From IMG/VR virus record IMGVR_UViG_3300028577_000006: a stretch of DNA of 64,000 nt. One strand, given 5' to 3'. This document shows positions 1 through 64,000 of this stretch, piece after piece (positions within the stretch are counted from its first letter, which is position 1; each line of letters opens with the position of its first letter). Both the position numbers and the translations under genes were made by a program. The notes beneath the pieces are model-generated. The model made no database searches, was not told the origin of the DNA, and saw nothing but the letters and a program-made list of their open reading frames with translations. Source of the DNA: a virus (lineage: Duplodnaviria > Heunggongvirae > Uroviricota > Caudoviricetes).

Positions 1-155
1 CATGCACACGGCGCTGCACGCGGTGCAGCTGATGACCCTGGTTCCGTTCTCCAGCTTCTCGTACATCCACACGTCGTACCGTGCTCGCGCACGCGATGTC
101 AAGAGTGTGTCGCAAGCGCTTGACGAGCAGGCGCGCGCGAGCGTATTGCTGGGCA

Positions 156-503
156 ATGACGGCAGAAGCAGTCGAAGAGGCGGAGCGCGCGTTCGACCAG
201 GCCAGAGTCGCGCTCGAAGATGCACGCAAGCGGATGCGTGAGGCGCGGACGAAGTACGACGACGAGCAGGCGCGGAAGCTGATGGCCATCGAGCGCGAGA
301 TCGGTTCGATGCAGCAGTCGTCGCAAGACTTGGGCGAGCGCATCGCTGACGCTGCGCGCTCGCACGGGAATCTCTGCGTGGAGAACGGCGAGGCCTACAC
401 GTCGCCGCAGTGGAGACGCTTCCGAACGCTTCTCGCCGCACTCGTCAAGCGCGCGAGCGAAGCGGAAGCCCGTGTGTCGGAAGCCAGTGTCGGACAATCT
501 TGA
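156..503 (+). CDS. hypothetical coiled-coil protein (ORF extends to 81)
   Basis: ORF 81..503 with internal ATG at 156; Glu/Arg/Ala-rich helical sequence; first gene of + strand block. Confidence 0.35.
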   Translation: MTAEAVEEAERAFDQARVALEDARKRMREARTKYDDEQARKLMAIEREIGSMQQSSQDLGERIADAARSHGNLCVENGEAYTSPQWRRFRTLLAALVKRASEAEARVSEASVGQS

Positions 504-560
504 CGCACAGAAACGTGCGGCGTACTGTCGCGCTTCGCTGGGCACTCACGGAGGAATCGC

Positions 561-1373
561 ATGACGGAGTTCGGAGATCGGATCAAGGCGTATCGAGCAA
601 ACAAGCAGCTGACGCAGCCCGAGGCGTGTCTGCGGCTCTTTCCGATCAAGCACAAGGACTCGAACTACAACTCCCGCAACGTCTGGATCTCGCAGATCGA
701 GAACGGTCACAGCGTGATGTCCGAGAGCGCACCGGACTTCATCAACGTCATGCGTGAGCTTCGTCTCGAAGAGACCGAGCTGCTGAAGATGCTGCACGCT
801 GGTCAGAAGGAAATCCGGGCAGCCAAGGAAGCGACCAAGGAAGCCAGGAGCAAGTCGAGCAGCGCGAGCGCGACGCTCCAGGCGAACAAGGCCATCGACG
901 ATGCTCTCGCGGGGCTGGCGCCGCTCGCTCCGGCGGCCGACCTGGCCAGCAGGACCGGTGAGAAGAGGCCCGTCGGTCGACCACCCGGCCGAAAGACCAC
1001 GCGTCGGCCTTTCGTCGCTGTGGCGAAGAACGATGCCCCGCGGCTGCCGACGGTGGGCGAGAGCAGCGCGGCCAGCGCGGTCGAGGCGCTCGTCGGAGAC
1101 CTCAGCGTCGTGATGCAGAAGCGCTCGGCATCGACACAGGTGCGCGCGATTCATCACCAGACGCTTGGCGAGTTCGTGAAGCGCGTCGCTTCCGTCACGC
1201 TCATCGTGAGTCGCGGCGACACCAGCGATATCGGCGCGCTTGCGGAAGACCTCAGCCACGTCATGCAGAAGCGAGCCGCCTCGGAACACATCCGGAGGCT
1301 ACCGCACCAGGCGCTCGGCGACTTCGCCAAGCAGATGGTCACAGCCGCCGTGAAGCTCCAGGAGCGCGCGTGA
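561..1373 (+). CDS. XRE-family helix-turn-helix DNA-binding protein with internal ~35-aa tandem repeat
   Basis: N-terminal KAYRANKQLTQPEA HTH-like segment; GGAGGAA SD 6 nt upstream of ATG; C-terminal duplicated module DLSVVMQKRSAS.../DLSHVMQKRAAS... Confidence 0.65.
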   Translation: MTEFGDRIKAYRANKQLTQPEACLRLFPIKHKDSNYNSRNVWISQIENGHSVMSESAPDFINVMRELRLEETELLKMLHAGQKEIRAAKEATKEARSKSSSASATLQANKAIDDALAGLAPLAPAADLASRTGEKRPVGRPPGRKTTRRPFVAVAKNDAPRLPTVGESSAASAVEALVGDLSVVMQKRSASTQVRAIHHQTLGEFVKRVASVTLIVSRGDTSDIGALAEDLSHVMQKRAASEHIRRLPHQALGDFAKQMVTAAVKLQERA

Positions 1374-1810
1374 GCGAGACGCCAGCCCGGGGCAAGGTCT
1401 ACATCGCAGGATCGTCGAAGGAGATCTCACGTGTTCGGAAATGGATCGCAGCGCTGCGCGCCGCTGGATACGAGATCACCTGCGACTGGACGATCGACGT
1501 CGAAGCGGCCCAGAAGCTCGGGCGGCTGCCGACGGACGAAGAGGCCATCCCGCTCGCCATCATGGACATGAACGGCGTCCTCAACGCCACGATCCTATGG
1601 ATGCTGCGACCCGACACCGAGAGCACTGGCGTACACTCGGAGATCGGCATCGCCCTCGGGTGGAACGAGGCGATCAAGCGCTTCGGCGTGGGCGAAGAGC
1701 GTCTCGTCACGATCGCCAGCGGCGGCAACTCCAAGAACATCTTCTCGCTGCTCGCCGACCGCGTCTTCGCAACCGACGAAGAAGCCTTCGAACACCTCAC
1801 GAACTGGTGA
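1370..1810 (+). CDS. nucleoside 2-deoxyribosyltransferase-like protein (tentative)
   Basis: GTGA overlap with upstream stop; N-terminal KVYIAGS motif reminiscent of YxAGP of deoxyribosyltransferase-like folds. Confidence 0.45.
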   Translation: MSETPARGKVYIAGSSKEISRVRKWIAALRAAGYEITCDWTIDVEAAQKLGRLPTDEEAIPLAIMDMNGVLNATILWMLRPDTESTGVHSEIGIALGWNEAIKRFGVGEERLVTIASGGNSKNIFSLLADRVFATDEEAFEHLTNW

Positions 1811-1815
1811 CCAAG

Positions 1816-2313
1816 ATGGCCGTGCCTCCCAACAAGACCTCGCGACGACGACGCGTCCCGAAGTGCGGGCGCTTCTGGGTTTGGGTCGAGTACCGTCACT
1901 CGTCCGACGACCTGGACACATGGATCCACCACGTCGCCGGACACGGCTCCAGCGGCGGTGGACACGGACTCGATGACGACATGCGCGACCTGTCGTGGGA
2001 CATCTCGTCGAAGCCTTCCGCGATTGCGATGGGCCGCCGCATCGCGAAGGTCATGGCGCTCGCACGCTCGAAGGGCGACTGGCACGCGTACGTCACGGAC
2101 ACGCAGTCCTACGACGAGAAGAACGAGCGGAAGACGCGCGTCTGGTCTGCGGGAGGCATTCAGGACCCGGCCCGCTGGACCATGACGATCTCCGAAGGCT
2201 TCCTGAAGCCTTTCCTCAAACACAAGAACAAGCGCGTGCGAGCGCGTGCGAAGGCGATGATCGAGCAGCAGAGGACCGCGAAGGCGCTGCTCAAGAAGAA
2301 GAGGAAGAAGTGA
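1816..2313 (+). CDS. hypothetical protein with lysine-rich C-terminus
   Basis: in-frame ATG 5 nt after previous stop within ORF 1441..2313; upstream part of that ORF is antisense-like Arg-rich. Confidence 0.45.
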   Translation: MAVPPNKTSRRRRVPKCGRFWVWVEYRHSSDDLDTWIHHVAGHGSSGGGHGLDDDMRDLSWDISSKPSAIAMGRRIAKVMALARSKGDWHAYVTDTQSYDEKNERKTRVWSAGGIQDPARWTMTISEGFLKPFLKHKNKRVRARAKAMIEQQRTAKALLKKKRKK

Positions 2314-2603
2314 CGAACGCATACGCGATCGCCTGGCTCGGTGAGCTTGGCGGCGTCCAGTACATCCAGATCGCGAGCGAGTCGCCAGACTGCATCGAGC
2401 GCCACGGCGTCTACCCGTTCCCGGTGCTCATCCTGAGCACCCAGGGCAAGACGTTCGCGGACGCTTCGCGCGGCTGCAAGGAGATGCTCGCGCAGCGCGT
2501 GCCGTCGTGGCTCCGCTTCATGCGAAACCCATCGCACCTCCAACAGCTGAGCAAGAGTGCTGCCGTGATCAAGGCCTCGGGGCGTCTCCTCAAGACGCGT
2601 TGA
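2310..2603 (+). CDS. hypothetical protein
   Basis: GTG at 2310 overlapping previous TGA (GTGA); protein-like composition from VTNAYAIAWLGEL. Confidence 0.45.
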   Translation: MTNAYAIAWLGELGGVQYIQIASESPDCIERHGVYPFPVLILSTQGKTFADASRGCKEMLAQRVPSWLRFMRNPSHLQQLSKSAAVIKASGRLLKTR

Positions 2604-2622
2604 CTACGAAAGCGAGAACCAC

Positions 2623-2994
2623 ATGGGTGATCAAAACGAGACGATGAACTGTTCGGACGCGATGAAGCTCGTGCTGGAGCACGGCGCGCGCGTCACACGG
2701 CGTGGATGGCGTGAGGCCCACAGGGCCGGCTGGTCCTCATGGGTGTCATCCATGCACATGAGCCACTTTCCCGGCGTCCGTTCCGAGTTCGTGCGATTCC
2801 ACAATGGGAGCACATCCCTCGGCTTCGGCACGCCGTCCGTGTATCAAGCGTCTACCGGCCCGTCTGAATCAGACCCGACTTCTTTTCGTAGCAACGTCAC
2901 CTTCGAGTGGACGCCAAGCATGGACGACATCGTCGCTACGGACTGGTACGTCATCGAGGGCGACTCGGCAGCGTGGGAGACCAAGGCCGAATGA
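2623..2994 (+). CDS. DUF2829-family protein (paralog 1; alt. start 2644)
   Basis: SDAMKLVLEHGARVTRRGW ... DWYVIE pattern typical of phage DUF2829 proteins. Confidence 0.6.
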   Translation: MGDQNETMNCSDAMKLVLEHGARVTRRGWREAHRAGWSSWVSSMHMSHFPGVRSEFVRFHNGSTSLGFGTPSVYQASTGPSESDPTSFRSNVTFEWTPSMDDIVATDWYVIEGDSAAWETKAE

Positions 2995-3692
2995 CCGGAA
3001 ACTTCCGGGACAAGATCCAGCCGCTCGTCAACCAGCTGCTCGACGCCTGCGCTGAGGCCGACTTGGACTGCGTGACGGTGATTCGACCAGATCCATACGA
3101 AGGACACGACGGACAATCGCTCCACGCGATCAACCTGGACGTGACCATGAAGGGCAACGTCGACAATGGCCGGCCCAACCTACGACTGTCCCGCAGCTAC
3201 ATGAACGTCGGCGACAAACCTTTCACGCTAAACATGCCGCCTCGGGGCGGAGCGGAACGACTTTCTGTGGGCGGCGTCAACAAGAAGGACAGCGACATGA
3301 ATAGCATCGATGGGCCGATGGATGCGATGAGCTTTTCGCAGGCGCTGAGCCTCGCTGCGAACGAAAGCGCACGGATCACACGACCGTTCTGGTCCTCGAA
3401 TGGCGAGCTTGTGTGGGTCGGCATCCTACGCGCCGAGTGTATTGGCGCCGTCAGTCCCCACGTCACCAGTTACGCCGTGTGGCATGTCGCGGCGATGCCA
3501 GATACTCGACCAGACATCGGCGATTCAGGCATGCTGTTCTACATGGCGGAGCAGACCATGCACAAGACGACCGATCGCGACGCCGCTCCGATCGTCTACC
3601 ACAGAACCAACGTCACCTTGGGCTGGAAGCCTTCGGCTGACGACATGCTCGCGGTGGACTGGACGATCATCGACAACGGGATGGCCGAGTGA
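2991..3692 (+). CDS. protein with C-terminal DUF2829 domain (paralog 2)
   Basis: ATGA overlap; C-terminal MSFSQALSLAANESARITRPFW ... DWTIIDNG matches DUF2829 pattern. Confidence 0.55.
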   Translation: MTGNFRDKIQPLVNQLLDACAEADLDCVTVIRPDPYEGHDGQSLHAINLDVTMKGNVDNGRPNLRLSRSYMNVGDKPFTLNMPPRGGAERLSVGGVNKKDSDMNSIDGPMDAMSFSQALSLAANESARITRPFWSSNGELVWVGILRAECIGAVSPHVTSYAVWHVAAMPDTRPDIGDSGMLFYMAEQTMHKTTDRDAAPIVYHRTNVTLGWKPSADDMLAVDWTIIDNGMAE

Positions 3693-4054
3693 ACTTCTCC
3701 GAAGCGCTCCACCTCGTCGTGCACGAGAACGAGAAGGTCACGCGCGCCATCTGGCAAACCGAAGGGTGGGCACGTTCCGCTCAGGCGTCGTGCGACGTTG
3801 GCTCCAAGCTCTGGATCATGACGCTGCTCCCAGGCATGTTCGGCCTGTCGTCCAGTGACGATGACTATTTCTCTGCATTCGGTGGATACGGCCGGCGCCC
3901 GGTCGACAATCAGCCACGGCTTCTTCGCGTCACGTTCGGGCCACTGCGACAGCACAGCGACCCGCCGTCGCGGTTCAATCGCGTGGCGGAATGGATGCCC
4001 GACATGGAGGACATGCTCGCGACGGACTGGATGACCGCGGCAGCCATCCCATGA
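3689..4054 (+). CDS. DUF2829-family protein (paralog 3)
   Basis: ATGA overlap; MNFSEALHLVVHENEKVTRAIW ... DWMTA. Confidence 0.6.
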   Translation: MNFSEALHLVVHENEKVTRAIWQTEGWARSAQASCDVGSKLWIMTLLPGMFGLSSSDDDYFSAFGGYGRRPVDNQPRLLRVTFGPLRQHSDPPSRFNRVAEWMPDMEDMLATDWMTAAAIP

Positions 4055-4335
4055 CCCGCATGTCGATCGAGCCGCACGGGCCGGCCCAGCGTTACGACAC
4101 GATTCGGATCGAGAACGACCGAGAGCGCTCGGCTGCCGAAGCCAGGCAGTTCGCGGTCAGGCTGCACCCGGACGTCGACCGGATCGTCATCACCGGTCGC
4201 AACGGCTACTTCTTGTACGAAGAGTACGTTCTGCGCGGTGATGGCGTCTGGATCGACAAGCATCCGCCGCGCGAAGGAGAAGGCTCCTCCATGCACCGCG
4301 TGATCAGCTACATCGTCCGACGCCTGTTCCCGTGA
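4051..4335 (+). CDS. hypothetical protein
   Basis: ATGA-coupled ORF. Confidence 0.4.
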   Translation: MTRMSIEPHGPAQRYDTIRIENDRERSAAEARQFAVRLHPDVDRIVITGRNGYFLYEEYVLRGDGVWIDKHPPREGEGSSMHRVISYIVRRLFP

Positions 4336-4389
4336 CTGTCTGACGATGCTGCGTTTTGCGGTTGCACAGACGCGTTCTGGCGCGTAGAA

Positions 4390-4710
4390 GTGTGTCGTAT
4401 GCACCTGACCGCAACGAAGCCCAGCGATCTGCGCCCGGAGTTGCTGCGATTCGCGCTCGCCATGGAGAACCAGCTTCGGGAGAACGACTGGAAGCGCCAC
4501 TGGCGAGGCGACGGCGGGCGTGGTGGTGGATGGGGTGCGATGCGCTGGTCAGACATCGCGAACCGCATTCGAGGCGAGCTGACCGAGCTTCGTACGCTCA
4601 TGAAGAGCACGCGTCTGCGAAGCCGCGATGACTTCAAGGAACGCGTCACGAAAGAAGCGGCCGACGTCGCCAACTTCGCGATGATGATGTCCGACATCTA
4701 CGGAGAGTGA
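4390..4710 (+). CDS. MazG-like nucleotide pyrophosphohydrolase (all-alpha NTP-PPase)
   Basis: C-terminal EAADVANFAMMMSD motif typical of phage MazG-like proteins; ~105 aa. Confidence 0.55.
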   Translation: MCRMHLTATKPSDLRPELLRFALAMENQLRENDWKRHWRGDGGRGGGWGAMRWSDIANRIRGELTELRTLMKSTRLRSRDDFKERVTKEAADVANFAMMMSDIYGE

Positions 4711-5192
4711 TCGTGGCCTACCGAGATCACGATCCGGAGATGGCTTCTGTCCTGATTGCTCGGGCGGAGCGCGCAAGCCGCAGGTCGACGAGGATGATCC
4801 GCAACGCGTTGCTACGTGAACGGCGACTTGCTGTGATCGCAAGCGGCTGCGCAATCTTCTTCGCTGGCTGGGCAGGGATGCTCATCGCTTGGTCAAGCGA
4901 CCTGGCCTCCATGCGGAGCGCCGACCCGGCGCTGTGTGAAGCGGCGCGCGACGAACAACGAGCAAGCGACGAAGAAGAAGCGAACGCCGCTGCCTTCGCG
5001 GCTTCGTCACTGGCAGATCGGAACCTCTACGACACCGCCATCGACATGGCGGAAGACTGCGAGAGGATCCGCAACCGCGCCGTCGCCGCCGAGCACGAGC
5101 GCGCCATCCACATGGTCGACGAGTGCGCAGCGGAGCGAGAGACGCTGCGTCATGCGATGATCGGACGCGGACCGATCACGGTGGGCCAGTGA
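4707..5192 (+). CDS. hypothetical membrane protein
   Basis: GTGA overlap; predicted TM segment LAVIASGCAIFFAGWAGMLIAW. Confidence 0.4.
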   Translation: MIVAYRDHDPEMASVLIARAERASRRSTRMIRNALLRERRLAVIASGCAIFFAGWAGMLIAWSSDLASMRSADPALCEAARDEQRASDEEEANAAAFAASSLADRNLYDTAIDMAEDCERIRNRAVAAEHERAIHMVDECAAERETLRHAMIGRGPITVGQ

Positions 5193-5575
5193 GCACCGTG
5201 GAGACGCCGGCCGACCTGCTCTTGGTACTGAGCACGCTGGGCTTCAAGACCTGGGGCGTGTACGGCTGGCTGGAGCGCGCACGCACCGAACATCCGGTGA
5301 ACCGCTTCGTCGACCGCTACGACACTGCGCCGGCAGACATCTGCCGCACGCTCGCGATCCACGTTGCGCGCCTGCCGAAAACGCGCCCCTACATCCCGCG
5401 CGATGCCGACTCGGTGCGGTCCGCGTATCCCGCTGTGGAAGTCGAGCGCGCGATCTTCAACGCATACTGCCGCTCGCTCGCAACCGGAGTGCCGCTTCAG
5501 CAGGTTCGACAAGGCGCGTTCGCACACATCTACCTGCCGGGCAAGGCCCAGTACGCTGACGACAAGCAGCGCTGA
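5189..5575 (+). CDS. hypothetical protein
   Basis: GTGA overlap at 5189-5192. Confidence 0.4.
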   Translation: MSTVETPADLLLVLSTLGFKTWGVYGWLERARTEHPVNRFVDRYDTAPADICRTLAIHVARLPKTRPYIPRDADSVRSAYPAVEVERAIFNAYCRSLATGVPLQQVRQGAFAHIYLPGKAQYADDKQR

Positions 5576-5577
5576 CC

Positions 5578-6876
5578 ATGGCCTACGTGAAGAAACGGTG
5601 GACGGTCGAGCACAGCTGGTTCTGTTCGGCGTGCAAGACGCAGGTCCAAGGCCGGCACCTCACGTGCCCGAAGTGCGGCAAACCGAAGAGCGACGAGAAC
5701 TACGACGAGCGCAACGCTACGAGGCTGCCGGCGGTCACAGATCCAAAGCTCATCGCGATCGCCAGCGGAGGGCCCAACTGGGACTGCGCGTTCTGTCGCT
5801 TCGAGAACCGTAACCGCGCGGCGGTGTGCGCCCAGTGCGGCGCTGCGAGCCGTACCGTCAACGACATCCGCGCAGCCGTAGGATTCGCCCCCATAGCGAT
5901 GTCGAATGCCGTCTACCCAGCGATTCCGAAGATCGTGCCGGGGGCGCGCGAGTCGATCGAGACCCAACCCGGCGTGCACGCCGTATCTTCATCGACATCG
6001 ATCTTTGCGCCAGGGCCCGGAGACAAGCGTACCGCGACGCCGTCTGCCGGCGGCTACCGCGATGCTCCCGTGAAGCGGATCGACGAAGAGGCCGTCCCCT
6101 CTCCGCCGACAGAAACGCCGAAACCTCGCCGGAGTCGGTTCGATCCCGGAGCAAATCGCGCCGCGGTGCTGGTACTCGCTTGCGCCGGATCAATCGCCGC
6201 CTTCATCGCGCTGTTCGTGTGGCTCCTGACGCCATGGCACGAGCACGTGCACATCGTCGGCGCCACCTGGGCGCGATGGTGCGAACTTCAGCATCGAGAG
6301 ACGCGTCATGATCAGGACTGGGGATCGCCACCAGGAGCGTTCAACATCTCGTGCGTATCGCGGCAACATGGAACACACGAGTGCAACCCCTACGATTGCC
6401 GCCCGCACGACGTCGACTGCCGCTGTCATCAAGTCGCAGACGGCGAATCGTGCGACACACAGTGCAGCTCCGGTGGCAACGGCTTCAGTGATTGCGAAGA
6501 GGTCTGCGAGACCGAGTACACAACCGAGTGCGACACGTGTACGGAGTACGACACGTGCTACGAGCAGTGCCCGACATACGACGACTGGTGCGACTACGAC
6601 TACTACGCGTGGCCAGCGGTCGCGCACGCAGCAGCGGCAGGAACTGACCGCGACGAGGTCATCTGGCCCGCCGTGCCAGCGACCGACCTGAACTCGGGCA
6701 TGTACCGCGTCGTTCGCGACGAGGAGTACCACGTCACGTTCAGCAACCAGAACGGCACGTGGAACGCAGAACCAGGCTCCGAAAGCGATTTCCATCGCTT
6801 CCACACCGGCGCCGCGTGGGACATTCAGGTGACGCACGCAGGCGCCGTCACGCCCATCCACGAGGAACATCCATGA
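5578..6876 (+). CDS. RanBP2-type zinc-finger / zinc-ribbon protein with TM helix and cysteine-rich acidic C-terminal domain
   Basis: N-terminal CxxC..CxxC ribbon and WDCAFCRFENRNRAAVCAQCG (RanBP2 ZnF signature); hydrophobic segment; >25 Cys in C-terminal 100 aa. Confidence 0.55.
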   Translation: MAYVKKRWTVEHSWFCSACKTQVQGRHLTCPKCGKPKSDENYDERNATRLPAVTDPKLIAIASGGPNWDCAFCRFENRNRAAVCAQCGAASRTVNDIRAAVGFAPIAMSNAVYPAIPKIVPGARESIETQPGVHAVSSSTSIFAPGPGDKRTATPSAGGYRDAPVKRIDEEAVPSPPTETPKPRRSRFDPGANRAAVLVLACAGSIAAFIALFVWLLTPWHEHVHIVGATWARWCELQHRETRHDQDWGSPPGAFNISCVSRQHGTHECNPYDCRPHDVDCRCHQVADGESCDTQCSSGGNGFSDCEEVCETEYTTECDTCTEYDTCYEQCPTYDDWCDYDYYAWPAVAHAAAAGTDRDEVIWPAVPATDLNSGMYRVVRDEEYHVTFSNQNGTWNAEPGSESDFHRFHTGAAWDIQVTHAGAVTPIHEEHP

Positions 6877-7091
6877 GCTTCAGAGGCATCATCCGGCAGC
6901 TGCGCAAGCAGAGCGAGGACGAGAAGATCGCACAGGAGCTTCGCGACTCCGCGGATGCGATGTGGACCAACGTCATCCAGCGCTCTCCAGTCGCAAGTTA
7001 CGCCGTGCGTGAGCAAGCCGAACGCGAACTCGACAAGATTCTCGGGCGTGTGCACAAAGCCATCCGCGCGTACGACGAGAGGCAGAGGTAG
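6873..7091 (+). CDS. small hypothetical protein
   Basis: ATGA overlap. Confidence 0.4.
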   Translation: MSFRGIIRQLRKQSEDEKIAQELRDSADAMWTNVIQRSPVASYAVREQAERELDKILGRVHKAIRAYDERQR

Positions 7092-7094
7092 ATC

Positions 7095-7574
7095 ATGAAG
7101 AAGTGCCAGAGGTGTTCATCGGTCCGCGTCGCAAACATCGGCGGTAAGTGCAGCGACATGTGCGGCTACTCGGTCGGCGACGGAGACGCGCTCGACGGGT
7201 ACGTCCCTGGCGACATGGGCATCGGCGGCGGCGACTACATCGAGTTCGATTTCTGCCTGGACTGCGGCCAGATCCAGGGCCAGAAGAGGAAGACGGCGAT
7301 GACTGATGACAAGCAGCCGATCGGCTACACGCTCGGCGACGACTACTCGAAGGTCAATGACTTCTCCAGGTCACAGCCGGTGTACGAGATCACTCCGGAA
7401 CAGGAGGCGCTGAAGCTCCGGATCCAGGAGAACGCCGAGGCGCTCAAGGCAATCCAGGAAGAGGCGCGCGCGCTTGCGAACGCGTGCAAGCATCCAATCT
7501 GGAACGACACGGGCGGCTTCCTCTACTACGAGCGCCGCTGCTTCATCTGCGACCAGCACATCGACGACATCTGA
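7095..7574 (+). CDS. zinc-ribbon protein
   Basis: SD GAGG upstream; CQRC...CSDMC...CLDCG and C-terminal CFICDQH. Confidence 0.5.
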   Translation: MKKCQRCSSVRVANIGGKCSDMCGYSVGDGDALDGYVPGDMGIGGGDYIEFDFCLDCGQIQGQKRKTAMTDDKQPIGYTLGDDYSKVNDFSRSQPVYEITPEQEALKLRIQENAEALKAIQEEARALANACKHPIWNDTGGFLYYERRCFICDQHIDDI

Positions 7575-8548
7575 TGCTGATCCCGGAAGAAGATCGAGAT
7601 GCGCTCGCGCTCGGCCGAGGCATCCTGACCGTCACGAAGGCGCTCGGAGCGCTCGCTCGCGGCGTGCTATCCGCCAGCAGCGCGGCGGCCGATGACATGC
7701 AGCAGAGCGGCGTGCGCGGCGCGATCGCCAGCTCGCTTCGTCGCGCAGCAGAAAAGCTCGATCGCAACAGCTACGTAAACGATCCGCCCTTTCCGCCGCC
7801 GAGCTTCGCGACCCCCGCGCCGCGTTCGGCGTGGAGTGATCCGGCAGCAGCGCCGTGGAGTCCAACTGAAGAGGACATCGACCAGATCGACGCGGCGTTC
7901 TTCGGTGGAAGCGACGATCGGGTGATGCCCGATCTCCGAGCAGCGCCTCAAGCCATACAGACGGCTGCGGTTACGAACCCGCTGTTCGATCAGCCTGGCC
8001 ACGTCGGAGTGATTGCCCACGTTCTCGCCGACCATCTTCACGCATCACTAACCAACAACGAGAACGAGCGCGACTGCGCACGAGACATCGCCAAGTCGCT
8101 CGGCGGCGAAGACATGGCGACCGTGCTGGCGTGCACGGACAGGCAGGTATACATCGCGGTCCGCAAGGCCGCGCATATGAGCCTCGGTGCCGTGAACGAG
8201 AAATACGTCGTTGGCGTCATGCGCGCGCTGCGGTCGATGTACGTGAGCGGCGCCTCAAATACATACCGCGGGAATGGGAACGGATACGCGCCGTTCAGTT
8301 CCGCGATCGGTCCGACGCCCGCCGACGACGATATGATCGAGTCGATCGTCACGCCGAGACCGGACGCTCAGATGGCAGAAGCACGCATCGAGCCTTGGCC
8401 TGCGCGGAACATGGACGACGCTGATGACGATCACGACCGTCTGGGCGGCGGCGTCGAAATACGAGACGACGAGTCCGAAGAGCGTGAGCTGAGTGTCGAT
8501 GCCGAAGAGCAGGCGATGCGCGACCTCGACGAGTCTGTCGGCGTCTAG
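7574..8548 (+). CDS. hypothetical protein with acidic C-terminus
   Basis: ATG overlapping previous TGA; last gene of + block before convergent junction. Confidence 0.45.
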   Translation: MLIPEEDRDALALGRGILTVTKALGALARGVLSASSAAADDMQQSGVRGAIASSLRRAAEKLDRNSYVNDPPFPPPSFATPAPRSAWSDPAAAPWSPTEEDIDQIDAAFFGGSDDRVMPDLRAAPQAIQTAAVTNPLFDQPGHVGVIAHVLADHLHASLTNNENERDCARDIAKSLGGEDMATVLACTDRQVYIAVRKAAHMSLGAVNEKYVVGVMRALRSMYVSGASNTYRGNGNGYAPFSSAIGPTPADDDMIESIVTPRPDAQMAEARIEPWPARNMDDADDDHDRLGGGVEIRDDESEERELSVDAEEQAMRDLDESVGV

Positions 8549-8849
8549 CGCTCGTCCTCCGGATCTGTCTCTCCAGGCCGAGCCCCAACCGCGCCGCCAA
8601 GCGCATCCAGCGACTTCTGCGCGTGATCGCGCGCGGCGGCGGCGTGCTGAGCCGCCTCTCCCATCGCCGGCAACGTTGTCGACGAGATTCTGCGTCCGCG
8701 TCGTGCCGCCGCGCGAACAACACGCCATGCGTATCGTTCGGTCTCGGTCAGCATGACAGCGGTTGCATCGAGAAGTCCGATCGCCGCATCAAGGTCCATG
8801 CCGTATCGTAGCAGACAGACCAGTGGAGTCGCGGCGAGTCAGCAACGAG

Positions 8850-9644
8850 TCAGCGGCGCTTCACCCCTACGGGTGAACGCTTTGCTGCCGCCTTGCGCGC
8901 GGCGACGATCGGATCTTCGCTCGAAGCGGGTGACGCTCCCGCCACACCACCGAGCATCGAGACATCGCCAGTCGCCATCGCGTTGACCTCGGCCGCGTTG
9001 AAGAGCGAAGCGCCGGCAGCGCCACGCACGACGCTGCCATACTGCGTGTGCGACATCTGGCGGCTGCGCAGCACAGCCTGACTCGTGGCGCCGTAGAGAG
9101 CTTCGGTGCCCATCTTGCTGCCCTGATATCCCGCCGTTGCGCCCTTGCTGACGCCAAGCGAGTCCCCAGCAGCGAAGGCGTCGATGTTCGCGGCAGCGAA
9201 CACGAAGAGCCAGCCGCCCTCCTCTTGGTGCTCCTTCACCATGGCCCGAAGCTGGGCGGACGTGAACTCCTTCGAAGCGTTCTCGGCGCCATCCGTGTGC
9301 ACGACGACGATCACGCGCTCGGGACGTTCTGCCACGGCCATCGCGTCGATCTTCGTGCCGAGCGAAGTGACAGATCGCCCCAGAGCGTCGTTCAACGCCG
9401 TGTTGCCTCGCGGCACGTACGTCAGCGCCGTGAGGTCAGGCACATCCGCAAGCGGCATGTGCATGAAGTCTTCCTGGTACTCGTGGTCGAACTGAACGAG
9501 TGACACGAAGCATGGCGTCGGGAGCACGCGCTGCTCCGCGATCAGCTTGTTGAACCCGTCGATGACCTGCTGTCGCACGCCCGACATCGACATCGATCGA
9601 TCGAGCACGAACATGATCTCCGTGGAACCCGCAACATCCGTCAT
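8850..9644 (-). CDS. von Willebrand factor A (vWA) domain protein
   Basis: FVLDRSMSMSG DxSxS MIDAS motif; internal ATG at 9644 overlaps stop of upstream small ORF (ATGA). Confidence 0.7.
   Translation of the reverse strand: MTDVAGSTEIMFVLDRSMSMSGVRQQVIDGFNKLIAEQRVLPTPCFVSLVQFDHEYQEDFMHMPLADVPDLTALTYVPRGNTALNDALGRSVTSLGTKIDAMAVAERPERVIVVVHTDGAENASKEFTSAQLRAMVKEHQEEGGWLFVFAAANIDAFAAGDSLGVSKGATAGYQGSKMGTEALYGATSQAVLRSRQMSHTQYGSVVRGAAGASLFNAAEVNAMATGDVSMLGGVAGASPASSEDPIVAARKAAAKRSPVGVKRR
8862..8885. terminator. hairpin GTTCACCC-CTAC-GGGTGAAC at convergent gene junction
   Basis: 8-bp GC-rich stem overlapping the 3' end of the vWA gene at the + / - block boundary. Confidence 0.3.
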
Positions 9645-9772
9645 CGCTTCCTCGCCTTCTTCGTCTTCTTCGCCACCTTCGACACGTACTGAACCAGAGC
9701 TTCGACCGGAAGCCTGATCGACTCGCAGCGATCTTCCATTCGCTTGATCGAGTAACCGCCCTTGAAGTTCAC
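9641..9772 (-). CDS. small basic protein (43 aa, tentative)
   Basis: GTG at 9772 overlaps upstream TGA and its own stop overlaps vWA ATG. Confidence 0.3.
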   Translation of the reverse strand: MNFKGGYSIKRMEDRCESIRLPVEALVQYVSKVAKKTKKARKR

Positions 9773-10176
9773 GTTGGGTGCCTTCCGCTGCGGCGCTCGT
9801 CGAGCGCGGACTGGGCGCTCTTGCCGCACGTATCGCAGTAGCTTTCTGTCTCCGACGTGCCCGCCCCGCAGAAGCGGCACTGCTCATCTCGCATCGGAAC
9901 GATCCGCAACTGTGGCGGCTCCCCTCCGTACTCCATCTTGAACTGTTCACGCGCCTCCTGAAGGCTGAAGGCCTCGACGCCCGTGTGCAGACGCTCGCGC
10001 TCGGTTGGGAAAGCGCGCTGCATGCGATTCGCCATATACGAATCCCGCTCGTGCCAGCTGACGTCGTACCAGCGAGTACGCTCGGCGTTGCGATTGGCGG
10101 CGTCTCCGAGACGCGTCAACTGCCGCTCGATCAACAGAAGAACGGTGCTCGCGTTCGGACGCTTCGGACCTGCCAT
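9769..10176 (-). CDS. hypothetical protein with C-terminal zinc ribbon
   Basis: CRFCG...CDTCG pair. Confidence 0.45.
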   Translation of the reverse strand: MAGPKRPNASTVLLLIERQLTRLGDAANRNAERTRWYDVSWHERDSYMANRMQRAFPTERERLHTGVEAFSLQEAREQFKMEYGGEPPQLRIVPMRDEQCRFCGAGTSETESYCDTCGKSAQSALDERRSGRHPT

Positions 10177-10224
10177 GAGCTAGGACCCTACCGACTGTCA
10201 GACAGCACGTCAACGGCTTCCGAC

Positions 10225-10452
10225 TCACCTGCCGTCCCAGCCTTCGACGCGTGCCAGTTCGAGAAGGTCGACCGGCTCGGGGCCCGTGCCGGCCTGTCGC
10301 CACATCATCACGTGCGCCTCGGCAACGTCAACGAAGCGCACCGGCTCTGACACGTGACCCACGAGCGTCATCCAGCCGCCCGCTGGCTTCCACTCCCAGA
10401 TCGGCGCACAGAGCACGCGCCCGTCCTTCATGTTCACGGTCGCGTCACGCAT
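10225..10452 (-). CDS. hypothetical protein
   Basis: ORF only. Confidence 0.35.
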   Translation of the reverse strand: MRDATVNMKDGRVLCAPIWEWKPAGGWMTLVGHVSEPVRFVDVAEAHVMMWRQAGTGPEPVDLLELARVEGWDGR

Positions 10453-10497
10453 AGAGCGTTCCGTGGGGGATTCGTCGCCTGGTCCGATACTTCGATC

Positions 10498-11241
10498 TCA
10501 CAGGGCGCACAACGCGGCAACAAGATCTTGTTCCGCGGTCCCAGTGACCTCCAGCGTCCACGGCGTCGGCGGCCCGAGCCACGATGCTGGATCAATGCGC
10601 ACGAGCGGCGTGGCGCGCTGCGCTGCACGCGTCGGCAGATCGTTCGCTGGGTACACCGAGCCGGACGTGCCGCAGACGACCACGAGATCTGCTGCCTCCA
10701 CCGCCGCGTAAGCGCGCCGCATGTCGACTGGCTCGCCGAATAGGACCACGTCAGGCCGCGCAGGACGGCCGCACTTCGGACAATCCGGCGCCACGGTGCG
10801 CGGCTCGGCGTCCGGCCACGACGGGTGCTTGCGGCGCTCCTTGGCGCAACGCGTACGAAAGAGCGAGCCATGAAGCTCCACTACGTCTTCGGTGCCGGCC
10901 AAGCGGTCGAGACCGTCGATGTTCTGCGTCACGACCGTCAGTGCCTCGACGCGCCTCGACCAGGCAGCAACCGCACGGTGCGCGGCGTTCGGTCCGTTCG
11001 CGAGCACGGCGCCGCGGATTGGTCCCCATAGCTCCCAGAGGTCGTTCCACCATGCCCGACGCTCGGCCGGATCGCTCATCTTGGCCGGCGGCGGCTTCGA
11101 TCGCTTCTCCCGCTCGGGATGGTCGGTCCAGAGACCACCGGAGCCGCGGTACGTCGGCAGCCCCGACGCCACCGAGAAGCCGGCGCCGGTGACGAGCACG
11201 GGCCTGCGAGCGCGGCGCACGAGCGCTTCGAGATCACTCAT
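10498..11241 (-). CDS. Sir2-family NAD-dependent deacylase/ADP-ribosyltransferase
   Basis: GAGFSVASGLPTYRG, TQNIDGL, two CxxC pairs; internal ATG at 11241; upstream part of ORF overlaps a tRNA. Confidence 0.8.
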   Translation of the reverse strand: MSDLEALVRRARRPVLVTGAGFSVASGLPTYRGSGGLWTDHPEREKRSKPPPAKMSDPAERRAWWNDLWELWGPIRGAVLANGPNAAHRAVAAWSRRVEALTVVTQNIDGLDRLAGTEDVVELHGSLFRTRCAKERRKHPSWPDAEPRTVAPDCPKCGRPARPDVVLFGEPVDMRRAYAAVEAADLVVVCGTSGSVYPANDLPTRAAQRATPLVRIDPASWLGPPTPWTLEVTGTAEQDLVAALCAL

Positions 11242-11311
11242 TCGGGGGCCAGGAATCGAACCTGGATTCGCGGTGCCAAAAACCGATGTCCTGCCATTAG
11301 ACGAACCCCGA
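11241..11311 (-). tRNA. tRNA-Gln (anticodon UUG)
   Basis: cloverleaf with T-arm CCAGG-TTCGATT-CCTGG, anticodon loop TTTTGGC, U1:A72 as in bacterial tRNA-Gln; U7.C66 mismatch shared with the tRNA-Gln(CUG) at 25138. Confidence 0.55.
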
Positions 11312-11314
11312 GCA

Positions 11315-11692
11315 TCACGCCGCGGGGGCTCGTTGCTGCTCGGCCTGAGCCTTCGCGGCGAGCTTCTGCTGGCGGCGCTCAGCGGCACGCGCCTTCACGA
11401 GCGCGCGCTGCTTGGCGTTCTTCTTCGTGTTCGCACGACAGAGCTTGCAGTTGGTCGCGAGCATCGACAGCACCAAACGCGTGCCGTCTTCCGGCCACCC
11501 GCCGTCCGACTCCTGCTCCACCGACACCTTCGACGGCTTCATGCCGGCGGCCTCGGCCATCTGCACGAGATCGACCAAGCTGCCGCCGCAGTCATCGATG
11601 TTGATCGTACACGTGTCCTGAACGCGATTGCGCCAGTCGGCGGAAACGCCGTGGCTCACGTACGGAACGATCTTCTTCTTGGCCACACACAC
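11315..11692 (-). CDS. hypothetical protein
   Basis: ORF between two tRNAs; annotated ATG overlaps tRNA-Glu 3' end by 5 nt, GTG at 11686 is an alternative start. Confidence 0.4.
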   Translation of the reverse strand: MCVAKKKIVPYVSHGVSADWRNRVQDTCTINIDDCGGSLVDLVQMAEAAGMKPSKVSVEQESDGGWPEDGTRLVLSMLATNCKLCRANTKKNAKQRALVKARAAERRQQKLAAKAQAEQQRAPAA

Positions 11693-11758
11693 CGTGGGAG
11701 AATCGAACTCCCGTAGACTGATGGAAAGTCAGTCGTCCTACCACTGGACGAACGGTGC
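11688..11758 (-). tRNA. tRNA-Glu (anticodon UUC)
   Basis: complete cloverleaf: acceptor GCACCGT/ACGGTGT, D GTCC/GGAC, anticodon stem ACTGA/TCAGT loop CTTTCCA, T GGGAG-TTCGATT-CTCCC. Confidence 0.8.
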
Positions 11759-12048
11759 AAAATCTTCGAGCAAGGGTCGCGCACGGGTATGGGCCTCGCG
11801 GCCCGATCTTTTGCAAAAAGGGATAACCGTGTTGCATCGGCTCGAAGATCAGAAACAAAACAGAGCAAGGTTTTGAACGCGGGCGGTTGGGTCGGGTTAT
11901 TAGCCCGATGCATGATTGCGGTAACCCGTGATCGTCGGCTCTGTCGAAAATCCTTTCAGAGATAGTAGCGGACGGTGATAACACAGGCAAGGTGGTGCTG
12001 GACGGGTCAAATGATAGATAACCGTCCAGCTTCGGCCTGTGCGTTAGA
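11759..12048 (-). ncRNA. candidate Y RNA (YrlA-like) locus downstream of rsr
   Basis: 290-nt non-coding, lower-GC, hairpin-rich region immediately 3' of rsr and abutting a tRNA: long-range pairing 11763-11771/11840-11848, hairpins at 11791-11804, 11939-11962, 11997-12030; the only support is position next to rsr. Confidence 0.35.
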
Positions 12049-13803
12049 TCAACCTCGGATGAAGTCGGCGATGACCGCCGGAGCCGCAGCGTCCATGCCC
12101 ACGACGTCGAGCATGCCCGCGTCGGTCGGATCTGCGATGGTGAACGGCGAGGCTGCCGTGGCCACGACCACGAGCTTCGCCGGGATGTTCGTCTTCTGAC
12201 GATAGCGCTGGAGCGCGATGTGCGGGTGCACCTTGCCCGCGTACGTCTCGTTGTCGGTGTAAACGCAGAACGCTTCGAAGGTCTTGTCGCCTTCCAACGC
12301 GTAAAGCATCGGCTGCGAACAGTCGGTCGAGCCCATCGGCAGAGCGCGCATGATCTGCAACGCCTGTTCGAGCTTCGTGGACTTGGTGATGTTGATGGGA
12401 GTCGTGCCCGCGCCCGCGCCCGCGCCACGGCCGCCGCCGGACGTGAAGCCGATCATGTGCGTGCTCTCTTCCACCCGTGCGGTCACCATGGCCATGACGG
12501 CCACTGCCTCACGGTGGGTGATGCACGAGTTCATGATCGGCGAGTCCATCGAGCCGGAGATGTCCAACGCGAGCAGGTGCGACTTGCCCGTCGACTCCAC
12601 CGACTCGAACGCCGTGTAGAAGACGCTGTCGAGCGCATCGACGATCGGCTTCACCGCCGACCAGGTCAACGTACCCTTCTCGCCATGGCCCTGTGCATAC
12701 GTACGCAGCGCCAGAAGCACTGCGAACGGGTGCAGCCGCGACTTCTTGATCGCGTCGTAGTTGGTGAGCTTGTCGATCACGCGCTTCGACGCATCCGACT
12801 TCGGCGTGAGGAGACCGTTCGCCGTCATGCGGCCGAGGTTGCGCACGAGCGCATGCATCGGCATCGAGTCGAGCAGCGCATCCCAGGTCTCCGGCTTGCC
12901 GAGGAACTGCGACGGCACCATCTCGTGCGTCAGGCGATGCTCACGGATGAGCTTGAGCAGCGTCGTGTAGTCGACGTCCGGCTTCCGGATCGTCTCGAAT
13001 GCGCCGATGAGTCCCGGCATGCCGTCTCGCGACAACGCCGGCTGACGCTCGGTGAGCGAAGCTGCGAAGTCCTTCGCGGACAGCGAGTCCACGCCAGCAG
13101 CATGACGACGGTGCGCACGCGCTGCCTGATCCTTGCGCTGGATGGAGCGCTCGTCGAGTGAGCCTGCCACGACCCAGCGGAAGAGCGCCGACATGACCGT
13201 GTCGTCACTCTTCGGGTGAGCCTGACGCATCACGTCGCGGTGCGACCGTCCGTTGCGCTGCTGGTACTTCACCAGCTGGTATGCGAGCGAACCCGGATCA
13301 CGCGACGTGTACCACGCCGCGACCGCGCGCTTCAGCGCCGAGCCCCAGCCGCGAAGCTGCTCGACCTGGTCGATGAACTCGAACAGGTGCGCGCCGGTGC
13401 GGCAGACACGCGGCAACGCCGCGAGCGCAAGGCGACGCACGACCACATCCCCGTGGGACGCAGCGATTGCCAGCGCGAAGATCGCCGGGCTGTTCTTCGG
13501 CGCTCGGCCGGACTCGCTCACCGCAGCGATCTGCTCGATCGCCGCCGCCGCGTCATCCGCCAGACACTCCGTGAGCGCCTTCGCGTTCTCGCGCACGAGC
13601 TTCTTCTCCGTCGAGTGGTACGTGCCACCCTCGGCGCCGAGCACGAGGAATCGATCCAGCTGCTTCCAGCGATCGACCTCGAACGTGAAGCCGCCAGCGT
13701 TGTTCTTCACCTGGCGCGGATCGGCCTTCGCCATCTGCGTCGCGTTGGCGTTGACGCCGGACTTCTTGCCCGACTTGGTAACGTGCTGTGCGTAGTTGGA
13801 CAT
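12049..13803 (-). CDS. rsr: Ro60-like ribonucleoprotein Rsr (TROVE domain + C-terminal vWA)
   Basis: 584 aa; TROVE-like N-terminal two thirds and C-terminal LALDISGSMDSP MIDAS motif; classic 60-kDa SS-A/Ro architecture. Confidence 0.85.
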   Translation of the reverse strand: MSNYAQHVTKSGKKSGVNANATQMAKADPRQVKNNAGGFTFEVDRWKQLDRFLVLGAEGGTYHSTEKKLVRENAKALTECLADDAAAAIEQIAAVSESGRAPKNSPAIFALAIAASHGDVVVRRLALAALPRVCRTGAHLFEFIDQVEQLRGWGSALKRAVAAWYTSRDPGSLAYQLVKYQQRNGRSHRDVMRQAHPKSDDTVMSALFRWVVAGSLDERSIQRKDQAARAHRRHAAGVDSLSAKDFAASLTERQPALSRDGMPGLIGAFETIRKPDVDYTTLLKLIREHRLTHEMVPSQFLGKPETWDALLDSMPMHALVRNLGRMTANGLLTPKSDASKRVIDKLTNYDAIKKSRLHPFAVLLALRTYAQGHGEKGTLTWSAVKPIVDALDSVFYTAFESVESTGKSHLLALDISGSMDSPIMNSCITHREAVAVMAMVTARVEESTHMIGFTSGGGRGAGAGAGTTPINITKSTKLEQALQIMRALPMGSTDCSQPMLYALEGDKTFEAFCVYTDNETYAGKVHPHIALQRYRQKTNIPAKLVVVATAASPFTIADPTDAGMLDVVGMDAAAPAVIADFIRG

Positions 13804-13844
13804 GACGGAACCTCCCAGAACGAATACCCAGAAAACCAGAACAA

Positions 13845-13917
13845 CGTCTCGTGCGAGAATCGAACTCGCGTCATCTGTTCGAGAAACAGAGGGCCTGGGC
13901 CACTAGCCGAACGAGAC
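13845..13917 (-). tRNA. tRNA-Glu (anticodon CUC)
   Basis: acceptor GTCTCGT/ACGAGAC, anticodon stem TCTGT/ACAGA loop TTCTCGA, T GCGAG-TTCGATT-CTCGC. Confidence 0.85.
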
Positions 13918-13945
13918 ACAGACAGAATAGAAAACCGAAGAAGCG

Positions 13946-14599
13946 CTACTGCTTACGCCGACCGATTCGTTTTCGCGCAATACCATAAGCATCAAGCCAT
14001 TTTCTGATCGTTACGTCAGACACGCCATATTCGCGAGCCAGCGCCAGCGCAGGCTTGTCAGCAACGGCTTCCAACTGCGCTCGCGATGGCTTTGCCACGC
14101 GCTCGGCGCTGTGGGAGCGCTGCCGCGCGCGACCCAAGCGCTCGCTGCTGCAAGCAACACACCGCCGCTTCGCGCCTCCAGCCTTCGTAACTTCGATCCA
14201 CACGTTCGCCGGATCTTCCAAACTGTGTCCGGACTTGCACTCCGTTTTTCGAGAGTTGAGACCAACGAAGCCCTCTCCGCGCCGCAGATTTATTCCGTCG
14301 GTTACCGGCTCTAGGTGAGAGGGCTTCACGCACAGGTGCACGCGACACAGGTGGTCAAGCACTTGCCACTCTTCCAGCGGCAGGCCCGAAGCGATGTACG
14401 CGATCCGGTGCGCGTACCGCGTTTCGTGTGGAGCCAGAATAAACACACCGTACGGCTCCGGGTTCAACCGGTTTTCCTTGCTGCGTGAACTGCCACGCCA
14501 CAGCCAGCAGCCGTTGTCAGCTAACTTCTCGACGAGAGACCAAAAGGCCGCCTTCTGGCCTTCGTCCATGTCACGAATCAGCTGGTCTTTTGCTACCAT
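13946..14599 (-). CDS. HNH homing endonuclease with C-terminal HTH
   Basis: NGCWLWRG ... HRIAY ... HLC motifs of HNH_3; C-terminal DNA-binding helix; sits between tRNA genes. Confidence 0.75.
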   Translation of the reverse strand: MVAKDQLIRDMDEGQKAAFWSLVEKLADNGCWLWRGSSRSKENRLNPEPYGVFILAPHETRYAHRIAYIASGLPLEEWQVLDHLCRVHLCVKPSHLEPVTDGINLRRGEGFVGLNSRKTECKSGHSLEDPANVWIEVTKAGGAKRRCVACSSERLGRARQRSHSAERVAKPSRAQLEAVADKPALALAREYGVSDVTIRKWLDAYGIARKRIGRRKQ

Positions 14600-14606
14600 A
14601 TATGAA

Positions 14607-14691
14607 CGGAGAGCAGAGGACTCGAACCTCAGAGCCTAAGCTCGACGCGGTTTTCAAAACCGCCGCTGCACCTTGCAGACCGTTACTCTCC
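14607..14691 (-). tRNA. tRNA-Ser (anticodon UGA), class II with atypical D-arm
   Basis: acceptor GGAGAGT/GCTCTCC, anticodon stem GCGGT/ACCGC loop TTTGAAA, extra arm GAGC-TTAG-GCTC, T-loop TTCGAGT; D-arm does not fold canonically. Confidence 0.5.
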
Positions 14692-14732
14692 AGGAGCCTG
14701 CCACAGCATTTCGCAGCAGGCAAGAACTTCTG

Positions 14733-14984
14733 TCAGACACTCGTTCCGGCACGTTTTGCGGCGCGACGGATGCGCTTCCTGACGAACTCGGCGACCTCCT
14801 TGGTGTCCGCCAGATCGAGCATGCCGCCGCGGTTCACGCAGCTGTTGTATGGGTGCCAGAACTGGCCGTACTGCAAGAAGTCTTCGGCGTCTGACATCAC
14901 GCAACCACAGCGGCGGCAAACGGCTTTGCGATGCCAGTTCTCGCCGTTCATCTTTCGCATCTTCTCGCTGAGCATGGCGATCAC
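14733..14984 (-). CDS. small zinc-finger protein
   Basis: CRRCGC ... H..C Cys/His cluster. Confidence 0.4.
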   Translation of the reverse strand: MIAMLSEKMRKMNGENWHRKAVCRRCGCVMSDAEDFLQYGQFWHPYNSCVNRGGMLDLADTKEVAEFVRKRIRRAAKRAGTSV

Positions 14985-15092
14985 TCCTTCAGCAGGCCGT
15001 CCCAGTTCCCGCGAATGTAGTCCTTGTACCGGATCTGATTTCCGGAACGGTGGTCGGTGACCTGCCCGTCCTGAGCGCGGATCGTACGCACC

Positions 15093-15666
15093 TTATCGGC
15101 ACTCGCCACTGCCTACCTGCTGCCGGCGACTGTCGGACCGGGCCTGCAAGCTCGCAGCGTCTCGTTGCTCCTGGATGCGCGCTCGGAGGATCTTGTACGC
15201 GATGTCTCTGTTCGCGTGCTGCGAGCGCTCGTTCTCGACGCGCACCTTCAGCCCGGTTGGCTTGTGCGTCATCTGAACAGCAGAGTTCGTCACGTTGCGA
15301 TGCTGGCCACCAGCGCCAGAGCCACGACACGTGATCCACTCGATGTCGCGATCGTCGATGTGGATCTGCGGGCCCTTCGGCTCGTCGAGCACCGCGACCG
15401 TCACCGTCGAGGTCTGCACGCGCCCGCGCTTGTCGTTCGGCGGCACACGCTGCCACCGATGACCACCAGACTCTTGCGCGAAGGCCGCGCTCGCTCCCTT
15501 GCCGCTCGCCTGGAACGACAAGAAGCCGGAACGCTCTTCGACTAGAGCGTAGTCAAAGACCCCTCCGCTCCATCATCCGCGCGTACACGCCGAACTGCTC
15601 GACCACGAGGGCCTTCGCATCGTCGCCACCTTCGCCAGCACGAATCTCTACGATCACCGTTTCCAT
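15093..15666 (-). CDS. truncated class-I release factor homolog (RF2/PrfH-like, GGQ domain) requiring +1 frameshift
   Basis: ORF 15553..15831 (from internal ATG 15666, SD GAGGAGG) encodes ETVIVEIRAGEGGDDAKALVVEQFGVYARMMERRGL and stops at UGA; the +1 frame continues as DYALVEERSGF...HRWQRVPP...RGSGAGGQHRNVTNSAVQMTHKPTGL...ENERSQHANR (ORF 15093..15521), together matching RF2 domains 2-3 incl. GGQ; lacks domain 1 and has PPN in place of SPF. Confidence 0.7.
15550..15572 (-). promoter_or_regulatory. prfB-type programmed +1 ribosomal frameshift site (GGAGGGG-U-CUU UGA C)
   Basis: mRNA reads AUG AUG GAG CGG AGG GGU CUU UGA CUA C: SD-like GGAGGGG 1 nt upstream of slippery CUU U followed by in-frame UGA C, same heptamer as E. 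coli prfB. Confidence 0.7.
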
Positions 15667-15676
15667 CACGACCTCC

Positions 15677-16573
15677 TCAGAGAACCACACGGGCGCGAAG
15701 CCCGTCCAACATGTACTTGATGTCGCGCTCCACCAAGCGTCGAAGCCCCTCGCACTCGGTGCACACGGTACGCGTCCGAAGATCTTCGCCGTGTTCGCAG
15801 TACGGCGGCACACGTCTGATCGAGAAGTCATCGTCGAGACTGAGCCTCAGCGTCGCGCCGTCGAAGTCGTGTCCGATCAAACGATGTCGAAAGACAGCGC
15901 TTTGAACGTCTACATGCTCGACCACGTGACACTTCGGCGTGCTGGCACTGCCCTTCTGACGGATCTCCACGAACGCACCAGGCCGGAGCGACTGCCACGT
16001 CAGCCGCTTCTCCTCGGCCGCTTCCCGCTTTCGACGACTCTCCTCTTCTTCGTACTCCAGAGCTTCGCGCGCCCATTCAGCGCGCTCCTCCGGCGTGTTC
16101 TCGTCGGGGAACTCCTTCAGCATCTCCGGCGCGCAACGCTGCGCGACCTTCTCGTTCTCACTCTTCTCGTGCTGCGTGCGCTTGCCGCGCTTGTAGACCT
16201 CGCGGTAGCTGTAGACGCCCGTCTTCGAATCGCATGACCAGGAGTGGCCGACGATCTCGACCTTGATGTCGAGCCCGTCGAAGAGCGCGCGTCCCTTCCG
16301 GAAGTCGTCGGTGAACTTGCTCTTCTTCTCGAAGAACAACCCCGGAGTGCCGCTGAAGTTGCCGAGTAGCTCGACGTACTTGTCCGTCTCGCGCAGCGCG
16401 ACGTTGTACCAGATGCCACCCGATCCGTACGCGTGGTTGCCGAGCTTGCTCACCATCGGCCACGAGTAGTAGCCATCGCGTCGTCCGCCAAAGGCTGGCT
16501 TAGTGGCCTTCTTCTTCCACTTCGCGCGATCTGGTCCGCTGACCCGAACTCGGTACTGCCACGTGTCGCCCAT
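15677..16573 (-). CDS. hypothetical protein (298 aa)
   Basis: stop overlaps SD of release-factor homolog; protein-like composition. Confidence 0.5.
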   Translation of the reverse strand: MGDTWQYRVRVSGPDRAKWKKKATKPAFGGRRDGYYSWPMVSKLGNHAYGSGGIWYNVALRETDKYVELLGNFSGTPGLFFEKKSKFTDDFRKGRALFDGLDIKVEIVGHSWSCDSKTGVYSYREVYKRGKRTQHEKSENEKVAQRCAPEMLKEFPDENTPEERAEWAREALEYEEEESRRKREAAEEKRLTWQSLRPGAFVEIRQKGSASTPKCHVVEHVDVQSAVFRHRLIGHDFDGATLRLSLDDDFSIRRVPPYCEHGEDLRTRTVCTECEGLRRLVERDIKYMLDGLRARVVL

Positions 16574-16586
16574 TCACTACCTCACA

Positions 16587-16668
16587 TGGAAAGCGGAGGA
16601 GTCGAACCCCTGCGCCGAAGCGCCGCTGGTTTTCGAGGCCAGTCCTACACCGCGTAGGTTCACCTTCC
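16587..16668 (-). tRNA. tRNA-Ser (anticodon CGA), class II
   Basis: anticodon stem CTGGC/ACCAG loop CTCGAAA, long extra arm, T-loop TTCGACT. Confidence 0.65.
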
Positions 16669-16677
16669 AAAGACACA

Positions 16678-16759
16678 CGGAGAGAGCAGGAATCGAACCT
16701 AAACGCCGAAGCGTCAACCGGGTTCCAACCGGTCCTCAGACCATCCGAGATCACCCTCC
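16678..16759 (-). tRNA. tRNA-Ser (anticodon GGA), class II
   Basis: anticodon stem ACCGG/CCGGT loop TTGGAAC, extra arm GACGC-TTCG-GCGTT, T-loop TTCGATT. Confidence 0.7.
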
Positions 16760-16911
16760 ATCACGCCGGCACTGTTGCTCAATCAACCGTTTCTCTCGCT
16801 TCTTGAAGCGACGCTTGACTCGTCGCTTCTCCGCGGCGGGCGCGGTCTCCCACCACTCAGGATTCTCATGCTTTGGATTGTGCAGAAGATGCTTCTTCAT
16901 GACTGTGCCAG

Positions 16912-16995
16912 CGGAAATCGGAGGTCTCGAACCCCACGGCCGTAACCGCGACATCGTGTAGCACACGAGCCCAGCACCTCGCTGGTTCGACTTCC
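16912..16995 (-). tRNA. tRNA-Ser-like (anticodon GCU), class II, atypical
   Basis: acceptor GGAAGTC/GATTTCC, D CCAG/CTGG, T-loop TTCGAGA; anticodon arm ambiguous (loop GTGCTAC). Confidence 0.45.
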
Positions 16996-17002
16996 AAAGG
17001 AA

Positions 17003-17470
17003 CTACTTCTTGCCGGCGAGCTTCCGCAGCCGAGGCAGCAGAGGCTTCACCAGCACATCGAACGTGGTCCAGTACGCGACAAGCAGCTTGCGCCGCTTGA
17101 ACGACGGAAACCACAGCGCGATACCGATCGCCTCCACGTCGCGCAGCGTGGTCGCGGTGTCGTCGCTGGTATGCTCGAAAATATGGTTGAGACAGAGCGC
17201 GTGGCCACCGAGCACGGCCTGACGCGCGAAGCGCAGGTGCACGCTACTGCTGCACACGCCATGTCCCGCATCGACACCAGGCCCCTTGCGCACCGAGGCC
17301 CACAGCCTCCCGTCGCATCGAGGACCAGCGCCGTGCCCGTCGCACCAGGGGACATGACAGACTTCCCGTCGTAGGCGTCGCAGGACTTGCCGTCGCCTGA
17401 TGCGCCCGAGCGCCTCGTGGGCGACGCTTCGGATTGGACTCGCCGGCAAGCCGGCCCCACGCACCTTCAC
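17003..17470 (-). CDS. hypothetical protein (start uncertain)
   Basis: C-terminal half protein-like; N-terminal part Arg/Gly-rich and overlapped by other frames. Confidence 0.3.
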   Translation of the reverse strand: MKVRGAGLPASPIRSVAHEALGRIRRRQVLRRLRREVCHVPWCDGHGAGPRCDGRLWASVRKGPGVDAGHGVCSSSVHLRFARQAVLGGHALCLNHIFEHTSDDTATTLRDVEAIGIALWFPSFKRRKLLVAYWTTFDVLVKPLLPRLRKLAGKK

Positions 17471-17509
17471 GAGCAGCTGAAGCCCTCGCGTTCGAGCCCA
17501 ACGGAGGGC

Positions 17510-17686
17510 TCACCAGTACCAACCCGCGTCTCGTCGAGGCGGGCCGATCCGTTCGTACTTCTTCGTGCGCAGCAGATGCTTGGTGCGCGCGCGGTAGCGC
17601 TGGTTCAGCCAGCGGCGATACCAAGACGGCGAGCCGTCAGGGAAGCGGCTGTGATCGTAGCCGCGATGATGAAACGTTCGAGCCAT
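17510..17686 (-). CDS. small basic protein (58 aa), paralog of 18231..18404
   Basis: MARTFHHRGY...SWYRRW...GWYW; 5' leader with hairpin CCGGAG-UUUUUU-CUCCGG followed by SD GGAGGA. Confidence 0.45.
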   Translation of the reverse strand: MARTFHHRGYDHSRFPDGSPSWYRRWLNQRYRARTKHLLRTKKYERIGPPRRDAGWYW

Positions 17687-17753
17687 CGTGTCCTCCGGCC
17701 CGGAGAAAAAACTCCGGATACCTAGAACACGGCACCCTTTCTGTCGTGCTGCG

Positions 17754-18113
17754 TCATACGCTGCTTTCCCTTCGCTCCAGAAGCTCTGCGCTCGGAACGA
17801 TGAGCCCGGCCTTCTCCGCCTCTTCGCGGAGCACGCCCATCGCACAGTGACACGGGTTGCCGTCGCACCAGCCGCCGGAAGAGATCCCAGTGTCTTCACA
17901 GATCGTGCACTCGATGCCCTTCTCTTCGCGCTGCTTCGCGCGCCACTCGTCGGTGTGACCCGTGTCGATGTCGCGGATCCCAGCGCTTGCGGCTTCGAGC
18001 ATCTCGATGGCCTGGTCGAACGCGGCCGAAAACCGAGCGCGGGCACGCACGAGCCTCAGCGCCGTGTCGCTGAACGCGTTCGAGACCCGCTCCGCTGCTC
18101 TGCGCTGCGTCAT
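17754..18113 (-). CDS. hypothetical zinc-binding protein
   Basis: CTICEDTG...CDGNPCHC cluster. Confidence 0.45.
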   Translation of the reverse strand: MTQRRAAERVSNAFSDTALRLVRARARFSAAFDQAIEMLEAASAGIRDIDTGHTDEWRAKQREEKGIECTICEDTGISSGGWCDGNPCHCAMGVLREEAEKAGLIVPSAELLERRESSV

Positions 18114-18153
18114 GTTCCTCCGACGGTGTCAGACACTGTTGCGCACGTCAAGA

Positions 18154-18225
18154 TCGGGGTGACAGGAGTCGAACCTGCCGGATCCAGTCCCCCAGACTGG
18201 CGGTCTGCCTCTGACCAACACCCCG
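18154..18225 (-). tRNA. tRNA-Pro (anticodon GGG)
   Basis: acceptor CGGGGTG/CACCCCG (shared with the other two Pro tRNAs), anticodon stem CCAGT/ACTGG loop CTGGGGG. Confidence 0.85.
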
Positions 18226-18230
18226 ATGAG

Positions 18231-18404
18231 CTACCAGTAGTAGCCGTACCTCTTCTTCAGCAACGGCAGCACGTCGAAGCGGCCGGTGCGGATCATGTGC
18301 TTGCAGCGCGCTCGATGGAGCCGCGCCTTCATGCGACGATACGACGACGGTTCGAGACCGCGCTCCGCGCGCGCTCGGTTGTGGTGATGATGCGTGTGGG
18401 CCAT
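18231..18404 (-). CDS. small basic protein (57 aa), paralog of 17510..17686
   Basis: MAHTHHHHNRA...SYRRM...GYYW; same hairpin-plus-SD leader architecture. Confidence 0.45.
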   Translation of the reverse strand: MAHTHHHHNRARAERGLEPSSYRRMKARLHRARCKHMIRTGRFDVLPLLKKRYGYYW

Positions 18405-18495
18405 GGCTTTCTCCGGCCCGGAGGAGATCTCCGGGTCATAAGCGCATGACGCTGCTCTTCTTCTCCATGACGACCTCTCAGTGCTAGCATCGGAC

Positions 18496-18759
18496 ATGGC
18501 CGACGAAGATCTCTACGTGGACGAGACGCCGACCCGAGAAACGCATGCTTGCGCGTTCTGCGAGCAGCACATCGACGGCGATGAAGTGGTGCGACGGCAC
18601 GCGCGTCGCGGCTGGCTGCCGTACCATCCGGCCTGCGCGCCCGATGTCGAGGAAGGCTTCCAGTTCGGCTTCCGCATTCGCTGTGGCACGTTCTCCTACG
18701 ACAGTGGCAGCCGGAACCAGTTCCACCCGATGCGGTGGCGTCCGCCGAAGATCCTCTGA
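18496..18759 (+). CDS. small Cys/His-rich protein
   Basis: ATG at 18496 inside ORF 18481..18759; preceded by GTGCTAGCAT motif. Confidence 0.4.
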   Translation: MADEDLYVDETPTRETHACAFCEQHIDGDEVVRRHARRGWLPYHPACAPDVEEGFQFGFRIRCGTFSYDSGSRNQFHPMRWRPPKIL

Positions 18760-18760
18760 G

Positions 18761-18985
18761 TCACGTCGGCGGCACCGGCTTCCGCCGTGTCCGACCCATG
18801 CCGAAGTAGCCGCCGAACGACTCGCCGTCCGTACGACGCTCCGCGCGAGCGCCGATGCGCTTCCACTTCGAGCGCGAGCGCGCGATGTGCGGCGCGTCGT
18901 TGTCGCGACCGGGCATCCGCTTCCACTTGGGACCGTGTTCAGTCCGCTTCTCTTCGTCGCGCCGGTAGTTGTCGTGGTTGCTCAT
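18761..18985 (-). CDS. small basic protein
   Basis: SD GGAGAG 6 nt upstream of ATG. Confidence 0.35.
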   Translation of the reverse strand: MSNHDNYRRDEEKRTEHGPKWKRMPGRDNDAPHIARSRSKWKRIGARAERRTDGESFGGYFGMGRTRRKPVPPT

Positions 18986-19000
18986 GCTGCTCTCCGTAGT

Positions 19001-19516
19001 TCACGCCGCCGCCGCAAGATACGGACGCCACGTCTCGGGCACCGTGTTCAGGTCGAACTTCTTGCTGACGATCGGAAGCCAGTCGGGCTTCCTCGGAACA
19101 CGGAGAAGCGTCATGCCAGCTTCGGCCGGCGTGCGGTTCGCCTTCTTCGCGTTGCACACGTAGCAGGCCATCACGATGTTCTCCCACTCGGTCTTGCCAC
19201 CACGCGAACGCGGAAGCACGTGGTCGTAGTTCAGGCCGCGCGGCTCGAACGAGACGCGACAGTACTGGCACGTGTGACCGTCACGCAGCAGGACGTTCTG
19301 CCGCGAGAACTTGATCGAGACCTTGCGGACCCGACCCTTGCGCAGCTTCCGGATCACCGACGGCATCTGCATGATGACGCTCGGCGAGCGAAGCACTTCC
19401 GCAAGCTCCTCGACGACCTCGGCCTTGCTGTCGTAGAGCATGCACACGGCACGCTCCCAGCTGATGATCCGCTCCGGTCTGTAGAACATGTCCAGCACCA
19501 GTACTCTGTTTTCCAT
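19001..19516 (-). CDS. HNH endonuclease (McrA-like)
   Basis: CQYC ... NYDHVLPRSRGG ... WENIVMACYVCNAKK. Confidence 0.75.
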   Translation of the reverse strand: MENRVLVLDMFYRPERIISWERAVCMLYDSKAEVVEELAEVLRSPSVIMQMPSVIRKLRKGRVRKVSIKFSRQNVLLRDGHTCQYCRVSFEPRGLNYDHVLPRSRGGKTEWENIVMACYVCNAKKANRTPAEAGMTLLRVPRKPDWLPIVSKKFDLNTVPETWRPYLAAAA

Positions 19517-19533
19517 TGGACCCTGGCCTGTCT

Positions 19534-19616
19534 TGCGCGCAGCAGGAGTCGAACCTGCAAGTGCCGAAGCACGGCGGTGTTTGAAGCCGCTACGTTAGCC
19601 GTTCCGTCATGCGCGC
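19534..19616 (-). tRNA. tRNA-Leu (anticodon CAA), class II
   Basis: acceptor GCGCGCA/TGCGCGC, anticodon loop TTCAAAC, extra arm GTGC-TTCG-GCAC, T GCAGG-TTCGACT-CCTGC. Confidence 0.8.
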
Positions 19617-19699
19617 ATGTTGGTGTTTCGGTTCGAAGAGTATGTCGTAAGCGTCTGGGATGCAAGCCTTTCTGACCTCGTGCTAGCATCACGAGCATC

Positions 19700-20662
19700 A
19701 TGCCGATTCTCTACGCCACCGACCCTCGTCGCCTCGGCTACGTGTGCGACGACTACGACATGCCAGTCCGCGATCTGCTCACGGACAAGTGCTACCCGAA
19801 CTACTGCGTGGCCGAAGCGGCCGGCGTGAAGAACTGGGACTACGAATGCAACATCGACATTCGTTTCCCGGCCCCGATCGACGAAGCGCAGGCGGCCCCT
19901 GCGGGCACGTTCGTCTACGGCGGCGGCGATGATGGCAGTGGATGGGATGGCGGCAGCAGCTGGATCGGCGGTTCTCCGTGGCGCCGCCGTCGACCGGGCG
20001 CGCCGCCAAGCGGCGGGGGCCGCAGCGGTGGCGGCGGACCGGGCGGCACTGACCCGTCAGCATCCCCACCCAGCACGCCGCCTGGGCGCTCTGTCGACTG
20101 GAGACCCAGTCCCGGTCGCACGATCTTCCGGGGCGCCAGCACGCCAAGCAGTGGCAGCGGGATCCACACGAACCCCGCCGGCACCACCGGCGGCGGAGTC
20201 ACGCTGGTCGGGGACGGAACACAGAGCACCAACTCCACGCTCGCAACGACACCGGGCCGTGGCGGAGCAACGCTCATCGGCGACGGGACCCAGGCCGGCG
20301 GCAGCACGCTCGCGCGCGCGATGCAGCAGATGCAGCTCGTACCGCAGCTCCAGCGTGCGGCACCCATGCGGGAGACCACGCAGTACCAGGCCGCGCCTCA
20401 GCACTCCACCGCCGTCACCACGCGGCGCGACGACCGGCAATACCAGGCAAGCTCGCGCCCGTCGCAGACCGCGCTCACGACCTCGTCGGGCAAGGCCACC
20501 CTCACGACCGCACAACGCAGCGGGCTGACCAGCCGTGGAGGCGGAGGGCGAGTCTCGCGAGCAATGCACGGCCTCGGCGACTTCACGACGCAGACGCTTC
20601 CGGGCGCCGTGTTGCTGTTCGGCGGAGCGCTGATCGTCGGCAGCTACCTCGCGACGCGCTGA
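19700..20662 (+). CDS. low-complexity Gly/Ser/Thr/Pro-rich protein with C-terminal TM anchor
   Basis: preceded by GTGCTAGCAT motif and a 6-bp hairpin; several alternative-frame ORFs overlap (GC-rich low complexity), so moderate confidence. Confidence 0.4.
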   Translation: MPILYATDPRRLGYVCDDYDMPVRDLLTDKCYPNYCVAEAAGVKNWDYECNIDIRFPAPIDEAQAAPAGTFVYGGGDDGSGWDGGSSWIGGSPWRRRRPGAPPSGGGRSGGGGPGGTDPSASPPSTPPGRSVDWRPSPGRTIFRGASTPSSGSGIHTNPAGTTGGGVTLVGDGTQSTNSTLATTPGRGGATLIGDGTQAGGSTLARAMQQMQLVPQLQRAAPMRETTQYQAAPQHSTAVTTRRDDRQYQASSRPSQTALTTSSGKATLTTAQRSGLTSRGGGGRVSRAMHGLGDFTTQTLPGAVLLFGGALIVGSYLATR

Positions 20663-21189
20663 GCTTGGCTTCGCAGCGCGGCGTTCATCTGCGCGTGAGC
20701 AGCCGTACACTCGGCGCACCGACAGCCGCACGTGTACTTCGAATGCGTACCACACTTGGCTCGTCGATCGGGACTCGCTGCCCAGGCCTTTTTTGCTGAC
20801 GATGCTCCAGCGCACCGTTTTCCGCAGAACGCATCGGCAGTGGCGCCTCGCTTCTTGGCGGCAGCGCGTGCAGCGCGCCGTTCGCGCAGGAACACCACAC
20901 CACACTCTGCGCACGTAGTGGCGCAATACTTGTCCTCTTCCGGAAGACGTTTGTGATCTGCTGTGTGCTGAGCGGTAGACTTTATTTCCAGGTTGTCCGG
21001 CCTGTTATCACCTTTGTTCTCGTTTTGATGGTGCACTTCCTCGTCGCGGCGCAGCGCTCGGCCTAAGTGCGCTTCCATGACGAGACGATGTACGTACAGG
21101 GTGGCGCGCGATCCGTCCGACCTTTTCACCGAAAAGTATCGGTAACCGTTTGGCATGGTGTACGGTCCGTAACGCTTTTCTTCCGTCAT
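20644..21189 (-). CDS. HNH homing endonuclease
   Basis: YVHRLVMEAHLG ... EVHHQNENKGDNRPDNLE HNH_3 motif; annotated ORF start (21252) would overlap tRNA-Leu, so internal ATG 21189 used. Confidence 0.7.
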   Translation of the reverse strand: MTEEKRYGPYTMPNGYRYFSVKRSDGSRATLYVHRLVMEAHLGRALRRDEEVHHQNENKGDNRPDNLEIKSTAQHTADHKRLPEEDKYCATTCAECGVVFLRERRAARAAAKKRGATADAFCGKRCAGASSAKKAWAASPDRRAKCGTHSKYTCGCRCAECTAAHAQMNAALRSQAQRVAR

Positions 21190-21224
21190 TTTGCGCGTAT
21201 ACCATGTCACCACGTTTCTGTAAA

Positions 21225-21308
21225 CTGGGATCGACAGGAGTTGCACCTGCACGGGCTTTCGCCCACACGGCCCTCAACCGTGCGTGTCTGCTAGTTCCAC
21301 CACGATCC
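21225..21308 (-). tRNA. tRNA-Leu (anticodon GAG), class II; T-loop TGCAACT
   Basis: D region GTGGTGGAACTAGCAGACACG resembles bacterial tRNA-Leu; anticodon stem CACGG/CCGTG loop TTGAGGG; G at position 55. Confidence 0.65.
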
Positions 21309-21314
21309 CGCGAA

Positions 21315-21398
21315 CTGCCGAGAGGGGGAATCGAACCCCCACGGGATTTCTCCCACACGATTCTGAATCGTGCGCGTCTACCAGATCCGCCACCTCGG
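21315..21398 (-). tRNA. tRNA-Leu (anticodon CAG), class II
   Basis: acceptor GCCGAGG, anticodon stem CACGA/TCGTG loop TTCAGAA, T GGGGG-TTCGATT-CCCCC. Confidence 0.8.
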
Positions 21399-21408
21399 CC
21401 AAGGCACC

Positions 21409-21481
21409 ATGCACGACCAGAGGATCGAACTCTGCAAGGGCGGTATGTGACACCGCTGCCGTCTCCAGCTGGCTCGTCGTG
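21409..21481 (-). tRNA. tRNA-Val (anticodon CAC)
   Basis: acceptor GCACGAC/GTCGTGC, anticodon stem GCGGT/ACCGC loop GTCACAT. Confidence 0.75.
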
Positions 21482-21576
21482 CAGACAAAACGATCGTCAG
21501 CGACACGCTGAAGCAAACGAACGGCAGGCTCACAGCGCTCCGGCGTCCTCTCCACTGTCCTCATGCTGACGATCTA

Positions 21577-21648
21577 GTCGGGGTGGGGTGAATCGAACAC
21601 CCGGTTTCCTGTACCCGAAACAGGCGGAATACCACTTTCCTACACCCC
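21577..21648 (-). tRNA. tRNA-Pro (anticodon CGG)
   Basis: acceptor CGGGGTG/CACCCCG, anticodon stem CCTGT/ACAGG loop TTCGGGT. Confidence 0.85.
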
Positions 21649-21715
21649 GAAGAACACTGCGGTTCTGATCTCTCCTGAACGGATGCCTGAGCACGTAGCC
21701 TTCCAGGTCAGAACC

Positions 21716-21787
21716 ATCGCTACGGACGGAGTCGAACCGCCTTCTGCCACCCGTATGAGAGGTGTGCCTGACCGTCAGGTACGTAGC
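21716..21787 (-). tRNA. tRNA-Met or Ile2 (anticodon CAU), elongator type, short D-loop
   Basis: acceptor CGCTACG/CGTAGCG (C1-G72 paired), anticodon loop CTCATAC, T GGCGG-TTCGACT-CCGTC. Confidence 0.55.
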
Positions 21788-21826
21788 GTCATTGCGGCCC
21801 CGAGAGTCGCACTCGGTTGTCCTGGG

Positions 21827-22282
21827 TTATGAGCCCTGGCTGGCATCTCCACCTGCACCGCACAAGCTCTGCTCTTCAGACACGAAGATCGGTCCGTGAT
21901 GGCCTAGCCTCGCGCCACACGACCTTGAACACGCCACTGTCATCGTCTTGTTTCTACCGGCCCTAAGACGCAGTACGTACTCCTTTATTTCGAAGGGCTT
22001 CTTGCACCAGGCACAAAACCTGGTCACGGAAGGCTGTTCCTGGTGATGGCGCGAATGCTCGCCACGCATGACGACTTCCAGATTGCTTTCGTCGTTGTTC
22101 GTCTTGTCGTGATCAGCGTGGTGCACCACTTCACCCGGAAGCAGGAGCCGGCCAAGGCAGTTCTCGGCGATGACGCGGTGCAGCGGGTACAACCCCTTCG
22201 CGTTGCGTTTTGGATGCGGCGGATCGGTCCGCGCATACTTGTACCCGCCACCCTTGCACGTCGATGTGATCTCGAAGAGCAT
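21827..22282 (-). CDS. HNH endonuclease
   Basis: HHADHDKTNNDESNLEVVMRGEHSRHH HNH motif; C-terminal Cys pairs; embedded in tRNA array. Confidence 0.7.
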   Translation of the reverse strand: MLFEITSTCKGGGYKYARTDPPHPKRNAKGLYPLHRVIAENCLGRLLLPGEVVHHADHDKTNNDESNLEVVMRGEHSRHHQEQPSVTRFCAWCKKPFEIKEYVLRLRAGRNKTMTVACSRSCGARLGHHGPIFVSEEQSLCGAGGDASQGS

Positions 22283-22292
22283 TTTGCCACCA

Positions 22293-22364
22293 CGCTCTCG
22301 GAAGGAATCGAACCTTCGTTCCTGGCTTCGGAAACCAGTGCCCTATCCGCTGGACGACGAGAGC
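22293..22364 (-). tRNA. tRNA-Arg (anticodon CCG)
   Basis: acceptor GCTCTCG/CGAGAGC, anticodon stem CTGGT/GCCAG loop TTCCGAA. Confidence 0.85.
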
Positions 22365-22371
22365 AAGACAG

Positions 22372-22443
22372 CGTCCTCACAAGGATTCGAACCTTGAATG
22401 CAGCGTCCGTAGCGCTGAGTGATATCCGTTTCACCATGAGGAC
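22372..22443 (-). tRNA. tRNA-Arg (anticodon ACG)
   Basis: acceptor GTCCTCA/TGAGGAC, anticodon stem CAGCG/CGCTG loop CTACGGA. Confidence 0.85.
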
Positions 22444-22452
22444 AAAGGCACA

Positions 22453-22526
22453 CGCTCCGGGCGGGACTCGAACCCGCGACCAGCCGCTTAGAAGGCGGCT
22501 GCTCTGATCCACTGAGCTACCGGAAC
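22453..22526 (-). tRNA. tRNA-Arg (anticodon UCU)
   Basis: D GCTC-AGTGGATCA-GAGC, anticodon stem GCCGC/GCGGC loop CTTCTAA. Confidence 0.85.
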
Positions 22527-22653
22527 AAGGTTTCTAGCAAGGTTCGTAAGATGGCATGATGACGGCTGCTCTGCCACCTGAGCTACATCCGCACGGGCGG
22601 AAGGTTGGACTCGAACCAACGACATGCTGTTTGGGTAACCATCTGACTTCGGC
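22527..22653 (-). pseudogene. degenerate tRNA-like pair: 58-nt acceptor+T-arm element (22596..22653) and tRNA 5'-half-like segment (22527..22595)
   Basis: 22596..22653 has T-arm GTTGG-TTCGAGT-CCAAC and acceptor-like ends but no D/anticodon arms; 22527..22595 begins GCGGATGTAGCTCAGGTGGCAGAGC (canonical acceptor-5' + D-arm) then loses tRNA structure. Confidence 0.35.
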
Positions 22654-22659
22654 TAGAAG

Positions 22660-22728
22660 AGGGGCGACACAGAGTTGCACTGTGCTTCATCGGGTTGCAG
22701 CCGATGTCCTTCGCTGGAAGCTCGCCCC
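22660..22728 (-). tRNA. tRNA-Cys (anticodon GCA); T-loop TGCAACT
   Basis: acceptor GGGGCGA/TCGCCCC, anticodon stem ATCGG/CCGAT loop CTGCAAC. Confidence 0.7.
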
Positions 22729-22866
22729 AAGTTCTCTGGCAAGGGTCGTCGTTGGATATTACGGCGTTCTACTCTTGAACTACGCCCTCCATAGAAAGGG
22801 AAGGCGGCTGGAGTCGCACCAGCGTTACCGGCTCCATATGCGGTAACCAACAACATCGGCCAGAGA
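22729..22866 (-). other. structured 138-nt spacer with T-arm-like hairpin (GCTGG-TGCGACT-CCAGC) and 7-bp hairpin GTTACCG/CGGTAAC; no tRNA fold found
   Basis: hairpins seen in sequence; acceptor pairing absent. Confidence 0.3.
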
Positions 22867-22937
22867 AGCGATCGGCGAGAATCGAACTCGCGTCTCCTGG
22901 GTGGAAGCCAGGGGCCAAGCCACTTGACCACAATCGC
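22867..22937 (-). tRNA. tRNA-Gly (anticodon UCC)
   Basis: anticodon stem CCTGG/CCAGG loop CTTCCAC, T GCGAG-TTCGATT-CTCGC. Confidence 0.8.
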
Positions 22938-22948
22938 ATTGGAACCAG

Positions 22949-23022
22949 AGCCGACGATAGGACTTGCACCTACACCCTCCTCCTTACCAAGGAGGCGCAC
23001 CAGCTACTTGTGCTACGTCGGC
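22949..23022 (-). tRNA. tRNA-Thr (anticodon GGU); T-loop TGCAAGT
   Basis: acceptor GCCGACG/CGTCGGC, anticodon stem CCTCC/GGAGG loop TTGGTAA. Confidence 0.75.
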
Positions 23023-23027
23023 GAAAG

Positions 23028-23098
23028 AGCCGGCCACCAGAATCGAACTGGCCTCTAACGGCGTACAAAGCCGCTGCATCCCTTGATGCTAAACCGGC
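23028..23098 (-). tRNA. tRNA-Thr (anticodon UGU)
   Basis: anticodon loop TTTGTAC, T GCCAG-TTCGATT-CTGGT. Confidence 0.75.
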
Positions 23099-23102
23099 AC
23101 CA

Positions 23103-23173
23103 AGCCACCAGCGGGAGTCGAACCCGCACCTTCGGTTTACGAAACCGGTGCTCTGCCTCTGAGCTATGGTGGC
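23103..23173 (-). tRNA. tRNA-Thr (anticodon CGU)
   Basis: acceptor GCCACCA/TGGTGGC, D GCTC-AGAGGCA-GAGC, anticodon loop TTCGTAA. Confidence 0.75.
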
Positions 23174-23177
23174 GACA

Positions 23178-23248
23178 TGGACCTCCCGGGAATCGAACCC
23201 GGATCAGCAGCTTGCAAAGCTACTAGTCTCCCATTGACGTAGAGGCCC
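23178..23248 (-). tRNA. tRNA-Ala (anticodon UGC)
   Basis: G3:U70 pair, anticodon stem GTAGC/GCTGC loop TTTGCAA. Confidence 0.8.
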
Positions 23249-23253
23249 ATCAA

Positions 23254-23324
23254 AGCGGCTCGGGGGAATCGAACCCCAGTGGTCAGTGTGGCACACTGAC
23301 TGCGGACCACCCGCTACGAGCCGC
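23254..23324 (-). tRNA. tRNA-Gly (anticodon GCC)
   Basis: acceptor GCGGCTC/GAGCCGC, anticodon stem TCAGT/ACTGA loop GTGCCAC. Confidence 0.75.
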
Positions 23325-23475
23325 AAACAAAACTTGGGTGGATAGACCGGATTTTCACCGGCGCGCGCCGAGCTTACTGACTCGCCGCTCTGAACTGGGT
23401 CTCGTTTCCGGGCCGTTCCTCTCCCGTACTCCTCGTCCCAGCCGGATGCTGAACATCGCCTGAGCTACTATCCAC
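23325..23475 (-). ncRNA. ~151-nt tRNA-like structured RNA (8-bp acceptor-like stem GTGGATAG/CTATCCAC, D-arm-like TAGCTCAGG, T-arm-like CCGG-TGAAAAT-CCGG)
   Basis: occupies the slot between tRNA-Gly and tRNA-Ala; internal hairpins GGATG-TTCAG-CATCC etc.; no canonical anticodon arm. Confidence 0.35.
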
Positions 23476-23548
<73 letters not shown>

Positions 23549-23585
23549 GTTGCACTTCTGTCCGACACTCGCTACGCTCGCCGGC

Positions 23586-23987
23586 ATGGAACTTCCCGAC
23601 AAGATGCAGAAGGAACTCGCTGACGGCCTCCTGATCGCGTATCGCGTGAAGGAAAGCAAGCTCGACTACTCGCTGATGAACCGGCCCGAGCCGAACCTGA
23701 CCAGTCTCGACGACCACGCTCTGGCCACCGCCATCGTCCTCGCCGGGCGCGAGTTCAAGATCGTGGTCGACGACACCATCATGAAGAGCGAGCGGATCGC
23801 CCGAGACGACGGTCGGACCGTGACGTACAACGAGGCGATCGACATCAACTGGGAAGACCGCATCATCCGATCCACCCGTCGCAAGGACATGACGCTCGAC
23901 GTTCTCGCCGGCATCGTGACCCAGCTGGTGCGCGATGCCGCCGCGCCCACCGGCAGCCCCAGGCCGAGCCCGGGCAAAGCGAACTAG
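23586..23987 (+). CDS. hypothetical protein inside tRNA array
   Basis: ORF 23550..23987; internal ATG 23586; protein-like composition. Confidence 0.45.
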   Translation: MELPDKMQKELADGLLIAYRVKESKLDYSLMNRPEPNLTSLDDHALATAIVLAGREFKIVVDDTIMKSERIARDDGRTVTYNEAIDINWEDRIIRSTRRKDMTLDVLAGIVTQLVRDAAAPTGSPRPSPGKAN

Positions 23988-23988
23988 A

Positions 23989-24059
23989 TCGTCGAGCGGA
24001 GAATCGAACTCCGGTACGTCACGAGTCGGGTGACTGCCTTACCACTGGGCTACTCGACG
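23989..24059 (-). tRNA. tRNA-Val (anticodon GAC), C33 in anticodon loop
   Basis: acceptor CGTCGAG/CTCGACG, anticodon stem GTCAC/GTGAC loop CCGACTC. Confidence 0.6.
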
Positions 24060-24122
24060 TTGGTTCCGCTGGTTGAATGGCCATCCCGCGTCGGCCCATG
24101 GAACCAACGCGCGCGCAGCGGA

Positions 24123-24195
24123 TGGGCACGGTGAGACTCGAACTCACAGTCGCTCCCGTATCAGGGGAGTGCACTAACCATTGTGCTACGTGCCC
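24123..24195 (-). tRNA. tRNA-Ile (anticodon GAU)
   Basis: acceptor GGGCACG/CGTGCCC, anticodon stem CTCCC/GGGAG loop CTGATAC. Confidence 0.85.
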
Positions 24196-24198
24196 GAA

Positions 24199-24274
24199 GC
24201 GTCCTTGGCAAGAGTCGAACTTGCGACCGACCACTTAGGAAGTGGTTGCTCTGTCCAGCTGAGCTACAAGGACG
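24199..24274 (-). tRNA. tRNA-Arg (anticodon CCU)
   Basis: acceptor CGTCCTT/AAGGACG, anticodon stem ACCAC/GTGGT loop TTCCTAA. Confidence 0.8.
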
Positions 24275-24277
24275 TAG

Positions 24278-24350
24278 GGCGAGTGACGGGAATCGAACCC
24301 GCTAATAGTAGGACCACAACCTACCGCCTATCCATTTGGCTTCACCCGCC
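24278..24350 (-). tRNA. tRNA-His (anticodon GUG) with encoded G-1
   Basis: extra 5' G pairing with discriminator C73 (bacterial His identity), anticodon stem GTAGG/CCTAC loop TTGTGGT. Confidence 0.85.
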
Positions 24351-24367
24351 ATAAAAACCAAGACACT

Positions 24368-24440
24368 TGGAGCTAGCCGGAATCGAACCGGCGGCCTTCT
24401 GGCTGCGAGTCAGACGCTCTCCCAACTGAGCTATAGCCCC
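24368..24440 (-). tRNA. tRNA-Ala (anticodon CGC)
   Basis: G3:U70, D GCTC-AGTTGGGA-GAGC, anticodon loop CTCGCAG. Confidence 0.75.
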
Positions 24441-24447
24441 AGACACA

Positions 24448-24519
24448 TCGGGGTGACAGGACTCGAACCTGCGTTGACGTGCACCCAAAGCACGTGCCCG
24501 ACCACTGGGCGACACCCCG
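24448..24519 (-). tRNA. tRNA-Pro (anticodon UGG)
   Basis: acceptor CGGGGTG/CACCCCG, anticodon stem CGTGC/GCACG loop TTTGGGT. Confidence 0.85.
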
Positions 24520-24611
24520 TTACAAGTAGGCAAGGGTTGAAGGTCGGAAATGGGCCTTTCGGCCCAGTCTTTGGTATTGGTAAAGAGATAACCAACCTTC
24601 TTCGGCCTACA

Positions 24612-24685
24612 CGCCTCTGGCGGGAGTTGAACCCGCCTCGACCCTGCTTGACAAGCAGGCGTCCACGCCGGTGGACTTCAGAGGC
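24612..24685 (-). tRNA. tRNA-Asp (anticodon GUC); T-loop TTCAACT
   Basis: acceptor GCCTCTG/CAGAGGC, D GTCC/GGAC, anticodon stem CCTGC/GCAGG loop TTGTCAA. Confidence 0.8.
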
Positions 24686-24890
24686 AAAGACACATGCCCT
24701 TCCCTGGTATCGCTCCAGGCCCTTCTCCTTTTCAGAGAGACGCTTCCACTTGGTTAGCTTGAAGGGCGAATCACGGTACCGGTTGCCGACGCACGCGTGC
24801 TTAGTGCGTTTTCCGCGTCAGCCGCAAGCTTGATCACTGCCTGCCGCACCGACGTAGCGCGCCACCAACAACTTGGCCTGGTACCGTGAA

Positions 24891-24961
24891 CAGGTCGTGC
24901 AGGAGTCGAACCTGCTCGACACGAGATTTGGAATCTCGCCGGCTGCCTCAGCCTACGACCT
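24891..24961 (-). tRNA. tRNA-Trp (anticodon CCA), atypical D-arm
   Basis: acceptor AGGTCGT/ACGACCT, anticodon stem CGAGA/TCTCG loop TTCCAAA, T GCAGG-TTCGACT-CCTGC. Confidence 0.65.
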
Positions 24962-24964
24962 ATA

Positions 24965-25052
24965 CTGACCCTGAAGGAATCGAACCTCCGCATGCCTTAT
25001 GAGGGCCTCTCGGTTAACAGCCGAGCGCTCTGGCCAACTGAGCTAAGGGTCA
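24965..25052 (-). tRNA. atypical 88-nt tRNA with anticodon GUU (Asn) and a 19-nt extra arm
   Basis: acceptor TGACCCT/AGGGTCA, canonical D GCTC-AGTTGGCCA-GAGC, anticodon stem CTCGG/CCGAG loop CTGTTAA (U33, A37), then AGGCCCTCATAAGGCATGC inserted before T-arm GGAGG-TTCGATT-CCTTC. Confidence 0.55.
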
Positions 25053-25058
25053 ATACGT

Positions 25059-25110
25059 GGCTGGCGCCAAGATCGGCGCCAGCCTTCTTCTTCGGTTCTT
25101 ATTCAGTTTT
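25059..25110 (+). terminator. intrinsic-terminator-like hairpin (10-bp stem GGCTGGCGCC/GGCGCCAGCC) followed by T-rich tract, + strand orientation
   Basis: perfect 10-bp GC stem, 6-nt loop, then TTCTTCTTCGGTTCTTATTCAGTTTTC. Confidence 0.45.
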
Positions 25111-25137
25111 CAAGGCTGCACTAAGCAGCACGAACCA

Positions 25138-25208
25138 TTCCGGGGCGAGGAATCGAACCTCGATTAGCAGAGCCAGAACCTGCCGTCCTGCCATTAGACG
25201 AACCCGGA
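25138..25208 (-). tRNA. tRNA-Gln (anticodon CUG)
   Basis: U1:A72, D-arm TCGTCTAATGGCAGGAC identical to tRNA-Gln(UUG) at 11241, anticodon loop TTCTGGC, T CGAGG-TTCGATT-CCTCG. Confidence 0.75.
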
Positions 25209-25279
25209 TGGGTTGTGGGGGAATCGAACCCCCGTCGGCCGGGTAAGAACCGGCTGCTCGACCACTGAGCTAACAACCC
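25209..25279 (-). tRNA. tRNA-Lys (anticodon CUU)
   Basis: acceptor GGGTTGT/ACAACCC, D GCTC-AGTGGTC-GAGC, anticodon stem GCCGG/CCGGC loop TTCTTAC. Confidence 0.85.
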
Positions 25280-25302
25280 GCTTCACATCAACACGCTGCC
25301 AC

Positions 25303-25375
25303 TGGGAGCGACGGGACTTGAACCCGCATCGTGCGGATTAAAAGTCCGCTGTTCTGACCGTTGAACTACGCTCCC
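25303..25375 (-). tRNA. tRNA-Lys (anticodon UUU); T-loop TTCAAGT
   Basis: acceptor GGGAGCG/CGCTCCC, D GTTC-AACGGTCA-GAAC, anticodon stem GCGGA/TCCGC loop CTTTTAA. Confidence 0.85.
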
Positions 25376-25379
25376 GCTT

Positions 25380-25580
25380 CTACGCGGCAGCGCGTTTCTC
25401 CTCTCGCCCTTCGACGCCAAGGACCGTGCGACGGTCCACCGAGGACATGCCCGACCAGAGCGCGTCGAGTTCGTCCTGAAGCCGATCGGCTTCACTTTCC
25501 GCGCCCACATGCGTACGCGCGAGCTTCAGCTTCTCGCGGGTCCGTCGGTAACGCTCGATGATGTGGAAGCTCATGACCAT
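25380..25580 (-). CDS. small hypothetical protein (66 aa) between tRNA-Lys and tRNA-Tyr
   Basis: ORF fits exactly between two tRNAs; charged helical composition. Confidence 0.4.
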   Translation of the reverse strand: MVMSFHIIERYRRTREKLKLARTHVGAESEADRLQDELDALWSGMSSVDRRTVLGVEGREEKRAAA

Positions 25581-25591
25581 GTTCTCTCTGA

Positions 25592-25673
25592 TGCCGGCTA
25601 CTGGAATCGAACCAATGCACCCCGAAGGGAAGCGCGGTTACAGCGCGCAGAACGTCCATCGTTCACAACCGGC
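25592..25673 (-). tRNA. tRNA-Tyr (anticodon GUA), class II (bacterial type)
   Basis: D GAAC-GATGGAC-GTTC, anticodon stem GCGCG/CGCGC loop CTGTAAC, long extra arm TTCCC-TTCG-GGGTG. Confidence 0.85.
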
Positions 25674-25675
25674 AG

Positions 25676-25709
25676 AAACGAAAAAGGGCACTCGGTTTCC
25701 CGGGTGCCC
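25676..25709 (-). terminator. rho-independent terminator (GGGCAC-N12-GTGCCC then UUUUUCGUUUCU) immediately 5' of tRNA-Tyr
   Basis: 6-bp GC stem followed by U-tract on the - strand. Confidence 0.55.
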
Positions 25710-26085
25710 TCGTGGTTGCTGGACCTTTGTCCGTGCGTCCTACGAGGGCTTCCTGGGCTTCTCCTGATTCTGATGCGCGTAGAAGCCCGACCACGCGCAC
25801 ACGACTCCGCGATCGCTACCGAGTCGCGGCAGCGTCGTGGAAATCATGGTAGCGAAGGTCGTTGTCACGGAGGGTGGTTTCTCGTTCGGTGGAGCGTCGG
25901 CCCCGGTCTCATGTGTCTGACACATCGAAGGATGGCGGGTCAAGAAGAAAAAGCAGAGCAGGAAAAAATCGTGCGGAGACCTGCCTACATCGAAACCGAG
26001 GCCCGACGTGGTGAACGCCGGGCCTCGTGGGAACGCGGCGAACCTCGCCGCTGGAGATGATCATGCGCCGAAAACGACCGGCGCG

Positions 26086-26556
26086 CTACCGGCGCAGGTG
26101 ATTGCGGGACCACCACCGTTCTGACGGGAACTGCTCCTCGCAGATCTTCCACTGCTCCACGGCGTCGGTAATCCAGGCCTTCTTCTGCACGTCGTACAGA
26201 AAAAGTGGCTTCCGATTTCCGCGTGTGCACTTCGCCGCGAAGAGCACGTCCCGCCCTCGGCCGGCGTCTTCCGTGTCGAAGATGACGACGAGCTGATCGA
26301 CAGACTTCACGAAGGCGCGCGTCGGTTCACGACCTTCTTCCATCCACGTGTGCGCCTCTTCCCAAGGCGCGCGGAGAATCTCCGGCGGAGATTTGCAGAA
26401 GCGGCGCGCAGCATGCTCAACCAAGCGACCCGTCCCCCGCTGTCCGCGACTCACGATCGTGAGTGCCTCTCCGTGACGCTCTACCAGCCGCTGCACGCAG
26501 CGATCGAGCAGCGGCGCATCGTCGAACAGGCGCGATCCGATGACTCCGACGCGCAT
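26086..26556 (-). CDS. SLOG/DUF2493-like Rossmann-fold protein (YspA-related, tentative)
   Basis: MRVGVIGSRLF ... LTIVSRGQRGTG pattern. Confidence 0.45.
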   Translation of the reverse strand: MRVGVIGSRLFDDAPLLDRCVQRLVERHGEALTIVSRGQRGTGRLVEHAARRFCKSPPEILRAPWEEAHTWMEEGREPTRAFVKSVDQLVVIFDTEDAGRGRDVLFAAKCTRGNRKPLFLYDVQKKAWITDAVEQWKICEEQFPSERWWSRNHLRR

Positions 26557-26583
26557 CAGCCCCGACTTGCCGCGATCGGCTCG

Positions 26584-26808
26584 CTACACCTGACCACGGA
26601 ACACCACGCTGTACTTGGGCACGATGCGCTCGTCACCGATCTCCGCCGCGCTCGCGTGAGGCAGCCGAGTCGCCTCCAGAAACCGCACGCGGTAGTACTT
26701 GTTCGTCTCCCCAGTCACCTCGACTGAAACCGAACTTCGCCCCGACCATCCATCGAGACACATGCGAGCCGCCTTCGGCTCCATCTGCTTCACTTCCGAC
26801 TTCTTCAC
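26584..26808 (-). CDS. hypothetical protein
   Basis: ORF upstream of S24 peptidase. Confidence 0.4.
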   Translation of the reverse strand: MKKSEVKQMEPKAARMCLDGWSGRSSVSVEVTGETNKYYRVRFLEATRLPHASAAEIGDERIVPKYSVVFRGQV

Positions 26809-27135
26809 CTACGCCTCCACCTTCACCAAGCGTCCGTAGACCTGGGACCGATTCACCCAGCCGTTGAGCCTGCCATGATTGTTTCCAATCAGGAAGCCTC
26901 GGTTGAGGTCCACGGACTTCACGAGGTGGAGATAGTAGGACGAGCGGACGAAACAGAGAACGACGTCGTCGACCTCTGGATCGGCCACGAGAGGTTCGAC
27001 CGTACACAGCTGCCCAGACTTGATCCGGGGCGTCATCGAGTTGCCTCTGGGCCGGAACGAAACCGTCTCGCCGGCCACGAGCTTCTCGGCGTACGGCTTG
27101 GCCCAGCCATCCCTCACGCTCAGCCCTTCACGCAC
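26809..27135 (-). CDS. S24-family (LexA/UmuD-like) peptidase domain protein
   Basis: GNSMTPRIKSGQL matches the GDSMxP serine-nucleophile motif of S24 peptidases; no HTH domain. Confidence 0.6.
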   Translation of the reverse strand: MREGLSVRDGWAKPYAEKLVAGETVSFRPRGNSMTPRIKSGQLCTVEPLVADPEVDDVVLCFVRSSYYLHLVKSVDLNRGFLIGNNHGRLNGWVNRSQVYGRLVKVEA

Positions 27136-28283
27136 ATGATCTGCTTGAGCTTCTCGTGGATCGTCACGAGGTCAGCCTGGTTGGCCATGACCTGGTCGAT
27201 GTCCTTGTACGACATGGGGATCTCGTCGAGCACGCTGCTGTCCTTGCGGCACTCGACGCCCGCTGTCGCTGACGCAAGATCGTCGAGCGTGAACGTTCGC
27301 TTCGCTTCGCCGCGCGACATGCGGCGGCCGGCGCCGTGTGATGCCGAATGGAACGACTCCGGGTTGCCGAGGCCCTTCACGATGTACGAGCACGTTCCCA
27401 TCGAGCCCGGGATGATGCCCCACTCGCCTGCGCGCGCCGAGATCGCGCCCTTGCGTGTGACGATAACGTCCTCGCCGAAGTGGCACTCGTGGCTGACGTA
27501 GTTGTGGTGACAGGAGATCGGCTCGAAGAATGCCACTCCGGGTACCATCGAACGCAAAACATCCTGGTAGATGACAAGCATCACCTGACGATTCTCCTTC
27601 GCGTATCGCTGCGCCCATTCCAAATCGTGAACGTAGGCCGCCATCTCTGGCGTCTTCGAAAGAAACACGGCGAGATCACGGTCCGGAAGAAGGGCGTTGT
27701 GTGCGAGCTTCTTCGCTCGCTTGATGTGGATCTCGGCCAGGCACTTTCCGATGTTGCGTGAGCCCGAATGCAGCATCATCCACACGTGATCGTGTGAATC
27801 CAGGCACAGCTCGATGAAGTGGTTCCCGCCGCCGAGCGAGCCCATCTGCTTCATCGCCGTGCCGTACTTGTCCGCCACGCTCTCGTCAAGATCCTTGAAG
27901 CTCGCCCAGAGTGCCGACTTACGCGCGCTCTTGTGCATCGAGTCGTGTCCGTTCGGACCAAGCGGAATCACCTCTTCGATCTTCGACCGAAGATCTTTCA
28001 GCGAATCCGGAAGATGGTGCGACGTCATGTTGGTCTCGACCGCCAGCATGCCGCAGCCGATGTCAACTCCCACGGCAGCGGGCGAGAGCGCGTCCTTCAT
28101 CGCGATCACCGAGCCGACGGTCGCGCCCTTCCCGAGGTGCACGTCTGGCATGACCGCGACGTGCTTGAACGCCCACGGAAGCGCAGCGATGCCCTTCAGC
28201 TGATCGATCGCAGCCGACTCTACCTCGTGTCGGTTCGCCCACATCTTGATGGGAACCACCTTGCCCTGAAGCTCGTCGATCAT
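27120..28283 (-). CDS. rtcB: RNA-splicing ligase RtcB (3'-phosphate/5'-hydroxyl RNA ligase)
   Basis: 387 aa; metal-binding His/Cys-rich motifs (GGNHFIE, HSGSRN, AHNA) typical of RtcB. Confidence 0.9.
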   Translation of the reverse strand: MIDELQGKVVPIKMWANRHEVESAAIDQLKGIAALPWAFKHVAVMPDVHLGKGATVGSVIAMKDALSPAAVGVDIGCGMLAVETNMTSHHLPDSLKDLRSKIEEVIPLGPNGHDSMHKSARKSALWASFKDLDESVADKYGTAMKQMGSLGGGNHFIELCLDSHDHVWMMLHSGSRNIGKCLAEIHIKRAKKLAHNALLPDRDLAVFLSKTPEMAAYVHDLEWAQRYAKENRQVMLVIYQDVLRSMVPGVAFFEPISCHHNYVSHECHFGEDVIVTRKGAISARAGEWGIIPGSMGTCSYIVKGLGNPESFHSASHGAGRRMSRGEAKRTFTLDDLASATAGVECRKDSSVLDEIPMSYKDIDQVMANQADLVTIHEKLKQIMCVKG

Positions 28284-28306
28284 GACTCTCTCCCGCCTTC
28301 GTCGCC

Positions 28307-28549
28307 TCAGTTCGGATCGTTCGCTATCAACCAGTTCGCAAAACGCACGCCGTGCCCTTCCGTGCCACCGATTTCATCCACGATCTGCATGAAGCGCTGC
28401 GCTATTTCGTTGTGACGAACGACGTCTTCGATCGTCTGACCTTCCGCCATCAGCCAGCGCAGATACTGACCCAGCGAAACCTTGTCTGCCAAGTCCATCG
28501 TTACGTGCAGTGATTCCTTGTCTGCGCCTACGTCAATCTTAGCCCTCAT
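28307..28549 (-). CDS. small hypothetical protein (80 aa) upstream of rtcB
   Basis: internal ATG 28549 with SD AAGGTGG; upstream part of annotated ORF is Arg-rich. Confidence 0.45.
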   Translation of the reverse strand: MRAKIDVGADKESLHVTMDLADKVSLGQYLRWLMAEGQTIEDVVRHNEIAQRFMQIVDEIGGTEGHGVRFANWLIANDPN

Positions 28550-28560
28550 GCTGCCACCTT

Positions 28561-30543
28561 TCACGTCGACCTCCAAAAGATCTCCTGCGCCTCCACGCAA
28601 AGCTCGTTGAGCTTCGCCACGTCTGGCGCGTGCCGCAACGTTGACTCCTTGTACAGCGTCTGCATCTCTGCGTCCTGCTGTTCGGCCCACTCGACCAGCC
28701 TCTCGTACGGCCACTCGCCTGCGCGGATCGCGAGAAGCTCCTTCGCGTCCGGACGCCGCACGATGACACCTTGGCCCTCCAAGATCTCGCGACACATGCG
28801 CAAGAGTCTGACGAGGTGCATACCGTGTTTGGTGTTGCCGTGGATCGCGATCTTGCCTTCGCGCCGTGTCACCAGGATCTCGTTAGGCACCGTGAAGCAA
28901 ACGATTCTTGCGCCAGTCATCCGCAACAAGTCTAGTGACTGGCTGTCCGGAGCCAGACGCACGTGCGCCGCTATACGTCGGTCACCAACGTAGACCTGAT
29001 ACATGGGCCCTTTACCACCCTCGTAAACGTACGGCCCCCATACCTGCGACACGATGCCCGACGACACGCACATCACCTGGACATCATCAGCCAGTTGCTT
29101 CGACGAGGTGTAGTACACGCGGCTGTGTTCGCGTTCCGTGCCATCCCCGGCGACCATCACTTCCAGCAGCAAATCGACCTGTCGCCTGGAAAGCTCGCGC
29201 GTCCAGTCAGGCAACCGCAACGATGCAGATCCAACGCCACAGCACCGCTCGACCCAACCAGCCCGAGTGCGGTCAGCAATCGTCCACACGTGCTCATCGC
29301 ACGCAGCCGAACGGTGCTCGTCGGCTTGGTGCGTGTACGCGTACCTCCGGATGGCATCCGGAAACTTCACCATCAACCCGTCCATGTACGGCTGCTGACG
29401 GCCTCCGACCTTCTGCGAGATCCGCAGCACAGATGCGCTTCCGTCCGCCAGACGCTTACCCACGCACCCTTCGGTGACGTAACAGCCCAATAGAACAAGA
29501 TCGTCGTCTGACACCGGATACTCGACTTCGGTCGCATCAGCAGTCAGCCGCGTATGAAACCCGGACCGCCGATCGGCCAAGAGATCACGCAACGGCCGCA
29601 GCGTCCAATCGGCACGGTCCGCGGCGAACTCCCAAGAAAACCCGTTGGTTTTGCTGCGGTGTGCCGGCGACACCAACATTCGATGGTTCATGGTCACGGC
29701 ACAGTTGGAGTGCTGCGGATGCAAAACGGCGATCTCCCCGTCGAACGGCTTGGCCACGCGCTCGGTGAAGCCCTGGTACTCGATGCGACCCGTACGCGGA
29801 TTCAACGTTCCCACGCGCGCGTCGTCGGGGATGTCGTCATACCGCTTCCAGCCGCTTTCGGTCAGGAACTCGGTGTCGTCCAAGTAGCAGTCGTAGCCAT
29901 GCTGCGCTTCGAGCGCCGCGCGCTTCTGGTTCCGATCCGTCTTCCATCGCTCGTGCGAGTTCCACGCATCGAGCGCGGCCTTGTACTTCTTCTCCTTCGC
30001 CACGAGGTCCATGACGTTGGCGTCGCCGGCCATGCCTTCGGCGGCCATCTTGTCGAAGGCGCCCATCATGTCGGGCGTGATCTTCATCTCGGTGGAGAGG
30101 CCGTACTCCTTGCGCGTCGGCTTGTGGTCTGGCGGGTTGAGCAGGTAGCCACGATGCGTGCGGATCCGCTTCAGTTGGCTGACCGCATACCCGCTGAACG
30201 TGTGCCGCGCCTTCTTCGACAAGAAGAGGTCGCGGTTCTCACGGATCAGTCGTCCTGCCGGATGCTGGAAGAGCACGTCCGAGTCATCGACGAAGAGCAC
30301 CTCGATGATGTTCGGGTTGCAGTCGGCAGCCAGGTTGCAGAACTTCCGGATGTCGTAAACGACCTTGTCTTCCGGCTCCATCTGCTGGTGCTGCTCGAAG
30401 CTGTACGCGAAGCCCAGCACGAAGTTCTTCGGCGAGACCGCGAAACCCTTCGTGTCGATGTCCGACGTCGGCAAGCTGGTGCCGTACGCGTGGCTGCCGT
30501 GCCGCGCGAGGAAGACGGTGTGCTTGGCGATGTCGAAGTGCAT
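28561..30543 (-). CDS. Pol-beta-superfamily nucleotidyltransferase (RNA-repair-associated type) interrupted by an intein
   Basis: N-extein RHGSHAYGTSLPTSDIDTKG (GS..DxD NTase motif); intein CYLDDTEFLTESGW ... two LAGLIDADG blocks (LLGCYVTEG, LLLEVMVAGDG) ... VCFTVPNEILV...IAIHGN followed by Thr. Confidence 0.7.
   Translation of the reverse strand: MHFDIAKHTVFLARHGSHAYGTSLPTSDIDTKGFAVSPKNFVLGFAYSFEQHQQMEPEDKVVYDIRKFCNLAADCNPNIIEVLFVDDSDVLFQHPAGRLIRENRDLFLSKKARHTFSGYAVSQLKRIRTHRGYLLNPPDHKPTRKEYGLSTEMKITPDMMGAFDKMAAEGMAGDANVMDLVAKEKKYKAALDAWNSHERWKTDRNQKRAALEAQHGYDCYLDDTEFLTESGWKRYDDIPDDARVGTLNPRTGRIEYQGFTERVAKPFDGEIAVLHPQHSNCAVTMNHRMLVSPAHRSKTNGFSWEFAADRADWTLRPLRDLLADRRSGFHTRLTADATEVEYPVSDDDLVLLGCYVTEGCVGKRLADGSASVLRISQKVGGRQQPYMDGLMVKFPDAIRRYAYTHQADEHRSAACDEHVWTIADRTRAGWVERCCGVGSASLRLPDWTRELSRRQVDLLLEVMVAGDGTEREHSRVYYTSSKQLADDVQVMCVSSGIVSQVWGPYVYEGGKGPMYQVYVGDRRIAAHVRLAPDSQSLDLLRMTGARIVCFTVPNEILVTRREGKIAIHGNTKHGMHLVRLLRMCREILEGQGVIVRRPDAKELLAIRAGEWPYERLVEWAEQQDAEMQTLYKESTLRHAPDVAKLNELCVEAQEIFWRST
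28834..29889 (-). mobile_element. intein (~352 aa) with LAGLIDADG homing-endonuclease domain
   Basis: Cys1 block A, block F-like VCFTVPNEILV, C-terminal HGN then +1 Thr; two LAGLIDADG motifs. Confidence 0.65.
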
Positions 30544-30547
30544 GGCT

Positions 30548-31030
30548 CTAGCTCCAGTCGACTTGTAGGCCCCAGCAGGTCTTGACATCGTAGACCTTGC
30601 GAAGAGCAGAGAGTTCTTCGGGGAACTGCCCCTCGAACAACGCCATCTCCGCCTCACGGTCCACGCCGGCCAGATCTACGTGATGGCTCGCGCCTCTATC
30701 TCCGTTCAGCCTCAAGCCGACCGAGCCTCGGATGTTCGGTACGAAGTAGACGACGTCCTCGTCCTCGTCATCACGGATCGACGACAGGCGCTCGCTCTCG
30801 CCGAGCGCTTCGTGCGGCGACGGTCGACCCTTCACCAGCTTCGTCGTCTTGCCTGTCGCAGTGCCACACGTGGCGCAGAACGACGAGAGCGCAGCCTGCA
30901 TCCAGGTCTCGCGCTTCTTCCACTGCGCACACTTCGAGTTCGTGCACCCGTACACATCTACCTCGCGCTCGCTTGGCTCTGCGGTCGCCTCGGCATACGG
31001 CCCGACGTACATGCTCATGTAGAGACCCAT
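30548..31030 (-). CDS. hypothetical zinc-ribbon protein
   Basis: CTNSKC ... CATCG Cys pairs; start uncertain (GTG 31057 or ATG 31030). Confidence 0.4.
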   Translation of the reverse strand: MGLYMSMYVGPYAEATAEPSEREVDVYGCTNSKCAQWKKRETWMQAALSSFCATCGTATGKTTKLVKGRPSPHEALGESERLSSIRDDEDEDVVYFVPNIRGSVGLRLNGDRGASHHVDLAGVDREAEMALFEGQFPEELSALRKVYDVKTCWGLQVDWS

Positions 31031-31031
31031 G

Positions 31032-31499
31032 TCACTCCACCTCCGTGAGCTGGGCACGACGTCGTGCCTGCTTCACCCTCTCGACCGCCTGTGCCAACTG
31101 TCGCTGCGTCGCTGCGTCTTTCACCGGGAGCGGTCCCGCAGACAGCGCCTTCGCCTCCGATGGACCGTAGCCCTTGTAGCGCACGCCCCGGCCACGCACG
31201 CGATGACCCTTCTGCTCTGGAAGCTGCGTGAACCACGCCGGCTTCACCATGCCGAGCTTGTGGGCAACCGCGAGAGCGCGCTTCGGGCTGATGCCGTGTA
31301 GCTCCAAGAGCTTGCTCGAAGCCTCTTGATACGCCTCGGTCGCCGCTCGTTCCTCGGGCGTCTGACGCGTCAGCCACCAGTTCGCCGGAGGGCATGCCGC
31401 ATCGAGAGCGTCCGCGTGCGCATAGAGTCGCTCGACCTCCTGCTGGAGGCCGGCCACTCTCTGCGCGCCGCGTAGCTTCCGTACGAGCGGCTTCATCAC
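31032..31499 (-). CDS. hypothetical protein
   Basis: ORF; alternative frames in the same region are Arg-rich artifacts. Confidence 0.4.
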   Translation of the reverse strand: MMKPLVRKLRGAQRVAGLQQEVERLYAHADALDAACPPANWWLTRQTPEERAATEAYQEASSKLLELHGISPKRALAVAHKLGMVKPAWFTQLPEQKGHRVRGRGVRYKGYGPSEAKALSAGPLPVKDAATQRQLAQAVERVKQARRRAQLTEVE

Positions 31500-32467
31500 T
31501 ACTGGCTCGGACTGTCGGTGGGCAACACCACTCGGATCTGCTGTGCCGCAGAGGTCGGCACGAAGATCGTACGCGTCGTCGTGCTCGACACCACCGCTCT
31601 GAACGCATCGATGCGGCGCGCTTCGAGGACCGCCGGAGACAACGAAGCCGTCTGTAGACGTGCCGCATCAGCTTCGCCTTGTGCTCGAATGCGCAGAGCG
31701 TCGGCCTCGCCCTGCGCTCGGATGATCGCCTGCTGCGCGACGTCACGCGCTTCGGTCTGAGCGCGCTCTGACTCGGCCTGCGCCGTCAGCAGCTGCTGCT
31801 GGCGCTGCGCAGTCTCCTGTCGCTGCTGCTGCACGGCTGCGATGGACTGATCGAGAGACGCCGGAAGATCGATCGCCTGAAGCAAGATGTTCTCGACGAT
31901 GACAGCGCCAGGAGAGATGGAGCGGCTTCGCAACGCATCCTCCACGCGCGCGAGAACAAGGAACTCCATCCGATGCTGAAGATCTGCGCGCTGATCGATG
32001 AGGTTCACGGCGGTGAACTCGCTCGCGGCGTCGCGCACAGCGGTTCTCACGATCGGATGAATGATCGTGTCCGCATACGCTGAGCCGTAGGCCGAAAAGA
32101 CCTGCGGCGCGAAAGCCGGCGCCAGGTGGTACTGCACCGTGCAGCTGAGCGTCACCGCAAGCTGGTCGCGTGCGAGCACTTCGACTGCGGCGCCACGTTC
32201 GACCGTGCTCTCCACGCCGCCCTGCGCATCCGGCGTTCCGGAGTTGCCCATCTCGTAGGCCTGCGTGCGCGTGGACATGGTCTCCACGTGCATCCCGAAC
32301 ATGGGCGTCCAGTGGAAGCCGGGCGGATAGATCCAGTCGTGCACCTGCCCCCACTCGACCGCGACGCCCACTTCACCAGGATCGACCTGGCTCGTGCATC
32401 CGCATCCGACCGCCAAGCTGGACAGCACAACCACGAACAGAACCAGAACGGAAAATCTCATCTTCAT
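31499..32467 (-). CDS. SPFH/band-7 (prohibitin/HflK-like) domain lipoprotein
   Basis: signal peptide with lipobox LAVGC; SPFH-like core; C-terminal coiled-coil with AQGEADALRIRAQGEADAARL repeat. Confidence 0.65.
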   Translation of the reverse strand: MKMRFSVLVLFVVVLSSLAVGCGCTSQVDPGEVGVAVEWGQVHDWIYPPGFHWTPMFGMHVETMSTRTQAYEMGNSGTPDAQGGVESTVERGAAVEVLARDQLAVTLSCTVQYHLAPAFAPQVFSAYGSAYADTIIHPIVRTAVRDAASEFTAVNLIDQRADLQHRMEFLVLARVEDALRSRSISPGAVIVENILLQAIDLPASLDQSIAAVQQQRQETAQRQQQLLTAQAESERAQTEARDVAQQAIIRAQGEADALRIRAQGEADAARLQTASLSPAVLEARRIDAFRAVVSSTTTRTIFVPTSAAQQIRVVLPTDSPSQ

Positions 32468-32475
32468 GATCTCGA

Positions 32476-32700
32476 CTACCTCTTGGTGTTCACACGCAGG
32501 TCATCACGAGTGGAAAGCTCGTTCAGAAGTTCTTCCGTCGGCGCCTTTTCCAGCGCCTCGGCGACACGCGTGTTCACGAGCGCCTGCTTCACGCTGGCAT
32601 CACGCATGGCGAGGTACCTCCGCCAGAGCCAGCTCGCGACGAGTGCGACCAGGGCTCCGGCGAGCATGCCGGCGAAGAAGATCGATTCGATTCGAATCAT
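32476..32700 (-). CDS. small membrane protein
   Basis: N-terminal TM IFFAGMLAGALVALVASWLW. Confidence 0.4.
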   Translation of the reverse strand: MIRIESIFFAGMLAGALVALVASWLWRRYLAMRDASVKQALVNTRVAEALEKAPTEELLNELSTRDDLRVNTKR

Positions 32701-32918
32701 GGGGCCTTACCTTCTGATGCGAGAACCTCGCGCAGGCGCTCTACAGCGAGATCCCAGTTCATATCCGCGTAGTCCGGCACGCCGCCCGTGGGTGACCGGC
32801 TGCGGTTGATGATGTCGTCGGCTTCGACAACACCGCGACATGCGAGTACGAGAGCATCTGCCTGCTCTTGCGTCATGACGAGCCCGCCAGACGCAGGTCG
32901 GCCAGCTTCGTACGACAC
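32697..32918 (-). CDS. hypothetical protein
   Basis: ATGA-coupled ORF. Confidence 0.35.
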   Translation of the reverse strand: MSYEAGRPASGGLVMTQEQADALVLACRGVVEADDIINRSRSPTGGVPDYADMNWDLAVERLREVLASEGKAP

Positions 32919-33058
32919 TCCACTTCGTACTCGTGCAGACCGTCACGCTGCGCGCAGCGGATGTCGACTTCGAGATCTGCGATCTCCGCCGCCAACAGCT
33001 CCGCAGCCGTGTACCGATGCGGTCGCACGTACCGCTTCCTCGTCGCCATGACCACCAC
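32873..33058 (-). CDS. hypothetical protein
   Basis: short ORF. Confidence 0.3.
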   Translation of the reverse strand: MVVMATRKRYVRPHRYTAAELLAAEIADLEVDIRCAQRDGLHEYEVECRTKLADLRLAGSS

Positions 33059-33131
33059 TCCACTCTGCGCGCTTGATGGCGCGCTTCACCCAGCGGGCAG
33101 GAGTGTGTCGCAAGCGCCGCAGATCGTCAAG

Positions 33132-36032
33132 TCAGTCGTCGTTGACGCGCTGCTTGATGGCCCAGTCGACGACGTACTTCTGCGCTTCGGCAAGCGTCGG
33201 CATTTTCTTGCTCGGTGGACCGCCGCCTCGCGTCATCACGTAGAAACCGGGCTGGTCCTTCTCGATGCGCACGTCGAGCGCTCCGGAGCGTCCGGCGTTG
33301 TACTGCGAGTCGGACTCGTCCGACTGCTTCACGCGCCAGGACGATGGCTCCAAGATCAACTCGCTGCCGAACGGGAACCACACGAGGTTGTCGGAGTAGC
33401 GGCGGTGGATGTTGTTGGCGCGCTCGTACGCGCCGATCGCGCTCGGCGTTTTGTCGTCGAGCCTGCGTGACGTGTAGTACGCGCTGTTGTCGCCTTCTTC
33501 GTCGACAGCGAAGCGGAACACTTCAGCGCCGCGCTGGCCAGAGTAGCCCACGCGCAGAACGTACTCGACGCCTTCGTCCGTCTTGCCGCCCTTGACCCAC
33601 GTGTACACGCCGATGCTGCTCGGCGCCTCCACCTTCGCGCGCGGATCGAGCGGCAGCTGCTTCCATGCCAACCGCGCCGCCTCGCGCGCCTGCTCGTCAG
33701 TGATGTCTCTGAACACGTCCTTCTCGGCGAGCGCGTCGTGAAGCTTGATCGTGTTTTTCGGCGAGATGATGAACTCGGAGCGCAGGTGCGGATGGGCTCG
33801 CATGTCCGTGAGCGCCGACTCCGGGGAGACGTAGTGGTACGTCAGGTCTTTCGCGATCTGCTCGGCGGTCGCGTTGCCCTCTTCGGCCGAGCGCAGGCCG
33901 CTGTAGTAGAAGCCGTCCCACGCTTCCATCGCGTACGCGACGCGCCCCACGATCACGTCCCACGGAAGCCGTCCTGGCTTCGAACCTGCTGCCGCTTTCT
34001 TCGCGGCTCCTTCCTCACGCGCCTGCACGTTGACGGCCTTCAAGATCTTCTTCGCCGCCGACTTCATGCCGAACGCGATCTTGATGTTCTTCGTCAGCGC
34101 GTACGCGTACGCCTGATCGTGCACGCCGAAGCCCTGCATGTGCGTCACCTCGTGGATGACCGATGCGCAAAGCTCTTCGAGGTCGCTGTCGCTGCCGAGG
34201 TCGTAGCGATCGTCCTCTTCCTCGTACTTGAAGTCGCCGAGCGACTTGAGCGAGATCGGATTCAGCAGCAGCCAGTGCACGCCGCCGTGATTGAGCGCGG
34301 CGGCGGCCATGGCCATCTCGCGGCCTTCCGGATCGGTCTCCGTGTCGAAGACCCAGCCCACGCCGAACGGCTTGAACAGGCCCAGCTGGATGAGCGCGTA
34401 CTTGCAGAGTTCGGCCCACAGTCGGATCAGGCGCAGGTACTTCGGCTGCATCGACGCTGGTTCGAGCTTCTTCGGCACCTTGTAGCCTGGCAGCGTCTGC
34501 TCGATCAGGAAGTCGGGCTTCCATGCTGCCATGCGGATCGCGCCAGCGACCTGCTCGATCTTCAGCAGCTCCACGCCGCCGAGCACCGCGCGCACAGCCT
34601 CCGCGTGCGGCGCGAGATCGACTTCGTCCGCTTCCGATCCCTCCTCCGACTGGAACGAGATGCGCTGATCGATGATGACCTGCACGGCCGCTTCGAGAAC
34701 GTTGTCGCTGATGGAGAACGTCTTGCCCACCTTCTTGGGCTCCATCTCCTTCAGATCGAACTTCTCCAACGTACGCGCGGCGACTTCCGACGCGATGCCT
34801 TCACGCGTCGTCAGAGGTCCAGTGCCCTGGATCACCTTGCGGAAGCAAAGATCGTTCGCTCGCTGCGCCTTCAGCGCGCTCATCGGATCGACCGACAGCT
34901 TCCTCACGAACTGCTTAACCGTGTCGCGCGCCGACGACTCCCACGAGAGCGCGTCGCGCTTCTTCGTGAACACAGAGCGTGGCGGCGCCATGATGTCGAC
35001 GTAGACGATGCCCTTGAAGCCGCCGTCGCCCGAGTCGTTGCCCGACTCCTCGAACATGAAGACGCCGTTGCCGCGGATGTAGACGCCGTGCCGGCGCGCC
35101 CGCGGCTGGTGATAGATCTCGATCGTGCCGACCTCGTTTCCGGAGTCCAGCTTGATCGGACCCTTGTGCACGAGCGTGCCACCGCGCAGATCGGCATCCA
35201 CGCGCTTTCCATTCACCGTCGTGACGATGCCAGGCAGGTAGCTTCGTTCAAGAAGCGACATCGCGAAGTCGCCGCTAGTCGTGCGGTTCATCGGCATCCA
35301 CACCTTGACCTCGGTGCCCTGCATCGGCGGCTGACCCGCCTCGATGCCCGGCATGAAGAGATCTTCGTGTCGACCACGGGCGACGAGATCCCGCGTACGC
35401 ACTTCGTACCCGAGCCACGGCGTGAGGATCAGCTCCTTCGCATCGCCGAAGCCGCCCACCGAGCCGGCTTCCTTCACCGAACCGCCGCGCGTGAAGAAGG
35501 CCGCGCGTAGCGTCGTCTCATCCATGCCGGTACCGTTGTCGCGCGCGGACACGAGCATCGCCGGGGTCGACTCCTTCGTGTCCGGATCGACGAACGTGTC
35601 TTCGCGGCAGACCCAGTCGAAGCGCGTAGCGCGCGCATCGCGGCTGTTCTGCGCGACTTCGCGCCACCAAGCGAGTTCCCACTTGTCGTAGCTCTCGATG
35701 CGCCGAGCGTAGTAGTCGCCCGTCGTGCCCCAGCCGATCGTCGGCGGGTTTCGCTCCATCGCTGCGCGGACTTCGAAGTGCAGCACGCTGCCTTCGACGA
35801 AGAACGTCTCTTCGCCCATGCGCATGAGCGGATGCCACTCCAGCGCCTTCACAACGCCGTACGCCTGCTGTCCGGTCGTCGTGTAGTACTTGCCTGGCGT
35901 GGTCAGGAACTCGTCGATCGACGCGATCTTCTCGACCAGCTCCGGCTCGCCGTTGTTGACGAGCTTCGGATTGCGAGACGAACGCTTCGGCATCCGCGAG
36001 GTGCGCTTGGGCCTACGTGATGTTCGCTTCAT
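33132..36032 (-). CDS. large GHKL-type ATPase domain protein with HExxH motif and RTSRR-type N-terminal tail (966 aa)
   Basis: VSARDNGTGMDETTLRAAFF ... GGFGDAKELIL resembles N/G1/G2 boxes of GHKL ATPases; VIHEVTHMQGFGVHDQ HExxH; N-terminus MKRTSRRPKRTSRMPKRSSRNPK. Confidence 0.6.
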   Translation of the reverse strand: MKRTSRRPKRTSRMPKRSSRNPKLVNNGEPELVEKIASIDEFLTTPGKYYTTTGQQAYGVVKALEWHPLMRMGEETFFVEGSVLHFEVRAAMERNPPTIGWGTTGDYYARRIESYDKWELAWWREVAQNSRDARATRFDWVCREDTFVDPDTKESTPAMLVSARDNGTGMDETTLRAAFFTRGGSVKEAGSVGGFGDAKELILTPWLGYEVRTRDLVARGRHEDLFMPGIEAGQPPMQGTEVKVWMPMNRTTSGDFAMSLLERSYLPGIVTTVNGKRVDADLRGGTLVHKGPIKLDSGNEVGTIEIYHQPRARRHGVYIRGNGVFMFEESGNDSGDGGFKGIVYVDIMAPPRSVFTKKRDALSWESSARDTVKQFVRKLSVDPMSALKAQRANDLCFRKVIQGTGPLTTREGIASEVAARTLEKFDLKEMEPKKVGKTFSISDNVLEAAVQVIIDQRISFQSEEGSEADEVDLAPHAEAVRAVLGGVELLKIEQVAGAIRMAAWKPDFLIEQTLPGYKVPKKLEPASMQPKYLRLIRLWAELCKYALIQLGLFKPFGVGWVFDTETDPEGREMAMAAAALNHGGVHWLLLNPISLKSLGDFKYEEEDDRYDLGSDSDLEELCASVIHEVTHMQGFGVHDQAYAYALTKNIKIAFGMKSAAKKILKAVNVQAREEGAAKKAAAGSKPGRLPWDVIVGRVAYAMEAWDGFYYSGLRSAEEGNATAEQIAKDLTYHYVSPESALTDMRAHPHLRSEFIISPKNTIKLHDALAEKDVFRDITDEQAREAARLAWKQLPLDPRAKVEAPSSIGVYTWVKGGKTDEGVEYVLRVGYSGQRGAEVFRFAVDEEGDNSAYYTSRRLDDKTPSAIGAYERANNIHRRYSDNLVWFPFGSELILEPSSWRVKQSDESDSQYNAGRSGALDVRIEKDQPGFYVMTRGGGPPSKKMPTLAEAQKYVVDWAIKQRVNDD

Positions 36033-36433
36033 GACTCTCTCCTTCGCCCGACGAAGACGTCCAGCTCCTTCACGCCGGAATCGCGCGCAGCGTACAGTCG
36101 GTGCGCACCGTCAAACATCTCCATGCGTCCGCGGCGCAAGATCTCGCCCGTGATCGAGTCATACTCCGGCTTGCCTTCCGTCATCACCAGCGCGGGGATG
36201 TCGAGACCACCGCTGCGCATGATCGTCGTGTACTCGCCCGCCTTGCGCTTCGACATGGGCGAGACCGACGGCAGGTCGGACACGCTCCAACGTTCCAGCG
36301 TCCAGTCGTACCTGTCGCCCTTCGGGATGTGCAGCGACCGGCCGCCAATGGCGTCCGGATCTGTCCAATCCAAATGGCTCTGCACCTGCCTAAGCGTCGC
36401 AGGCAGGAGCGCCGTCGGATTGCGACGGCTCAT
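36029..36433 (-). CDS. ParB-like nuclease (ParB/Srx) domain protein
   Basis: GKPEYDSITGEILRRGRMEMFDGAHRLYAA resembles the ParB N-terminal DGHHR box. Confidence 0.5.
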   Translation of the reverse strand: MSRRNPTALLPATLRQVQSHLDWTDPDAIGGRSLHIPKGDRYDWTLERWSVSDLPSVSPMSKRKAGEYTTIMRSGGLDIPALVMTEGKPEYDSITGEILRRGRMEMFDGAHRLYAARDSGVKELDVFVGRRRES

Positions 36434-36624
36434 TTGCCGTATCCGTCTCGGTACCAGCCTGTCCCCTTGAGCACGAAGCCTCCGGCGTGGATGAGACGCT
36501 TCACGTCGCCGCCACAGCTTTCACGCACGCACTTCTTCAGCGGCGCATCGGTGATCTTCTGCTCGGCCTCGAAGCCGTACCCACACGTCTTACATTCGTA
36601 GTCGTACGTCACATGCGGCTCCAC
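36430..36624 (-). CDS. FmdB-family zinc-ribbon protein
   Basis: YDYECKTCGYGFEAEQKITDAPLKKC..CGGDVKRLI..GFVLKGTGWY matches FmdB/CxxC-x19-CxxC zinc ribbon. Confidence 0.65.
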   Translation of the reverse strand: MEPHVTYDYECKTCGYGFEAEQKITDAPLKKCVRESCGGDVKRLIHAGGFVLKGTGWYRDGYGK

Positions 36625-36761
36625 GATGCGTCCAGCGGACGCGGAAAAACATGACGCATCGTACCATCCGGATGAGCGGCCGGCGAGTGTCAGACAGTGC
36701 CGCCGTGCTGCCGATGTCTGACGGTTGCTCCGATGCCTGCGTCCTGGTACCGTCGGGAGGT

Positions 36762-37016
36762 ATGCGTCGAACGAGTCGGAGACGGGCGACGGCGCCGAAA
36801 ACCATCACGCTGGTCGTTCAGCGTGCGCCGGAAGGCGGATGGTGGGGGTTCGTTCCGTCTCTTCGCGGCGTGTACGGGCAGGGTGAGACGCGGGCGAGTG
36901 CTCGTCGTGAACTCGTGACCGCGCTCGACGAGGCGCTCGCGACGTACCGAAGTCTCCGGCAGAAGCCGCCGTTCGAGAGCGTGCTGATCGAAGACGTAAC
37001 TCGCGCGGCTTCGTGA
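36762..37016 (+). CDS. hicB: HicB-family antitoxin-like protein
   Basis: SD GGGAGG upstream; VVQRAPEGGWWGFVPSLRGVYGQGETRASARRELVTALDEALATY resembles HicB/UPF0150; begins MRRTSRRR. Confidence 0.6.
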   Translation: MRRTSRRRATAPKTITLVVQRAPEGGWWGFVPSLRGVYGQGETRASARRELVTALDEALATYRSLRQKPPFESVLIEDVTRAAS

Positions 37017-37020
37017 CGCC

Positions 37021-37203
37021 GTGAACAGACGAGAGCTTCTTCAGGCTATGCAGGCGTACGGCGCGGTCTTTGTGCGCGAAGGCGGCAAGCACAGCGTCTA
37101 CAGAAACCCGCGTACCGGGACGCTTATGTACGTGCCGCGTCACAAGCAGATCAAAAAGCCGCTGGCGGAGTCATTGGTTCGCGACGCGCAGGCGTCTGTC
37201 TGA
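37021..37203 (+). CDS. hicA: HicA-family mRNA interferase toxin-like protein
   Basis: LLQAMQAYGAVFVREGGKHSVYRNPRTGTLMYVPRHKQ typical HicA (GxH..hxhP.H); 4 nt after hicB. Confidence 0.65.
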   Translation: MNRRELLQAMQAYGAVFVREGGKHSVYRNPRTGTLMYVPRHKQIKKPLAESLVRDAQASV

Positions 37204-37313
37204 CCGCGCTTGCGCGCCACAGGGCCGCGCGCTACACGCCAATAGATGTCCGACGACGAGACTCCGCGCCTTCGCCGTGAAAACACCGTCCTCCGCGAGG
37301 AGCCAGGGCACTC

Positions 37314-37703
37314 ATGAGGGCGGCGATGGTCGGTACGTCTGGGGGCGCAATCGTGCATTGCGATCTCGCCGAAACGCCGGAGCAGCAGCAGATTGGGCTG
37401 TCGCGCGCACGCTTCGCGCCGAAGGCGATGCTCTTCGACTTCCGTGTGCCACGGATCGCGAGCATGACGATGCACGAGACAGCCGTTCCGCTCGGTATGA
37501 TGTTCATCGACGAGAACGGCACCGTGCGGCAGATCGTGCGGCGTGCAGGGCCTGGCAATCCCGTGCCGTACACGTGTCCGATCCCAGTCCGGTGGGTGCT
37601 CGAAGCGACACCCGCAGAAATCGAGCGACTCGAACGCGCTGGCGCACGCGCTGGGATGGATGTCACGATGTACTTGCCCCACAGCCGGACGATCGCCGCG
37701 TGA
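37314..37703 (+). CDS. DUF192-family protein
   Basis: DLAETPEQQQIGLSRARFAPKAMLFDF ... MHETAVPLGMMFIDENG pattern. Confidence 0.55.
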   Translation: MRAAMVGTSGGAIVHCDLAETPEQQQIGLSRARFAPKAMLFDFRVPRIASMTMHETAVPLGMMFIDENGTVRQIVRRAGPGNPVPYTCPIPVRWVLEATPAEIERLERAGARAGMDVTMYLPHSRTIAA

Positions 37704-37885
37704 TGGACGTCCGCGTCGATGCGCTGCGAAGAATCGTCGGCAAGGCGAAACGCGCTGCTCGCGTCTGCGAACTAGACCCACACGCGTGGGCTCGTGGTGT
37801 GCGCGCCGAGTGTCCGGCAGACGTGGCGGTGATTGGTCATCGCGATTTCCAACACCTCGTGCGATGGGCCTGGCGCTTGCCATGA
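37703..37885 (+). CDS. small hypothetical protein (tentative)
   Basis: ATG overlapping DUF192 stop (TGATG). Confidence 0.25.
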   Translation: MDVRVDALRRIVGKAKRAARVCELDPHAWARGVRAECPADVAVIGHRDFQHLVRWAWRLP

Positions 37886-38151
37886 CCGACGACCGACGCG
37901 TTCTCCCCGATGGTGTGCACGTCTACCGATCGAAGTGGGATCGGCCCGGAATCGGCTTCTATTCGGGCTCGAACGTCGCGGACGAGGGGCCGGACCCGAT
38001 CCCGGGAGTGGTCGAGCGCGACTTCGTTCGACGCGTCCACGAAATGACTGTGATGTCTGAACGTGTACGCCAGCACATCCGTGAGGCGACGGAGCGACGA
38101 CGAGCGCTCAACGATCGGCTTCGCGCGCTGCTGAAGCGCCTAGATCCCTGA
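37864..38151 (+). CDS. small hypothetical protein (tentative)
   Basis: C-terminal part of ORF 37543..38151. Confidence 0.25.
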   Translation: MGLALAMTDDRRVLPDGVHVYRSKWDRPGIGFYSGSNVADEGPDPIPGVVERDFVRRVHEMTVMSERVRQHIREATERRRALNDRLRALLKRLDP

Positions 38152-38529
38152 CCACGCGAAGCCGAGCATGCGCAACGCGAAGGTCACGACCTCGCGCGCT
38201 TGCTGGTCGCCATCGTTTGCACGGCGAGCCAGTAGGCGCAGGAACGTATGCAGCACTTCGAGATCGCGGAAGGTCACTCGAATCTGACCGCGCTCCCTCA
38301 CCGCGATGATGCGGTCGTCGTCGTACGCGAACTCGCGAATGCAGCGAGTCGCCTCTTGCCCCACGATCGCGGCGTCATCGTCATCGTCGAGCGGCAGCGT
38401 GAACATGTCCGGCGGCGGACACAGCGCGCTGTCGCCGTGCTCCATGAATCGCCACACGTGTCTGACGAATCGGTCGTAGGAGGGGACTTCTCCCGGCCGA
38501 AGCGGGAAGAAGACGAGGGCACGAGACAT
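38140..38529 (-). CDS. hypothetical protein
   Basis: ORF with acidic DDDDD stretch. Confidence 0.4.
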   Translation of the reverse strand: MSRALVFFPLRPGEVPSYDRFVRHVWRFMEHGDSALCPPPDMFTLPLDDDDDAAIVGQEATRCIREFAYDDDRIIAVRERGQIRVTFRDLEVLHTFLRLLARRANDGDQQAREVVTFALRMLGFAWSGI

Positions 38530-39170
38530 CAGCCAGCGGCTTTCCGGACGCTCAGCATCGCATCACGGGCACGCCCGATCTCCTCGAACTGTGCGCGAGC
38601 CGCTTCCTTCACGCCCGACGGGGCATCGGCGGGAACCATGTCCGGATGGCACTTGAAGGCCATCGTCTTGTAGGCCTTCTTGATCTCGGCCTCGGTCGCG
38701 TCGATCGAGACACCCAGGATTTCGTACGGCGTACGGCTGCTCGTGAAGCCTGACGTCGCCTGACTCGCCGCTTGCTGCGCCTTGCGAGCCGCCGCCTGTG
38801 CTGCTGCCTGCGCGGCAGCACGCGCCTGCGCGGCGGCACGCTCACGGAGCTTCGCGGCTCCGGCGTCCCAGAGAAACTTGTAGCAAGTCTTGCAGGTGCC
38901 GTAGCCGTTGTTCGGATGAACCTGCTCCATGCCGCCCACCTGAAACGACTTCGTACACGCCGCGCACGTGAAGATCTTGGCCGTGTAGTCGGCAGGCAAC
39001 GCAGCCGTTGCGGCCTGATTCACCCGCTGAGCAGCGCGGAAGCCGCCCTGCTGAGCCACCTCGAACCCCCGCTCGACTGCACGCACGGCGGCGTCGCTGA
39101 GGGCCTCTCCGAAGACGTCCTGCACGTCTCCCAGAATGTCTTCGATCCCGAGCTTGCGCGGTCGCGGCAT
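38529..39170 (-). CDS. J-domain (DnaJ-like) protein with N-terminal Cys cluster
   Basis: C-terminal TPYEILGVSIDATEAEIKKAYKTMAFKCHPDM with HPD tripeptide; CAAC...CKTC upstream. Confidence 0.7.
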   Translation of the reverse strand: MPRPRKLGIEDILGDVQDVFGEALSDAAVRAVERGFEVAQQGGFRAAQRVNQAATAALPADYTAKIFTCAACTKSFQVGGMEQVHPNNGYGTCKTCYKFLWDAGAAKLRERAAAQARAAAQAAAQAAARKAQQAASQATSGFTSSRTPYEILGVSIDATEAEIKKAYKTMAFKCHPDMVPADAPSGVKEAARAQFEEIGRARDAMLSVRKAAG

Positions 39171-39211
39171 CCGTTGAATGTCGCTGATTTAGCGTCCCAA
39201 ATCAAGCCGAA

Positions 39212-39454
39212 CTAGATGCCGGTGAGGAGGCCCAGGCCGAGGCTGGCCATCTCGCCCTTCTCGTCGCCGAGGCTCTCCCTGAGCTTCCTGCGCTTCCACG
39301 ATGAGAGCCAGAAGAGGCCGCCCAAGACAGCGATGCCGCCGCCAACGAGGACCACCATCTCCGTCGTGATGCCGCTTCCGCCGATGCCGCCCGACGGATA
39401 CGATTGACCAAGCGGTCGCGTCTGACGTGGCTCGCGAGGGTATCGGTAGCTCAT
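39212..39454 (-). CDS. small membrane protein (MSYR family N-terminus)
   Basis: starts MSYRYP; TM VVLVGGGIAVLGGLFWL. Confidence 0.45.
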   Translation of the reverse strand: MSYRYPREPRQTRPLGQSYPSGGIGGSGITTEMVVLVGGGIAVLGGLFWLSSWKRRKLRESLGDEKGEMASLGLGLLTGI

Positions 39455-39464
39455 CTCGGCGTCC

Positions 39465-39950
39465 TCAAATCACAGGCGCTGCATTCGGAACGCAGACAAA
39501 GCGGCTGTCGGTCGGACGAAATGCCGAACGCAGTCCCGCAGGACACGAGTAGCAACCCACGCCGGTGGTTCCTGCCGCGATGCCCTGCTGGCACGCAGCG
39601 TCAGTACGTGGCGTCGCAGGCGTGCCGGCTGCCAGCGCCGCTGTCACGGCCTGCTGGTGAGACGCGAGCGCAGCGATTCCAGCTCGTGACTGTTGCTCGT
39701 TCCGGTACTGATGGTACTCGTAGTACGCGCCAGCCAGGACGATCTCGCCGACTGCGACACCAAGCGCGACTCGCTTCCCCGTCTGCTTCGAACCGGTCGC
39801 CCCGCGCGCGAGCGCACCAGCTACCGTAGCCACGCCAAGACCGCCAAGCGCCAAGGCGCCGAAGTAGATCACCAGTTCCGCGCCCAAGCCTTCGCCAGCG
39901 CCAAGGGCGCGCGGCGATCTGCGACGGTCGAGTCGACGGCGGTAGCTCAT
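39465..39950 (-). CDS. membrane protein (MSYR family N-terminus)
   Basis: starts MSYRRR; TM segments. Confidence 0.45.
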   Translation of the reverse strand: MSYRRRLDRRRSPRALGAGEGLGAELVIYFGALALGGLGVATVAGALARGATGSKQTGKRVALGVAVGEIVLAGAYYEYHQYRNEQQSRAGIAALASHQQAVTAALAAGTPATPRTDAACQQGIAAGTTGVGCYSCPAGLRSAFRPTDSRFVCVPNAAPVI

Positions 39951-40021
39951 CTATTTCTCCAAAGACGAACGGCGCCATCACGCATGAAGCGCGTGGCGAC
40001 GCTCATCTGCTCTGGTGCGCC

Positions 40022-40282
40022 TCAGACAACCACGAGCGTGCCGAGACCCGAGACCGCCGGTGGCGGCGTCGGCTGCACGACGGTCGGCATCGGAGCAGGC
40101 AGCGCGACGGCGGTCGGGGCTGCTGCTGCATGGTGGTTCATCCACCAGCGGTACGCGAGGTAGCCGCCGCCAGCGAGCAAGATCCAACCGATCGTGTCCG
40201 GGTTGCGACGCATGCGACGATGACCGCGGTTGCGACGGACGCGGCGACGAACGTTCTTCTTCGAGTGTCTCTTCTTTGCCAT
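40022..40282 (-). CDS. small basic membrane protein
   Basis: MAKKRHSKKNVRRRVRRNRGHRR then TM IGWILLAGGGYLAYRWW. Confidence 0.35.
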   Translation of the reverse strand: MAKKRHSKKNVRRRVRRNRGHRRMRRNPDTIGWILLAGGGYLAYRWWMNHHAAAAPTAVALPAPMPTVVQPTPPPAVSGLGTLVVV

Positions 40283-40299
40283 GACGATTCTCCTTCTAG

Positions 40300-40845
40300 C
40301 TAGAGACCACCCAGGCCGTCGCCAGAGTCGCCCATTCCATCACGCCGCCGCTGAGGGAGAACGCCATTCGACGCGTTCGCCGGATCTACTTCGTAGCTAC
40401 CAAGCGACTGCGAGTCGCCCTCGTACGGTCCCGACTCGTAGCAACCCATGCCGAGCGTGTCGCGCATCGGTCCGATCGGACGAGCGCCTGGCACCGCACG
40501 ATTCGCGTTCGCACGATCGGCACGCTGCGCCTCTGCCATCTGCTGCTTCCAGATCGCGCACGACTCGTTCGCATGCCTGAACAGGCCGGGCGAGTGACAC
40601 GGGGACTCGGTCCATTGCTGCGCAACCTGCTGCTCATGCGTGCCGCTGAAGCCAGGCTCCGTCACGTAGTCGATGTGGTGCGTGTAGTTGAGCGGCATGC
40701 CGATCATGAAGTCGGGCCCCCATCCATACGGCGCGTACACCGCACCAGCAGGACCAGAGCGCGCAGCGTACGGCGCGATCCCGCCCGCGAAGTACGTCGT
40801 AGGAGCGACGCCCGGTATCCCCAGGCCTGAACGACGGTAGCTCAT
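40300..40845 (-). CDS. hypothetical protein (MSYR family N-terminus)
   Basis: internal ATG 40845 (MSYRRSGLGIPG) overlapping upstream stop (ATGA). Confidence 0.45.
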   Translation of the reverse strand: MSYRRSGLGIPGVAPTTYFAGGIAPYAARSGPAGAVYAPYGWGPDFMIGMPLNYTHHIDYVTEPGFSGTHEQQVAQQWTESPCHSPGLFRHANESCAIWKQQMAEAQRADRANANRAVPGARPIGPMRDTLGMGCYESGPYEGDSQSLGSYEVDPANASNGVLPQRRRDGMGDSGDGLGGL

Positions 40846-41135
40846 CGGACCCCCTGCGCTCGAAGCTGATCGCCGATCTCGTCCATCACCATGGCCATCT
40901 CCTTGGAGATCGCCGCCCATTCGCGTGCCAGCACCGGGCTGAACTCCGTACCGGTGAGCGTGCACGCCAGATCGCGCGCCATCATGTACGCGGCCAGGGC
41001 CGGCAACACACGCGAGTTCTCCAGCTCGTCTTCGGCCTTCGTCAGAAGATGGTCGATGTCGCGCAGCGTTGCTGTCGCGGAGAAGTTTCGGCGGGAACGA
41101 CGCTTCGGTCGCCGCGATGTGCGGCGGCGTTTCAT
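40842..41135 (-). CDS. hypothetical protein with RTSRR N-terminal tail
   Basis: MKRRRTSRRPKRRSRRNF. Confidence 0.45.
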   Translation of the reverse strand: MKRRRTSRRPKRRSRRNFSATATLRDIDHLLTKAEDELENSRVLPALAAYMMARDLACTLTGTEFSPVLAREWAAISKEMAMVMDEIGDQLRAQGVR

Positions 41136-41887
41136 TCCTCGCTCTCGTCCATCTCTTGGTCGACCAGCTCATCTTCTTGCGTGGTAGTCCAGTCGTCCGC
41201 GTTGCTGACGCCGTCGAAGGTGCCCTTCCTGATCGTTTCGCCGAGATTCTCGATCTCGACGCGCACGTTCCGGCCGTGACCTCCGCTTTCGGCAAACACT
41301 GCCGCCTGGTCGTACAAGACTGCATCGCACGGTTTCTCGGTGCCGAGCGGCTTCGTCCAGACCCCGGGCTTCGCCTTGAGCCTTCCCCAGCCGAGTCGTT
41401 CGAGTTCCGGAGCCTCCTCGACCGCCAGCGTCTCGGCTCGCATGCGCTGCTTGGCCTCACCATGGATCTCGGTGCCGCCCCACTCCCACGACGGAATGCA
41501 GACGATACCGGGCTCCTTCACGCAGCGGATCGTCGTGTGACCGATGATGGTCATGTCGACCGTGGCAGCGTCGTACACCTTGTTCTGCTTGGCCTCCGAC
41601 AGCTCGTCCCAGCCGCCAGCCGGCCACTCGATGCCTTCGTCCTTGGCGGCGGCCTTCATGTCGGCGTCGCTGATGACCGAGAAGATTCCACAGGTCTTCG
41701 GGTCGTCGAGATGGTCAACCGCGTACTCGAACGCGTCTTCGAAGTGATCGGCCCACACGAGCAGCTTCGTGTCCCCGTACGCGCCGAAGTGCATGAGGAA
41801 CAAGCCGCCACGATCGGCATCGCTCGTGTTCACCACGTCTAGGCCCTTGAACTCGTCGCCTGGATTTTTGCGCGATCGCTTCGTCAT
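41132..41887 (-). CDS. hypothetical protein with acidic C-terminus
   Basis: 251-aa ORF, ATGA-coupled. Confidence 0.5.
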   Translation of the reverse strand: MTKRSRKNPGDEFKGLDVVNTSDADRGGLFLMHFGAYGDTKLLVWADHFEDAFEYAVDHLDDPKTCGIFSVISDADMKAAAKDEGIEWPAGGWDELSEAKQNKVYDAATVDMTIIGHTTIRCVKEPGIVCIPSWEWGGTEIHGEAKQRMRAETLAVEEAPELERLGWGRLKAKPGVWTKPLGTEKPCDAVLYDQAAVFAESGGHGRNVRVEIENLGETIRKGTFDGVSNADDWTTTQEDELVDQEMDESEE

Positions 41888-41896
41888 AACGACCCC

Positions 41897-42676
41897 TCAA
41901 TAGTTGAACACGACCTGATGGAGCGTGTTCGTGCCGCCGCCTGCGCGGTTCAACGACTGACCAGTGCCGCCGTTTGGCAACACGCCAGGTGCCGCCGGCT
42001 CGACCGCCGTAGCGCTCCACAGGTCTGTCATGCCCGGCGCCGCGACCACCTGCTGCTGCTGCTTCACATTCGCGAACCAGTCCTGGATGTCGCTCTGGGT
42101 GAGATGCCCGGTGCCGCCCACCAAGCCGTTGAAGATGCCCTGGATCGTCAACGGCCTCGTCGCAGCCACGTAGGTCGGACCGCTGAGCGATGAGTACGGA
42201 TTATTCTGAAGTGGCAGTCCATCGATCCACACCTGGAACACGGAGCCAGGGGCGCTCGGATTTGGGTACACGGACACGAGGCCCACGGTCACCGTGACGC
42301 CCGGAAGATACGGCTGGAGCACGCCAACAGAGCGAGCGCTCGGATTCGCCGGGTCGGTGAGCAAGAGCCCATCGATTGCATTCGTCGGGTTGACGTTGAC
42401 GATCGTAAACTCGTTGTCGATGTCAATCGACTGGTCTTCGTACTCGATGAAGATGCCGCTCGTGTTCACGACCTGAGCGTCGACTGACGAAGGCCCGCTG
42501 CCGAGGGCAACGAAGCCGAACCAGAACGGTGGCGGACCGTGCGTGAACGACGGAGATGCCGCAGTGGCGTTGTACGTCGCGTTCAAGAACCACATGCCGA
42601 CAGGAGGCTGCTGGGCGAATCCGCCGGAACGGCGTTTCCATCCAGATTTCCAGAGCATTCCTTTCGATGCGGTCAT
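41897..42676 (-). CDS. structural-like protein (beta-rich, Asn/Thr/Gly-rich)
   Basis: composition typical of tail/fiber-like proteins. Confidence 0.5.
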   Translation of the reverse strand: MTASKGMLWKSGWKRRSGGFAQQPPVGMWFLNATYNATAASPSFTHGPPPFWFGFVALGSGPSSVDAQVVNTSGIFIEYEDQSIDIDNEFTIVNVNPTNAIDGLLLTDPANPSARSVGVLQPYLPGVTVTVGLVSVYPNPSAPGSVFQVWIDGLPLQNNPYSSLSGPTYVAATRPLTIQGIFNGLVGGTGHLTQSDIQDWFANVKQQQQVVAAPGMTDLWSATAVEPAAPGVLPNGGTGQSLNRAGGGTNTLHQVVFNY

Positions 42677-42693
42677 GTTGTTTGGTCTATGCT

Positions 42694-42801
42694 GGCAACT
42701 AGAAGGTGAGGCTGGGGTCGCTACGGGGCTGGGCGCCTCGACGTACGGAGATCCTCTGGGTTGGATTCGTCGTCAGACCCCAGCCCCACCTTCTAGTTGC
42801 C
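42694..42801. repeat. 27-bp near-perfect inverted repeat (GGCAACTAGAAGGTGAGGCTGGGGTC / GACCCCAGCCCCACCTTCTAGTTGCC) flanking a 54-nt loop
   Basis: intergenic between two structural-like genes. Confidence 0.7.
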
Positions 42802-42803
42802 AA

Positions 42804-43490
42804 TCACGTACCACCCTTGCTCAAACGGTTGAGGATCCTGTCCATCTGCAACTCGGGAATCAAGAACCCGTTGATCTCGACCGACAGCAGCTTGGTCTCG
42901 AACGGGGGGGCGCGCAGCGCCGTAACCGTCGCCTCGATCGTCTGGCCTGGCCGCACGTACGATGCGAACGACTGTAGGCCAAGCTGCGACGGGCCTGCGA
43001 ACGGGTAGAAGCTGCCCTGTCCTGGCGTCGGAGGATAGACCGTCTGCGCGCCCTTGCCAGCGTTGACGACAACAGGGTCGCCGTTCGACGTGAGATTCGT
43101 AGAGAAGTCCGTTGTGCCGCGGCCACCGACCTTGAGCGAGAAGCCGAATACGGTGGTCAGGCGCGAAAGAGGAACTTCCTCGACGTCTTTTGGATCGATG
43201 CCCGTGTTCTGGTAGACGCGAAACGTCGAGTTCTGAAGAACGATGACGGCCTCTTGTGGAGCCTGGATCTTGAGCACGGGGATCGCGCGCGGATACGGCG
43301 GCGCACCCTGGATCGCCACCGGGATCGGATAGTTGGCGAAGAACGCGCGCTGGAAGAACGTCAGCTGCTGCGACGGCAGGAACTGGAAGTACGCGTCCTG
43401 CACCTGGACGGGCGTCACCGCGATCGCGATTTCTTCCTGCGGAAGCGGCGAGCTTCCCTGACTGTTCAAGAGCGCTGGACGGCCACGCAT
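42804..43490 (-). CDS. structural-like protein
   Basis: 228-aa ORF, Pro/Gln/Phe-rich. Confidence 0.5.
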   Translation of the reverse strand: MRGRPALLNSQGSSPLPQEEIAIAVTPVQVQDAYFQFLPSQQLTFFQRAFFANYPIPVAIQGAPPYPRAIPVLKIQAPQEAVIVLQNSTFRVYQNTGIDPKDVEEVPLSRLTTVFGFSLKVGGRGTTDFSTNLTSNGDPVVVNAGKGAQTVYPPTPGQGSFYPFAGPSQLGLQSFASYVRPGQTIEATVTALRAPPFETKLLSVEINGFLIPELQMDRILNRLSKGGT

Positions 43491-43852
43491 CAGCCACCTC
43501 CGCTCAGAACAGGCACGCCACGCGTGTACGCATCGACCGCCGCCAAGACCTCACCCGTCACAAACGGATGCAGAAGATCGCCATTGGCACCGATCGGAAT
43601 GTGGCCTCGCGATGCCGCCCAAAGCGTGCCTGCGACCGTACCGGTGGCTGCCAACGTCTTCGCGAGGGCTGGATGCGTCGGCATGGCCAACGTCAGTGTG
43701 TTGCCGATGATGCGCGTGGCATAGAAGCCGAGCGCGCTGTTGACGCAGAACAGCGCGTACCACTGGGCATCGCGGAAGGCTCCGCGCATGGTCACTGGCT
43801 TGCGTCCGTTGCGGCGTGCCTTCGGACGTCGCGATGTGCGACGACGCGTCAT
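43490..43852 (-). CDS. hypothetical protein with RTSRR N-terminal tail
   Basis: internal ATG 43852: MTRRRTSRRPKARRNGRK. Confidence 0.45.
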   Translation of the reverse strand: MTRRRTSRRPKARRNGRKPVTMRGAFRDAQWYALFCVNSALGFYATRIIGNTLTLAMPTHPALAKTLAATGTVAGTLWAASRGHIPIGANGDLLHPFVTGEVLAAVDAYTRGVPVLSGGG

Positions 43853-43856
43853 GACG

Positions 43857-44786
43857 TCAGACCGCCGGGCTCTCGGCCTGGAGGATCTTGTAGCCACACA
43901 TGGTGAAGTAGATCGTACCACCGATGGCGACGGGCACGCGACCCACGTCTCCGGTTGCTGCCGGATCTGGCGCTGGCGTCTGATCGCCCTCGGCGAAGCC
44001 GTTCGGCAGCGTTGCGTAGTTGACCTCGGCGAACCCGAGGTCATGCATCAGCGTCATCTTCCACGTCACCGTGGAGCCGCGCTCGAAGAAGTCGCCCACC
44101 GGAAGGTAGAGCGGCCGATCGAACTCGGAGAAGATGTAGCGCGAAGGCATCGGGATCTGGTTCTGACGGTTTCGGTTCGAACCGTTGTCCTGGATCTCGA
44201 AGAGATAGTCGATCTCACCAGGCCGGAACGTCTGCACCGCCTGTGCGCCAGCGATCGAGATCGGACCGACCTGCGCGCCGATGTACGCGCCCGAGAATGG
44301 ATCTGCCGTCGAAGCGACTGGACGAAAGCGTCCCGACAGCGGCGTGATGACCTCGGTACCGGCCGGCGGATCGTTCGGGCGACCGCCGGTGTCTCCGATC
44401 GTGTACGGGCCGATCGAGTACGTGCGCATGAGGAACGCGCTCATGTAGCTCGTGCAGACGAACGGGCCATCCATCGAGATCTGCTTGTTGTCGACGAGCA
44501 CGGACCCGGCGAGGGTGAAGTTCGGGTCCGTGGGCCCCGGGATATCGATGCTGAAGTTGAGGAAGTACGGGACACGCTTGCCCGGGATGTCCTCGATGTA
44601 TCTGATGCGCTTGGCCGCCTTCGAGACGGAACCGCGCAGCGACTCCAACTCAGCCTTCTGAGACTCGTAGTCTCCAGTCAGCTTGTTGTAGCGCTCGTTC
44701 AGGAGCTTCTGTCGCGCGAACAGACGCTGATGCGTCTCTTCCATGGCGCGAAGTGTCTTCGTCAGCTCGGGATCGTAGTTCGGCAC
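43857..44786 (-). CDS. structural-like protein with N-terminal coiled coil
   Basis: 309 aa; coiled coil then Gly/Pro-rich beta-like domain. Confidence 0.55.
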   Translation of the reverse strand: MPNYDPELTKTLRAMEETHQRLFARQKLLNERYNKLTGDYESQKAELESLRGSVSKAAKRIRYIEDIPGKRVPYFLNFSIDIPGPTDPNFTLAGSVLVDNKQISMDGPFVCTSYMSAFLMRTYSIGPYTIGDTGGRPNDPPAGTEVITPLSGRFRPVASTADPFSGAYIGAQVGPISIAGAQAVQTFRPGEIDYLFEIQDNGSNRNRQNQIPMPSRYIFSEFDRPLYLPVGDFFERGSTVTWKMTLMHDLGFAEVNYATLPNGFAEGDQTPAPDPAATGDVGRVPVAIGGTIYFTMCGYKILQAESPAV

Positions 44787-45007
44787 TGTGAACCTTCCTT
44801 TGGCCGGCGGATTTCTCCCTGTGGCCTCGGCTGGTTATGCGCCCGCACCATGCGGGACTTCATCAGGCTCCGAATGAGCCATCGGGTCGATCGCAGATCG
44901 CCCTACATCAAACAGGAAGAAGCGCCGGCCGCGTCACCACGACCGGCGCCTTCCTCATCCATCAGCAGCACTCTCGGATCCGAATCACGCTTGCGCGTGA
45001 AGCAAGA

Positions 45008-45790
45008 TCAGAGAACGTCGCGCGAGTGGATGCCGTCGAGGACATACTTGATGTCCTTCTCGATGTCGTCCTCACCAGCGACCGAGAGGCCGGTGCCCGT
45101 CGCGGTGCCGGTCGTGAGACCGGAGCCGCTGATGATCGCGTTCGGGCTGTTGTCCGGCACGAGGCCGTTCAGCTGCTCGATTGCCGACGCGCCGGTCGTC
45201 TGACCGATCGGCGAGGCGATCGCGATCACCTGGAAGCCCTGACGGGGCGGGATGAGGATCGGACGCGCCAGGCGCATGAGCGCGCTCGACGTCGGCACGC
45301 CGTTGTTCGCGCGCGGGAGGCGCGAGTCGGCGAAGAAGCCGTCGAGACCACCGGCCATCGGGGTGTACGCGGTGAACGTCGTGAGCTGCGGCTTGTCACC
45401 AGCGACCATCTGCCAGAAGAACTGGTTCTGGGTCTGGTGGTAGAGCTTGTGCACGCGCATGACGCGGTCCGGATACACGCCGTTCACGTTGCCGATCGGC
45501 TGGGGCGCGCCCTGCGTCACGACGACCGGCGCTTCCGGGTTGAACCGGAAGTACGTCCAGACGCGCACCGCGAGGGTGATGTACGTCTGATCCGACGGGA
45601 AGAAGCCGCCCGTGGTCAGGTTCGACACCGAGATGTCGGCGCCCTGACGGACGAACAGCTGCGCGCGGTTCGGGACTGCTCCGAACACGCCCTGGTTGGT
45701 GGATCGAAGATCCACCGAACCATCGACGCGGATGAGGCTGTCGTAGAACGGCTGATGAACACGCTCGCGGGTACCAACGATCTTCGGCAT
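45008..45790 (-). CDS. putative major structural protein, paralog A (260 aa)
   Basis: SD GGAGAC-N6-ATG; 196-nt structured lower-GC upstream region; first ~100 and last ~110 aa nearly identical to paralog B. Confidence 0.6.
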   Translation of the reverse strand: MPKIVGTRERVHQPFYDSLIRVDGSVDLRSTNQGVFGAVPNRAQLFVRQGADISVSNLTTGGFFPSDQTYITLAVRVWTYFRFNPEAPVVVTQGAPQPIGNVNGVYPDRVMRVHKLYHQTQNQFFWQMVAGDKPQLTTFTAYTPMAGGLDGFFADSRLPRANNGVPTSSALMRLARPILIPPRQGFQVIAIASPIGQTTGASAIEQLNGLVPDNSPNAIISGSGLTTGTATGTGLSVAGEDDIEKDIKYVLDGIHSRDVL

Positions 45791-45986
45791 TGTCTTGTCT
45801 CCGAGTTTCCGGGGCCACCCTAGGGTTTATTCCCCCGGAAACGACAGCACTCCACTCGGTGCCTATCCACTGGTTTGTTGCGACGACCCTCCCTTGCGGG
45901 TTTAGATCGTCTCTGCGTTCCGAAACCTCTCAGCGGTAAGAGGCTTTCACCCGTCAGCTACCGGAACGCAGAGAATCTTGTTGCGA

Positions 45987-47483
45987 CTACAGGACATCCC
46001 TCGAATGGATGCCGTCCAGGATGTACTTGACGTCCTTCTCGATGTCGTCTTCACCGGGGACCGAGAGACCGGTGCCGGTGCCGAACCCGGTCGTGAGACC
46101 GGAGCCGCTGATGATCGCGTTCGGGCTGTTGTTCGGCACAAGGCCGTTCAGCTGCTCGATGACCGACGAGCCAGTCGTCTGGCCGGTGGGCGAGGCGATG
46201 GCGACAACTTGGAAGCCCTGACGGGGCGGGATGAGGATCGGACGCGCCAAGCGCATGAGCGCGCTCGACGTCGGCACGCCGTTGTTCGCGCGCGGGAGGC
46301 TGTTGCCATTCGCGCCGCCGAACCCGGAATCCGTCGCCGCGCCAGGCGCAGCCGGATCGAACGGATCGAGCTGAAGCTGGTTGTCGTCGAACGTCACCGA
46401 CGCGGACTGAGCGAACGCGCGACCAGTCAGCGTTGCTGCATGGGCGAAAGTGACAGTCGTAGCGGCGATGAGGTTGCCCTGCATCGACGCAGTCGTGTTG
46501 ACCGTGATGGCACCGGTCGACGTGAAGTAGACGTTGTGTGCGCGTGCTCCGTTGACCAGAACGATTTGTGCAGCGGGGCCGACCGTGAATGCACCGAGCT
46601 GGAAGACGAACGTGGCATTCGGATTGCCACCGCCATTCAGCGTGAGAACACCTGCGCCAGCAGTCAAAGAGCTGGCGCCGTGGAAGTATACGCCTGGTGC
46701 GAACGTGAGTCCACCAAGTTCCGCAGCGCCAGTGTTGGTTCCAGACAGGGCGTTGAGCGCTGGCACCGCGACCGCGGACAGGTAGGTCTGTGCCGCCGTG
46801 GCAAGGCCATCGGCATCAACGAAGCCAGTCACGACACCGGGCGGGAATCCGGTGATCGTCGGGCTGGTTGGTCCGACACCAATGTTGCCACCAATCGTGG
46901 TTCCAGCAGCAACGACGTTTGTGACGCCGGCCGATCCTAGCACGATGAACTGTGCTGCGGGGCCCAAAAATGGATCGTTCTGAATCGCTCCGGCCGCACC
47001 TGGCCTCGCAACACCGTTGCCGGCGAAGTAGCCATCGAGACCACCAGCCATCGGGGTGTACGCGGTGAACGTCGTGAGCTGCGGCTTGTCACCAGCGACC
47101 ATCTGCCAGAAGAACTGGTTCTGGGTCTGGTGGTAGAGCTTGTGAACGCGCATGACACGATCACGCGGCGCGCCCGGGATCGTGCCAATCGGCTCTGGCA
47201 ATCCCCGCTGCACCGTGACCGGCGCTTCCGGGTTGAACCGGAAGTACGTCCAGACGCGCACCGCGAGGGTGATGTACGTCTGATCCGACGGGAAGAAGCC
47301 GCCCGTGGTCAGGTTCGACACCGAGATGTCGGCGCCCTGACGGACGAACAGCTGCGCGCGGTTCGGGACTGCTCCGAACATGCCCTGATTGGTGGATCGA
47401 AGATCCACCGAACCATCGGTGCGGATGAGGCTGTCGTAGAACGGCTGATGAACACGCTCGCGGGTACCAACGATCTTCGGCAT
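45987..47483 (-). CDS. structural protein paralog B (498 aa) with inserted ice-binding-like (DUF3494) beta-helix domain
   Basis: shares MPKIVGTRERVHQPFYDSLIR...NPEAPV N-term and LPRANNGVPTSSALMRLARPILIPPRQGF...DGIHSRDVL C-term with paralog A; central ~240 aa with LGSAGVTNVVAAG...NVYFTSTGAITVNTTASMQGNLIAATTVTFAHAATLTGRAFAQSASVTFD. Confidence 0.65.
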   Translation of the reverse strand: MPKIVGTRERVHQPFYDSLIRTDGSVDLRSTNQGMFGAVPNRAQLFVRQGADISVSNLTTGGFFPSDQTYITLAVRVWTYFRFNPEAPVTVQRGLPEPIGTIPGAPRDRVMRVHKLYHQTQNQFFWQMVAGDKPQLTTFTAYTPMAGGLDGYFAGNGVARPGAAGAIQNDPFLGPAAQFIVLGSAGVTNVVAAGTTIGGNIGVGPTSPTITGFPPGVVTGFVDADGLATAAQTYLSAVAVPALNALSGTNTGAAELGGLTFAPGVYFHGASSLTAGAGVLTLNGGGNPNATFVFQLGAFTVGPAAQIVLVNGARAHNVYFTSTGAITVNTTASMQGNLIAATTVTFAHAATLTGRAFAQSASVTFDDNQLQLDPFDPAAPGAATDSGFGGANGNSLPRANNGVPTSSALMRLARPILIPPRQGFQVVAIASPTGQTTGSSVIEQLNGLVPNNSPNAIISGSGLTTGFGTGTGLSVPGEDDIEKDVKYILDGIHSRDVL

Positions 47484-48112
47484 CAGCCACCACCCATCTG
47501 GCCTGAGAACAGCTGACGCGCGAACACGCCACCCGCGTAGCCGTGATCGGCCGCCGCGAACGGCGTCGTCACCTGCTTGATCTGAGCTTCGTTCTTCGCG
47601 CGGAACGCCAGGTCCCTCGGGATGATCGTCGAGACGCCTGGCGGCTGGGGAAGGTATCCCAATCCGAGCATACCCTGATACGGAGCACCGTAGTGAGCGA
47701 CATCGACCAGCGGGTCAGAAAGCCCAGACACGTTGCTGGGAGTGAGCGTGGGCGACGAGGTCATCGTCGCAGACGACGGAGCCGTCTGAACGACATTCGG
47801 CAAGAACGGCGTGATCGCCGCGATGCCCATGCCGGTCGCGAGTGCCTGGCTGATCTCGTCGGACATGCCGACGCCACCGCCCATGGTCACGGCAACCGCA
47901 CCACCAGCCGCGCCGGTGATGAGCAGAAGCATCTTCGGGTCCAGAGTCGGAAGTAGACGCTGGGTGACGTTGGAGGTCAGCCACGAGGTAAGCAGAATGC
48001 CGCCTGCGCCAACGAGTGCAGGCACGACGAGACGCTCGATGACGCCGAATCCGGCACCTTCTGCGTTCCGACGAAGCCTGTTGCGGCGTGAGCGACGGTT
48101 CTGCTTCCTCAT
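47483..48112 (-). CDS. hypothetical structural-like protein with RSRRNR N-terminal tail
   Basis: MRKQNRRSRRNRLRRN; C-terminal GGVFARQLFSGQMGGG shared with next gene. Confidence 0.5.
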   Translation of the reverse strand: MRKQNRRSRRNRLRRNAEGAGFGVIERLVVPALVGAGGILLTSWLTSNVTQRLLPTLDPKMLLLITGAAGGAVAVTMGGGVGMSDEISQALATGMGIAAITPFLPNVVQTAPSSATMTSSPTLTPSNVSGLSDPLVDVAHYGAPYQGMLGLGYLPQPPGVSTIIPRDLAFRAKNEAQIKQVTTPFAAADHGYAGGVFARQLFSGQMGGG

Positions 48113-48140
48113 GACCTACTCCAGTGTTCGGACGGGTCGC

Positions 48141-49151
48141 TCAGAACATGCCGGCGAAGAGGTTGCGGGCGAAGAGGCCGCCTGCGAATCCCTTGCCTTC
48201 CGGCGTGACGAGCGAGGTCGGGATCGCGACGTCGCGGGGCATGATCTTCGAAACCGGGACGGCTCCGTCGGTCGGCGTCTGGGTCGAAACCCATGGCGGC
48301 TGGTTCTTCGCGTAGAACTTCGAGAGGGTGGAGTCGGCTTCCTGGCCGAGACCCGCCGCTGCGTAGTACGACGCGTCGCCGAGACCCGACATCGGCTGAT
48401 CGACGTACTCGCCGACGCCAGCGGCTGCTTCCATCGGAGTGCCGGCCGCGGCCTCCATCACGTCCATGAGGCCATCGACGCCCTCCTGGTTGGCAGGGTC
48501 GATGCCCTCCTGGTAGCCGGCCGCCGCGTAGAACGTCTGGCCCATGCCAGCCGCCGCGTAGTACGTGTCAGATCCCATGCCGTGCGTGGGATCGTTGACG
48601 TACGCGCCGAGGCCGCTCATCGGCTGGTCGACGTACTCGCCGAAGCCGCTCATCGGCTGATCGACGTACTCGCCGAGGTACGGCAAGAGCGCCGTACCGC
48701 GAAGCAGACGTGCGAAGAGCGCGAGGCCCATGCCCGTCAGGATCGGCGCGACGTTGTCCGTGACGATGTTCTTGTGACCCGCGCGGCTCGCCCACGTGGC
48801 GACTCCGAGGGCACCCGCGACAAGCGCGGCGTTCACGACGCTCTTCGTGGCGAGCGCCTGGTCCGCCGTCTGGCCGGTGTTCAGGACGCCACGAACCTGA
48901 TCGTTCATCGCGGCTGCGTTCGAGAGACCGTTCGCCGCGAGGAAGCCCGCCGTCGCCCAGCCTGCCGGCATGGCGATGTCCGTGAGCAAGTCCTTGCCGT
49001 AGAGCTTGAAGAAGTTCCGGCGGAGCCGGCCCTTCCGCGCGCCCTTGCGGTTCGGCTTGAGGATCACGTAGTTCGGGTTCTTCTTGCTGTGACGGCTCTT
49101 CTTGCTGTGACGACGCTTGTGCTTGCGGCCCATCGACTGCCTCCTGTTCAT
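48141..49151 (-). CDS. hypothetical structural-like protein with basic N-terminus and GEYVDQPMSG repeats
   Basis: N-terminal KKNPNYVILKPNRK; three GEYVDQPMSG repeats; C-terminal GGLFARNLFAGMF. Confidence 0.5.
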   Translation of the reverse strand: MNRRQSMGRKHKRRHSKKSRHSKKNPNYVILKPNRKGARKGRLRRNFFKLYGKDLLTDIAMPAGWATAGFLAANGLSNAAAMNDQVRGVLNTGQTADQALATKSVVNAALVAGALGVATWASRAGHKNIVTDNVAPILTGMGLALFARLLRGTALLPYLGEYVDQPMSGFGEYVDQPMSGLGAYVNDPTHGMGSDTYYAAAGMGQTFYAAAGYQEGIDPANQEGVDGLMDVMEAAAGTPMEAAAGVGEYVDQPMSGLGDASYYAAAGLGQEADSTLSKFYAKNQPPWVSTQTPTDGAVPVSKIMPRDVAIPTSLVTPEGKGFAGGLFARNLFAGMF

Positions 49152-49183
49152 TTTTCCTGGCGGACTTGTTCGCGAACCGCCGA

Positions 49184-50614
49184 CTACTTCGCCTTGCGCG
49201 ACGTGCGCTTGTGCTTTGCCTGGAGCGACCGAGCGAGTTCAGGACCCCACTTGCCTCGCTTGGAGTGAGCGCGACGAGCAACCCCACCGAAGGTGAAGTG
49301 ACGCGTGTAGCCCGGGAGACGCTTGCCACCGACGAGAACCGTCGACTTCCTGGACGTGCCCGGCCTGTAGAGGACGGTCTGCGTGGATCCGGTCAGGAAG
49401 TTCGGGCGCGAGCGACGACGACGCGAGCTGCGACGCGAAGCGCGCTTGCGGCGGCTGTTGCGGCGCGACCGGCGCTTGCGGCTGTTGCGACGTGCGCGGC
49501 GCGACGTGCGACGACGGCTGTTCCGGCGCGAAGCACGCTTCGAGCCACGGCGACGCGAGTTGCGACGTGCGCGGCGCGACGTGCGCTTGCGGTTCGGGAT
49601 GATGAAGTAGTTCGGGTTCCGGCGCGACGTGCGACGACGGCTGTTCCGGCGCGAGTGACGACGAGCATTCGCGGCCATCTCACCAGCGAGCGGTGAGCCG
49701 TACATGTGGAACGCAGACCGGAAGGTCGGCGATCCAGACACGTGCTTCTTGGAAGCGCGCTTCTTGGAGCGGCGCTTCTTGGAAGCCTTCTTGGAGGCGC
49801 CCTTCTTCGAAGCCCGGGCTCGGGCCTTGCTACCCTTCTTGGAGGCGTTGCGGCGCGAGGTGCGCTTGCGGCTGTTGCGGCGGGCGCGGCGCGACGTGCG
49901 ACGACGGCTGTTGCGACGAACGCGGCGGCGCGGGTTGCGCGACGCACGCTTGCGGCGGCTGTTCCGGCGAACGCGACGGCGCGGACGATTGCGGCGCGAG
50001 GTGCGCTTGCTGCGGCGGCTGTTCCGACGCGACGCTCGGCGACGCGATGCTCGGCGACTGTTCCGGCGCGACGTGCGACGACGGCTGTTGCGGCGCGAAG
50101 CGCCCTTGCTGCGGTGGCTGTTGCGACGGGCGCGGCGCGACGTGCGACGACGGCTGTTGCGACGAACGCGGCGGGCGCGGCGGCTGTTGCGACGGGCGCG
50201 GCGCGACGTGCGACGACGGCTGTTGCGACGAACGCGGCGGGCGCGGCGACGCGGGTTGCGGCGCGAGGCGCGCCTCGAACCACGACGACGACGCGAGTTG
50301 CGACGAGCCCGGCGACTTCCGCGGCGGCGACTGTTCCGACGCGACGTACGACGACTCCGGCGGCTGTTCCGACGAACGCGGCGATGCGCGTTGCGGCGCG
50401 AGACCCGGCGACGCGATGCTGGACGCGAGTTCTTGCGCGAGCGACGGCGACGGCGACCACCGATGCCGTTCGCGACGATCGCCATCAGACCGCCGCGCTT
50501 GCGACGAATCTTCGCAGTACCGGGAGCCGGGCGCGACGTACGCTTGTGCTTCCGGCGACGACGACCAGCGTTGCTGCGCATCGCAGCACGCATACCGGGG
50601 AGATTGTATGCCAT
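49184..50614 (-). CDS. protamine-like arginine-repeat protein (476 aa; ~25 copies of RRNSRRRTSRRA-type units)
   Basis: internal ATG 50614 with SD GGAGGAAGAG; frame chosen because its motifs (RTSRR, NPNYFIIPNRK) match tails of neighbouring proteins; region is open in 4 frames. Confidence 0.5.
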   Translation of the reverse strand: MAYNLPGMRAAMRSNAGRRRRKHKRTSRPAPGTAKIRRKRGGLMAIVANGIGGRRRRRSRKNSRPASRRRVSRRNAHRRVRRNSRRSRRTSRRNSRRRGSRRARRNSRRRRGSRRASRRNPRRRARRVRRNSRRRTSRRARRNSRRARRVRRNSRRRTSRRARRNSHRSKGASRRNSRRRTSRRNSRRASRRRASRRNSRRSKRTSRRNRPRRRVRRNSRRKRASRNPRRRVRRNSRRRTSRRARRNSRKRTSRRNASKKGSKARARASKKGASKKASKKRRSKKRASKKHVSGSPTFRSAFHMYGSPLAGEMAANARRHSRRNSRRRTSRRNPNYFIIPNRKRTSRRARRNSRRRGSKRASRRNSRRRTSRRARRNSRKRRSRRNSRRKRASRRSSRRRRSRPNFLTGSTQTVLYRPGTSRKSTVLVGGKRLPGYTRHFTFGGVARRAHSKRGKWGPELARSLQAKHKRTSRKAK

Positions 50615-50898
50615 CGAACTCTTCCTCCGCCTTGGGTTCTGACCAGGGTGTTGCTGCGATCGGGAACGTGCCCTGACCGCGGACGTGAACAGGCCCGCTC
50701 GTCGAGAAGGACGACCCGGATTGAGAACCGCCAGAGTCGTCACGCCACCGGGATTCGGTGCCATGCCAGGCGTACGGTCGTATGACCGCGCTGCCTTCTC
50801 TGTCGATCTCCGATATACAAGGGTCATTTCAGACGCACGTCTCCCGTGCGACCGACCCCGTAGCGGAGAGAGAGCAAGCGCCCTCGGTCTTCGAGAGA

Positions 50899-50939
50899 GA
50901 AGTTACTGGTGGTCATAGAGCGGGTCAAGACTTTTTTTC
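50899..50939 (-). promoter_or_regulatory. sigma70-like promoter TTGACC-N17-TAACTT with upstream A-tract
   Basis: on - strand: AAAAAAAGTCTTGACCCGCTCTATGACCACCAGTAACTT; ~280 nt upstream of the Arg-repeat gene start. Confidence 0.4.
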
Positions 50940-50986
50940 GGATCCGATGTCGATTTCTGATGCTGCCTGTCAGCAGACTCCGAATC

Positions 50987-51187
50987 TCACGCCGGGATGA
51001 GTGTCTTCTTGGTTGTGTCGTCCGTATGCGCTTCCTCTGCGTCGGGGGCGACTCGATTGAGGCGCGTGCTGATGCGCGGAAAACCAGGATGAGACTTCTT
51101 CACGCCCCGCGCAGCCTTGCGGAAGGCGATCAGCGCTTCCCTCATCTCGACGACTTCCTTCGGATCACGACTGTCGGACATAGCCAC
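50987..51187 (-). CDS. small hypothetical protein
   Basis: ORF. Confidence 0.35.
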   Translation of the reverse strand: MAMSDSRDPKEVVEMREALIAFRKAARGVKKSHPGFPRISTRLNRVAPDAEEAHTDDTTKKTLIPA

Positions 51188-51538
51188 TCACCTCCGTCCA
51201 ACCGGGCGCTCGCCGCGCTGGTTGTTGATCTCGTGCAATCGATGATCCATGTTTTCGAGCATGTGAACCACACGCTCAAGCGTCTTGATGATGTTTTCCG
51301 ACGCGCCCTCTGTCTCCGTAGCGAGGCGCACCTGCTCTTGCAGCGTGGCAGAGAAATCACGCGTGGCAGTGAGCAGCACGTCGCGGACGTCCTTCGCATC
51401 TTGGACGCGCGCCGCCTGCACCTCGTTCAGCTTCTGCGTCTGAAGCCAAGCGTAGCGAGCCATCGGCACCAGGACGAGCAGGAATACGGCGCCAAACGCC
51501 CCCCACTGCTGCACGATCGTATCGGTTCCGGGAGGCAT
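51188..51538 (-). CDS. membrane/coiled-coil protein
   Basis: TM FGAVFLLVLVPMARYAWL then coiled coil. Confidence 0.4.
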   Translation of the reverse strand: MPPGTDTIVQQWGAFGAVFLLVLVPMARYAWLQTQKLNEVQAARVQDAKDVRDVLLTATRDFSATLQEQVRLATETEGASENIIKTLERVVHMLENMDHRLHEINNQRGERPVGRR

Positions 51539-51541
51539 GGC

Positions 51542-53866
51542 TCAGCCGTCGATCCCGTCCTTGAGGACGCGCAAGTCGCCACCGCACATGATCGCGAGGA
51601 AGCCTTCGCTCCCGTCGTCCTGCGGCTTCGGCGAGTAGATGGCGAGCATCTTCCCGTCCGGAGCGCACAGCAACCAGCAGTCGCGCGCGGACTGCTTGGC
51701 ATCAACCTCTTCCCATTCGCCGTTGTTGCGACGAAGGTCTGCACCCTGGAACTTGCCGAGGCGTGTCCACGCCTTCGGATACGCGCGCGGCGAGCGCATG
51801 GTTCCGTTCTCTCGAATCGTAGCCGGATCTGCGAAGGCTGCGTTCTCGTAGAACATCGTGCCCTTGCCGTGCTCGTACTGCACCTTCTCGCTCTTGCCGT
51901 GAAGATGCTTGTAGTCGATGTCGTTGCCGTCCTTGTACCACTTGTCTGTCTTGTAGCTGACGGCGGACGCGTCGCCGATGCAGACCAGACGCGCTGGCGG
52001 CTCGTGATCAACGTCAACCACGTCGAGTGGGGCCTTCGCGTGGAACAGCTCGTACTTGTCCATCGCGGCGTCGACATCGCCGCCGCGTCGACCGCTGAAT
52101 CGATCTGGATCGACTGGGCGGCCGAAGAACCGGCCCATCACGCCAGGGCCTTGACGATGCTCTGGCATTGACTCGGTACCGTTGCGGCGCGCTGACCGGC
52201 TCGTACGCTTGGCACCCGGATGACCAGAAGTACGCTTCTGGCGGCTGTTGCGCTTCGGATTCCGCACCTGGAGACGGTCGCCATCCGATGCATCTCGACC
52301 TTCAACGCGACGCATCGCCTCGGCCTGCTGAGGACTCGCATCCTCGCCCACCGTGATATTCGCTCGCATCGATGCGCGCAGATCGGAAAGCGGATCGCCC
52401 ACATTCTCCTCCATCTTCTTCTTCGAACGACTCGTTCGCTTGGGCCTTGACTCTTCGGGGCCCACTGGCGCGACGCGGCTCAACTCGGTCTCTTGCTGAC
52501 CTCGGAACTCGCCGTGCTTCTTGATTGTAGCCTTGACCCTGACCTTCTTGCCAGCTGCTTCGTGCACGGTGAAGTCGAATGGCCACGAAGAGCCGAACCA
52601 CTTGAAGGCGTACCCCTTCTCCGGGCCGTCAACGCCACGGAACGTGCACAGGTACGAAGTCCCGTACGTCGTCTGAAGAGGGCGCGCGTCGATGAAGTCC
52701 AGATTCAGCGTGATGCGCTCGTTCAACGCGCCGTAGTGGCCCGCGACGCGGCTACCATCTTCGGCTCCAGCAAGGCGCGCCATCGAACGCTGGTACGCTC
52801 CCGGGATCGATGCGACTACGCCTGCGCTACGCGCCGTGACCACGCCGGAGATGAGAGCGGTACGGCAGTTGTAGCCGTAGTCGGTCAGCTTCGACGGATC
52901 GGAATCGGCAAACTCCTTCATCGCCCAGTCGACGATTTTTTTCGCGGTAGCCCTATCTTCCGACGTCGGCTGGTTCTGCTTGGCAATCTCGTGAGCAGTC
53001 GTGCCGCGCGGGAAGCAGAGATCCCAGATCTGATCTGCTGTCGCCGTACCCACGCGCCCCTGCTCGTACGCCTGCGTGCGCGAGATCCATCCGTGCTTCG
53101 CCACGACGTGGACAGTGAGTGCGATGAACTCTTCGATGTCGACCGCAAGCGCCATGCGAGCGCCGCCGCCCTCGCCCCACTCTTCCATGCCGCGCGCAAC
53201 GTCGAAGATTGCGAAGAGCGTCTCGGCCTGGTTTGCCATCGAGAGCGGATCACCATGGCCGCCGAGGAAGTCGAGCAAACACGTACGACCGACGACCGAG
53301 TGCCGGCCGTCGTCATGCACGAGCACGAAGACGGTCGATCGATCCCGCTTCGTCATGCAGTGATCGCAGCGCGTGGGGTCAACGGTGCGATACTCGGTCG
53401 GCAACGTCTCGCCCGGCACAACGCGCAGCCACGGGCCGCCACCACTGTCGGACTCTTCGCCGTAGTCGATGCATGCGATCAGGCGCCAACCACGAAGACG
53501 TGGCTCGGCACCGGCCACCAGTACCGGCGTCACTTCGCCACGCAGTGTCTTCGTGCGCTCGACATACTCTCTGCCGCCGTGCGCGCTCTCGACCGCGCTC
53601 ACCGTCGTGGACGGGATCGTCGTGTAGTACGACGTGCCCTTCTCCAAGATCAGCGGCCTCATATTGAGGCGACGTGTGCGCTTCTGGAGACGATCGATCT
53701 CTCGCTCCAACAGCGGGAGCTTCTGCTGCGGGATCCAGAACAAACCGACTCTGTAGCCGTCCGCTTCGAGCGTAGCTTTGCGCGCGGTCAGACCGGAGTC
53801 AGCGCGCTTCTCCATGCCGGAACCACTCTCCGAGTTCGGACGGAGCTTCGAGGACACGTACGTCAC
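51542..53866 (-). CDS. large two-domain hypothetical protein (774 aa) with internal KRTSR-rich basic linker
   Basis: central RPKRTSRSKKK...RNPKRNSRQKRTSGHPGAKRTSRSARRNG between two globular-looking halves. Confidence 0.55.
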   Translation of the reverse strand: MTYVSSKLRPNSESGSGMEKRADSGLTARKATLEADGYRVGLFWIPQQKLPLLEREIDRLQKRTRRLNMRPLILEKGTSYYTTIPSTTVSAVESAHGGREYVERTKTLRGEVTPVLVAGAEPRLRGWRLIACIDYGEESDSGGGPWLRVVPGETLPTEYRTVDPTRCDHCMTKRDRSTVFVLVHDDGRHSVVGRTCLLDFLGGHGDPLSMANQAETLFAIFDVARGMEEWGEGGGARMALAVDIEEFIALTVHVVAKHGWISRTQAYEQGRVGTATADQIWDLCFPRGTTAHEIAKQNQPTSEDRATAKKIVDWAMKEFADSDPSKLTDYGYNCRTALISGVVTARSAGVVASIPGAYQRSMARLAGAEDGSRVAGHYGALNERITLNLDFIDARPLQTTYGTSYLCTFRGVDGPEKGYAFKWFGSSWPFDFTVHEAAGKKVRVKATIKKHGEFRGQQETELSRVAPVGPEESRPKRTSRSKKKMEENVGDPLSDLRASMRANITVGEDASPQQAEAMRRVEGRDASDGDRLQVRNPKRNSRQKRTSGHPGAKRTSRSARRNGTESMPEHRQGPGVMGRFFGRPVDPDRFSGRRGGDVDAAMDKYELFHAKAPLDVVDVDHEPPARLVCIGDASAVSYKTDKWYKDGNDIDYKHLHGKSEKVQYEHGKGTMFYENAAFADPATIRENGTMRSPRAYPKAWTRLGKFQGADLRRNNGEWEEVDAKQSARDCWLLCAPDGKMLAIYSPKPQDDGSEGFLAIMCGGDLRVLKDGIDG

Positions 53867-54195
53867 TCGTGGTCCTGCGTCAGGAAAAAGACGACCGCGC
53901 CGCCTGCAAGCGCCGCAAGCACGTACTTGAATGTGTTGCTGTCCGTAGCGTCGTCGAGGCCGAGCGGAAGACCGCCGACGCGGCGGATCTCGCCATGGGC
54001 CATTTGGTCGTAGCCCATGAACTTCGTACCGCCGGGCAGAGTCTTGATCTGCGTGTCGGGGTCAGCGCCGATCGGACCGACGCCCGTGGGCTTCGGCGGC
54101 TTCGGATCATCGCCGACGGACACGGGGGTGCTGTCCGCGTAGATCTTGTACGCGTTCTTGTCCCAGTCCCATACGCTGTAGAGAGCCACCTTCAA
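53863..54195 (-). CDS. small membrane protein
   Basis: C-terminal TM LAALAGGAVVFFL. Confidence 0.4.
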   Translation of the reverse strand: MKVALYSVWDWDKNAYKIYADSTPVSVGDDPKPPKPTGVGPIGADPDTQIKTLPGGTKFMGYDQMAHGEIRRVGGLPLGLDDATDSNTFKYVLAALAGGAVVFFLTQDHE

Positions 54196-54218
54196 TCTCC
54201 GTCCGTGCCTTCTGTGGT

Positions 54219-54506
54219 TTACCAGATACGACTCAGATAATCATGGACTTCGTCGCGCTCTGGCACAGAAAGATGATGACCCAAGTATGCACCTTCCAGG
54301 TGCGCTATCGCTCGGCGATAGAAGGTGGAGCTATCGTCGAACTGGCCAACTTCGCGTAGGTACGAACGGCGGTCAGCAACATCCGGAAGCAGTCGAACGA
54401 GCACAGAACCTGGCTTCTTTGTATTGCGGCGGCTTCTGCGTTTACGGCGACTCGTACGCTTTGGGCGACGGCTATTCCTCTTCGACTTCCTGCTCGTACG
54501 CTTCAT
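54219..54506 (-). CDS. hypothetical protein with RTSRR N-terminal tail
   Basis: MKRTSRKSKRNSRRPKRTSRRKRRSRRN. Confidence 0.45.
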   Translation of the reverse strand: MKRTSRKSKRNSRRPKRTSRRKRRSRRNTKKPGSVLVRLLPDVADRRSYLREVGQFDDSSTFYRRAIAHLEGAYLGHHLSVPERDEVHDYLSRIW

Positions 54507-55366
54507 CGCGCTCTCCTGCTCGTTCGGTTCTTGCGGCGACTGGTGCGCTTGCGCCCGTTCGCGTGCGTGTACTTCCCGGGGACCTCAGCTGCGACCTTCG
54601 AGATGAAGTCGGCGACGTACTTCGCCATCGCCTCTGGCGACCCGCTCTTGCCGCGCAGCTTCGAGAGCGCAGGCGGAGCACCATACAGAGAGATCCTCGT
54701 CTCGACCTTCACCTTGCCGCCCGGCGGAGGCTCGCCAAGCGCATCGGCGAAACCGTATACCGTGATGAGCATGCGGTTGTTCGAGCCTTCGGCGCCGCCG
54801 CCGCGCTTCTCGCGCACGCGCTCGACCGGCAGGTTGATGAAGTCGACGAAGACCTGCGAGTGACTGCCCATCATGCCGGAATGGCACGAGAGCGCCTTAC
54901 CGTGCGTGTCGACCATGGACTTCACCGCTTCGCAGAACTGCGCGGCGTCCATGCTGCCGACGTTCGCCATCAGGCGCGCGCGGTCTTTCGGCTCCAGCGT
55001 CAGGTACGAGTTGCCCTTCGCGTCGAGCACGTAGGCGCTCTTCAGGCTGCGGTCGCCCATCCACTGCGCCATCGTAGACGAGCGCATGTCAGACAGCGGG
55101 CCAGTGCCGAGCGGGACCTTGCGGCCCGAGCCATCGATGCCGACGCCGCGGTACAACGGCGGTGGGTTGCGTCTCGACCGGCCGCGATTGCGCGCCATCG
55201 TCTTGCCGAACACGCGGCTCCACGAGACTGGGTTTTTTCCATGTGCCCAGGCCGCGTGTGCGCCAGGTGTCGAGCGAGCCCCGAGGCCCGCGTCAGCGGC
55301 CCACTGATCGAACGTCAGGCCTTCACGGTTGCGCGAAGCGAAGTTCTTGCGACTGCGACGACGCAT
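54503..55366 (-). CDS. hypothetical protein with basic N- and C-terminal RTSRR tails
   Basis: MRRRSRKNFASRNR ... GRKRTSRRKNRTSRRAR. Confidence 0.5.
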   Translation of the reverse strand: MRRRSRKNFASRNREGLTFDQWAADAGLGARSTPGAHAAWAHGKNPVSWSRVFGKTMARNRGRSRRNPPPLYRGVGIDGSGRKVPLGTGPLSDMRSSTMAQWMGDRSLKSAYVLDAKGNSYLTLEPKDRARLMANVGSMDAAQFCEAVKSMVDTHGKALSCHSGMMGSHSQVFVDFINLPVERVREKRGGGAEGSNNRMLITVYGFADALGEPPPGGKVKVETRISLYGAPPALSKLRGKSGSPEAMAKYVADFISKVAAEVPGKYTHANGRKRTSRRKNRTSRRAR

Positions 55367-55369
55367 GGC

Positions 55370-56596
55370 TCAGTTCGCCGCCTTTCGATGGGCGCGGTGA
55401 TGAGCGATGCCCCTGCGCTTCGACGACTGCGTCGCGAGCCAGGTGGACTGCATCCCGTACTTCTTCCACACCGCTGGGTAGTGCCTCAGGATGAACGTTC
55501 GGATCGCCATGTAGTCGCTCGCGTTGCGCACGCGGCCCATCTTCATGTACGAGATCGCATCGCGAGCGCCCTTCGCGCTCTCGATCGGCCAAGCGCGGTC
55601 CTTCGGGAAGACGAACTTCGAGTTGGGAAGCTTCGATCGACGCTTGCCGGAGAGACGCGGATTGCGTGCGATGCCGTTATGACGGGCAAGGCCGCGACGC
55701 GCACGGCTCCGGACCGGACCGCCCTTCGAGACCCAGACTCGATTTGACGACTTGAACCATCGCTCCAAACCATGGTCGACCATGACCGAGTCGCCGTTGC
55801 CGTTCTTCTTCTTGAACTCCTGCCAACCGAACACGCCATCGCGCTGCCAAAAGCGACTTCCAACCCCAACCGATCCAAAGCCGGTCTCTTTCCACGGCGC
55901 ACCGCGCTGCCAATCCGGCGGCGGGTTTCTCCGACTGGCGCGCTTGCGCGAACTGCGTCGAGCACGGCGCGCACGACGTGACGTGCGCTTGCGCGACGAG
56001 CGCTTGCTCTTCCGGCTCGTGCGCTTGGCGCGGCTGCGACCGTTGCGCGCCGGGCCCGGCGACTTGATGTAGAACGTCTGGTTCGGGCGGCTCGACCGAC
56101 GACGACGGTTCTTCGAGATGGGCGGGATCGGGATGTAGAACGTCTGGTTCGCGCGCGAGCGGCGGCGCGCGCGATTCGCCACGACCTTCACGACCTTCTC
56201 CTTCAGGTCGCGATCGACCTCGGTCACCTTCACTGGGCTACGGCCCTTGTGGAGATCTTGATGATGCTTCGCCACACGCATCGCCACAGCCTTGCCGAAC
56301 GGCCCGCGCACGACGCCACCCGCATGCACGTAGAAGCGCTGAGCGCTGCCCGCGCGAATCTGCTGCGTCCAGTAGTCCTCCGGGTTGCGGCGACTGCTCC
56401 GACGCGGCCGGCCGCGCGAGTCGTACGACCCAGGGTGCGACATGCCGTAGTCGTAGTTCGTGTTCCGGCGTGACGTGCGCTTCGAACGCGACCGGCGCTT
56501 GCCCTTCAAGCCTCGCGATGCGCGACGGCTGTAGCCGTTCTTCCTCGACGTCCTCTTGCGTGAGTGACGCTTCTTCCTGCTGGTTCGCTTCGCCAT
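55370..56596 (-). CDS. hypothetical protein with long RTSRK-rich N-terminal region
   Basis: MAKRTSRKKRHSRKRTSRKNGYSRRASRGLKGKRRSRSKRTSRRN. Confidence 0.5.
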   Translation of the reverse strand: MAKRTSRKKRHSRKRTSRKNGYSRRASRGLKGKRRSRSKRTSRRNTNYDYGMSHPGSYDSRGRPRRSSRRNPEDYWTQQIRAGSAQRFYVHAGGVVRGPFGKAVAMRVAKHHQDLHKGRSPVKVTEVDRDLKEKVVKVVANRARRRSRANQTFYIPIPPISKNRRRRSSRPNQTFYIKSPGPARNGRSRAKRTSRKSKRSSRKRTSRRARRARRSSRKRASRRNPPPDWQRGAPWKETGFGSVGVGSRFWQRDGVFGWQEFKKKNGNGDSVMVDHGLERWFKSSNRVWVSKGGPVRSRARRGLARHNGIARNPRLSGKRRSKLPNSKFVFPKDRAWPIESAKGARDAISYMKMGRVRNASDYMAIRTFILRHYPAVWKKYGMQSTWLATQSSKRRGIAHHRAHRKAAN

Positions 56597-56607
56597 GATG
56601 ATCTCCT

Positions 56608-58240
56608 TCAGCGCTTGGAGCGCGAACGACGCTTGCCCTTGAGACCGCGCGACGCCTTGCGACGCCAGCCGTTCTTGCGTGACCGGCGATTCGCCGTCGA
56701 CTTTGCTGCGGACTTCGAGGCCGCCGTCTTCGGCTTCCTCGTCACCATGTAGATGATGCCGCCGACGGTGACGACGCCAACCGCCGCCATCACCGGCCAG
56801 TACCAGCTGGTGGTCGTGTCGGTGTACGCCGTGGCGGGCACGGCCGCGGTCGTTGCTGCCGGGGTCGTCGCTGCCGACTGGCCCTGCGTGCCCGCGATGA
56901 TGCTTCCGGCAACACTGCCCGCGGTCGTGAGCGCGGTACCCCAGTCCTGCGCCGTGTGATCAGGCTGCGATACCGTCTTGGTCACCTGACCAAGCCCGAT
57001 GCGAGCGTCGCGCCTGCCAGCGAAGTAGCTTCCTGGATTCGACGCGATCAGAGCCCGCAGCGCCGCAGGGCTCATTCCCGGATCTGCGCCCATGCCGACC
57101 ATCCGGCCAGCGAAGTAGCTGCTCGGGTGCTTCGCGATGATCGAGCGGAGACGTGAGGCGTCGATGCTTGGTGCTGCGCCGAGGCCTGCCATCGTTCCCC
57201 TGCCGGCGAAGTAGCTGCCCGGGTGCTTCGCGATGTGCGCACGCAGCGCTTCAGCGCTCATGCCGCTCAGGCCTGCCATCGTTCCCCTGCCGGCGAAGTA
57301 GCTGCCCGGGTGCTTCGCGATGTGAGCGCGGAGCGCTTCAGCGCTCATGCCAGAACCTGTCGGTGCCCTGTAACTCATAGCGTTCTCCCTGCCGAGACCC
57401 GTGTACCCACCGAGACCAACAACGGCGGCCTTCGGAATCGTGACGCTCTGCGCCGCCGCGCGGATTGCCGCCGCTTGACGCTGCGCCGCCAAGGCCACGT
57501 TGTCCGTTGCTGCGCCGGTTGCATCAACGAAACTGCCAGCGTTCCGAAGCGCCGTGCCCCATGGCGTGATCCCCAACGACGTGAGACCGTAGTTCCGCAC
57601 CGTGTCACGCTGAAGCGGAATCGGGACGCCCTCTGGACGGGGCGCCGTGAGACCGTAGTTCCGCACCGTGTCACGCTGAAGCGGGATCGGAAGGCCCTCG
57701 GGACGGGGCGCCATGAGGCCGACGAGCGTGTCGCGCACAATGCGCTCCTGCGTCCTGCCGGCGGCTCGGCCCCTGCGCTCCGGCTCGTCATCCGGTCGGC
57801 ACTGATAGACACTGACGGTCGTGTAGGCGCCCGCGCCTGCGCCGCCGGTCACGGTGACGTTGCCACGCGTGTACGCGTCCGTGGAAGTGCTCGTTGGTGA
57901 GCGAACTTCGGTGCTGGTCGACGTCGATGTCGGGCTTCGGACCTCGGTGCTGGTCGACGTCGATGTCGGGCTTCGGACCTCGGTGCGCGTCGGGCTGCTG
58001 TCGTTCGAGTTGCCGCGCGTCGGGCTGCTGTCGTTCGAGTTGCCGCGCGTTGGGACGAGCGGCAGCACGGCTGGCACTGCACGCACGGTCGGCACCGCCG
58101 GAACTGCTGGCACGGCCGGTACCGCCGGAACCTGGCCGAGCCCCAGCATTCCGAAGAACCGACGGACGGCATCGCCGCGCTGCGGTTGACGCACGATGAC
58201 AGTTCGCGCTGGACGCTGGATCGGTGCCCTGTAGCTCATG
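56608..58240 (-). CDS. repeat-rich protein (544 aa; MSYRAP N-terminus, four ~27-aa MSAEALRAHIAKHPGSYFAGRG repeats, C-terminal TM + basic tail)
   Basis: internal ATG 58240 overlapping upstream stop (ATGA); upstream part of annotated 780-aa ORF is antisense-like Arg/Ala-rich. Confidence 0.5.
56990..57360. repeat. tandem DNA repeats (~66-81 nt units, about four copies) encoding the HIAKHPGSYFAGR repeats
   Basis: two perfect adjacent copies around 57180-57310 plus degenerate flanking copies. Confidence 0.6.
57900..58050. repeat. short tandem repeats (36-nt x2 and 33-nt x2) encoding TEVRSPTSTSTS and TRGNSNDSSP repeats
   Basis: direct repeats seen in sequence. Confidence 0.5.
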
Positions 58241-58922
58241 ACCTTCTCCCTGCCCGGCGGCGCCGGCCATTCTTCTTGCTTCGATTGCTGGTCACCGCTC
58301 GGCGACGATAGAAGTAAAACGCGACGCCACCCAGAAGCAGCGCGCCTGCGGCAACGCCGCTCGCGACCAGTACCGTCTGCATCGTCGCGGCGGCGGCGGC
58401 CGTCTGCTCTGACGGCTGCGCGCCGGTACTCGACTGCACTGCGACGCCTGCCGGCGGCGCGGGCGGCGGCGGAACCGAGCCGGTCGGGTACACGTACAGA
58501 TCTGTGCGACCCATCGGCATGTTCACGCGGAACCGTCGCATGATGATCTGCGACTGCGGACTGATGCGCAGCGCACCCTGAAGCAGCGCATCGCGCAGCT
58601 GCGTCGCGTACGAGATCGCAGGCGCATTCGCATTCGGACGCCACTTCGCGTAGACGTAGCCGCCGGTAACCCAGCGCACGTCGTCGACCGAGTTGCCGAG
58701 CGCCGTGAGCGTGTTGCGCACGTTGTCGAGCACGCTCAACGCGGCCTGTTCCGCGGTGATGTTGACCACCGAAAGCGTCGCATCGAGCCACGGCACCGTC
58801 GCCGCGAGCGGAGGCATGTACACGTACGAGCCAACGACGAATGCGTTCACGTCGCTGTTGTTGACAGACGGCACCGGGCTCGGCGTCGTGCCGGCCAGCG
58901 CGAGTGGAGCGCGGTAGCTCAT
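58236..58922 (-). CDS. hypothetical protein (MSYRAP N-terminus; C-terminal TM + RRRR tail)
   Basis: internal ATG 58922, ATGA overlap with upstream stop. Confidence 0.45.
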   Translation of the reverse strand: MSYRAPLALAGTTPSPVPSVNNSDVNAFVVGSYVYMPPLAATVPWLDATLSVVNITAEQAALSVLDNVRNTLTALGNSVDDVRWVTGGYVYAKWRPNANAPAISYATQLRDALLQGALRISPQSQIIMRRFRVNMPMGRTDLYVYPTGSVPPPPAPPAGVAVQSSTGAQPSEQTAAAAATMQTVLVASGVAAGALLLGGVAFYFYRRRAVTSNRSKKNGRRRRAGRRS

Positions 58923-59587
58923 CGTGTCCTCTGACGGCGGCGACGCGCACGGCGACGGCGTGAGCGTGGGTTGTTGAGCAACGCTGCCGGACTGAAGGCG
59001 CGCGCGGTGCGTCCTACCGACGAGATCATCCAGGCTCCGAGTCCGAGCACAACGATGCCGCCAGCTCCGACCACGCCCCATACCCACATCGGCTGGCCGA
59101 AAAGCAGCCGATCTGGATGCGTCTGATCGACGGGGGCGATTCCAGAAGCGCGCGGCTGCTGTCCGGTGATCGCCGTGTAGCGCTGTTCGAAGGCGTTGTA
59201 TCGACCGGCATCTTCGCGAGCGGTCGTGACCGGCGTGGCGCTCGACCCCGACGGCCACGCGTCGTGGTACGTCTGCCAGTGCGCGAGGAACGACGTCTTG
59301 AACGGGGCGTATTCCTGCCGCAGCTGTGCGCCAGCGCCGGAGTTCGGCACATTCGCGTTGATGTCCTGATCCAGCTGCGAGACCGCGTTCAAGATCGAGT
59401 TGTAGAACGTCGAGATGTCACCACTCGACCAGATCGTGTAGTCGGGAATCGTGAGCGCACCCATGCCCGACGTTGGCGTCTGATCGACTCCAACGGTGTC
59501 CCAACGGCGTGGACCCGACACAGGCAAGATCCGAGTCCTGCTGGTCAAGAACCCGCTGCCGTTGATCTGCGGCGCGCGGTAGCTCAT
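58919..59587 (-). CDS. hypothetical protein (MSYRAP N-terminus; C-terminal TM + RRRARRRR tail)
   Basis: ORF; ATGA overlap with upstream gene. Confidence 0.45.
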   Translation of the reverse strand: MSYRAPQINGSGFLTSRTRILPVSGPRRWDTVGVDQTPTSGMGALTIPDYTIWSSGDISTFYNSILNAVSQLDQDINANVPNSGAGAQLRQEYAPFKTSFLAHWQTYHDAWPSGSSATPVTTAREDAGRYNAFEQRYTAITGQQPRASGIAPVDQTHPDRLLFGQPMWVWGVVGAGGIVVLGLGAWMISSVGRTARAFSPAALLNNPRSRRRRARRRRQRTR

Positions 59588-60042
59588 GCCCGTCTCGCGA
59601 TCTTAGACCGTCGGTGGCGCCGAGTCGACTTCTTGCCGTTCATTCGAATCGTCTTGGCAGCGAGTCGCGACTTCACAGGCTGAGACGGAGCCATGTCGCC
59701 TGGAAGGAAGTCTGACCAGACCATCATGCCGTCGATGCCGTCGTGAACCGCAGCCTCTTGCCAGTCACGGCTCCACACGGTCGGAGCCGGCTTCCAACGC
59801 TTGTGATCGTAAGCGATGGCCACGAGCACTCCTGGAACGTGCTCGTAGCCGAAGTACGCGACGGCTTTCGCCTCTTCGCGTGTGTGATCTGCGGTCGTGC
59901 CGCGCAGCATCTGGCGGCCGGCCTTGTCGTAGAACGCGTAGCCCCAATCATCGCGCCCGAACATCGACTCGAAAAAGCCGCCGTTGCGACGCACCTTGCG
60001 GTGGCCGCGACTGGTCCTCTTCCTGCTCGTTCGCTTCGTCAT
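59584..60042 (-). CDS. hypothetical protein with RTSRK tails
   Basis: internal ATG 60042 (MTKRTSRKRTSRG). Confidence 0.4.
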   Translation of the reverse strand: MTKRTSRKRTSRGHRKVRRNGGFFESMFGRDDWGYAFYDKAGRQMLRGTTADHTREEAKAVAYFGYEHVPGVLVAIAYDHKRWKPAPTVWSRDWQEAAVHDGIDGMMVWSDFLPGDMAPSQPVKSRLAAKTIRMNGKKSTRRHRRSKIARRA

Positions 60043-60044
60043 GA

Positions 60045-60680
60045 TCAGCGCTTTCGCTTTCCGGCGAGCGTCCGTCCCCACGGACGCTTCTTCACGCCCT
60101 TCTTCCAGACGGTCTCTTCGAGCATAGACATGAAGTTCTTGCCGACGTACCCGCTGCCGGCATAACGCGCGATCTCCAGGTGATCGACCGTCATCTCCGG
60201 ATCATCCAGGTACGACTTCGCGACCTTGCGTGCCTCTGCGAGTGTCATGTGCTCGCTGACCTTCATGTCGCGCGGCGCATGCATCACGAACTCGCCGCCG
60301 TTGGTCGGGACGCCGTAGAGATTCCAAGCGTCTTCCGGATCGAGCCGCACGTAGTACGTCTGTTCGTACGAGGCGCGATGGTTCGCGCGAGAGCGACGCG
60401 GGTTCGATGCGTACGGCGTCCCCCCGTCATCGCCCTTCTCCGAGAGGAAGCGGCGCCATGCGGCGTCAGCCTTCTCGCCACTCTGCACGCGACGAAGGCT
60501 CGGCCAGTAGAGCACGCGGTCGCCCTTGCGGACCTTGCGTCCCTCGTCGTCGTGGCTGTCGTACTTCGCGGTGATCCACATCGGATCGCCGCCGTACGTC
60601 TGCCGACGAGGGCGCGGGTTCGCGCGACTCGTACGCCTGCGCGTGACGAGCGCCGACTTCTTGCTGGTCCGCTTGCTCAT
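60045..60680 (-). CDS. hypothetical protein with RTSRA N-terminal tail
   Basis: internal ATG 60680 (MSKRTSKKSALVTRRRTSRANP). Confidence 0.4.
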   Translation of the reverse strand: MSKRTSKKSALVTRRRTSRANPRPRRQTYGGDPMWITAKYDSHDDEGRKVRKGDRVLYWPSLRRVQSGEKADAAWRRFLSEKGDDGGTPYASNPRRSRANHRASYEQTYYVRLDPEDAWNLYGVPTNGGEFVMHAPRDMKVSEHMTLAEARKVAKSYLDDPEMTVDHLEIARYAGSGYVGKNFMSMLEETVWKKGVKKRPWGRTLAGKRKR

Positions 60681-60682
60681 GT

Positions 60683-61600
60683 TCAGCGCTTGTTGCGACG
60701 CTTGCCGCGATTTCTGGCCATGCGACGCGTCATGCGAGTCGACGGGCGTGCCATGGTGCGCGATGCGCGAGAGGGCGACGTGCTCACGGTGGTGGTGCGC
60801 GGAGCAGGCGTACGACGCTTCCAGATCATGTAGCCAACACCGCCGGCAATCACCACGCCTCCCGCGATGAGCGCAGGGATCAGCCACGCTGGCTGCGTCG
60901 AAGATCCTTCGTCCACGAGCACGGCCTGGCCATTCGGGTCGACACCGACCACAGCGGACGTGTCCGTAGATGCAGCGCCAGGCTTGCTACCGGTCGATGG
61001 CGACGTGCTCGTTGACCGAGCAAGCGTCGTAGACGTAGTGGTCGAGCTGGACGGGCGCGACGGGTCCGACACCGCCGGAAGCGCGGCGAGCTGCTGAGCC
61101 AGTGTCTTCGAGACAGCAACCCAGCCTGACACGCGTGCAGTCGGAGGAACGTTTGCCGCAGCCGGCAAGCCCGGACTGATGGCGTTGAGGGCCGCGAGCG
61201 TGATCGGACCAGACTGGCCGTCCACCAAGATCAACGCGCCACGACTCGCGTTCTGTGCGCGCCAGGCGTTGATCGCGCGCTGTACCCAGTGCGCATCGAT
61301 CTGCCAGTACCTGGCGTCGGAATCGGTGCGAAACGAAGCCGCGGGCATACCCAGCGGTGCTCCGCCGGTTTGACCAAGGCCAGCCATCTGGAACGTCACG
61401 GGCACGTGGCGTGCGACGCGAGCGAGACACGCGCCCTCGTCCGCCATCTGCGTGCAAGCGCGCGCCATGCCATCCCAGTACTTCTTCATCTGTGCGGGCG
61501 TCGACAGCTGGCCAAGACCAGCCGTCGCGGACGCGCGCGCGCCATCGCCGTAGCTGGGGCCCACCGTCCTGAAAGGAGTTCCTCCTGCTCGGTAGCTCAT
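60683..61600 (-). CDS. hypothetical protein (MSYRAG N-terminus; Ser/Thr-rich linker; C-terminal TM + basic tail)
   Basis: ORF; ATGA overlap. Confidence 0.45.
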   Translation of the reverse strand: MSYRAGGTPFRTVGPSYGDGARASATAGLGQLSTPAQMKKYWDGMARACTQMADEGACLARVARHVPVTFQMAGLGQTGGAPLGMPAASFRTDSDARYWQIDAHWVQRAINAWRAQNASRGALILVDGQSGPITLAALNAISPGLPAAANVPPTARVSGWVAVSKTLAQQLAALPAVSDPSRPSSSTTTSTTLARSTSTSPSTGSKPGAASTDTSAVVGVDPNGQAVLVDEGSSTQPAWLIPALIAGGVVIAGGVGYMIWKRRTPAPRTTTVSTSPSRASRTMARPSTRMTRRMARNRGKRRNKR

Positions 61601-61869
61601 CGCGAACTCCTCTTCCTGCGTGATGTGCGCTTGTTTCGCCGGCTCGTGCGCTTGCGGCCACGGTTCGCTGCGATCGCCCGCTGCTCGGCGTACAGACCAT
61701 TCGTGATGATCTTGTACGCTTCGCTCGCGGGCCGACCCGCCCGGATCAGGTTCAGCATCGTGTCGGCCACGTCGTCGCCGAAGTGCGCGAAGGCAAGCGG
61801 CGGAACGCCGTATTTGGTGGCGTACTCACTGCGCCAACGCGTGATCTTGGATGTAGCGTCCCCACTCAT
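61597..61869 (-). CDS. hypothetical protein with C-terminal RTSRR tail
   Basis: GRKRTSRRNKRTSRRKRSSR. Confidence 0.45.
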   Translation of the reverse strand: MSGDATSKITRWRSEYATKYGVPPLAFAHFGDDVADTMLNLIRAGRPASEAYKIITNGLYAEQRAIAANRGRKRTSRRNKRTSRRKRSSR

Positions 61870-62297
61870 CGGCTCTTCCTCCTGCTGCGACGGCGGCTGC
61901 GGTTCGGAACCGGTGCTTCCACGCCGAGGCGCGTGGCGATGACTGCCTTCTCCGCGGTGAACCCATGGTCGCGCACCAGCAGATAGAACTGGTGCGCGAC
62001 GTCGTCGCCGAAGTTGGCGACGGGTTCAGGATCCTTGGAGAAGATGGCGACCGTCTCCTCGTACGCCTTCTTCAGCGGCACACCCTCATCGAGCAGCGTG
62101 TGCATGCGAGCGATCGCGTCTTCGCCAGCGTGCTTCAGGTCAGACGCCTTCACGCCGTACTTCTCGGCGTAGCTACGCTTCCACATGGCGATCAGATTGC
62201 CCGCGCGCACGCCGGGCGTGCCGCCGTTGCGGCGCGAGGTCCGCTTGCGACTATTGCGCTTGGACTTCCTGCTGGTTCGACGCTTCGCCATCTTCAT
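61866..62297 (-). CDS. hypothetical protein with N- and C-terminal RTSRR tails; paralog of 61597..61869
   Basis: internal ATG 62297 (MKMAKRRTSRKSKRNSRKRTSRRN); shares AEKYGV / helical core with previous gene. Confidence 0.45.
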   Translation of the reverse strand: MKMAKRRTSRKSKRNSRKRTSRRNGGTPGVRAGNLIAMWKRSYAEKYGVKASDLKHAGEDAIARMHTLLDEGVPLKKAYEETVAIFSKDPEPVANFGDDVAHQFYLLVRDHGFTAEKAVIATRLGVEAPVPNRSRRRSRRKSR

Positions 62298-62301
62298 CTC
62301 C

Positions 62302-63063
62302 TCAGATCGACTGGCCCTCGTCACGGAGGGCATCGACGTACTCTTCCCATTCCTTGCCGCGCTTGCCGTTGGGGCGCGGATAGAAACCAACGACGCCGCT
62401 GCCGTGATCGGTAGCCGTGAGACCTTCCTTCGAAGCGAACTTCTCCAGATCGGCCATCGGCAGCGTGACGCCTGTCGAGCACTTCACGGTGACGAGCGGC
62501 GAGCACGGCTTGCAGTACTTCTTCGCCTCGTCGGCGTCCGTGTAGATCTTGATGTCCTTCATCGGCAGGCCACGGCGACTGACGAACTTCGTCAGCTGCT
62601 CGCCGAAGGCGCTGCGACTCGGACTCCACCCGCTCGACTCGGTCGAAGCCGGCAGCGCACGCGATGCACGGTCATCATCGCCGTCGTCATCTTCGCCGCC
62701 GTCGTTCTTCTTCGACTTGCTGCCGTTCTTGAAGAGTAGGTAGCCGCCGCCGAGCACGCCGATGCCGATGAGACCCCAGCCCCACACGGGCACGCCAGCG
62801 TACCGGTTGGTCAGCATGTTGCCCGCCGTCTCTGGCGTTGCGACTGCCGCCGGTGTCGCACCCGGGATCACGCCCTGCGCGAGCGACAGCGGGTAGAACT
62901 GCTGCGGCTGAGCCATCGCAGGCTCCGCGTCGGAGTAGTAGTCCTGCGGCATCCCATCGTGTCCTTCGACCTGCATGGGGTGTCCTTCGGCACGAAGCTG
63001 CTGCTCCTGTGCCGCCTGCCGCTCGAAGTACTGCTGTTCCATCTCGTCGAACTCGTCGTCCAT
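62302..63063 (-). CDS. acidic membrane-associated hypothetical protein
   Basis: 253-aa ORF with TM GWGLIGIGVLGGGYLLF and DDDGDDD stretch. Confidence 0.5.
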   Translation of the reverse strand: MDDEFDEMEQQYFERQAAQEQQLRAEGHPMQVEGHDGMPQDYYSDAEPAMAQPQQFYPLSLAQGVIPGATPAAVATPETAGNMLTNRYAGVPVWGWGLIGIGVLGGGYLLFKNGSKSKKNDGGEDDDGDDDRASRALPASTESSGWSPSRSAFGEQLTKFVSRRGLPMKDIKIYTDADEAKKYCKPCSPLVTVKCSTGVTLPMADLEKFASKEGLTATDHGSGVVGFYPRPNGKRGKEWEEYVDALRDEGQSI

Positions 63064-63105
63064 GTGCCCAGCTTTCTGTGAGGTGCCCAGAGAAACAGAA
63101 GATGA

Positions 63106-63576
63106 TCAGCGACGGCTACGGCGCGAGCGCCGCTTGCCATTGCGGCGTGCGCGCCGACGATTCGCGGTTGCCTTCGCTGGCGCCCGCTTGCTCGACATGA
63201 CGACGAACCCGACCGTGAGCAGAACGGCGCCACCGATGAGCGCGATCGGCACCCACGGGATGTCGCTGCTCGTCGAAGCGCCGTAGTCCACCGGCATCGT
63301 TGCCGTCGCGTACGGTGAATACGCCGACTGGCTCGGATCGACCTGCGGCGATGTGCCGCTCTTGTCGATCGGAGACGCGGTCGCGGTCTTGCCGCCGGAC
63401 GTTGCCAACTGCGAGATCAACGTGTCCGAAGCTGGCGAGACATCGGGCGTCGTCTGGCCGAGCGGCTCACCGTCGAACAAGTTCTTGCGGAAGATGCCGC
63501 GACTGCCCTCGGGGCCGCCGCTCAGGGCCTCTCCGTTGAACAGGTCATTGACGAACAATCCGTTGCTGTGACTCAT
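63106..63576 (-). CDS. hypothetical membrane protein with C-terminal RRRARR tail
   Basis: TM IALIGGAVLLTVGFVVM then ANRRRARRNGKRRSRRSRR. Confidence 0.45.
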   Translation of the reverse strand: MSHSNGLFVNDLFNGEALSGGPEGSRGIFRKNLFDGEPLGQTTPDVSPASDTLISQLATSGGKTATASPIDKSGTSPQVDPSQSAYSPYATATMPVDYGASTSSDIPWVPIALIGGAVLLTVGFVVMSSKRAPAKATANRRRARRNGKRRSRRSRR

Positions 63577-63586
63577 GACTTTTCCT

Positions 63587-63880
63587 TCACCGAGCCCTAC
63601 GGCTCGTCCTCTTGTTGCGACGACTCGTGCGCTTCGCTCGGCGTGAGCCGCGCTTGTTCTTCCTGACCTTCATCCACGAGCGATACTCACCAGGCGTCAC
63701 GTTGATGCGCGTGTACGTCCTGGCGATCGTCGGGAATCCGCCCTGTGCCAGTGCAGCCTTGCCGAGATACCCTTCATCGACGAACGTCGAAGAGTGGCCC
63801 GTGTCGTCAAAGATGATCCAGCCGCGGCGAGGGTTGCCGCTCGTGTCGTTCGTCGTCGAGATGTAGACGGCGAGCATCAA
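63587..63880 (-). CDS. hypothetical protein with C-terminal RTSRR tail
   Basis: RKNKRGSRRAKRTSRRNKRTSRRAR. Confidence 0.45.
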   Translation of the reverse strand: MMLAVYISTTNDTSGNPRRGWIIFDDTGHSSTFVDEGYLGKAALAQGGFPTIARTYTRINVTPGEYRSWMKVRKNKRGSRRAKRTSRRNKRTSRRAR

Positions 63881-64000
63881 CGGCTCCGACGGCTGTGACG
63901 GCGGCGCGAGTTGCGGCGCGTCTTCTTGCGATTCTTGCGAGCGCGACGTCGGTTCGGAGTCGAAGGCTCGCTCGACTCTTCCTCGTAGCTGCTGCTGCCG
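63877..64000 (-). CDS. 3' end of a further - strand gene (partial, runs off window)
   Basis: ATGA-type junction at 63877-63880; Arg-rich C-terminus. Confidence 0.25.
   Translation of the reverse strand, partial: GSSSYEEESSEPSTPNRRRARKNRKKTRRNSRRRHSRRSR

What the first reader, a model, noticed from the sequence alone, without database searches (positions are those of the whole stretch)
40842..63880. More than 20 consecutive structural-operon genes encode proteins with RTSRR-type arginine-rich terminal tails, plus a 476-aa protamine-like Arg-repeat protein
At least 22 gene products in this block begin or end with near-identical basic peptides (MKRTSRRPKR..., ...KRTSRRNKRTSRRAR, NPNYxIxPNRK). 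One gene (49184-50614) is almost entirely RRNSRRRTSRRA repeats. The same tail occurs on the GHKL protein at 33132 and on HicB at 36762. Such a uniform, portable basic tag on otherwise unrelated membrane, repeat-rich and globular proteins suggests a shared targeting or packaging signal (for example co-packaging with DNA as internal or ejected proteins), or a common proteolytic maturation site. I am not aware of a described equivalent.
Basis: seen in the sequence. Interest (0 to 1): 0.8.

Follow-up and report, generated by a model that had tools for sequence, protein, structure and literature searches.

The report
Arginine-rich tails on many virus proteins
An uncultured large virus puts short protamine-like, arginine-rich tails on about 30 of its probable particle proteins and also encodes a 476-residue arginine-repeat protein, most likely to hold and neutralise its DNA, a design known from adenovirus and hepatitis B virus but not from viruses of bacteria.

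Summary
In 40842-63880, 18-20 of 29 minus-strand genes carry an N- or C-terminal tail with at least 50% Arg/Lys. They are interspersed with tail-less genes, including two capsid-like genes.

The block continues outside the interval. With 39.2-40.3 kb and 9.6 kb beyond the window end, 28 of 45 proteins have tails.

- **Not chance:** the motif [KR]R[TSN]SR[RK] occurs 24 times on the coding strand outside the repeat gene, against 0.77 expected over all six frames.
- **Protein-level selection:** codons for KRTSRR vary synonymously, including AGY versus TCN for serine.
- **Conserved:** tails recur in relatives whose capsid-like protein is 36-75% identical.

The conserved 260-residue protein models as a single jelly roll. 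Its best structural match is the capsid protein of Sulfolobus polyhedral virus 1. About 15 block proteins have a membrane segment. No tailed-phage hallmark was seen in about 84 kb.

Best reading (confidence 0.45): these are polycationic DNA-binding arms on proteins of a membrane-containing, tail-less large virus. The arginine-repeat protein would act as a membrane-linked protamine analogue. All function is inferred.

The parts
63587..63877 (-). 96-residue soluble protein with C-terminal tail ...KNKRGSRRAKRTSRRNKRTSRRAR
   Evidence: same 96-residue call in ENA and JGI assemblies
63106..63576 (-). 156-residue protein: membrane segment 109-127, then C-terminal tail ...TANRRRARRNGKRRSRRSRR
61866..62297 (-). 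143-residue protein with N-terminal tail (MKMAKRRTSRKSKRNSRKRTSRRN) and C-terminal tail (PNRSRRRSRRKSR)
61597..61869 (-). 90-residue paralogue of the previous gene with C-terminal tail ...ANRGRKRTSRRNKRTSRRKRSSR
60683..61600 (-). 305-residue protein: MSYR N-terminus, membrane segment 241-259, C-terminal tail ...ARNRGKRRNKR
60045..60680 (-). 211-residue protein with N-terminal basic tail MSKRTSKKSALVTRRRTSRANPRPRR and basic C-terminus ...GKRKR
59584..60042 (-). 152-residue protein with N-terminal tail (MTKRTSRKRTSRGHRKVRRN) and C-terminal tail (MNGKKSTRRHRRSKIARRA)
58919..59587 (-). 222-residue protein: MSYRAP N-terminus, membrane segment, C-terminal tail ...NNPRSRRRRARRRRQRTR
58236..58922 (-).
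56608..58239 (-). 543-residue repeat-rich protein: MSYRAP N-terminus, membrane segment 482-500, C-terminal tail ...TANRRSRKNGWRRKASRGLKGKRRSRSKR
   Evidence: the tail is duplicated in the next gene
55370..56596 (-). 408-residue very basic protein (net +97): 44-residue N-terminal tail, internal Arg-rich stretches and two NQTFYI elements
54503..55366 (-). 287-residue protein with N-terminal tail (MRRRSRKNFASRNR), C-terminal tail (ANGRKRTSRRKNRTSRRAR) and an internal ARNRGRSRRNPPPLY
   Evidence: the L019 orthologue carries the tail at its N-terminus
54219..54506 (-). 95-residue protein with N-terminal tail MKRTSRKSKRNSRRPKRTSRRKRRSRRN
51542..53815 (-). 757-residue two-domain protein joined by an internal basic linker (RPKRTSRSKKK ... 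RNPKRNSRQKRTSGHPGAKRTSRSARRN). In relatives the C-terminal domain is a separate gene, with or without an N-terminal tail.
   Evidence: (phrog_2319 on residues 43-465 of the longer 774-residue ORF 51542-53866)
49184..50614 (-). 476-residue Arg-repeat, protamine-like protein. About 42% Arg+Lys and net charge about +225 were computed on the longer 547-residue ORF (49184-50827). Units are of the type RRNSRRRTSRRA, with one NPNYFIIPNRK element.
48141..49133 (-). 330-residue protein: N-terminal tail MGRKHKRRHSKKSRHSKKNPNYVILKPNRK, hydrophobic region, GEYVDQP repeats and C-terminus GGLFARNLFAGMF. In relatives it is fused to the Arg-repeat protein as one protein of 704-883 residues.
47483..48112 (-). 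209-residue shorter paralogue: N-terminal tail MRKQNRRSRRNRLRRN followed by two membrane segments. Orthologues in L016, L019 and L020 all keep an N-terminal tail.
45987..47483 (-). 498-residue capsid-like paralogue with an ice-binding-like (PF11999) insertion and no tail; absent from some strains
45008..45790 (-). 260-residue, strongly conserved single-jelly-roll protein, the candidate major capsid protein; no tail
43490..43852 (-). 120-residue protein with N-terminal tail MTRRRTSRRPKARRNGRK followed by a hydrophobic region. The start is ambiguous: called as 120 residues in one assembly and 99 in another.
41132..41887 (-). 251-residue acidic protein with only a short basic start, MTKRSRKNP (marginal case)
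40842..41135 (-). 97-residue protein with N-terminal tail MKRRRTSRRPKRRSRRN
40022..40282 (-). 86-residue protein outside the reported interval: N-terminal tail MAKKRHSKKNVRRRVRRNRGHRRMRRN, hydrophobic segment, C-terminus SGLGTLVVV
39465..39950 (-). 161-residue protein starting MSYRRRLDRRRSPR, with a membrane segment at 26-44
36762..37016 (+). HicB-like (UPF0150-like) protein with N-terminal MRRTSRRR after a GGGAGG Shine-Dalgarno site; HicA-like gene downstream
33132..36032 (-). 966-residue protein with N-terminal tail MKRTSRRPKRTSRMPKRSSRNP and only a weak GHKL-type ATPase signature

Best explanation
The window comes from an uncultured large virus, probably of a bacterium, with a genome of at least about 190 kb. 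Its particle is probably tail-less, built from a single-jelly-roll capsid protein over a lipid layer. About 30 proteins of its particle-gene block carry disordered, protamine-like arms of 10-45 residues, at least 50% Arg/Lys, with a recurring K/R-R-x-S-R-R/K core.

I propose that these arms bind the phosphate backbone of the packaged double-stranded DNA. They would neutralise its charge, and they would tie membrane proteins and soluble internal proteins to the genome.

The 476-residue Arg-repeat protein is fused in relatives to a hydrophobic C-terminal domain. It would be the main condensing protein, a membrane-linked analogue of protamine or adenovirus protein VII.

The invariant serine before the Arg-Arg pair, and the asparagine at the tail-body junction, suggest that binding is regulated by phosphorylation or that the arms are processed.

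Shown: the tails exist, are translated, are under peptide-level selection, are conserved across the virus family and cluster in the capsid-gene block.

Inferred: the proteins are in the virion, the virion has a membrane, and the tails contact DNA.
For: Tails are real and selected as peptides.
- The motif is about 30-fold over shuffle expectation and strand- and frame-specific.
- Codons for KRTSRR vary synonymously, with serine encoded by both AGY and TCN.
- A 25-codon tail duplicated across the 56608/56596 gene boundary differs at 11 synonymous and only 4 non-synonymous codons.

Composition and pattern are protamine-like.
- In R-x-x-R-[RK] contexts, TS outnumbers ST 42 to 3 and NS outnumbers SN 15 to 0, so a serine sits directly before the Arg-Arg pair.
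- One copy of each of 33 block proteins has net charge +554, against +37 for 17 other proteins of the window.

The context looks like a particle module.
- The 260-residue protein is at least 70% identical across the best 120 of its 267 database homologues.
- It models as a jelly roll (pLDDT 74.7, pTM 0.78).
- About 15 of 45 block proteins have a membrane segment, and at least 9 of these have the basic tail directly after it.

The feature is conserved.
- Relatives at 68-75% capsid-protein identity keep tails on orthologues.
- A relative at 36% identity keeps the large basic protein next to the capsid gene and three membrane proteins ending ...PN|RRRRRR.
- In relatives the Arg-rich region is fused to a hydrophobic domain, which places the polycation at a membrane.

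Precedents for polycationic genome-binding arms and core proteins: PMC7998265, PMC5899202, PMC3039676, PMC3683802.
Against: - There is no experimental or proteomic evidence that any of these proteins is in a virion.
- No packaging ATPase was found in the roughly 84 kb examined. The rest of the genome was not seen, so a tailed virion is not excluded.
- Topology is a problem. By the positive-inside rule the tails next to membrane segments sit on the cytoplasmic face. In a PRD1-type vesicle pinched off from the cell membrane, that face points toward the capsid, not toward the DNA.
- Pure charge neutralisation does not explain why the specific K-R-T-S-R-R sequence and the junction Asn are kept.
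- Tails on a HicB-like protein and on a large, only weakly GHKL-like protein outside the block fit a delivery tag at least as well as a structural role.
Confidence: 0.45

Rival explanations
1. The tails are a specific sorting tag, a 'ticket into the particle' or into an infection compartment. A dedicated viral receptor, scaffold or chaperone would read K/R-R-T-S-R-R and load any tagged protein, including effectors such as the HicB-like protein and the large weakly GHKL-like protein, for delivery into the next host. DNA binding would be incidental.
For: - The sequence, not only the composition, is conserved: TS against ST is 42 to 3.
- The same hexapeptide is written with different codons in unrelated proteins.
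- Tags sit on proteins with no structural role.
- Orthologues gain and lose tags, and tags move by local duplication.
- T4 uses a conserved capsid targeting sequence to load diverse internal proteins (PMC3012670).
Against: - Tags work at either terminus and internally, vary from 10 to 45 residues, and in relatives degenerate to plain poly-Arg. That fits electrostatics better than a lock-and-key signal.
- No candidate receptor was identified.
- A 476-residue protein made of the same units is hard to explain as a tag.
Confidence: 0.2
2. The tails are propeptides. A maturation step cuts at the conserved junction Asn, after RRN at N-terminal tails and after xAN or xPN at C-terminal tails. This would release free poly-Arg peptides that condense DNA, as adenovirus mu is released from its precursor, or would simply remove an assembly-only segment.
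For: - 6 of 11 N-terminal tails are followed directly by Asn, against a 3.7% Asn background.
- By my reading of the output, 17 of 20 C-terminal tails start right after Asn (TAN|RR, xPN|RR).
- The PN|RR junction is kept in a relative with only 36% capsid-protein identity.
- Adenovirus mu is a 19-residue basic peptide cut from a precursor, and several core precursors are cleaved in the virion (PMC7998265).
- A weak transglutaminase-like (papain-fold) match (E = 0.002, below the curated cut-off) lies near the homologous block of a relative.
Against: - No protease was identified in this genome.
- Asn also recurs inside the basic runs (RRNSRR, RRNKR), so it may be part of the repeat unit rather than a cut site.
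- Nothing here tests cleavage.
Confidence: 0.15
3. The tails are membrane-topology determinants or lipid-binding anchors. They would fix the orientation of the many small membrane proteins and attach soluble proteins to the anionic lipid surface or to the inner face of the capsid, without contact to DNA.
For: - At least 9 tails lie directly after a membrane segment and several directly before one, as the positive-inside rule predicts.
- Bacterial membranes are anionic (general knowledge).
- One N-terminal tail ends in RRNFFK, which resembles a twin-arginine motif.
Against: - Tails carrying 8 to 12 Arg/Lys residues exceed what topology needs.
- More than half of the tailed proteins have no membrane segment.
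- A protein with net charge about +225 has no plausible lipid-only role.
- The twin-arginine pattern with a following hydrophobic region is missing from nearly all tails, and half the tails are C-terminal.
Confidence: 0.1
4. The tails are an artefact: wrong frames or starts, or Arg-rich off-frame translation typical of 64% GC DNA, or a DNA-level regulatory repeat at gene boundaries that happens to be translated.
For: Off-frame translations of this window are indeed Arg/Ser-rich, and one start (43490-43852) is ambiguous.
Against: - 22 of 24 motif copies are in the frames of genes called independently by two pipelines.
- There are 2 copies on the opposite strand, and shuffles give 0.77.
- C-terminal tails run in frame to the stop codon.
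- N-terminal tails follow an ATG, about half of them with a Shine-Dalgarno match upstream.
- Codons vary synonymously, so there is no conserved DNA word.
- Tails are conserved in distant relatives.
Confidence: 0.01
5. The tails are nuclear or nucleolar localisation signals, and the virus infects a eukaryote. K-R-x-x-R-R-x-K-R resembles classical basic import signals.
For: Resemblance to monopartite basic import signals (general knowledge), and the large genome with many tRNA genes.
Against: - Shine-Dalgarno sites and overlapping start/stop junctions.
- HicA/HicB, a Tad2-like anti-Thoeris domain, a bacterial RF-1 fragment and HNH endonucleases.
- Related contigs were binned only with bacterial genomes.
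Confidence: 0.03

Closest known systems
Arginine-rich arms of capsid proteins, in particular the C-terminal domain of the hepatitis B virus core protein
   Same: Terminal, disordered, Arg-rich segments with interspersed serines (hepatitis B SPRRR against RTSRR here). They face the nucleic acid, balance its charge, and in hepatitis B are regulated by serine phosphorylation (PMC3683802, PMC3039676).
   Different: Those arms sit on the single major capsid protein of small RNA, reverse-transcribing or single-stranded DNA viruses. Here the capsid-like protein has no arm. The arms are spread over about 30 minor, membrane and soluble proteins of a large double-stranded DNA virus, at either terminus. 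There is no sequence homology.
Adenovirus core proteins VII, V and mu
   Same: Basic proteins that condense double-stranded DNA inside a jelly-roll capsid. Protein VII mimics protamine, and mu is a 19-residue basic peptide released from a precursor (PMC7998265).
   Different: Adenovirus uses three dedicated core proteins rather than a tag on many proteins, has no membrane and infects animals. No Pfam or PDB sequence match was found here.
Baculovirus P6.9 and other protamine-like viral DNA-condensing proteins
   Same: Small Arg/Ser/Thr-rich proteins that condense the viral genome. Their binding is controlled by phosphorylation and dephosphorylation (PMC5899202). The 476-residue repeat protein here has the same composition.
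   Different: P6.9 is one short free protein. Here the repeat protein is much longer and in relatives is fused to a hydrophobic domain.
Sulfolobus polyhedral virus 1 (Portogloboviridae) and other viruses with vertical single-jelly-roll capsid proteins (P23-77, SH1, HHIV-2, HCIV-1)
   Same: These give the best structural matches to the modelled 260-residue protein. [quoted passage not shown] The block here also holds many small membrane proteins.
   Different: Those genomes are much smaller; portoglobovirus genomes are about 20 kb (PMC8459092). Related contigs here reach 298 kb, with 37 tRNA genes in this window. There is no sequence similarity. No packaging ATPase lies next to the capsid gene. 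Most relatives have a single capsid-like gene.
Capsid targeting sequence of bacteriophage T4 internal proteins
   Same: A short portable terminal peptide shared by otherwise unrelated proteins that directs them into the head. It is used to load anti-defence proteins (PMC3012670).
   Different: From my own knowledge (not checked in the papers read), the T4 tag is N-terminal only, is not polycationic, binds the scaffolding core of an HK97-type prohead and is removed by the prohead protease. None of those components was seen here.

Membership tests
Polycationic (arginine-rich, protamine-like) nucleic-acid-binding arms of virion proteins (a functional class, not a homology family) | Terminal low-complexity segment with a high Arg/Lys fraction on an otherwise ordinary protein | tested here: met
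   28 of 45 block proteins have a terminal segment with at least 50% Arg/Lys over 8-44 residues. Protein bodies are near neutral while the terminal 30 residues carry +8 to +18.
Polycationic (arginine-rich, protamine-like) nucleic-acid-binding arms of virion proteins (a functional class, not a homology family) | The carrier proteins are components of the virion | tested here: inconclusive
   The genes cluster around a conserved jelly-roll capsid-like gene and include many membrane proteins. There is no proteomic evidence, and two carriers lie outside the block.
Polycationic (arginine-rich, protamine-like) nucleic-acid-binding arms of virion proteins (a functional class, not a homology family) | The arm contacts and neutralises the packaged nucleic acid | not testable with these tools
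   Needs binding assays or particle structures.
Polycationic (arginine-rich, protamine-like) nucleic-acid-binding arms of virion proteins (a functional class, not a homology family) | Interspersed Ser/Thr acceptor sites, as in protamines, hepatitis B core protein and P6.9 | tested here: met
   The sequence pattern R-x-S-R-[RK] is strongly ordered: TS 42 against ST 3, NS 15 against SN 0. Phosphorylation itself was not testable, and no kinase was found among the window proteins scanned against Pfam.
Adenovirus core proteins (VII, V, mu) | Sequence homology to the adenovirus families | tested here: not met
   No Pfam hit among the block proteins scanned. The Arg-repeat protein itself was not searched because it is low-complexity.
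T4-type capsid targeting sequence | N-terminal tag on internal proteins of an HK97-fold prohead, removed by the prohead protease | tested here: not met
   Half of the tags are C-terminal. No HK97 capsid, portal or prohead protease match was found among the proteins scanned or in the precomputed Pfam hits for about 84 kb.
Twin-arginine (Tat) signal peptides | N-terminal S/T-R-R-x-F-L-K motif followed by a hydrophobic region and a cleavage site | tested here: not met
   Only 48141-49133 has RRNFFK with a weakly hydrophobic stretch after it. Most tails lack a following hydrophobic region, and about half are C-terminal.
Viruses with vertical single-jelly-roll capsid proteins and an internal membrane (Sphaerolipoviridae / Portogloboviridae type) | Major capsid protein with a single-jelly-roll fold resembling those of this group | tested here: met
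Viruses with vertical single-jelly-roll capsid proteins and an internal membrane (Sphaerolipoviridae / Portogloboviridae type) | Two different capsid protein genes side by side (sphaerolipovirus type) | tested here: inconclusive
   This strain has 260- and 498-residue paralogues. They are near-identical outside an insertion, some strains lack the large one, and relatives have a single gene.
Viruses with vertical single-jelly-roll capsid proteins and an internal membrane (Sphaerolipoviridae / Portogloboviridae type) | FtsK/HerA-type packaging ATPase close to the capsid genes | tested here: not met
   No Walker A ORF of 150 residues or more near the capsid gene in the window, L021, L025 or six related loci. 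The rest of the genome was not available.
Viruses with vertical single-jelly-roll capsid proteins and an internal membrane (Sphaerolipoviridae / Portogloboviridae type) | Lipid membrane under the capsid | not testable with these tools
   Only indirect evidence: about 15 of 45 block proteins have a predicted membrane segment.
Tailed phages (Caudoviricetes) | HK97-fold capsid protein, portal, large terminase and tail genes | tested here: inconclusive
   None found in the roughly 84 kb examined, and no match in the GenBank phage collection. The genome is at least about 190 kb, and the remainder was not seen.

The most novel reading that the evidence does not exclude
This is a previously undescribed lineage of large (roughly 100-300 kb), tail-less, membrane-containing viruses of bacteria with a single-jelly-roll capsid. 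Their genome would be packaged as chromatin rather than as naked DNA. A membrane-anchored, protamine-like protein and dozens of Arg-tailed proteins would condense it. The same tail would double as a generic ticket that loads any protein carrying it, including a HicB-like antitoxin and a large weakly GHKL-like protein, onto the DNA for delivery into the next host.
Probability: 0.3. Interest if true: 0.85.

Novelty: new variant of a known kind. Interest (0 to 1): 0.72.

Why it matters
To my knowledge, well-studied viruses of bacteria with large double-stranded DNA genomes package essentially naked DNA under pressure. Protein-condensed genomes are known from adenoviruses, baculoviruses and some archaeal viruses.

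A bacterial virus lineage that neutralises a 100-300 kb genome with a protamine-like protein and some 30 Arg-tailed proteins would be a different solution to genome packaging. It would extend single-jelly-roll, membrane-containing viruses to about ten times their known genome size.

It would also offer a simple portable peptide that may suffice to load foreign proteins into a particle. The strict K/R-R-x-S-R-R pattern and the junction Asn give concrete, testable sites for phosphorylation or processing.

Tried and rejected
- **Phage database searches.** Megablast of 40000-64000 and tblastn of the capsid-like protein against 50,697 GenBank phage records gave no match.
- **PHROGs.** Ten block proteins gave only families of unknown function, phrog_2319 and a weak phrog_16160.
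- **PDB sequence searches.** Profiles A1 and A2 gave nothing below E = 0.5.
- **First structure model.** The model from 30 close homologues was poor (pLDDT 52.9) and was not used. A second alignment with distant relatives from the representative search fixed this.
- **BFVD fold search.** Only weak matches.
- **HicB-like homologue search.** Meant to show tail-less cellular relatives, it returned a single close viral homologue that also has the tail. It was uninformative on portability.
- **Walking along the 133-kb ENA contig.** Walking through IMG/VR reached only a 47%-identical relative. There the upstream region holds an AAA_5 ATPase, a DUF2201 metallopeptidase-like/VWA-like protein and a weak transglutaminase-like match, but no packaging hallmark.
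- **Walker A scan.** No candidate packaging ATPase.
- **Literature searches.** Searches for a prior description of such tails or of this virus group found none. The library is incomplete, so this is not proof of absence.
- **Rejected readings.** A DNA-level repeat at gene boundaries, a GC-content artefact, Tat signals, and eukaryotic import signals.

Full report
**1. What is in the sequence**

The window has about 64% GC, and from about 8 kb onward nearly all genes lie on the minus strand.

I translated the minus-strand ORFs between 39.2 and 64 kb. Many proteins either begin with peptides such as MKRTSRRPKR, MKRRRTSRRPKRRSRRN or MAKRTSRKKRHSRKRTSRKN, or end with peptides such as KRTSRRNKRTSRRAR or ANRRRARRNGKRRSRRSRR.

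I defined a tail mechanically as at least 50% Arg/Lys running to the terminus over 8 or more residues.
- By this rule 18 of the 29 genes inside 40842-63880 have a tail.
- Two more are marginal: 41132-41887 has a short basic start, and 51542-53815 has an internal basic linker.
- The tailed genes are not consecutive. Eleven genes lack tails, including both capsid-like genes.
- Tails also occur at 40022-40282 and 39465-39950.
- A 133-kb ENA contig carrying the same genes shows that the block continues for 9.6 kb past the window end, where 10 of 12 further genes have C-terminal tails.
- In total, 28 of 45 proteins in about 35 kb are tailed.
- The tails on the 966-residue protein (33132-36032) and on the HicB-like protein (36762-37016, plus strand) are also present.

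**2. Is it more than chance or a frame error?**

- The motif [KR]R[TSN]SR[RK] occurs 24 times in minus-strand frames of 39212-64000 outside the repeat gene, and twice on the plus strand.
- It occurs 5 times in all six frames of the remaining 39 kb.
- One hundred dinucleotide-preserving shuffles gave 0.77 +/- 0.77 over all six frames.
- Twenty-two of the 24 copies are in the frames of called genes, and 17 of those 22 lie within 40 residues of a terminus.
- N-terminal tails start directly after an ATG, and about half of these ATGs have a GGAG/GAGG-type Shine-Dalgarno match upstream.
- C-terminal tails run in frame to the stop codon.
- JGI and ENA gene calls from independent samples give the same ORF lengths. 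The one ambiguous start is 43490-43852, called as 120 or 99 residues.
- The codons that write KRTSRR differ between copies. Arginine is written as CGC, CGT, CGG, CGA or AGG, and serine as AGC/AGT or TCG/TCA. What is conserved is the peptide, not a DNA word.
- A 25-codon tail occurs both at the C-terminus of 56608-58239 and at the N-terminus of the next gene, 55370-56596. The two copies share 73% DNA identity. Eleven codons differ synonymously and four non-synonymously.

That last result shows purifying selection on the peptide. It also shows one way tails spread: local duplication across a gene boundary.

**3. Anatomy of the tails**

- **Core.** In R-x-x-R-[RK] contexts over the window and seven related loci, TS occurs 42 times against ST 3, and NS 15 against SN 0. 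RS, SS, GS and AS are also common. The constant element is a serine directly before Arg-Arg, preceded by a basic residue two or three positions earlier.
- **Junction.** Six of 11 N-terminal tails are followed directly by Asn (RRN|G, RRN|P, RRN|F), against a 3.7% Asn background. By my reading of the output, 17 of 20 C-terminal tails begin right after Asn (TAN|RR, xPN|RS, HAN|GRK).
- **Embedded hydrophobic element.** A short element N-[PQ]-x-[YF]-[VIF]-[VI]-x-x-N-R lies within Arg-rich stretches of three proteins. Examples are NPNYVILKPNRK, NPNYFIIPNRK and NQTFYIPIPP. It is kept in orthologues as RNPKYVVVNRKRR and ANQKYVVMNRRR.
- **Carriers fall into three classes**:
  - small soluble proteins with one or two tails;
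  - proteins that start MSYR..., have one membrane segment near the C-terminus and then a tail;
  - proteins with an N-terminal tail followed by hydrophobic segments.
- **Charge.** One copy of each of the 33 block proteins in the window carries a net +554. Seventeen other proteins of the window carry +37.

**4. The Arg-repeat protein**

The gene 49184-50614 encodes 476 residues made largely of RRNSRRRTSRRA-type units.
- Computed on the longer 547-residue ORF (49184-50827), it is 42% Arg+Lys with a net charge of about +225.
- The DNA shows imperfect 36- and 66-base tandem repeats.
- The start MAYNLPGMRAAMRSN matches the N-termini of orthologues in L019 and L020.
- In three relatives the orthologue is a single protein of 704-883 residues. 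Its Arg/Ser-rich N-terminal two-thirds are joined to a hydrophobic region, GEYVxQP repeats and a conserved C-terminus GGLFARNLFAGMF.
- In this virus that ancestral gene is split into 49184-50614 and 48141-49133, which are in different frames.
- The split appears in all five independent assemblies listed, so it is not an assembly error.
- The next gene, 47483-48112, is a shorter paralogue with its own N-terminal tail.

**5. What kind of element is this?**

- The window has no DNA or protein match in 50,697 GenBank phage records.
- Outside the block it encodes RtcB, a Ro60/TROVE protein, RlaP with a LAGLIDADG domain, a Band 7 protein, a DnaJ-domain protein, SIR2, Tad2-like domains, several HNH endonucleases and an RF-1 fragment. 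It also carries 37 tRNA genes.
- The 260-residue protein 45008-45790 has 267 homologues in the large protein database, and the best 120 listed are all at least 70% identical.
- Relatives lie on IMG/VR viral contigs of 9-298 kb, six of them 139 kb or longer. In genome collections they occur only on short contigs of metagenome bins labelled Phycisphaeraceae, Deltaproteobacteria and Acidobacteriota.
- The window's own population was assembled as separate contigs of 133 kb and 58 kb that cover different parts of it. The genome is therefore at least about 190 kb.
- A profile search of 1.84 billion representatives found about 90 more distant relatives of 180-260 residues.
- With these in the alignment, AlphaFold2 gave a confident beta-sandwich (pLDDT 74.7, pTM 0.78).
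- Foldseek also lists SH1 and SPV1 first, but with E-values above 0.05.

The 498-residue neighbour, 45987-47483, is the same protein with an ice-binding-like beta-helix inserted. Some strains lack it, and more distant relatives have only one copy.

No terminase, portal, HK97 capsid, tail protein or Walker A packaging ATPase was seen in the roughly 84 kb inspected.

My reading is a large tail-less virus with a single-jelly-roll capsid and a membrane, probably infecting bacteria. The bacterial pointers are Shine-Dalgarno sites, HicAB, Tad2 and RF-1. This remains an inference until the rest of the genome is seen.

**6. Conservation of the tails**

- In relatives with 68-75% capsid-protein identity (L016, L019, L020), orthologues of the gene upstream of the capsid gene always have an N-terminal tail.
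- In the same relatives, several membrane proteins end in tails such as ANRRRRRRS or PNRRTSRRTSRRPR.
- Some orthologues have a tail in one virus and not in another. The C-terminal domain of 51542-53815 is an example.
- A relative with only 36% capsid-protein identity (L034) keeps three features: the synteny, a 647-residue basic protein next to the capsid gene, and three membrane proteins ending ...KKSATPN|RRRRRRRAQ...TAVPN|RARRSRR and ...TAVPN|RRHRRSRR.

The feature is therefore old in this group. It has expanded in the window's lineage, where the KRTSRR flavour dominates.

**7. Mechanism**

Best-supported reading (confidence 0.45): the tails are polycationic arms that bind the packaged DNA, neutralise its charge, and tie membrane proteins and internal proteins to the genome. 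The Arg-repeat protein would be the main condensing agent.

Shown:
- the tails exist and are under peptide-level selection;
- they are conserved across the family;
- they concentrate in the capsid-gene block.

Inferred:
- the proteins are in the virion;
- the virion has a membrane;
- the tails contact DNA.

The closest functional precedents are:
- arginine-rich arms and the hepatitis B core C-terminal domain (PMC3683802, PMC3039676);
- adenovirus VII, V and mu (PMC7998265);
- baculovirus P6.9, whose binding is controlled by dephosphorylation (PMC5899202).

Weak points:
- By the positive-inside rule the tails next to membrane segments are cytoplasmic. This gives the wrong side for DNA contact if the membrane vesicle forms as in PRD1.
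- Plain electrostatics does not explain the strict T/x-S-R-R order or the junction Asn.

Rivals:
- a specific sorting tag like the T4 capsid targeting sequence (PMC3012670), favoured by the tails on the HicB-like and 966-residue proteins (0.2);
- propeptides cut at the junction Asn, which could coexist with the main model (0.15);
- topology or lipid anchors (0.1);
- eukaryotic import signals (0.03);
- artefact (0.01).

**8. Comparison with the known, and novelty**

By function this is a known kind of device, a polycationic nucleic-acid-binding arm. By homology it belongs to none of the known families (see the membership rows).

Three things are new as far as my searches show:
- the scale, about 30 carrier proteins in one virus;
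- the use at either terminus, on membrane and soluble proteins alike;
- the setting, a large, apparently bacterial virus whose best structural affinity is to single-jelly-roll, membrane-containing viruses with genomes an order of magnitude smaller.

I rate it a new variant of a known kind, with interest 0.72.

Noticed in passing
window 11241-25674 (minus strand): An array of 37 tRNA genes, a near-complete decoder set with 4 tRNA-Arg, 3 Ser, 3 Thr and 3 Leu. It is interspersed with HNH endonuclease genes and small ORFs.
   Followed up: partly
window 12049-13803, 27120-28283, 28561-30657: An RNA-repair set: a Ro60/TROVE plus vWA protein, RtcB ligase, and an RlaP nucleotidyltransferase that also carries a LAGLIDADG domain (possibly an intein or homing endonuclease insertion).
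   Followed up: no
window 15093-15521: A 142-residue ORF matches only the end of the PCRF domain and most of the RF-1 domain of a bacterial class-I release factor. It may be a truncated or split release-factor gene.
   Followed up: no
window 39212-61600 and L021 149-9700: A second shared terminal peptide: at least 11 block proteins start with MSYR (MSYRAP..., MSYRRS...), often followed by a GLGQ/GLG motif. Most of them are membrane proteins that also carry a C-terminal basic tail. The same MSY start recurs in relatives L016, L019, L020 and L034.
   Followed up: partly
window 40300-40845, 40022-40282, 39212-39454; L016, L019, L020: A third shared terminal peptide: several small proteins end in a Gly/Leu-rich C-terminus such as DSGDGLGGL, SGLGTLVVV or SLGLGLLTGI. 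Orthologues in relatives keep it.
   Followed up: no
window 45987-47483 compared with L031 and L029: The large capsid-like paralogue with the ice-binding-like insertion is present or absent between closely related strains. L031 goes straight from the 209-residue gene to the 260-residue gene. In L029 the small paralogue appears broken into 55- and 186-residue ORFs.
   Followed up: partly
window 49133-49186: The ancestral single gene for the large basic protein is split here into two ORFs in different frames with a short overlap. The split is reproduced in five assemblies. A programmed frameshift was not tested.
   Followed up: partly
window 57182-58131: The 543-residue membrane protein contains several near-perfect in-frame tandem repeats of 87, 66, 36 and 30 bases (92-100% matches). 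This suggests a rapidly evolving exposed domain.
   Followed up: no
window 2623-4054 (plus strand) and 10498-11388 (minus strand): Three adjacent ORFs with Tad2-like (anti-Thoeris) domains and a SIR2-family protein, pointing to anti-defence or NAD-related functions.
   Followed up: no
window 36762-37203 (plus strand): A HicB-like/HicA-like pair is encoded on the opposite strand inside the minus-strand gene array. The HicB-like protein carries the viral basic tail, and a close homologue has a TSR-expanded version (MRRTSRTSRKR).
   Followed up: partly
L037 1683-4059 and 9031-9633: In a 106-kb relative, the region upstream of the homologous block encodes an AAA_5 (MoxR-like) ATPase with a DUF2201 metallopeptidase-like/VWA-like partner, and a protein with a weak transglutaminase-like match (E = 0.002). 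The latter could be a maturation protease candidate.
   Followed up: no

What the first reader, a model, noticed from the sequence alone, without database searches (positions are those of the whole stretch)
45008..47483. Duplicated major structural gene; one copy carries an ice-binding-like (DUF3494) beta-helix insertion
The two genes share almost identical N-terminal ~100 aa and C-terminal ~110 aa. The DNA of the shared parts is about 90 to 99 percent identical, indicating recent duplication or gene conversion. The 498-aa copy has a ~240-aa central insertion with the signature of bacterial ice-binding-like adhesin/decoration domains (..NVYFTSTGAITV..GRAFAQSASVTFD). Paralog A is preceded by a 196-nt structured lower-GC leader (10-bp hairpin at 45812-45848) typical of a very highly expressed capsid or tail gene.
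Basis: partly seen in the sequence, partly recalled or inferred. Interest (0 to 1): 0.6.

Follow-up and report, generated by a model that had tools for sequence, protein, structure and literature searches.

The report
Duplicated jelly-roll virion protein, ice-binding insert
A huge uncultivated phage carries two tandem copies of its most conserved, most codon-optimised small jelly-roll protein, and one copy has a foreign "ice-binding-like" beta-helix spliced into an exposed loop, which probably puts a sticky domain on the particle surface; the protein resembles capsid proteins of tailless membrane-containing viruses, not those of tailed phages.

Summary
Two minus-strand genes (45008-45790, 260 aa; 45987-47483, 498 aa) share a 155-aa N-terminal and a 103-aa C-terminal core. 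The long copy has a 240-aa insert that matches Pfam Ice_binding/DUF3494 end to end (E=3e-36) and solved ice-binding proteins. An independent contig, 99.1% identical, carries the same tandem, so it is not an assembly artefact. Synonymous divergence is mosaic (0.015 to 0.77), which indicates gene conversion with purifying selection.

The gene sits in a module conserved even in 25-30%-identical relatives, beside membrane proteins with Arg-rich tails. No terminase, portal, HK97 or tail family was found in about 47 kb of this operon, but over half of the 260-300 kb genome was not seen.

Most relatives have one copy. Insert-bearing variants, including a different Cys-rich insert at the same loop, have a second copy alongside wherever the contig reaches far enough.

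Best reading: an abundant shell protein plus a minor surface-display paralog. A conserved structured leader RNA, absent from Rfam, precedes the base copy.

The parts
45008..45790 (-). Short ('base') copy, 260 aa: jelly-roll core protein of an unannotated, highly conserved family.
45987..47483 (-). Long ('display') copy, 498 aa: the same core with a 240-aa insert. Its ATG overlaps the stop of the upstream membrane-protein gene (ATGA).
   Evidence: The identical protein is found on the independent contig L001.
46299..47018 (-). Inserted segment (long-copy residues 156-395) between GGLDGYFA and LPRANNG. The Ice_binding/DUF3494 domain proper is 46374-46943.
   Evidence: Pfam PF11999 E=3.2e-36, full profile. 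PDB ice-binding proteins match at E down to 1e-24. GC3 is 0.66 and codon adaptation 0.52, against 0.81-0.89 and 0.71-0.80 in the flanks, which points to a foreign origin.
47217..47483 (-). Recent gene-conversion tract (first 267 nt of the long copy). Its partner in the short copy is 45524-45790.
   Evidence: 98.5% nt identity and dS 0.015 against 0.18-0.77 elsewhere. A megahit assembly breaks inside both copies of this tract.
45791..45986 (-). Conserved structured leader RNA of the base copy. It has a three-way element at ~45911-45973, a loop (CCGCUG) that may pair with CAGUGG downstream, further hairpins including ~45806-45841, and a GGAG Shine-Dalgarno at 45799-45802.
   Evidence: Fold z=-3.0. 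Alignment of 10 lineages. RNAalifold gives 27 pairs, 18 of them compensatory. Pair counts: 87% paired, 18 pairs changed on both sides, 0 of 500 shuffles reach this, and slid controls are far lower. No Rfam match.
44920..44951 (-). Terminator-like 14-bp GC-rich hairpin followed by a U-rich tail, 57 nt after the stop of the short copy.
   Evidence: Consensus scan only.
47483..49151 (-). Two paralogous membrane/basic proteins (209 aa at 47483-48112; 336 aa at 48141-49151). They have basic N-termini, hydrophobic segments, GEYVDQPMSG repeats and a conserved C-terminus GG(L/V)FAR(N/Q)LF. They are always found upstream of the jelly-roll gene.
   Evidence: Sequences. jackhmmer links them to each other across all loci. 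Hydropathy. The same arrangement is seen in remote relatives L022, L025, L036 and L038.
49184..50827 (-). 547-aa protamine-like protein, 42% Arg+Lys, made of RRxSRR repeats. In most relatives it is fused to the 336-aa protein as one ~900-aa ORF.
   Evidence: for example L010 6345-9077; L003 6096-8318.
43857..44786 (-). 309-aa protein with an N-terminal coiled coil and a beta-rich domain. It is the conserved downstream partner of the jelly-roll gene.
   Evidence: 60-87% identical across lineages with no annotation. The remote versions are 208-273 aa, which is too small for an HK97 fold.
42804..43490 (-). 228-aa beta-rich protein, the fourth conserved member of the module.
   Evidence: hhalign finds no significant relation to the jelly-roll family.

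Best explanation
The 260-aa protein is the abundant jelly-roll shell protein of the virion of an uncultivated huge-phage lineage. I read it as a capsomer-forming, vertical single-jelly-roll protein in the manner of SPV1 VP4. It would sit over an internal membrane whose proteins carry Arg-rich, DNA-facing tails.

In this genome the gene has been duplicated in tandem. The upstream copy received a horizontally acquired DUF3494 (ice-binding-like) beta-helix in an exposed loop of the jelly roll. In the family alignment this site is flanked by two hypervariable loops, and in other lineages it accepts unrelated inserts.

The N- and C-terminal core that would make the lattice contacts is kept nearly identical by gene conversion. 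The long protein can therefore take the place of a base subunit in the same lattice and project the beta-helix outward as a 'tower'.

Expression would be asymmetric:
- The base copy has its own conserved structured leader, a good Shine-Dalgarno, top codon adaptation and a terminator-like hairpin.
- The long copy has no leader and is translationally coupled to the upstream membrane-protein gene.
- The long form should therefore be the minor species.

The displayed domain most likely acts as an adhesin, for ice, exopolysaccharide or cell surfaces. It holds particles where hosts are.

Shown: the duplication, the insert and its family, mosaic divergence, the jelly-roll fold prediction, module conservation, leader covariation.

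Inferred: virion location, lattice co-assembly, stoichiometry, adhesive function, internal membrane.
For: - Fold: the AF2 model with a diverse alignment has pLDDT 78.
[quoted passage not shown] HCIV-1 and HHIV-2 build capsomers from a base-only and a tower-bearing jelly-roll protein (PMC6414509).
- Constraint and expression: homologues are at least 70% identical across hundreds of clusters. The short copy is the top-ranked ORF for codon adaptation. A group I intron with a homing endonuclease sits in the orthologue of L003.
- Exposed loop: the Ice_binding insert and unrelated Cys-rich inserts in P0130 and P0136 lie at the same site.
- Paired copies: insert-bearing genes lie in tandem with a second copy in the window, L001, L005/L006 and L039.
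- Both copies are functional: dN/dS is about 0.1-0.2, with a conversion mosaic.
- Neighbourhood: the four-gene module is conserved in 25-30%-identical relatives. Many operon proteins are a hydrophobic segment plus an RRxSRR tail.
- No tailed-phage hallmarks: no terminase, portal, HK97, sheath or baseplate family in the ~47-kb operon with Pfam, PHROGs or NCBIfam.
Against: - Every known prokaryotic virus above 100 kb is tailed with an HK97 capsid. This genome is at least 259 kb, with relatives up to 298 kb.
- More than half of the genome was never seen, so hallmark genes may lie elsewhere.
- No FtsK/HerA-type packaging ATPase and no Walker A motif was found in the main window ORFs examined.
- There are no proteomic or imaging data.
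Confidence: 0.4

Rival explanations
1. This is a cement, decoration or turret protein on the HK97-type head of a tailed jumbo phage. The jelly-roll protein coats a conventional capsid, and the long paralog is the display variant of that decoration layer. The duplication-and-display mechanism is the same as in the best explanation. Only the underlying capsid differs.
For: - Prior: all known huge phages are tailed. The genome has a tRNA array, RNA-repair genes and anti-defence genes like other jumbo phages.
- The 774-aa neighbour has homologues in tailed jumbo phages.
- Decoration genes often sit next to capsid genes (general knowledge, e.g. lambda D and E).
Against: - No HK97, portal, terminase or tail family was found anywhere in ~47 kb of the operon, or in roughly 60 kb of other sequence looked at.
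- The adjacent conserved protein shrinks to 208 aa in relatives, too small for an HK97 fold.
- Known jelly-roll cement proteins are about 110-140 aa and score lower than the capsid proteins.
- The module is dominated by membrane proteins with Arg-rich tails, which tailed-phage heads lack.
Confidence: 0.3
2. The protein is not in the virion shell. It is a nucleoplasmin-like oligomeric beta-sandwich chaperone that handles the neighbouring protamine-like Arg-rich proteins during condensation or decondensation of phage DNA, and the long copy is a variant of unknown use.
Against: - The protein has no acidic tracts (8% Asp+Glu), which is what nucleoplasmins use to bind basic proteins.
- The nucleoplasmin matches cover only ~85 residues.
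- Hypervariable loops and tolerance of large foreign inserts at one loop fit an exposed surface, not a chaperone.
- A secreted-type adhesin domain makes little sense inside the cell.
Confidence: 0.1
3. The protein is a receptor-binding or fibre-tip protein with a TNF-like jelly roll, and the two paralogs are alternative host-recognition modules.
Against: - Receptor-binding proteins are among the fastest-evolving phage proteins. This family is the most conserved gene seen (at least 70% identity across lineages; invariant N- and C-termini).
- It is a single short protein with no shaft or anchor domain.
- It has the top codon adaptation, which implies high copy number.
Confidence: 0.07
4. The tandem is an assembly artefact, or the long copy is a decaying pseudogene.
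For: A near-identical 267-nt repeat is the kind of sequence that confuses assemblers, and one assembly breaks there.
Against: - An independent strain-level contig has the same structure.
- The long ORF is intact, with dN/dS of 0.1-0.2 in the unconverted core.
- Homologous long forms occur in other lineages and samples: P0121 on three contigs, and P0206.
Confidence: 0.02

Closest known systems
SPV1 VP4 (Portogloboviridae; PDB 6oj0), a single-jelly-roll major capsid protein
   Different: There is no detectable sequence similarity (8-9% identity). SPV1 has a 20-kb genome and infects a hyperthermophilic archaeon. This element is at least 259 kb, is bacterial in style (operons, Shine-Dalgarno sites, a muramidase/SLT in relatives, Tad2-like genes) and carries 37 tRNAs. 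The protein here is 80 residues longer, with a long helix and three large loops. Capsomer formation was not tested.
The two-protein capsids of HCIV-1/HHIV-2 (VP7 base plus VP4 tower) and Thermus phage P23-77 (VP16 plus VP17)
   Different: In those viruses the two proteins are old, very divergent paralogs, and both are obligatory. Here the pair is recent, is homogenised by gene conversion and is optional, since most relatives have one copy. The tower is a foreign beta-helix inserted in a loop, not a second jelly roll. No FtsK/HerA-type packaging ATPase was found nearby.
DUF3494 / IBP-1 ice-binding proteins (e.g. EfcIBP 6eio, SfIBP_1 6bg8, IBPv 5uyt)
   Same: The insert matches the whole Pfam model and the solved proteins. 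It is 44-46% identical to free-standing family members, one of which ends in an LPNTG sequence that I read as a sortase motif, so is probably a cell-surface protein.
   Different: The known members are secreted or surface-anchored proteins with the domain at a terminus or in tandem. Here the domain is an internal insertion in a loop of a phage jelly-roll protein, with no signal peptide. Ice binding was not tested, and many family members come from habitats that do not freeze.
Phage capsid decoration proteins that display adhesive domains (T4 Hoc with Ig-like domains; jelly-roll cement proteins of KHP40 and Pam1)
   Different: Those proteins bind on top of an HK97 lattice and are dispensable single-copy genes. 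Here the displayed domain is built into a paralog of the lattice-type protein itself, and no HK97 capsid gene was found.

Membership tests
Pfam PF11999 Ice_binding (DUF3494, IBP-1 fold), for the insert | Full-length match to the family HMM above the curated gathering score | tested here: met
   125.4 bits against a cutoff of 28.7, profile positions 1-207 of 208, E=3.2e-36. The same holds for the homologous long protein P0121.
Pfam PF11999 Ice_binding (DUF3494, IBP-1 fold), for the insert | Sequence relationship to experimentally solved IBP-1 structures | tested here: met
   phmmer against the PDB hits 25 ice-binding or DUF3494 chains. The best is 6eio at E=1.3e-24, covering residues 167-371.
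Pfam PF11999 Ice_binding (DUF3494, IBP-1 fold), for the insert | Right-handed beta-helix with an alpha-helix alongside, seen in a structure or model of this protein | not tested
The alignment that included the insert (A2) was misaligned and was not used.
Pfam PF11999 Ice_binding (DUF3494, IBP-1 fold), for the insert | Ice-binding activity (thermal hysteresis or inhibition of ice recrystallisation) | not testable with these tools
   Needs the expressed protein.
Vertical single-jelly-roll major capsid proteins (Portogloboviridae; Sphaerolipoviridae and relatives) | Eight-stranded jelly-roll fold most similar to those capsid proteins | tested here: inconclusive
Vertical single-jelly-roll major capsid proteins (Portogloboviridae; Sphaerolipoviridae and relatives) | Forms (pseudo)hexameric capsomers standing normal to the capsid surface | not testable with these tools
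   No multimer prediction or particle data were available.
Vertical single-jelly-roll major capsid proteins (Portogloboviridae; Sphaerolipoviridae and relatives) | Membrane-protein genes in the same module (internal membrane) | tested here: met
   Hydrophobic segments occur in the 209-aa protein and in the 498-, 531- and 732-aa operon proteins, each with basic tails. That they lie in a virion membrane is an inference.
Vertical single-jelly-roll major capsid proteins (Portogloboviridae; Sphaerolipoviridae and relatives) | FtsK/HerA-type packaging ATPase near the capsid genes (Sphaerolipoviridae; not SPV1) | tested here: not met
   No P-loop family was found in the ~47-kb operon with Pfam, PHROGs or NCBIfam, and there is no Walker A motif in the main window ORFs examined. 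The rest of the genome was not seen.
Vertical single-jelly-roll major capsid proteins (Portogloboviridae; Sphaerolipoviridae and relatives) | Small genome (about 16-45 kb in described members, from my own knowledge; 20 kb for SPV1 in PMC8459092) | tested here: not met
   Contigs carrying identical or related genes are 133-298 kb.
HK97-fold major capsid proteins of tailed phages | HK97 fold or a match to capsid HMMs | tested here: not met
Phage tail-tube proteins | Tail-tube fold or family match | tested here: not met
   No such hit in any library or fold search.
Jelly-roll cement/decoration proteins of HK97 capsids | Small jelly roll that binds an HK97 lattice encoded by the same genome | tested here: inconclusive

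The most novel reading that the evidence does not exclude
These 130-300 kb elements may be the first huge bacterial viruses that are not tailed HK97 phages. Their particles would be built from a single-jelly-roll shell protein (this family) over an internal membrane. The membrane proteins would reach the DNA with RRxSRR tails, and the genome would be condensed by protamine-like proteins rather than packed by a terminase. The long paralog would be a lineage-specific tower that decorates this shell with an ice-binding-like adhesin.
Probability: 0.25. Interest if true: 0.95.

Novelty: new variant of a known kind. Interest (0 to 1): 0.7.

Why it matters
There are three reasons.

1. It defines a widespread protein family with no annotation: 86 clusters at 50% identity and hundreds at 90%. 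The family is the best-conserved and best-expressed gene of a whole lineage of huge environmental phages. It looks like the capsid protein of tailless membrane-containing viruses, not of tailed phages. If that holds, the rule that all large prokaryotic viruses are tailed would fall.

2. It shows a simple evolutionary route to surface display. The steps are to duplicate the lattice protein, drop a foreign domain into its exposed loop, and keep the contact surfaces matched by gene conversion. The same route, with a different insert, is seen in a distant relative.

3. As far as my searches show, a DUF3494 domain on a phage particle has not been described. It bears on the open question of what this very common 'ice-binding-like' domain does outside cold habitats.

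The conserved leader RNA is a further new regulatory element that can be tested directly.

Tried and rejected
- The first AF2 run, with 27 close homologues, gave pLDDT 52 and was discarded.
- An alignment meant to model the long copy (A2) placed the free-standing ice-binding proteins on the core instead of on the insert, so it was not used.
- Sequence searches of the core against the PDB, GenBank phages, PHROGs and Pfam found nothing.
- tblastn of the 780-, 408- and 966-aa neighbours against GenBank phages found nothing.
- phmmer of the 865-, 498- and 732-aa operon proteins against the PDB found nothing.
- hhalign between the jelly-roll family and the 309-aa and 228-aa families was not significant, so they cannot be called paralogs by sequence.
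- I considered the 309-aa neighbour as an HK97 capsid protein with an N-terminal scaffold domain, which would make the jelly roll a lambda-D-like decoration. I rejected this as unlikely because the remote orthologues are only 208-223 aa.
- The profile search with the 309-aa family returned only unannotated close relatives.
- I walked along the 297,749-bp IMG/VR contig: five of the six viral-contig scans spent on walking. This reached the start of the operon and then replication and other non-structural genes, but no packaging or tail genes.
- The scan of species genomes gave only three short mis-binned contigs in Phycisphaeraceae, Deltaproteobacteria and Acidobacteriota MAGs, so there is no usable host call.
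- Seven literature searches found no description of this family, of DUF3494 on phage particles, or of huge jelly-roll phages.
- The AFDB fold library was unavailable.
- The pseudoknot count on alignment A5 failed because the window row is offset by one column. The pairing was read by eye instead.
- The claim that all phage inserts are closer to each other than to cellular ones did not hold. Window-P0206 is 60% identical, but window-P0121 is 44%, the same as to free-standing proteins.
Full report
**The observation**

- BLASTP gives 88% identity over residues 1-160 and 76% over the C-terminal ~130.
- At the DNA level the first 267 nt are 98.5% identical, nt 322-465 are 95%, the next 211 shared nt are 93% and the last 90 nt are 82%. 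There is one divergent loop in between.
- The long copy has 240 extra residues (156-395; window 46299-47018) between GGLDGYFA and LPRANNG.
- Residues 181-370 match Pfam PF11999 Ice_binding (DUF3494) over the whole profile, at 125 bits and E=3.2e-36.
- The same stretch hits 25 solved ice-binding or DUF3494 chains. The best is 6eio at E=1.3e-24.

**The tandem is real**

- A JGI contig from another sample (L001, 6,106 bp) spans both copies. It is 99.1% identical to the window, with 54 mismatches.
- A megahit assembly of a further sample ends one contig at window ~45,664 and starts the next at ~47,276. These positions are inside the two copies of the 267-nt repeat.

**How the two copies evolve**

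Synonymous divergence is a mosaic:
- 0.015 in codons 1-89;
- 0.19 in codons 108-155;
- 0.18 in the first 70 shared C-terminal codons;
- 0.77 in the last 29 codons.

dN/dS is about 0.1-0.2 outside the converted tract. This is what an old duplication looks like when it is repeatedly homogenised by gene conversion, with both copies under purifying selection.

The insert looks foreign. Its GC3 is 0.66 and its codon adaptation is 0.52, against 0.81-0.89 and 0.71-0.80 in the flanking core. The short copy ranks first of all window ORFs for codon adaptation, at 0.795.

**What the window is**

- It has 63% GC and carries 37 tRNA genes between 11.2 and 25.7 kb.
- It encodes RtcB, an RlaP-like nucleotidyltransferase with a LAGLIDADG domain, a Ro60/TROVE protein, an SPFH protein, a DnaJ-domain protein and Tad2-like anti-Thoeris proteins.
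- Identical or related genes sit on contigs of 133-298 kb that IMG/VR lists as viral.
- This is therefore a huge phage-like genome.
- It has almost no relatives among sequenced phages. Of the five proteins searched against GenBank phages, only a 774-aa non-structural-looking protein finds homologues, in jumbo phages.

**What the core protein is**

- The short copy has 267 homologues in the 5.8-billion-protein collection. The 120 listed are 254-290 aa and at least 70% identical, and none has a Pfam domain or an informative name.
- A profile search of 1.8 billion representatives finds 86 clusters. These include 180-265-aa relatives at 25-45% identity that keep the motifs M(P/A)K...RER.HQP, PSDQ(T/S), NNG.P, L.LA(R/K)P...P.RQ and DG...(S/T)RDV(L/Q).
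- The family alignment has two hypervariable loops, at residues ~86-107 and ~212-238.
- With the diverse alignment, AlphaFold2 gives pLDDT 78 and pTM 0.77. The fold is a beta-sandwich with one long helix.
- Foldseek against the PDB again puts SPV1 first (prob 0.98, E 7e-3, TM 0.31/0.43), then SPV1 chain Z and iridovirus/EhV capsid proteins.
- Against BFVD the top hits are also capsid proteins, among them SPV1 VP4.
- The protein is thus a jelly roll. It is not HK97-like or tail-tube-like, and its nearest known shapes are the vertical jelly-roll capsid proteins of tailless, membrane-containing viruses. The similarity is distant and does not by itself prove a capsid role.

**The neighbourhood**

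The gene is always part of one module:
1. A basic or membrane protein with GEY(V/I) repeats and a conserved C-terminus GG(L/V/I)FA. In the window this is split into the 547-aa protein with 42% Arg+Lys, the 336-aa protein and the 209-aa protein.
2. The jelly-roll protein.
3. A protein with an N-terminal coiled coil and a beta-rich domain (309 aa here).
4. A beta-rich protein (228 aa here).

The module survives in relatives only 25-30% identical, and in a minimal form of 207/208/208/205 aa (L038).

It lies in a co-directional operon of about 47 kb. I followed this operon beyond the window on an identical ENA contig and on the 297,749-bp IMG/VR contig. Many of its proteins consist of a hydrophobic segment followed or preceded by an RRxSRR-type tail.

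Pfam, PHROGs and NCBIfam were run on essentially every ORF of the operon and on the rest of the window. They return no terminase, portal, capsid, sheath, baseplate or tape-measure family. Past the operon start the genes turn to nucleases, phosphatases and a replication block. More than half of the genome was not seen, so absence is not established.

**Copy number and other inserts**

- Most relatives have a single copy (L002, L009-L018, L026, L027).
- Two copies occur in the window and L001 (long then short), in L004 (262 and 261 aa, nearly identical), in L005/L006 (a copy, a free-standing LAGLIDADG gene, then a 482-aa long form with Ice_binding), and in L039.
- In L039, from a lineage about 35% identical to the window protein, a 373-aa form has an unrelated Cys-rich insert at the same site. 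A second copy follows it 156 nt later.
- A third long form (P0206) has a core like the L002 lineage, and its insert is 60% identical to the window insert.
- The insert of P0121 is only 44% identical to the window insert. That is no closer than free-standing DUF3494 proteins, although the C-terminal linkers of all three long forms resemble each other.
- The loop after GGL.G is therefore a permissive, presumably exposed site. Where the contig reaches far enough, insert-bearing genes have a second copy of the gene beside them. In L005/L006 and L039 that second copy is cut off, so whether it lacks an insert is not known.

**The leader RNA**

- The 196 nt between the copies have GC 0.566 and fold with z=-3.0.
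- In single-copy genomes the same sequence lies between the membrane-protein gene and the jelly-roll gene.
- Ten lineages align with invariant UAGC, GAAA and UACC.CU motifs.
- RNAalifold predicts 27 pairs, of which 18 show compensatory changes.
- Pair counting gives 87% of cells paired and 18 pairs changed on both sides. None of 500 shuffles reaches this, and slid controls are far lower.
- The loop CCGCUG can pair with CAG(C/U)GG about 65 nt downstream in 8 of 10 sequences. There are double changes in L017, L027 and L009, read from the alignment. The automatic count failed on a one-column offset.
- Rfam has no match.
- In the window the long copy sits upstream of this leader and overlaps the stop of the membrane-protein gene. 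The short copy keeps the leader and a GGAG at -9, and a terminator-like hairpin follows it at 44920-44951. This predicts that the short form is made in excess.

**Interpretation**

I commit to the following, at confidence 0.4.
- The family is the abundant jelly-roll shell protein of the particle.
- The long copy is a minor paralog that fits the same lattice position through its conserved core. It projects a DUF3494 beta-helix outward, much as VP4 towers stand among VP7 subunits in HCIV-1 and HHIV-2 (PMC6414509).
- The likeliest use of the domain is adhesion to ice, polysaccharide or cell surfaces. One close free-standing relative of the insert ends in an LPNTG sequence that I read as a sortase motif, so is probably a cell-surface protein.
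[quoted passage not shown] That is the architecture this module suggests.

The main rival (confidence 0.3) keeps the same display mechanism but places the protein as a cement or turret layer on an ordinary HK97 head. It is favoured by the fact that every known huge phage is tailed. It is disfavoured by the lack of any hallmark gene in the operon and by the membrane and Arg-rich character of the module.

Three other readings score lower, for the reasons given under rivals: a chaperone for the Arg-rich proteins, a receptor-binding protein, and an artefact.

**Novelty**

The duplication with a DUF3494 insert is a new variant of a known theme, namely capsid or decoration proteins that display adhesive domains. 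The family itself, the module and the leader RNA are undescribed in every library and in the literature I could search. The larger possibility is that these are huge tailless jelly-roll viruses of bacteria. My evidence does not exclude it, and it deserves a direct test.

Noticed in passing
window 11241-25674 (- strand), plus 12049-13803, 27120-28283, 28561-30657: There is an array of 37 tRNA genes covering nearly all amino acids. It is interleaved with or flanked by RNA-repair genes: Ro60/TROVE with a vWA domain, RtcB ligase, and an RlaP-like nucleotidyltransferase carrying a LAGLIDADG domain. Pfam also found an RNA ligase and an RF-1/PCRF release-factor-like protein among the scanned ORFs.
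   Followed up: partly
window 49184-50827, 48141-49151, 55370-56596, 56608-58950; L019 1164-2657 and 5283-7478: Many operon proteins carry RRxSRR/KRTSRR repeats; the 547-aa protein is 42% Arg+Lys. These often sit next to a hydrophobic segment. A short motif recurs after basic runs (RRNPNYFII, KKNPNYVIL, SNPNYALVSN, RRNTNYDYG, NQTFYIP). The RRxS pattern looks like a kinase site, as in protamines and the HBV core tail. Its function is unknown.
   Followed up: partly
window 45791-45986; L003 8975-9186; L014, L015, L016, L017, L026, L027, L009, L002 upstream of the family gene: A conserved structured RNA of about 190 nt lies upstream of the jelly-roll gene in all close lineages. It has 18 covarying pairs and a possible loop-to-downstream pseudoknot, and it has no Rfam family.
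   Followed up: yes
L003 9187-10714 (297,749-bp contig Ga0334722_10000009); L003 10777-11835; L005 250-1185: In one relative the jelly-roll gene is split after codon 14 by an intervening sequence of about 755 nt that encodes a LAGLIDADG endonuclease. It gives a weak Rfam group I intron match (23 bits, E=0.005). A second LAGLIDADG-type ORF lies just downstream. In L005/L006 a free-standing LAGLIDADG gene sits between the two copies.
   Followed up: partly
P0130 (361 aa), P0136 (373 aa); L039 21-1763: Distant family members carry unrelated Cys-rich inserts of about 110 aa at the same loop as the Ice_binding insert. In L039 the insert-bearing gene is followed 156 nt later by a second family copy.
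   Followed up: partly
window 41897-42676 (- strand): A 259-aa beta-rich protein with very low charge lies inside the conserved module but has no homologue in any of the related loci. This makes it a candidate lineage-specific host-recognition protein.
   Followed up: no
window 49151-49184: The Arg-rich 547-aa ORF and the 336-aa membrane-protein ORF are separate here (stop codon, 32-nt gap). In most relatives they form a single ORF of 740-940 aa (L003 6096-8318, L010 6345-9077, L015 3046-5811). It is unclear whether this is a real split or a readthrough or frameshift site.
   Followed up: no
window 2623-4054; L033 12063-13494 and 19938-20681: There are three consecutive Tad2-like (anti-Thoeris) genes and a SIR2-domain gene. 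Pfam also found Fic/Doc among the scanned ORFs. This is an anti-defence/defence cluster in the early region.
   Followed up: no
L031 10738-13332 (orthologue lies beyond the window end): An 865-aa Glu/Arg/Ala-rich coiled-coil protein with Pro/Gln-rich stretches lies near the start of the operon. It could be a scaffold or a size-determining 'tape measure'. It has no match in Pfam, PHROGs or the PDB.
   Followed up: partly
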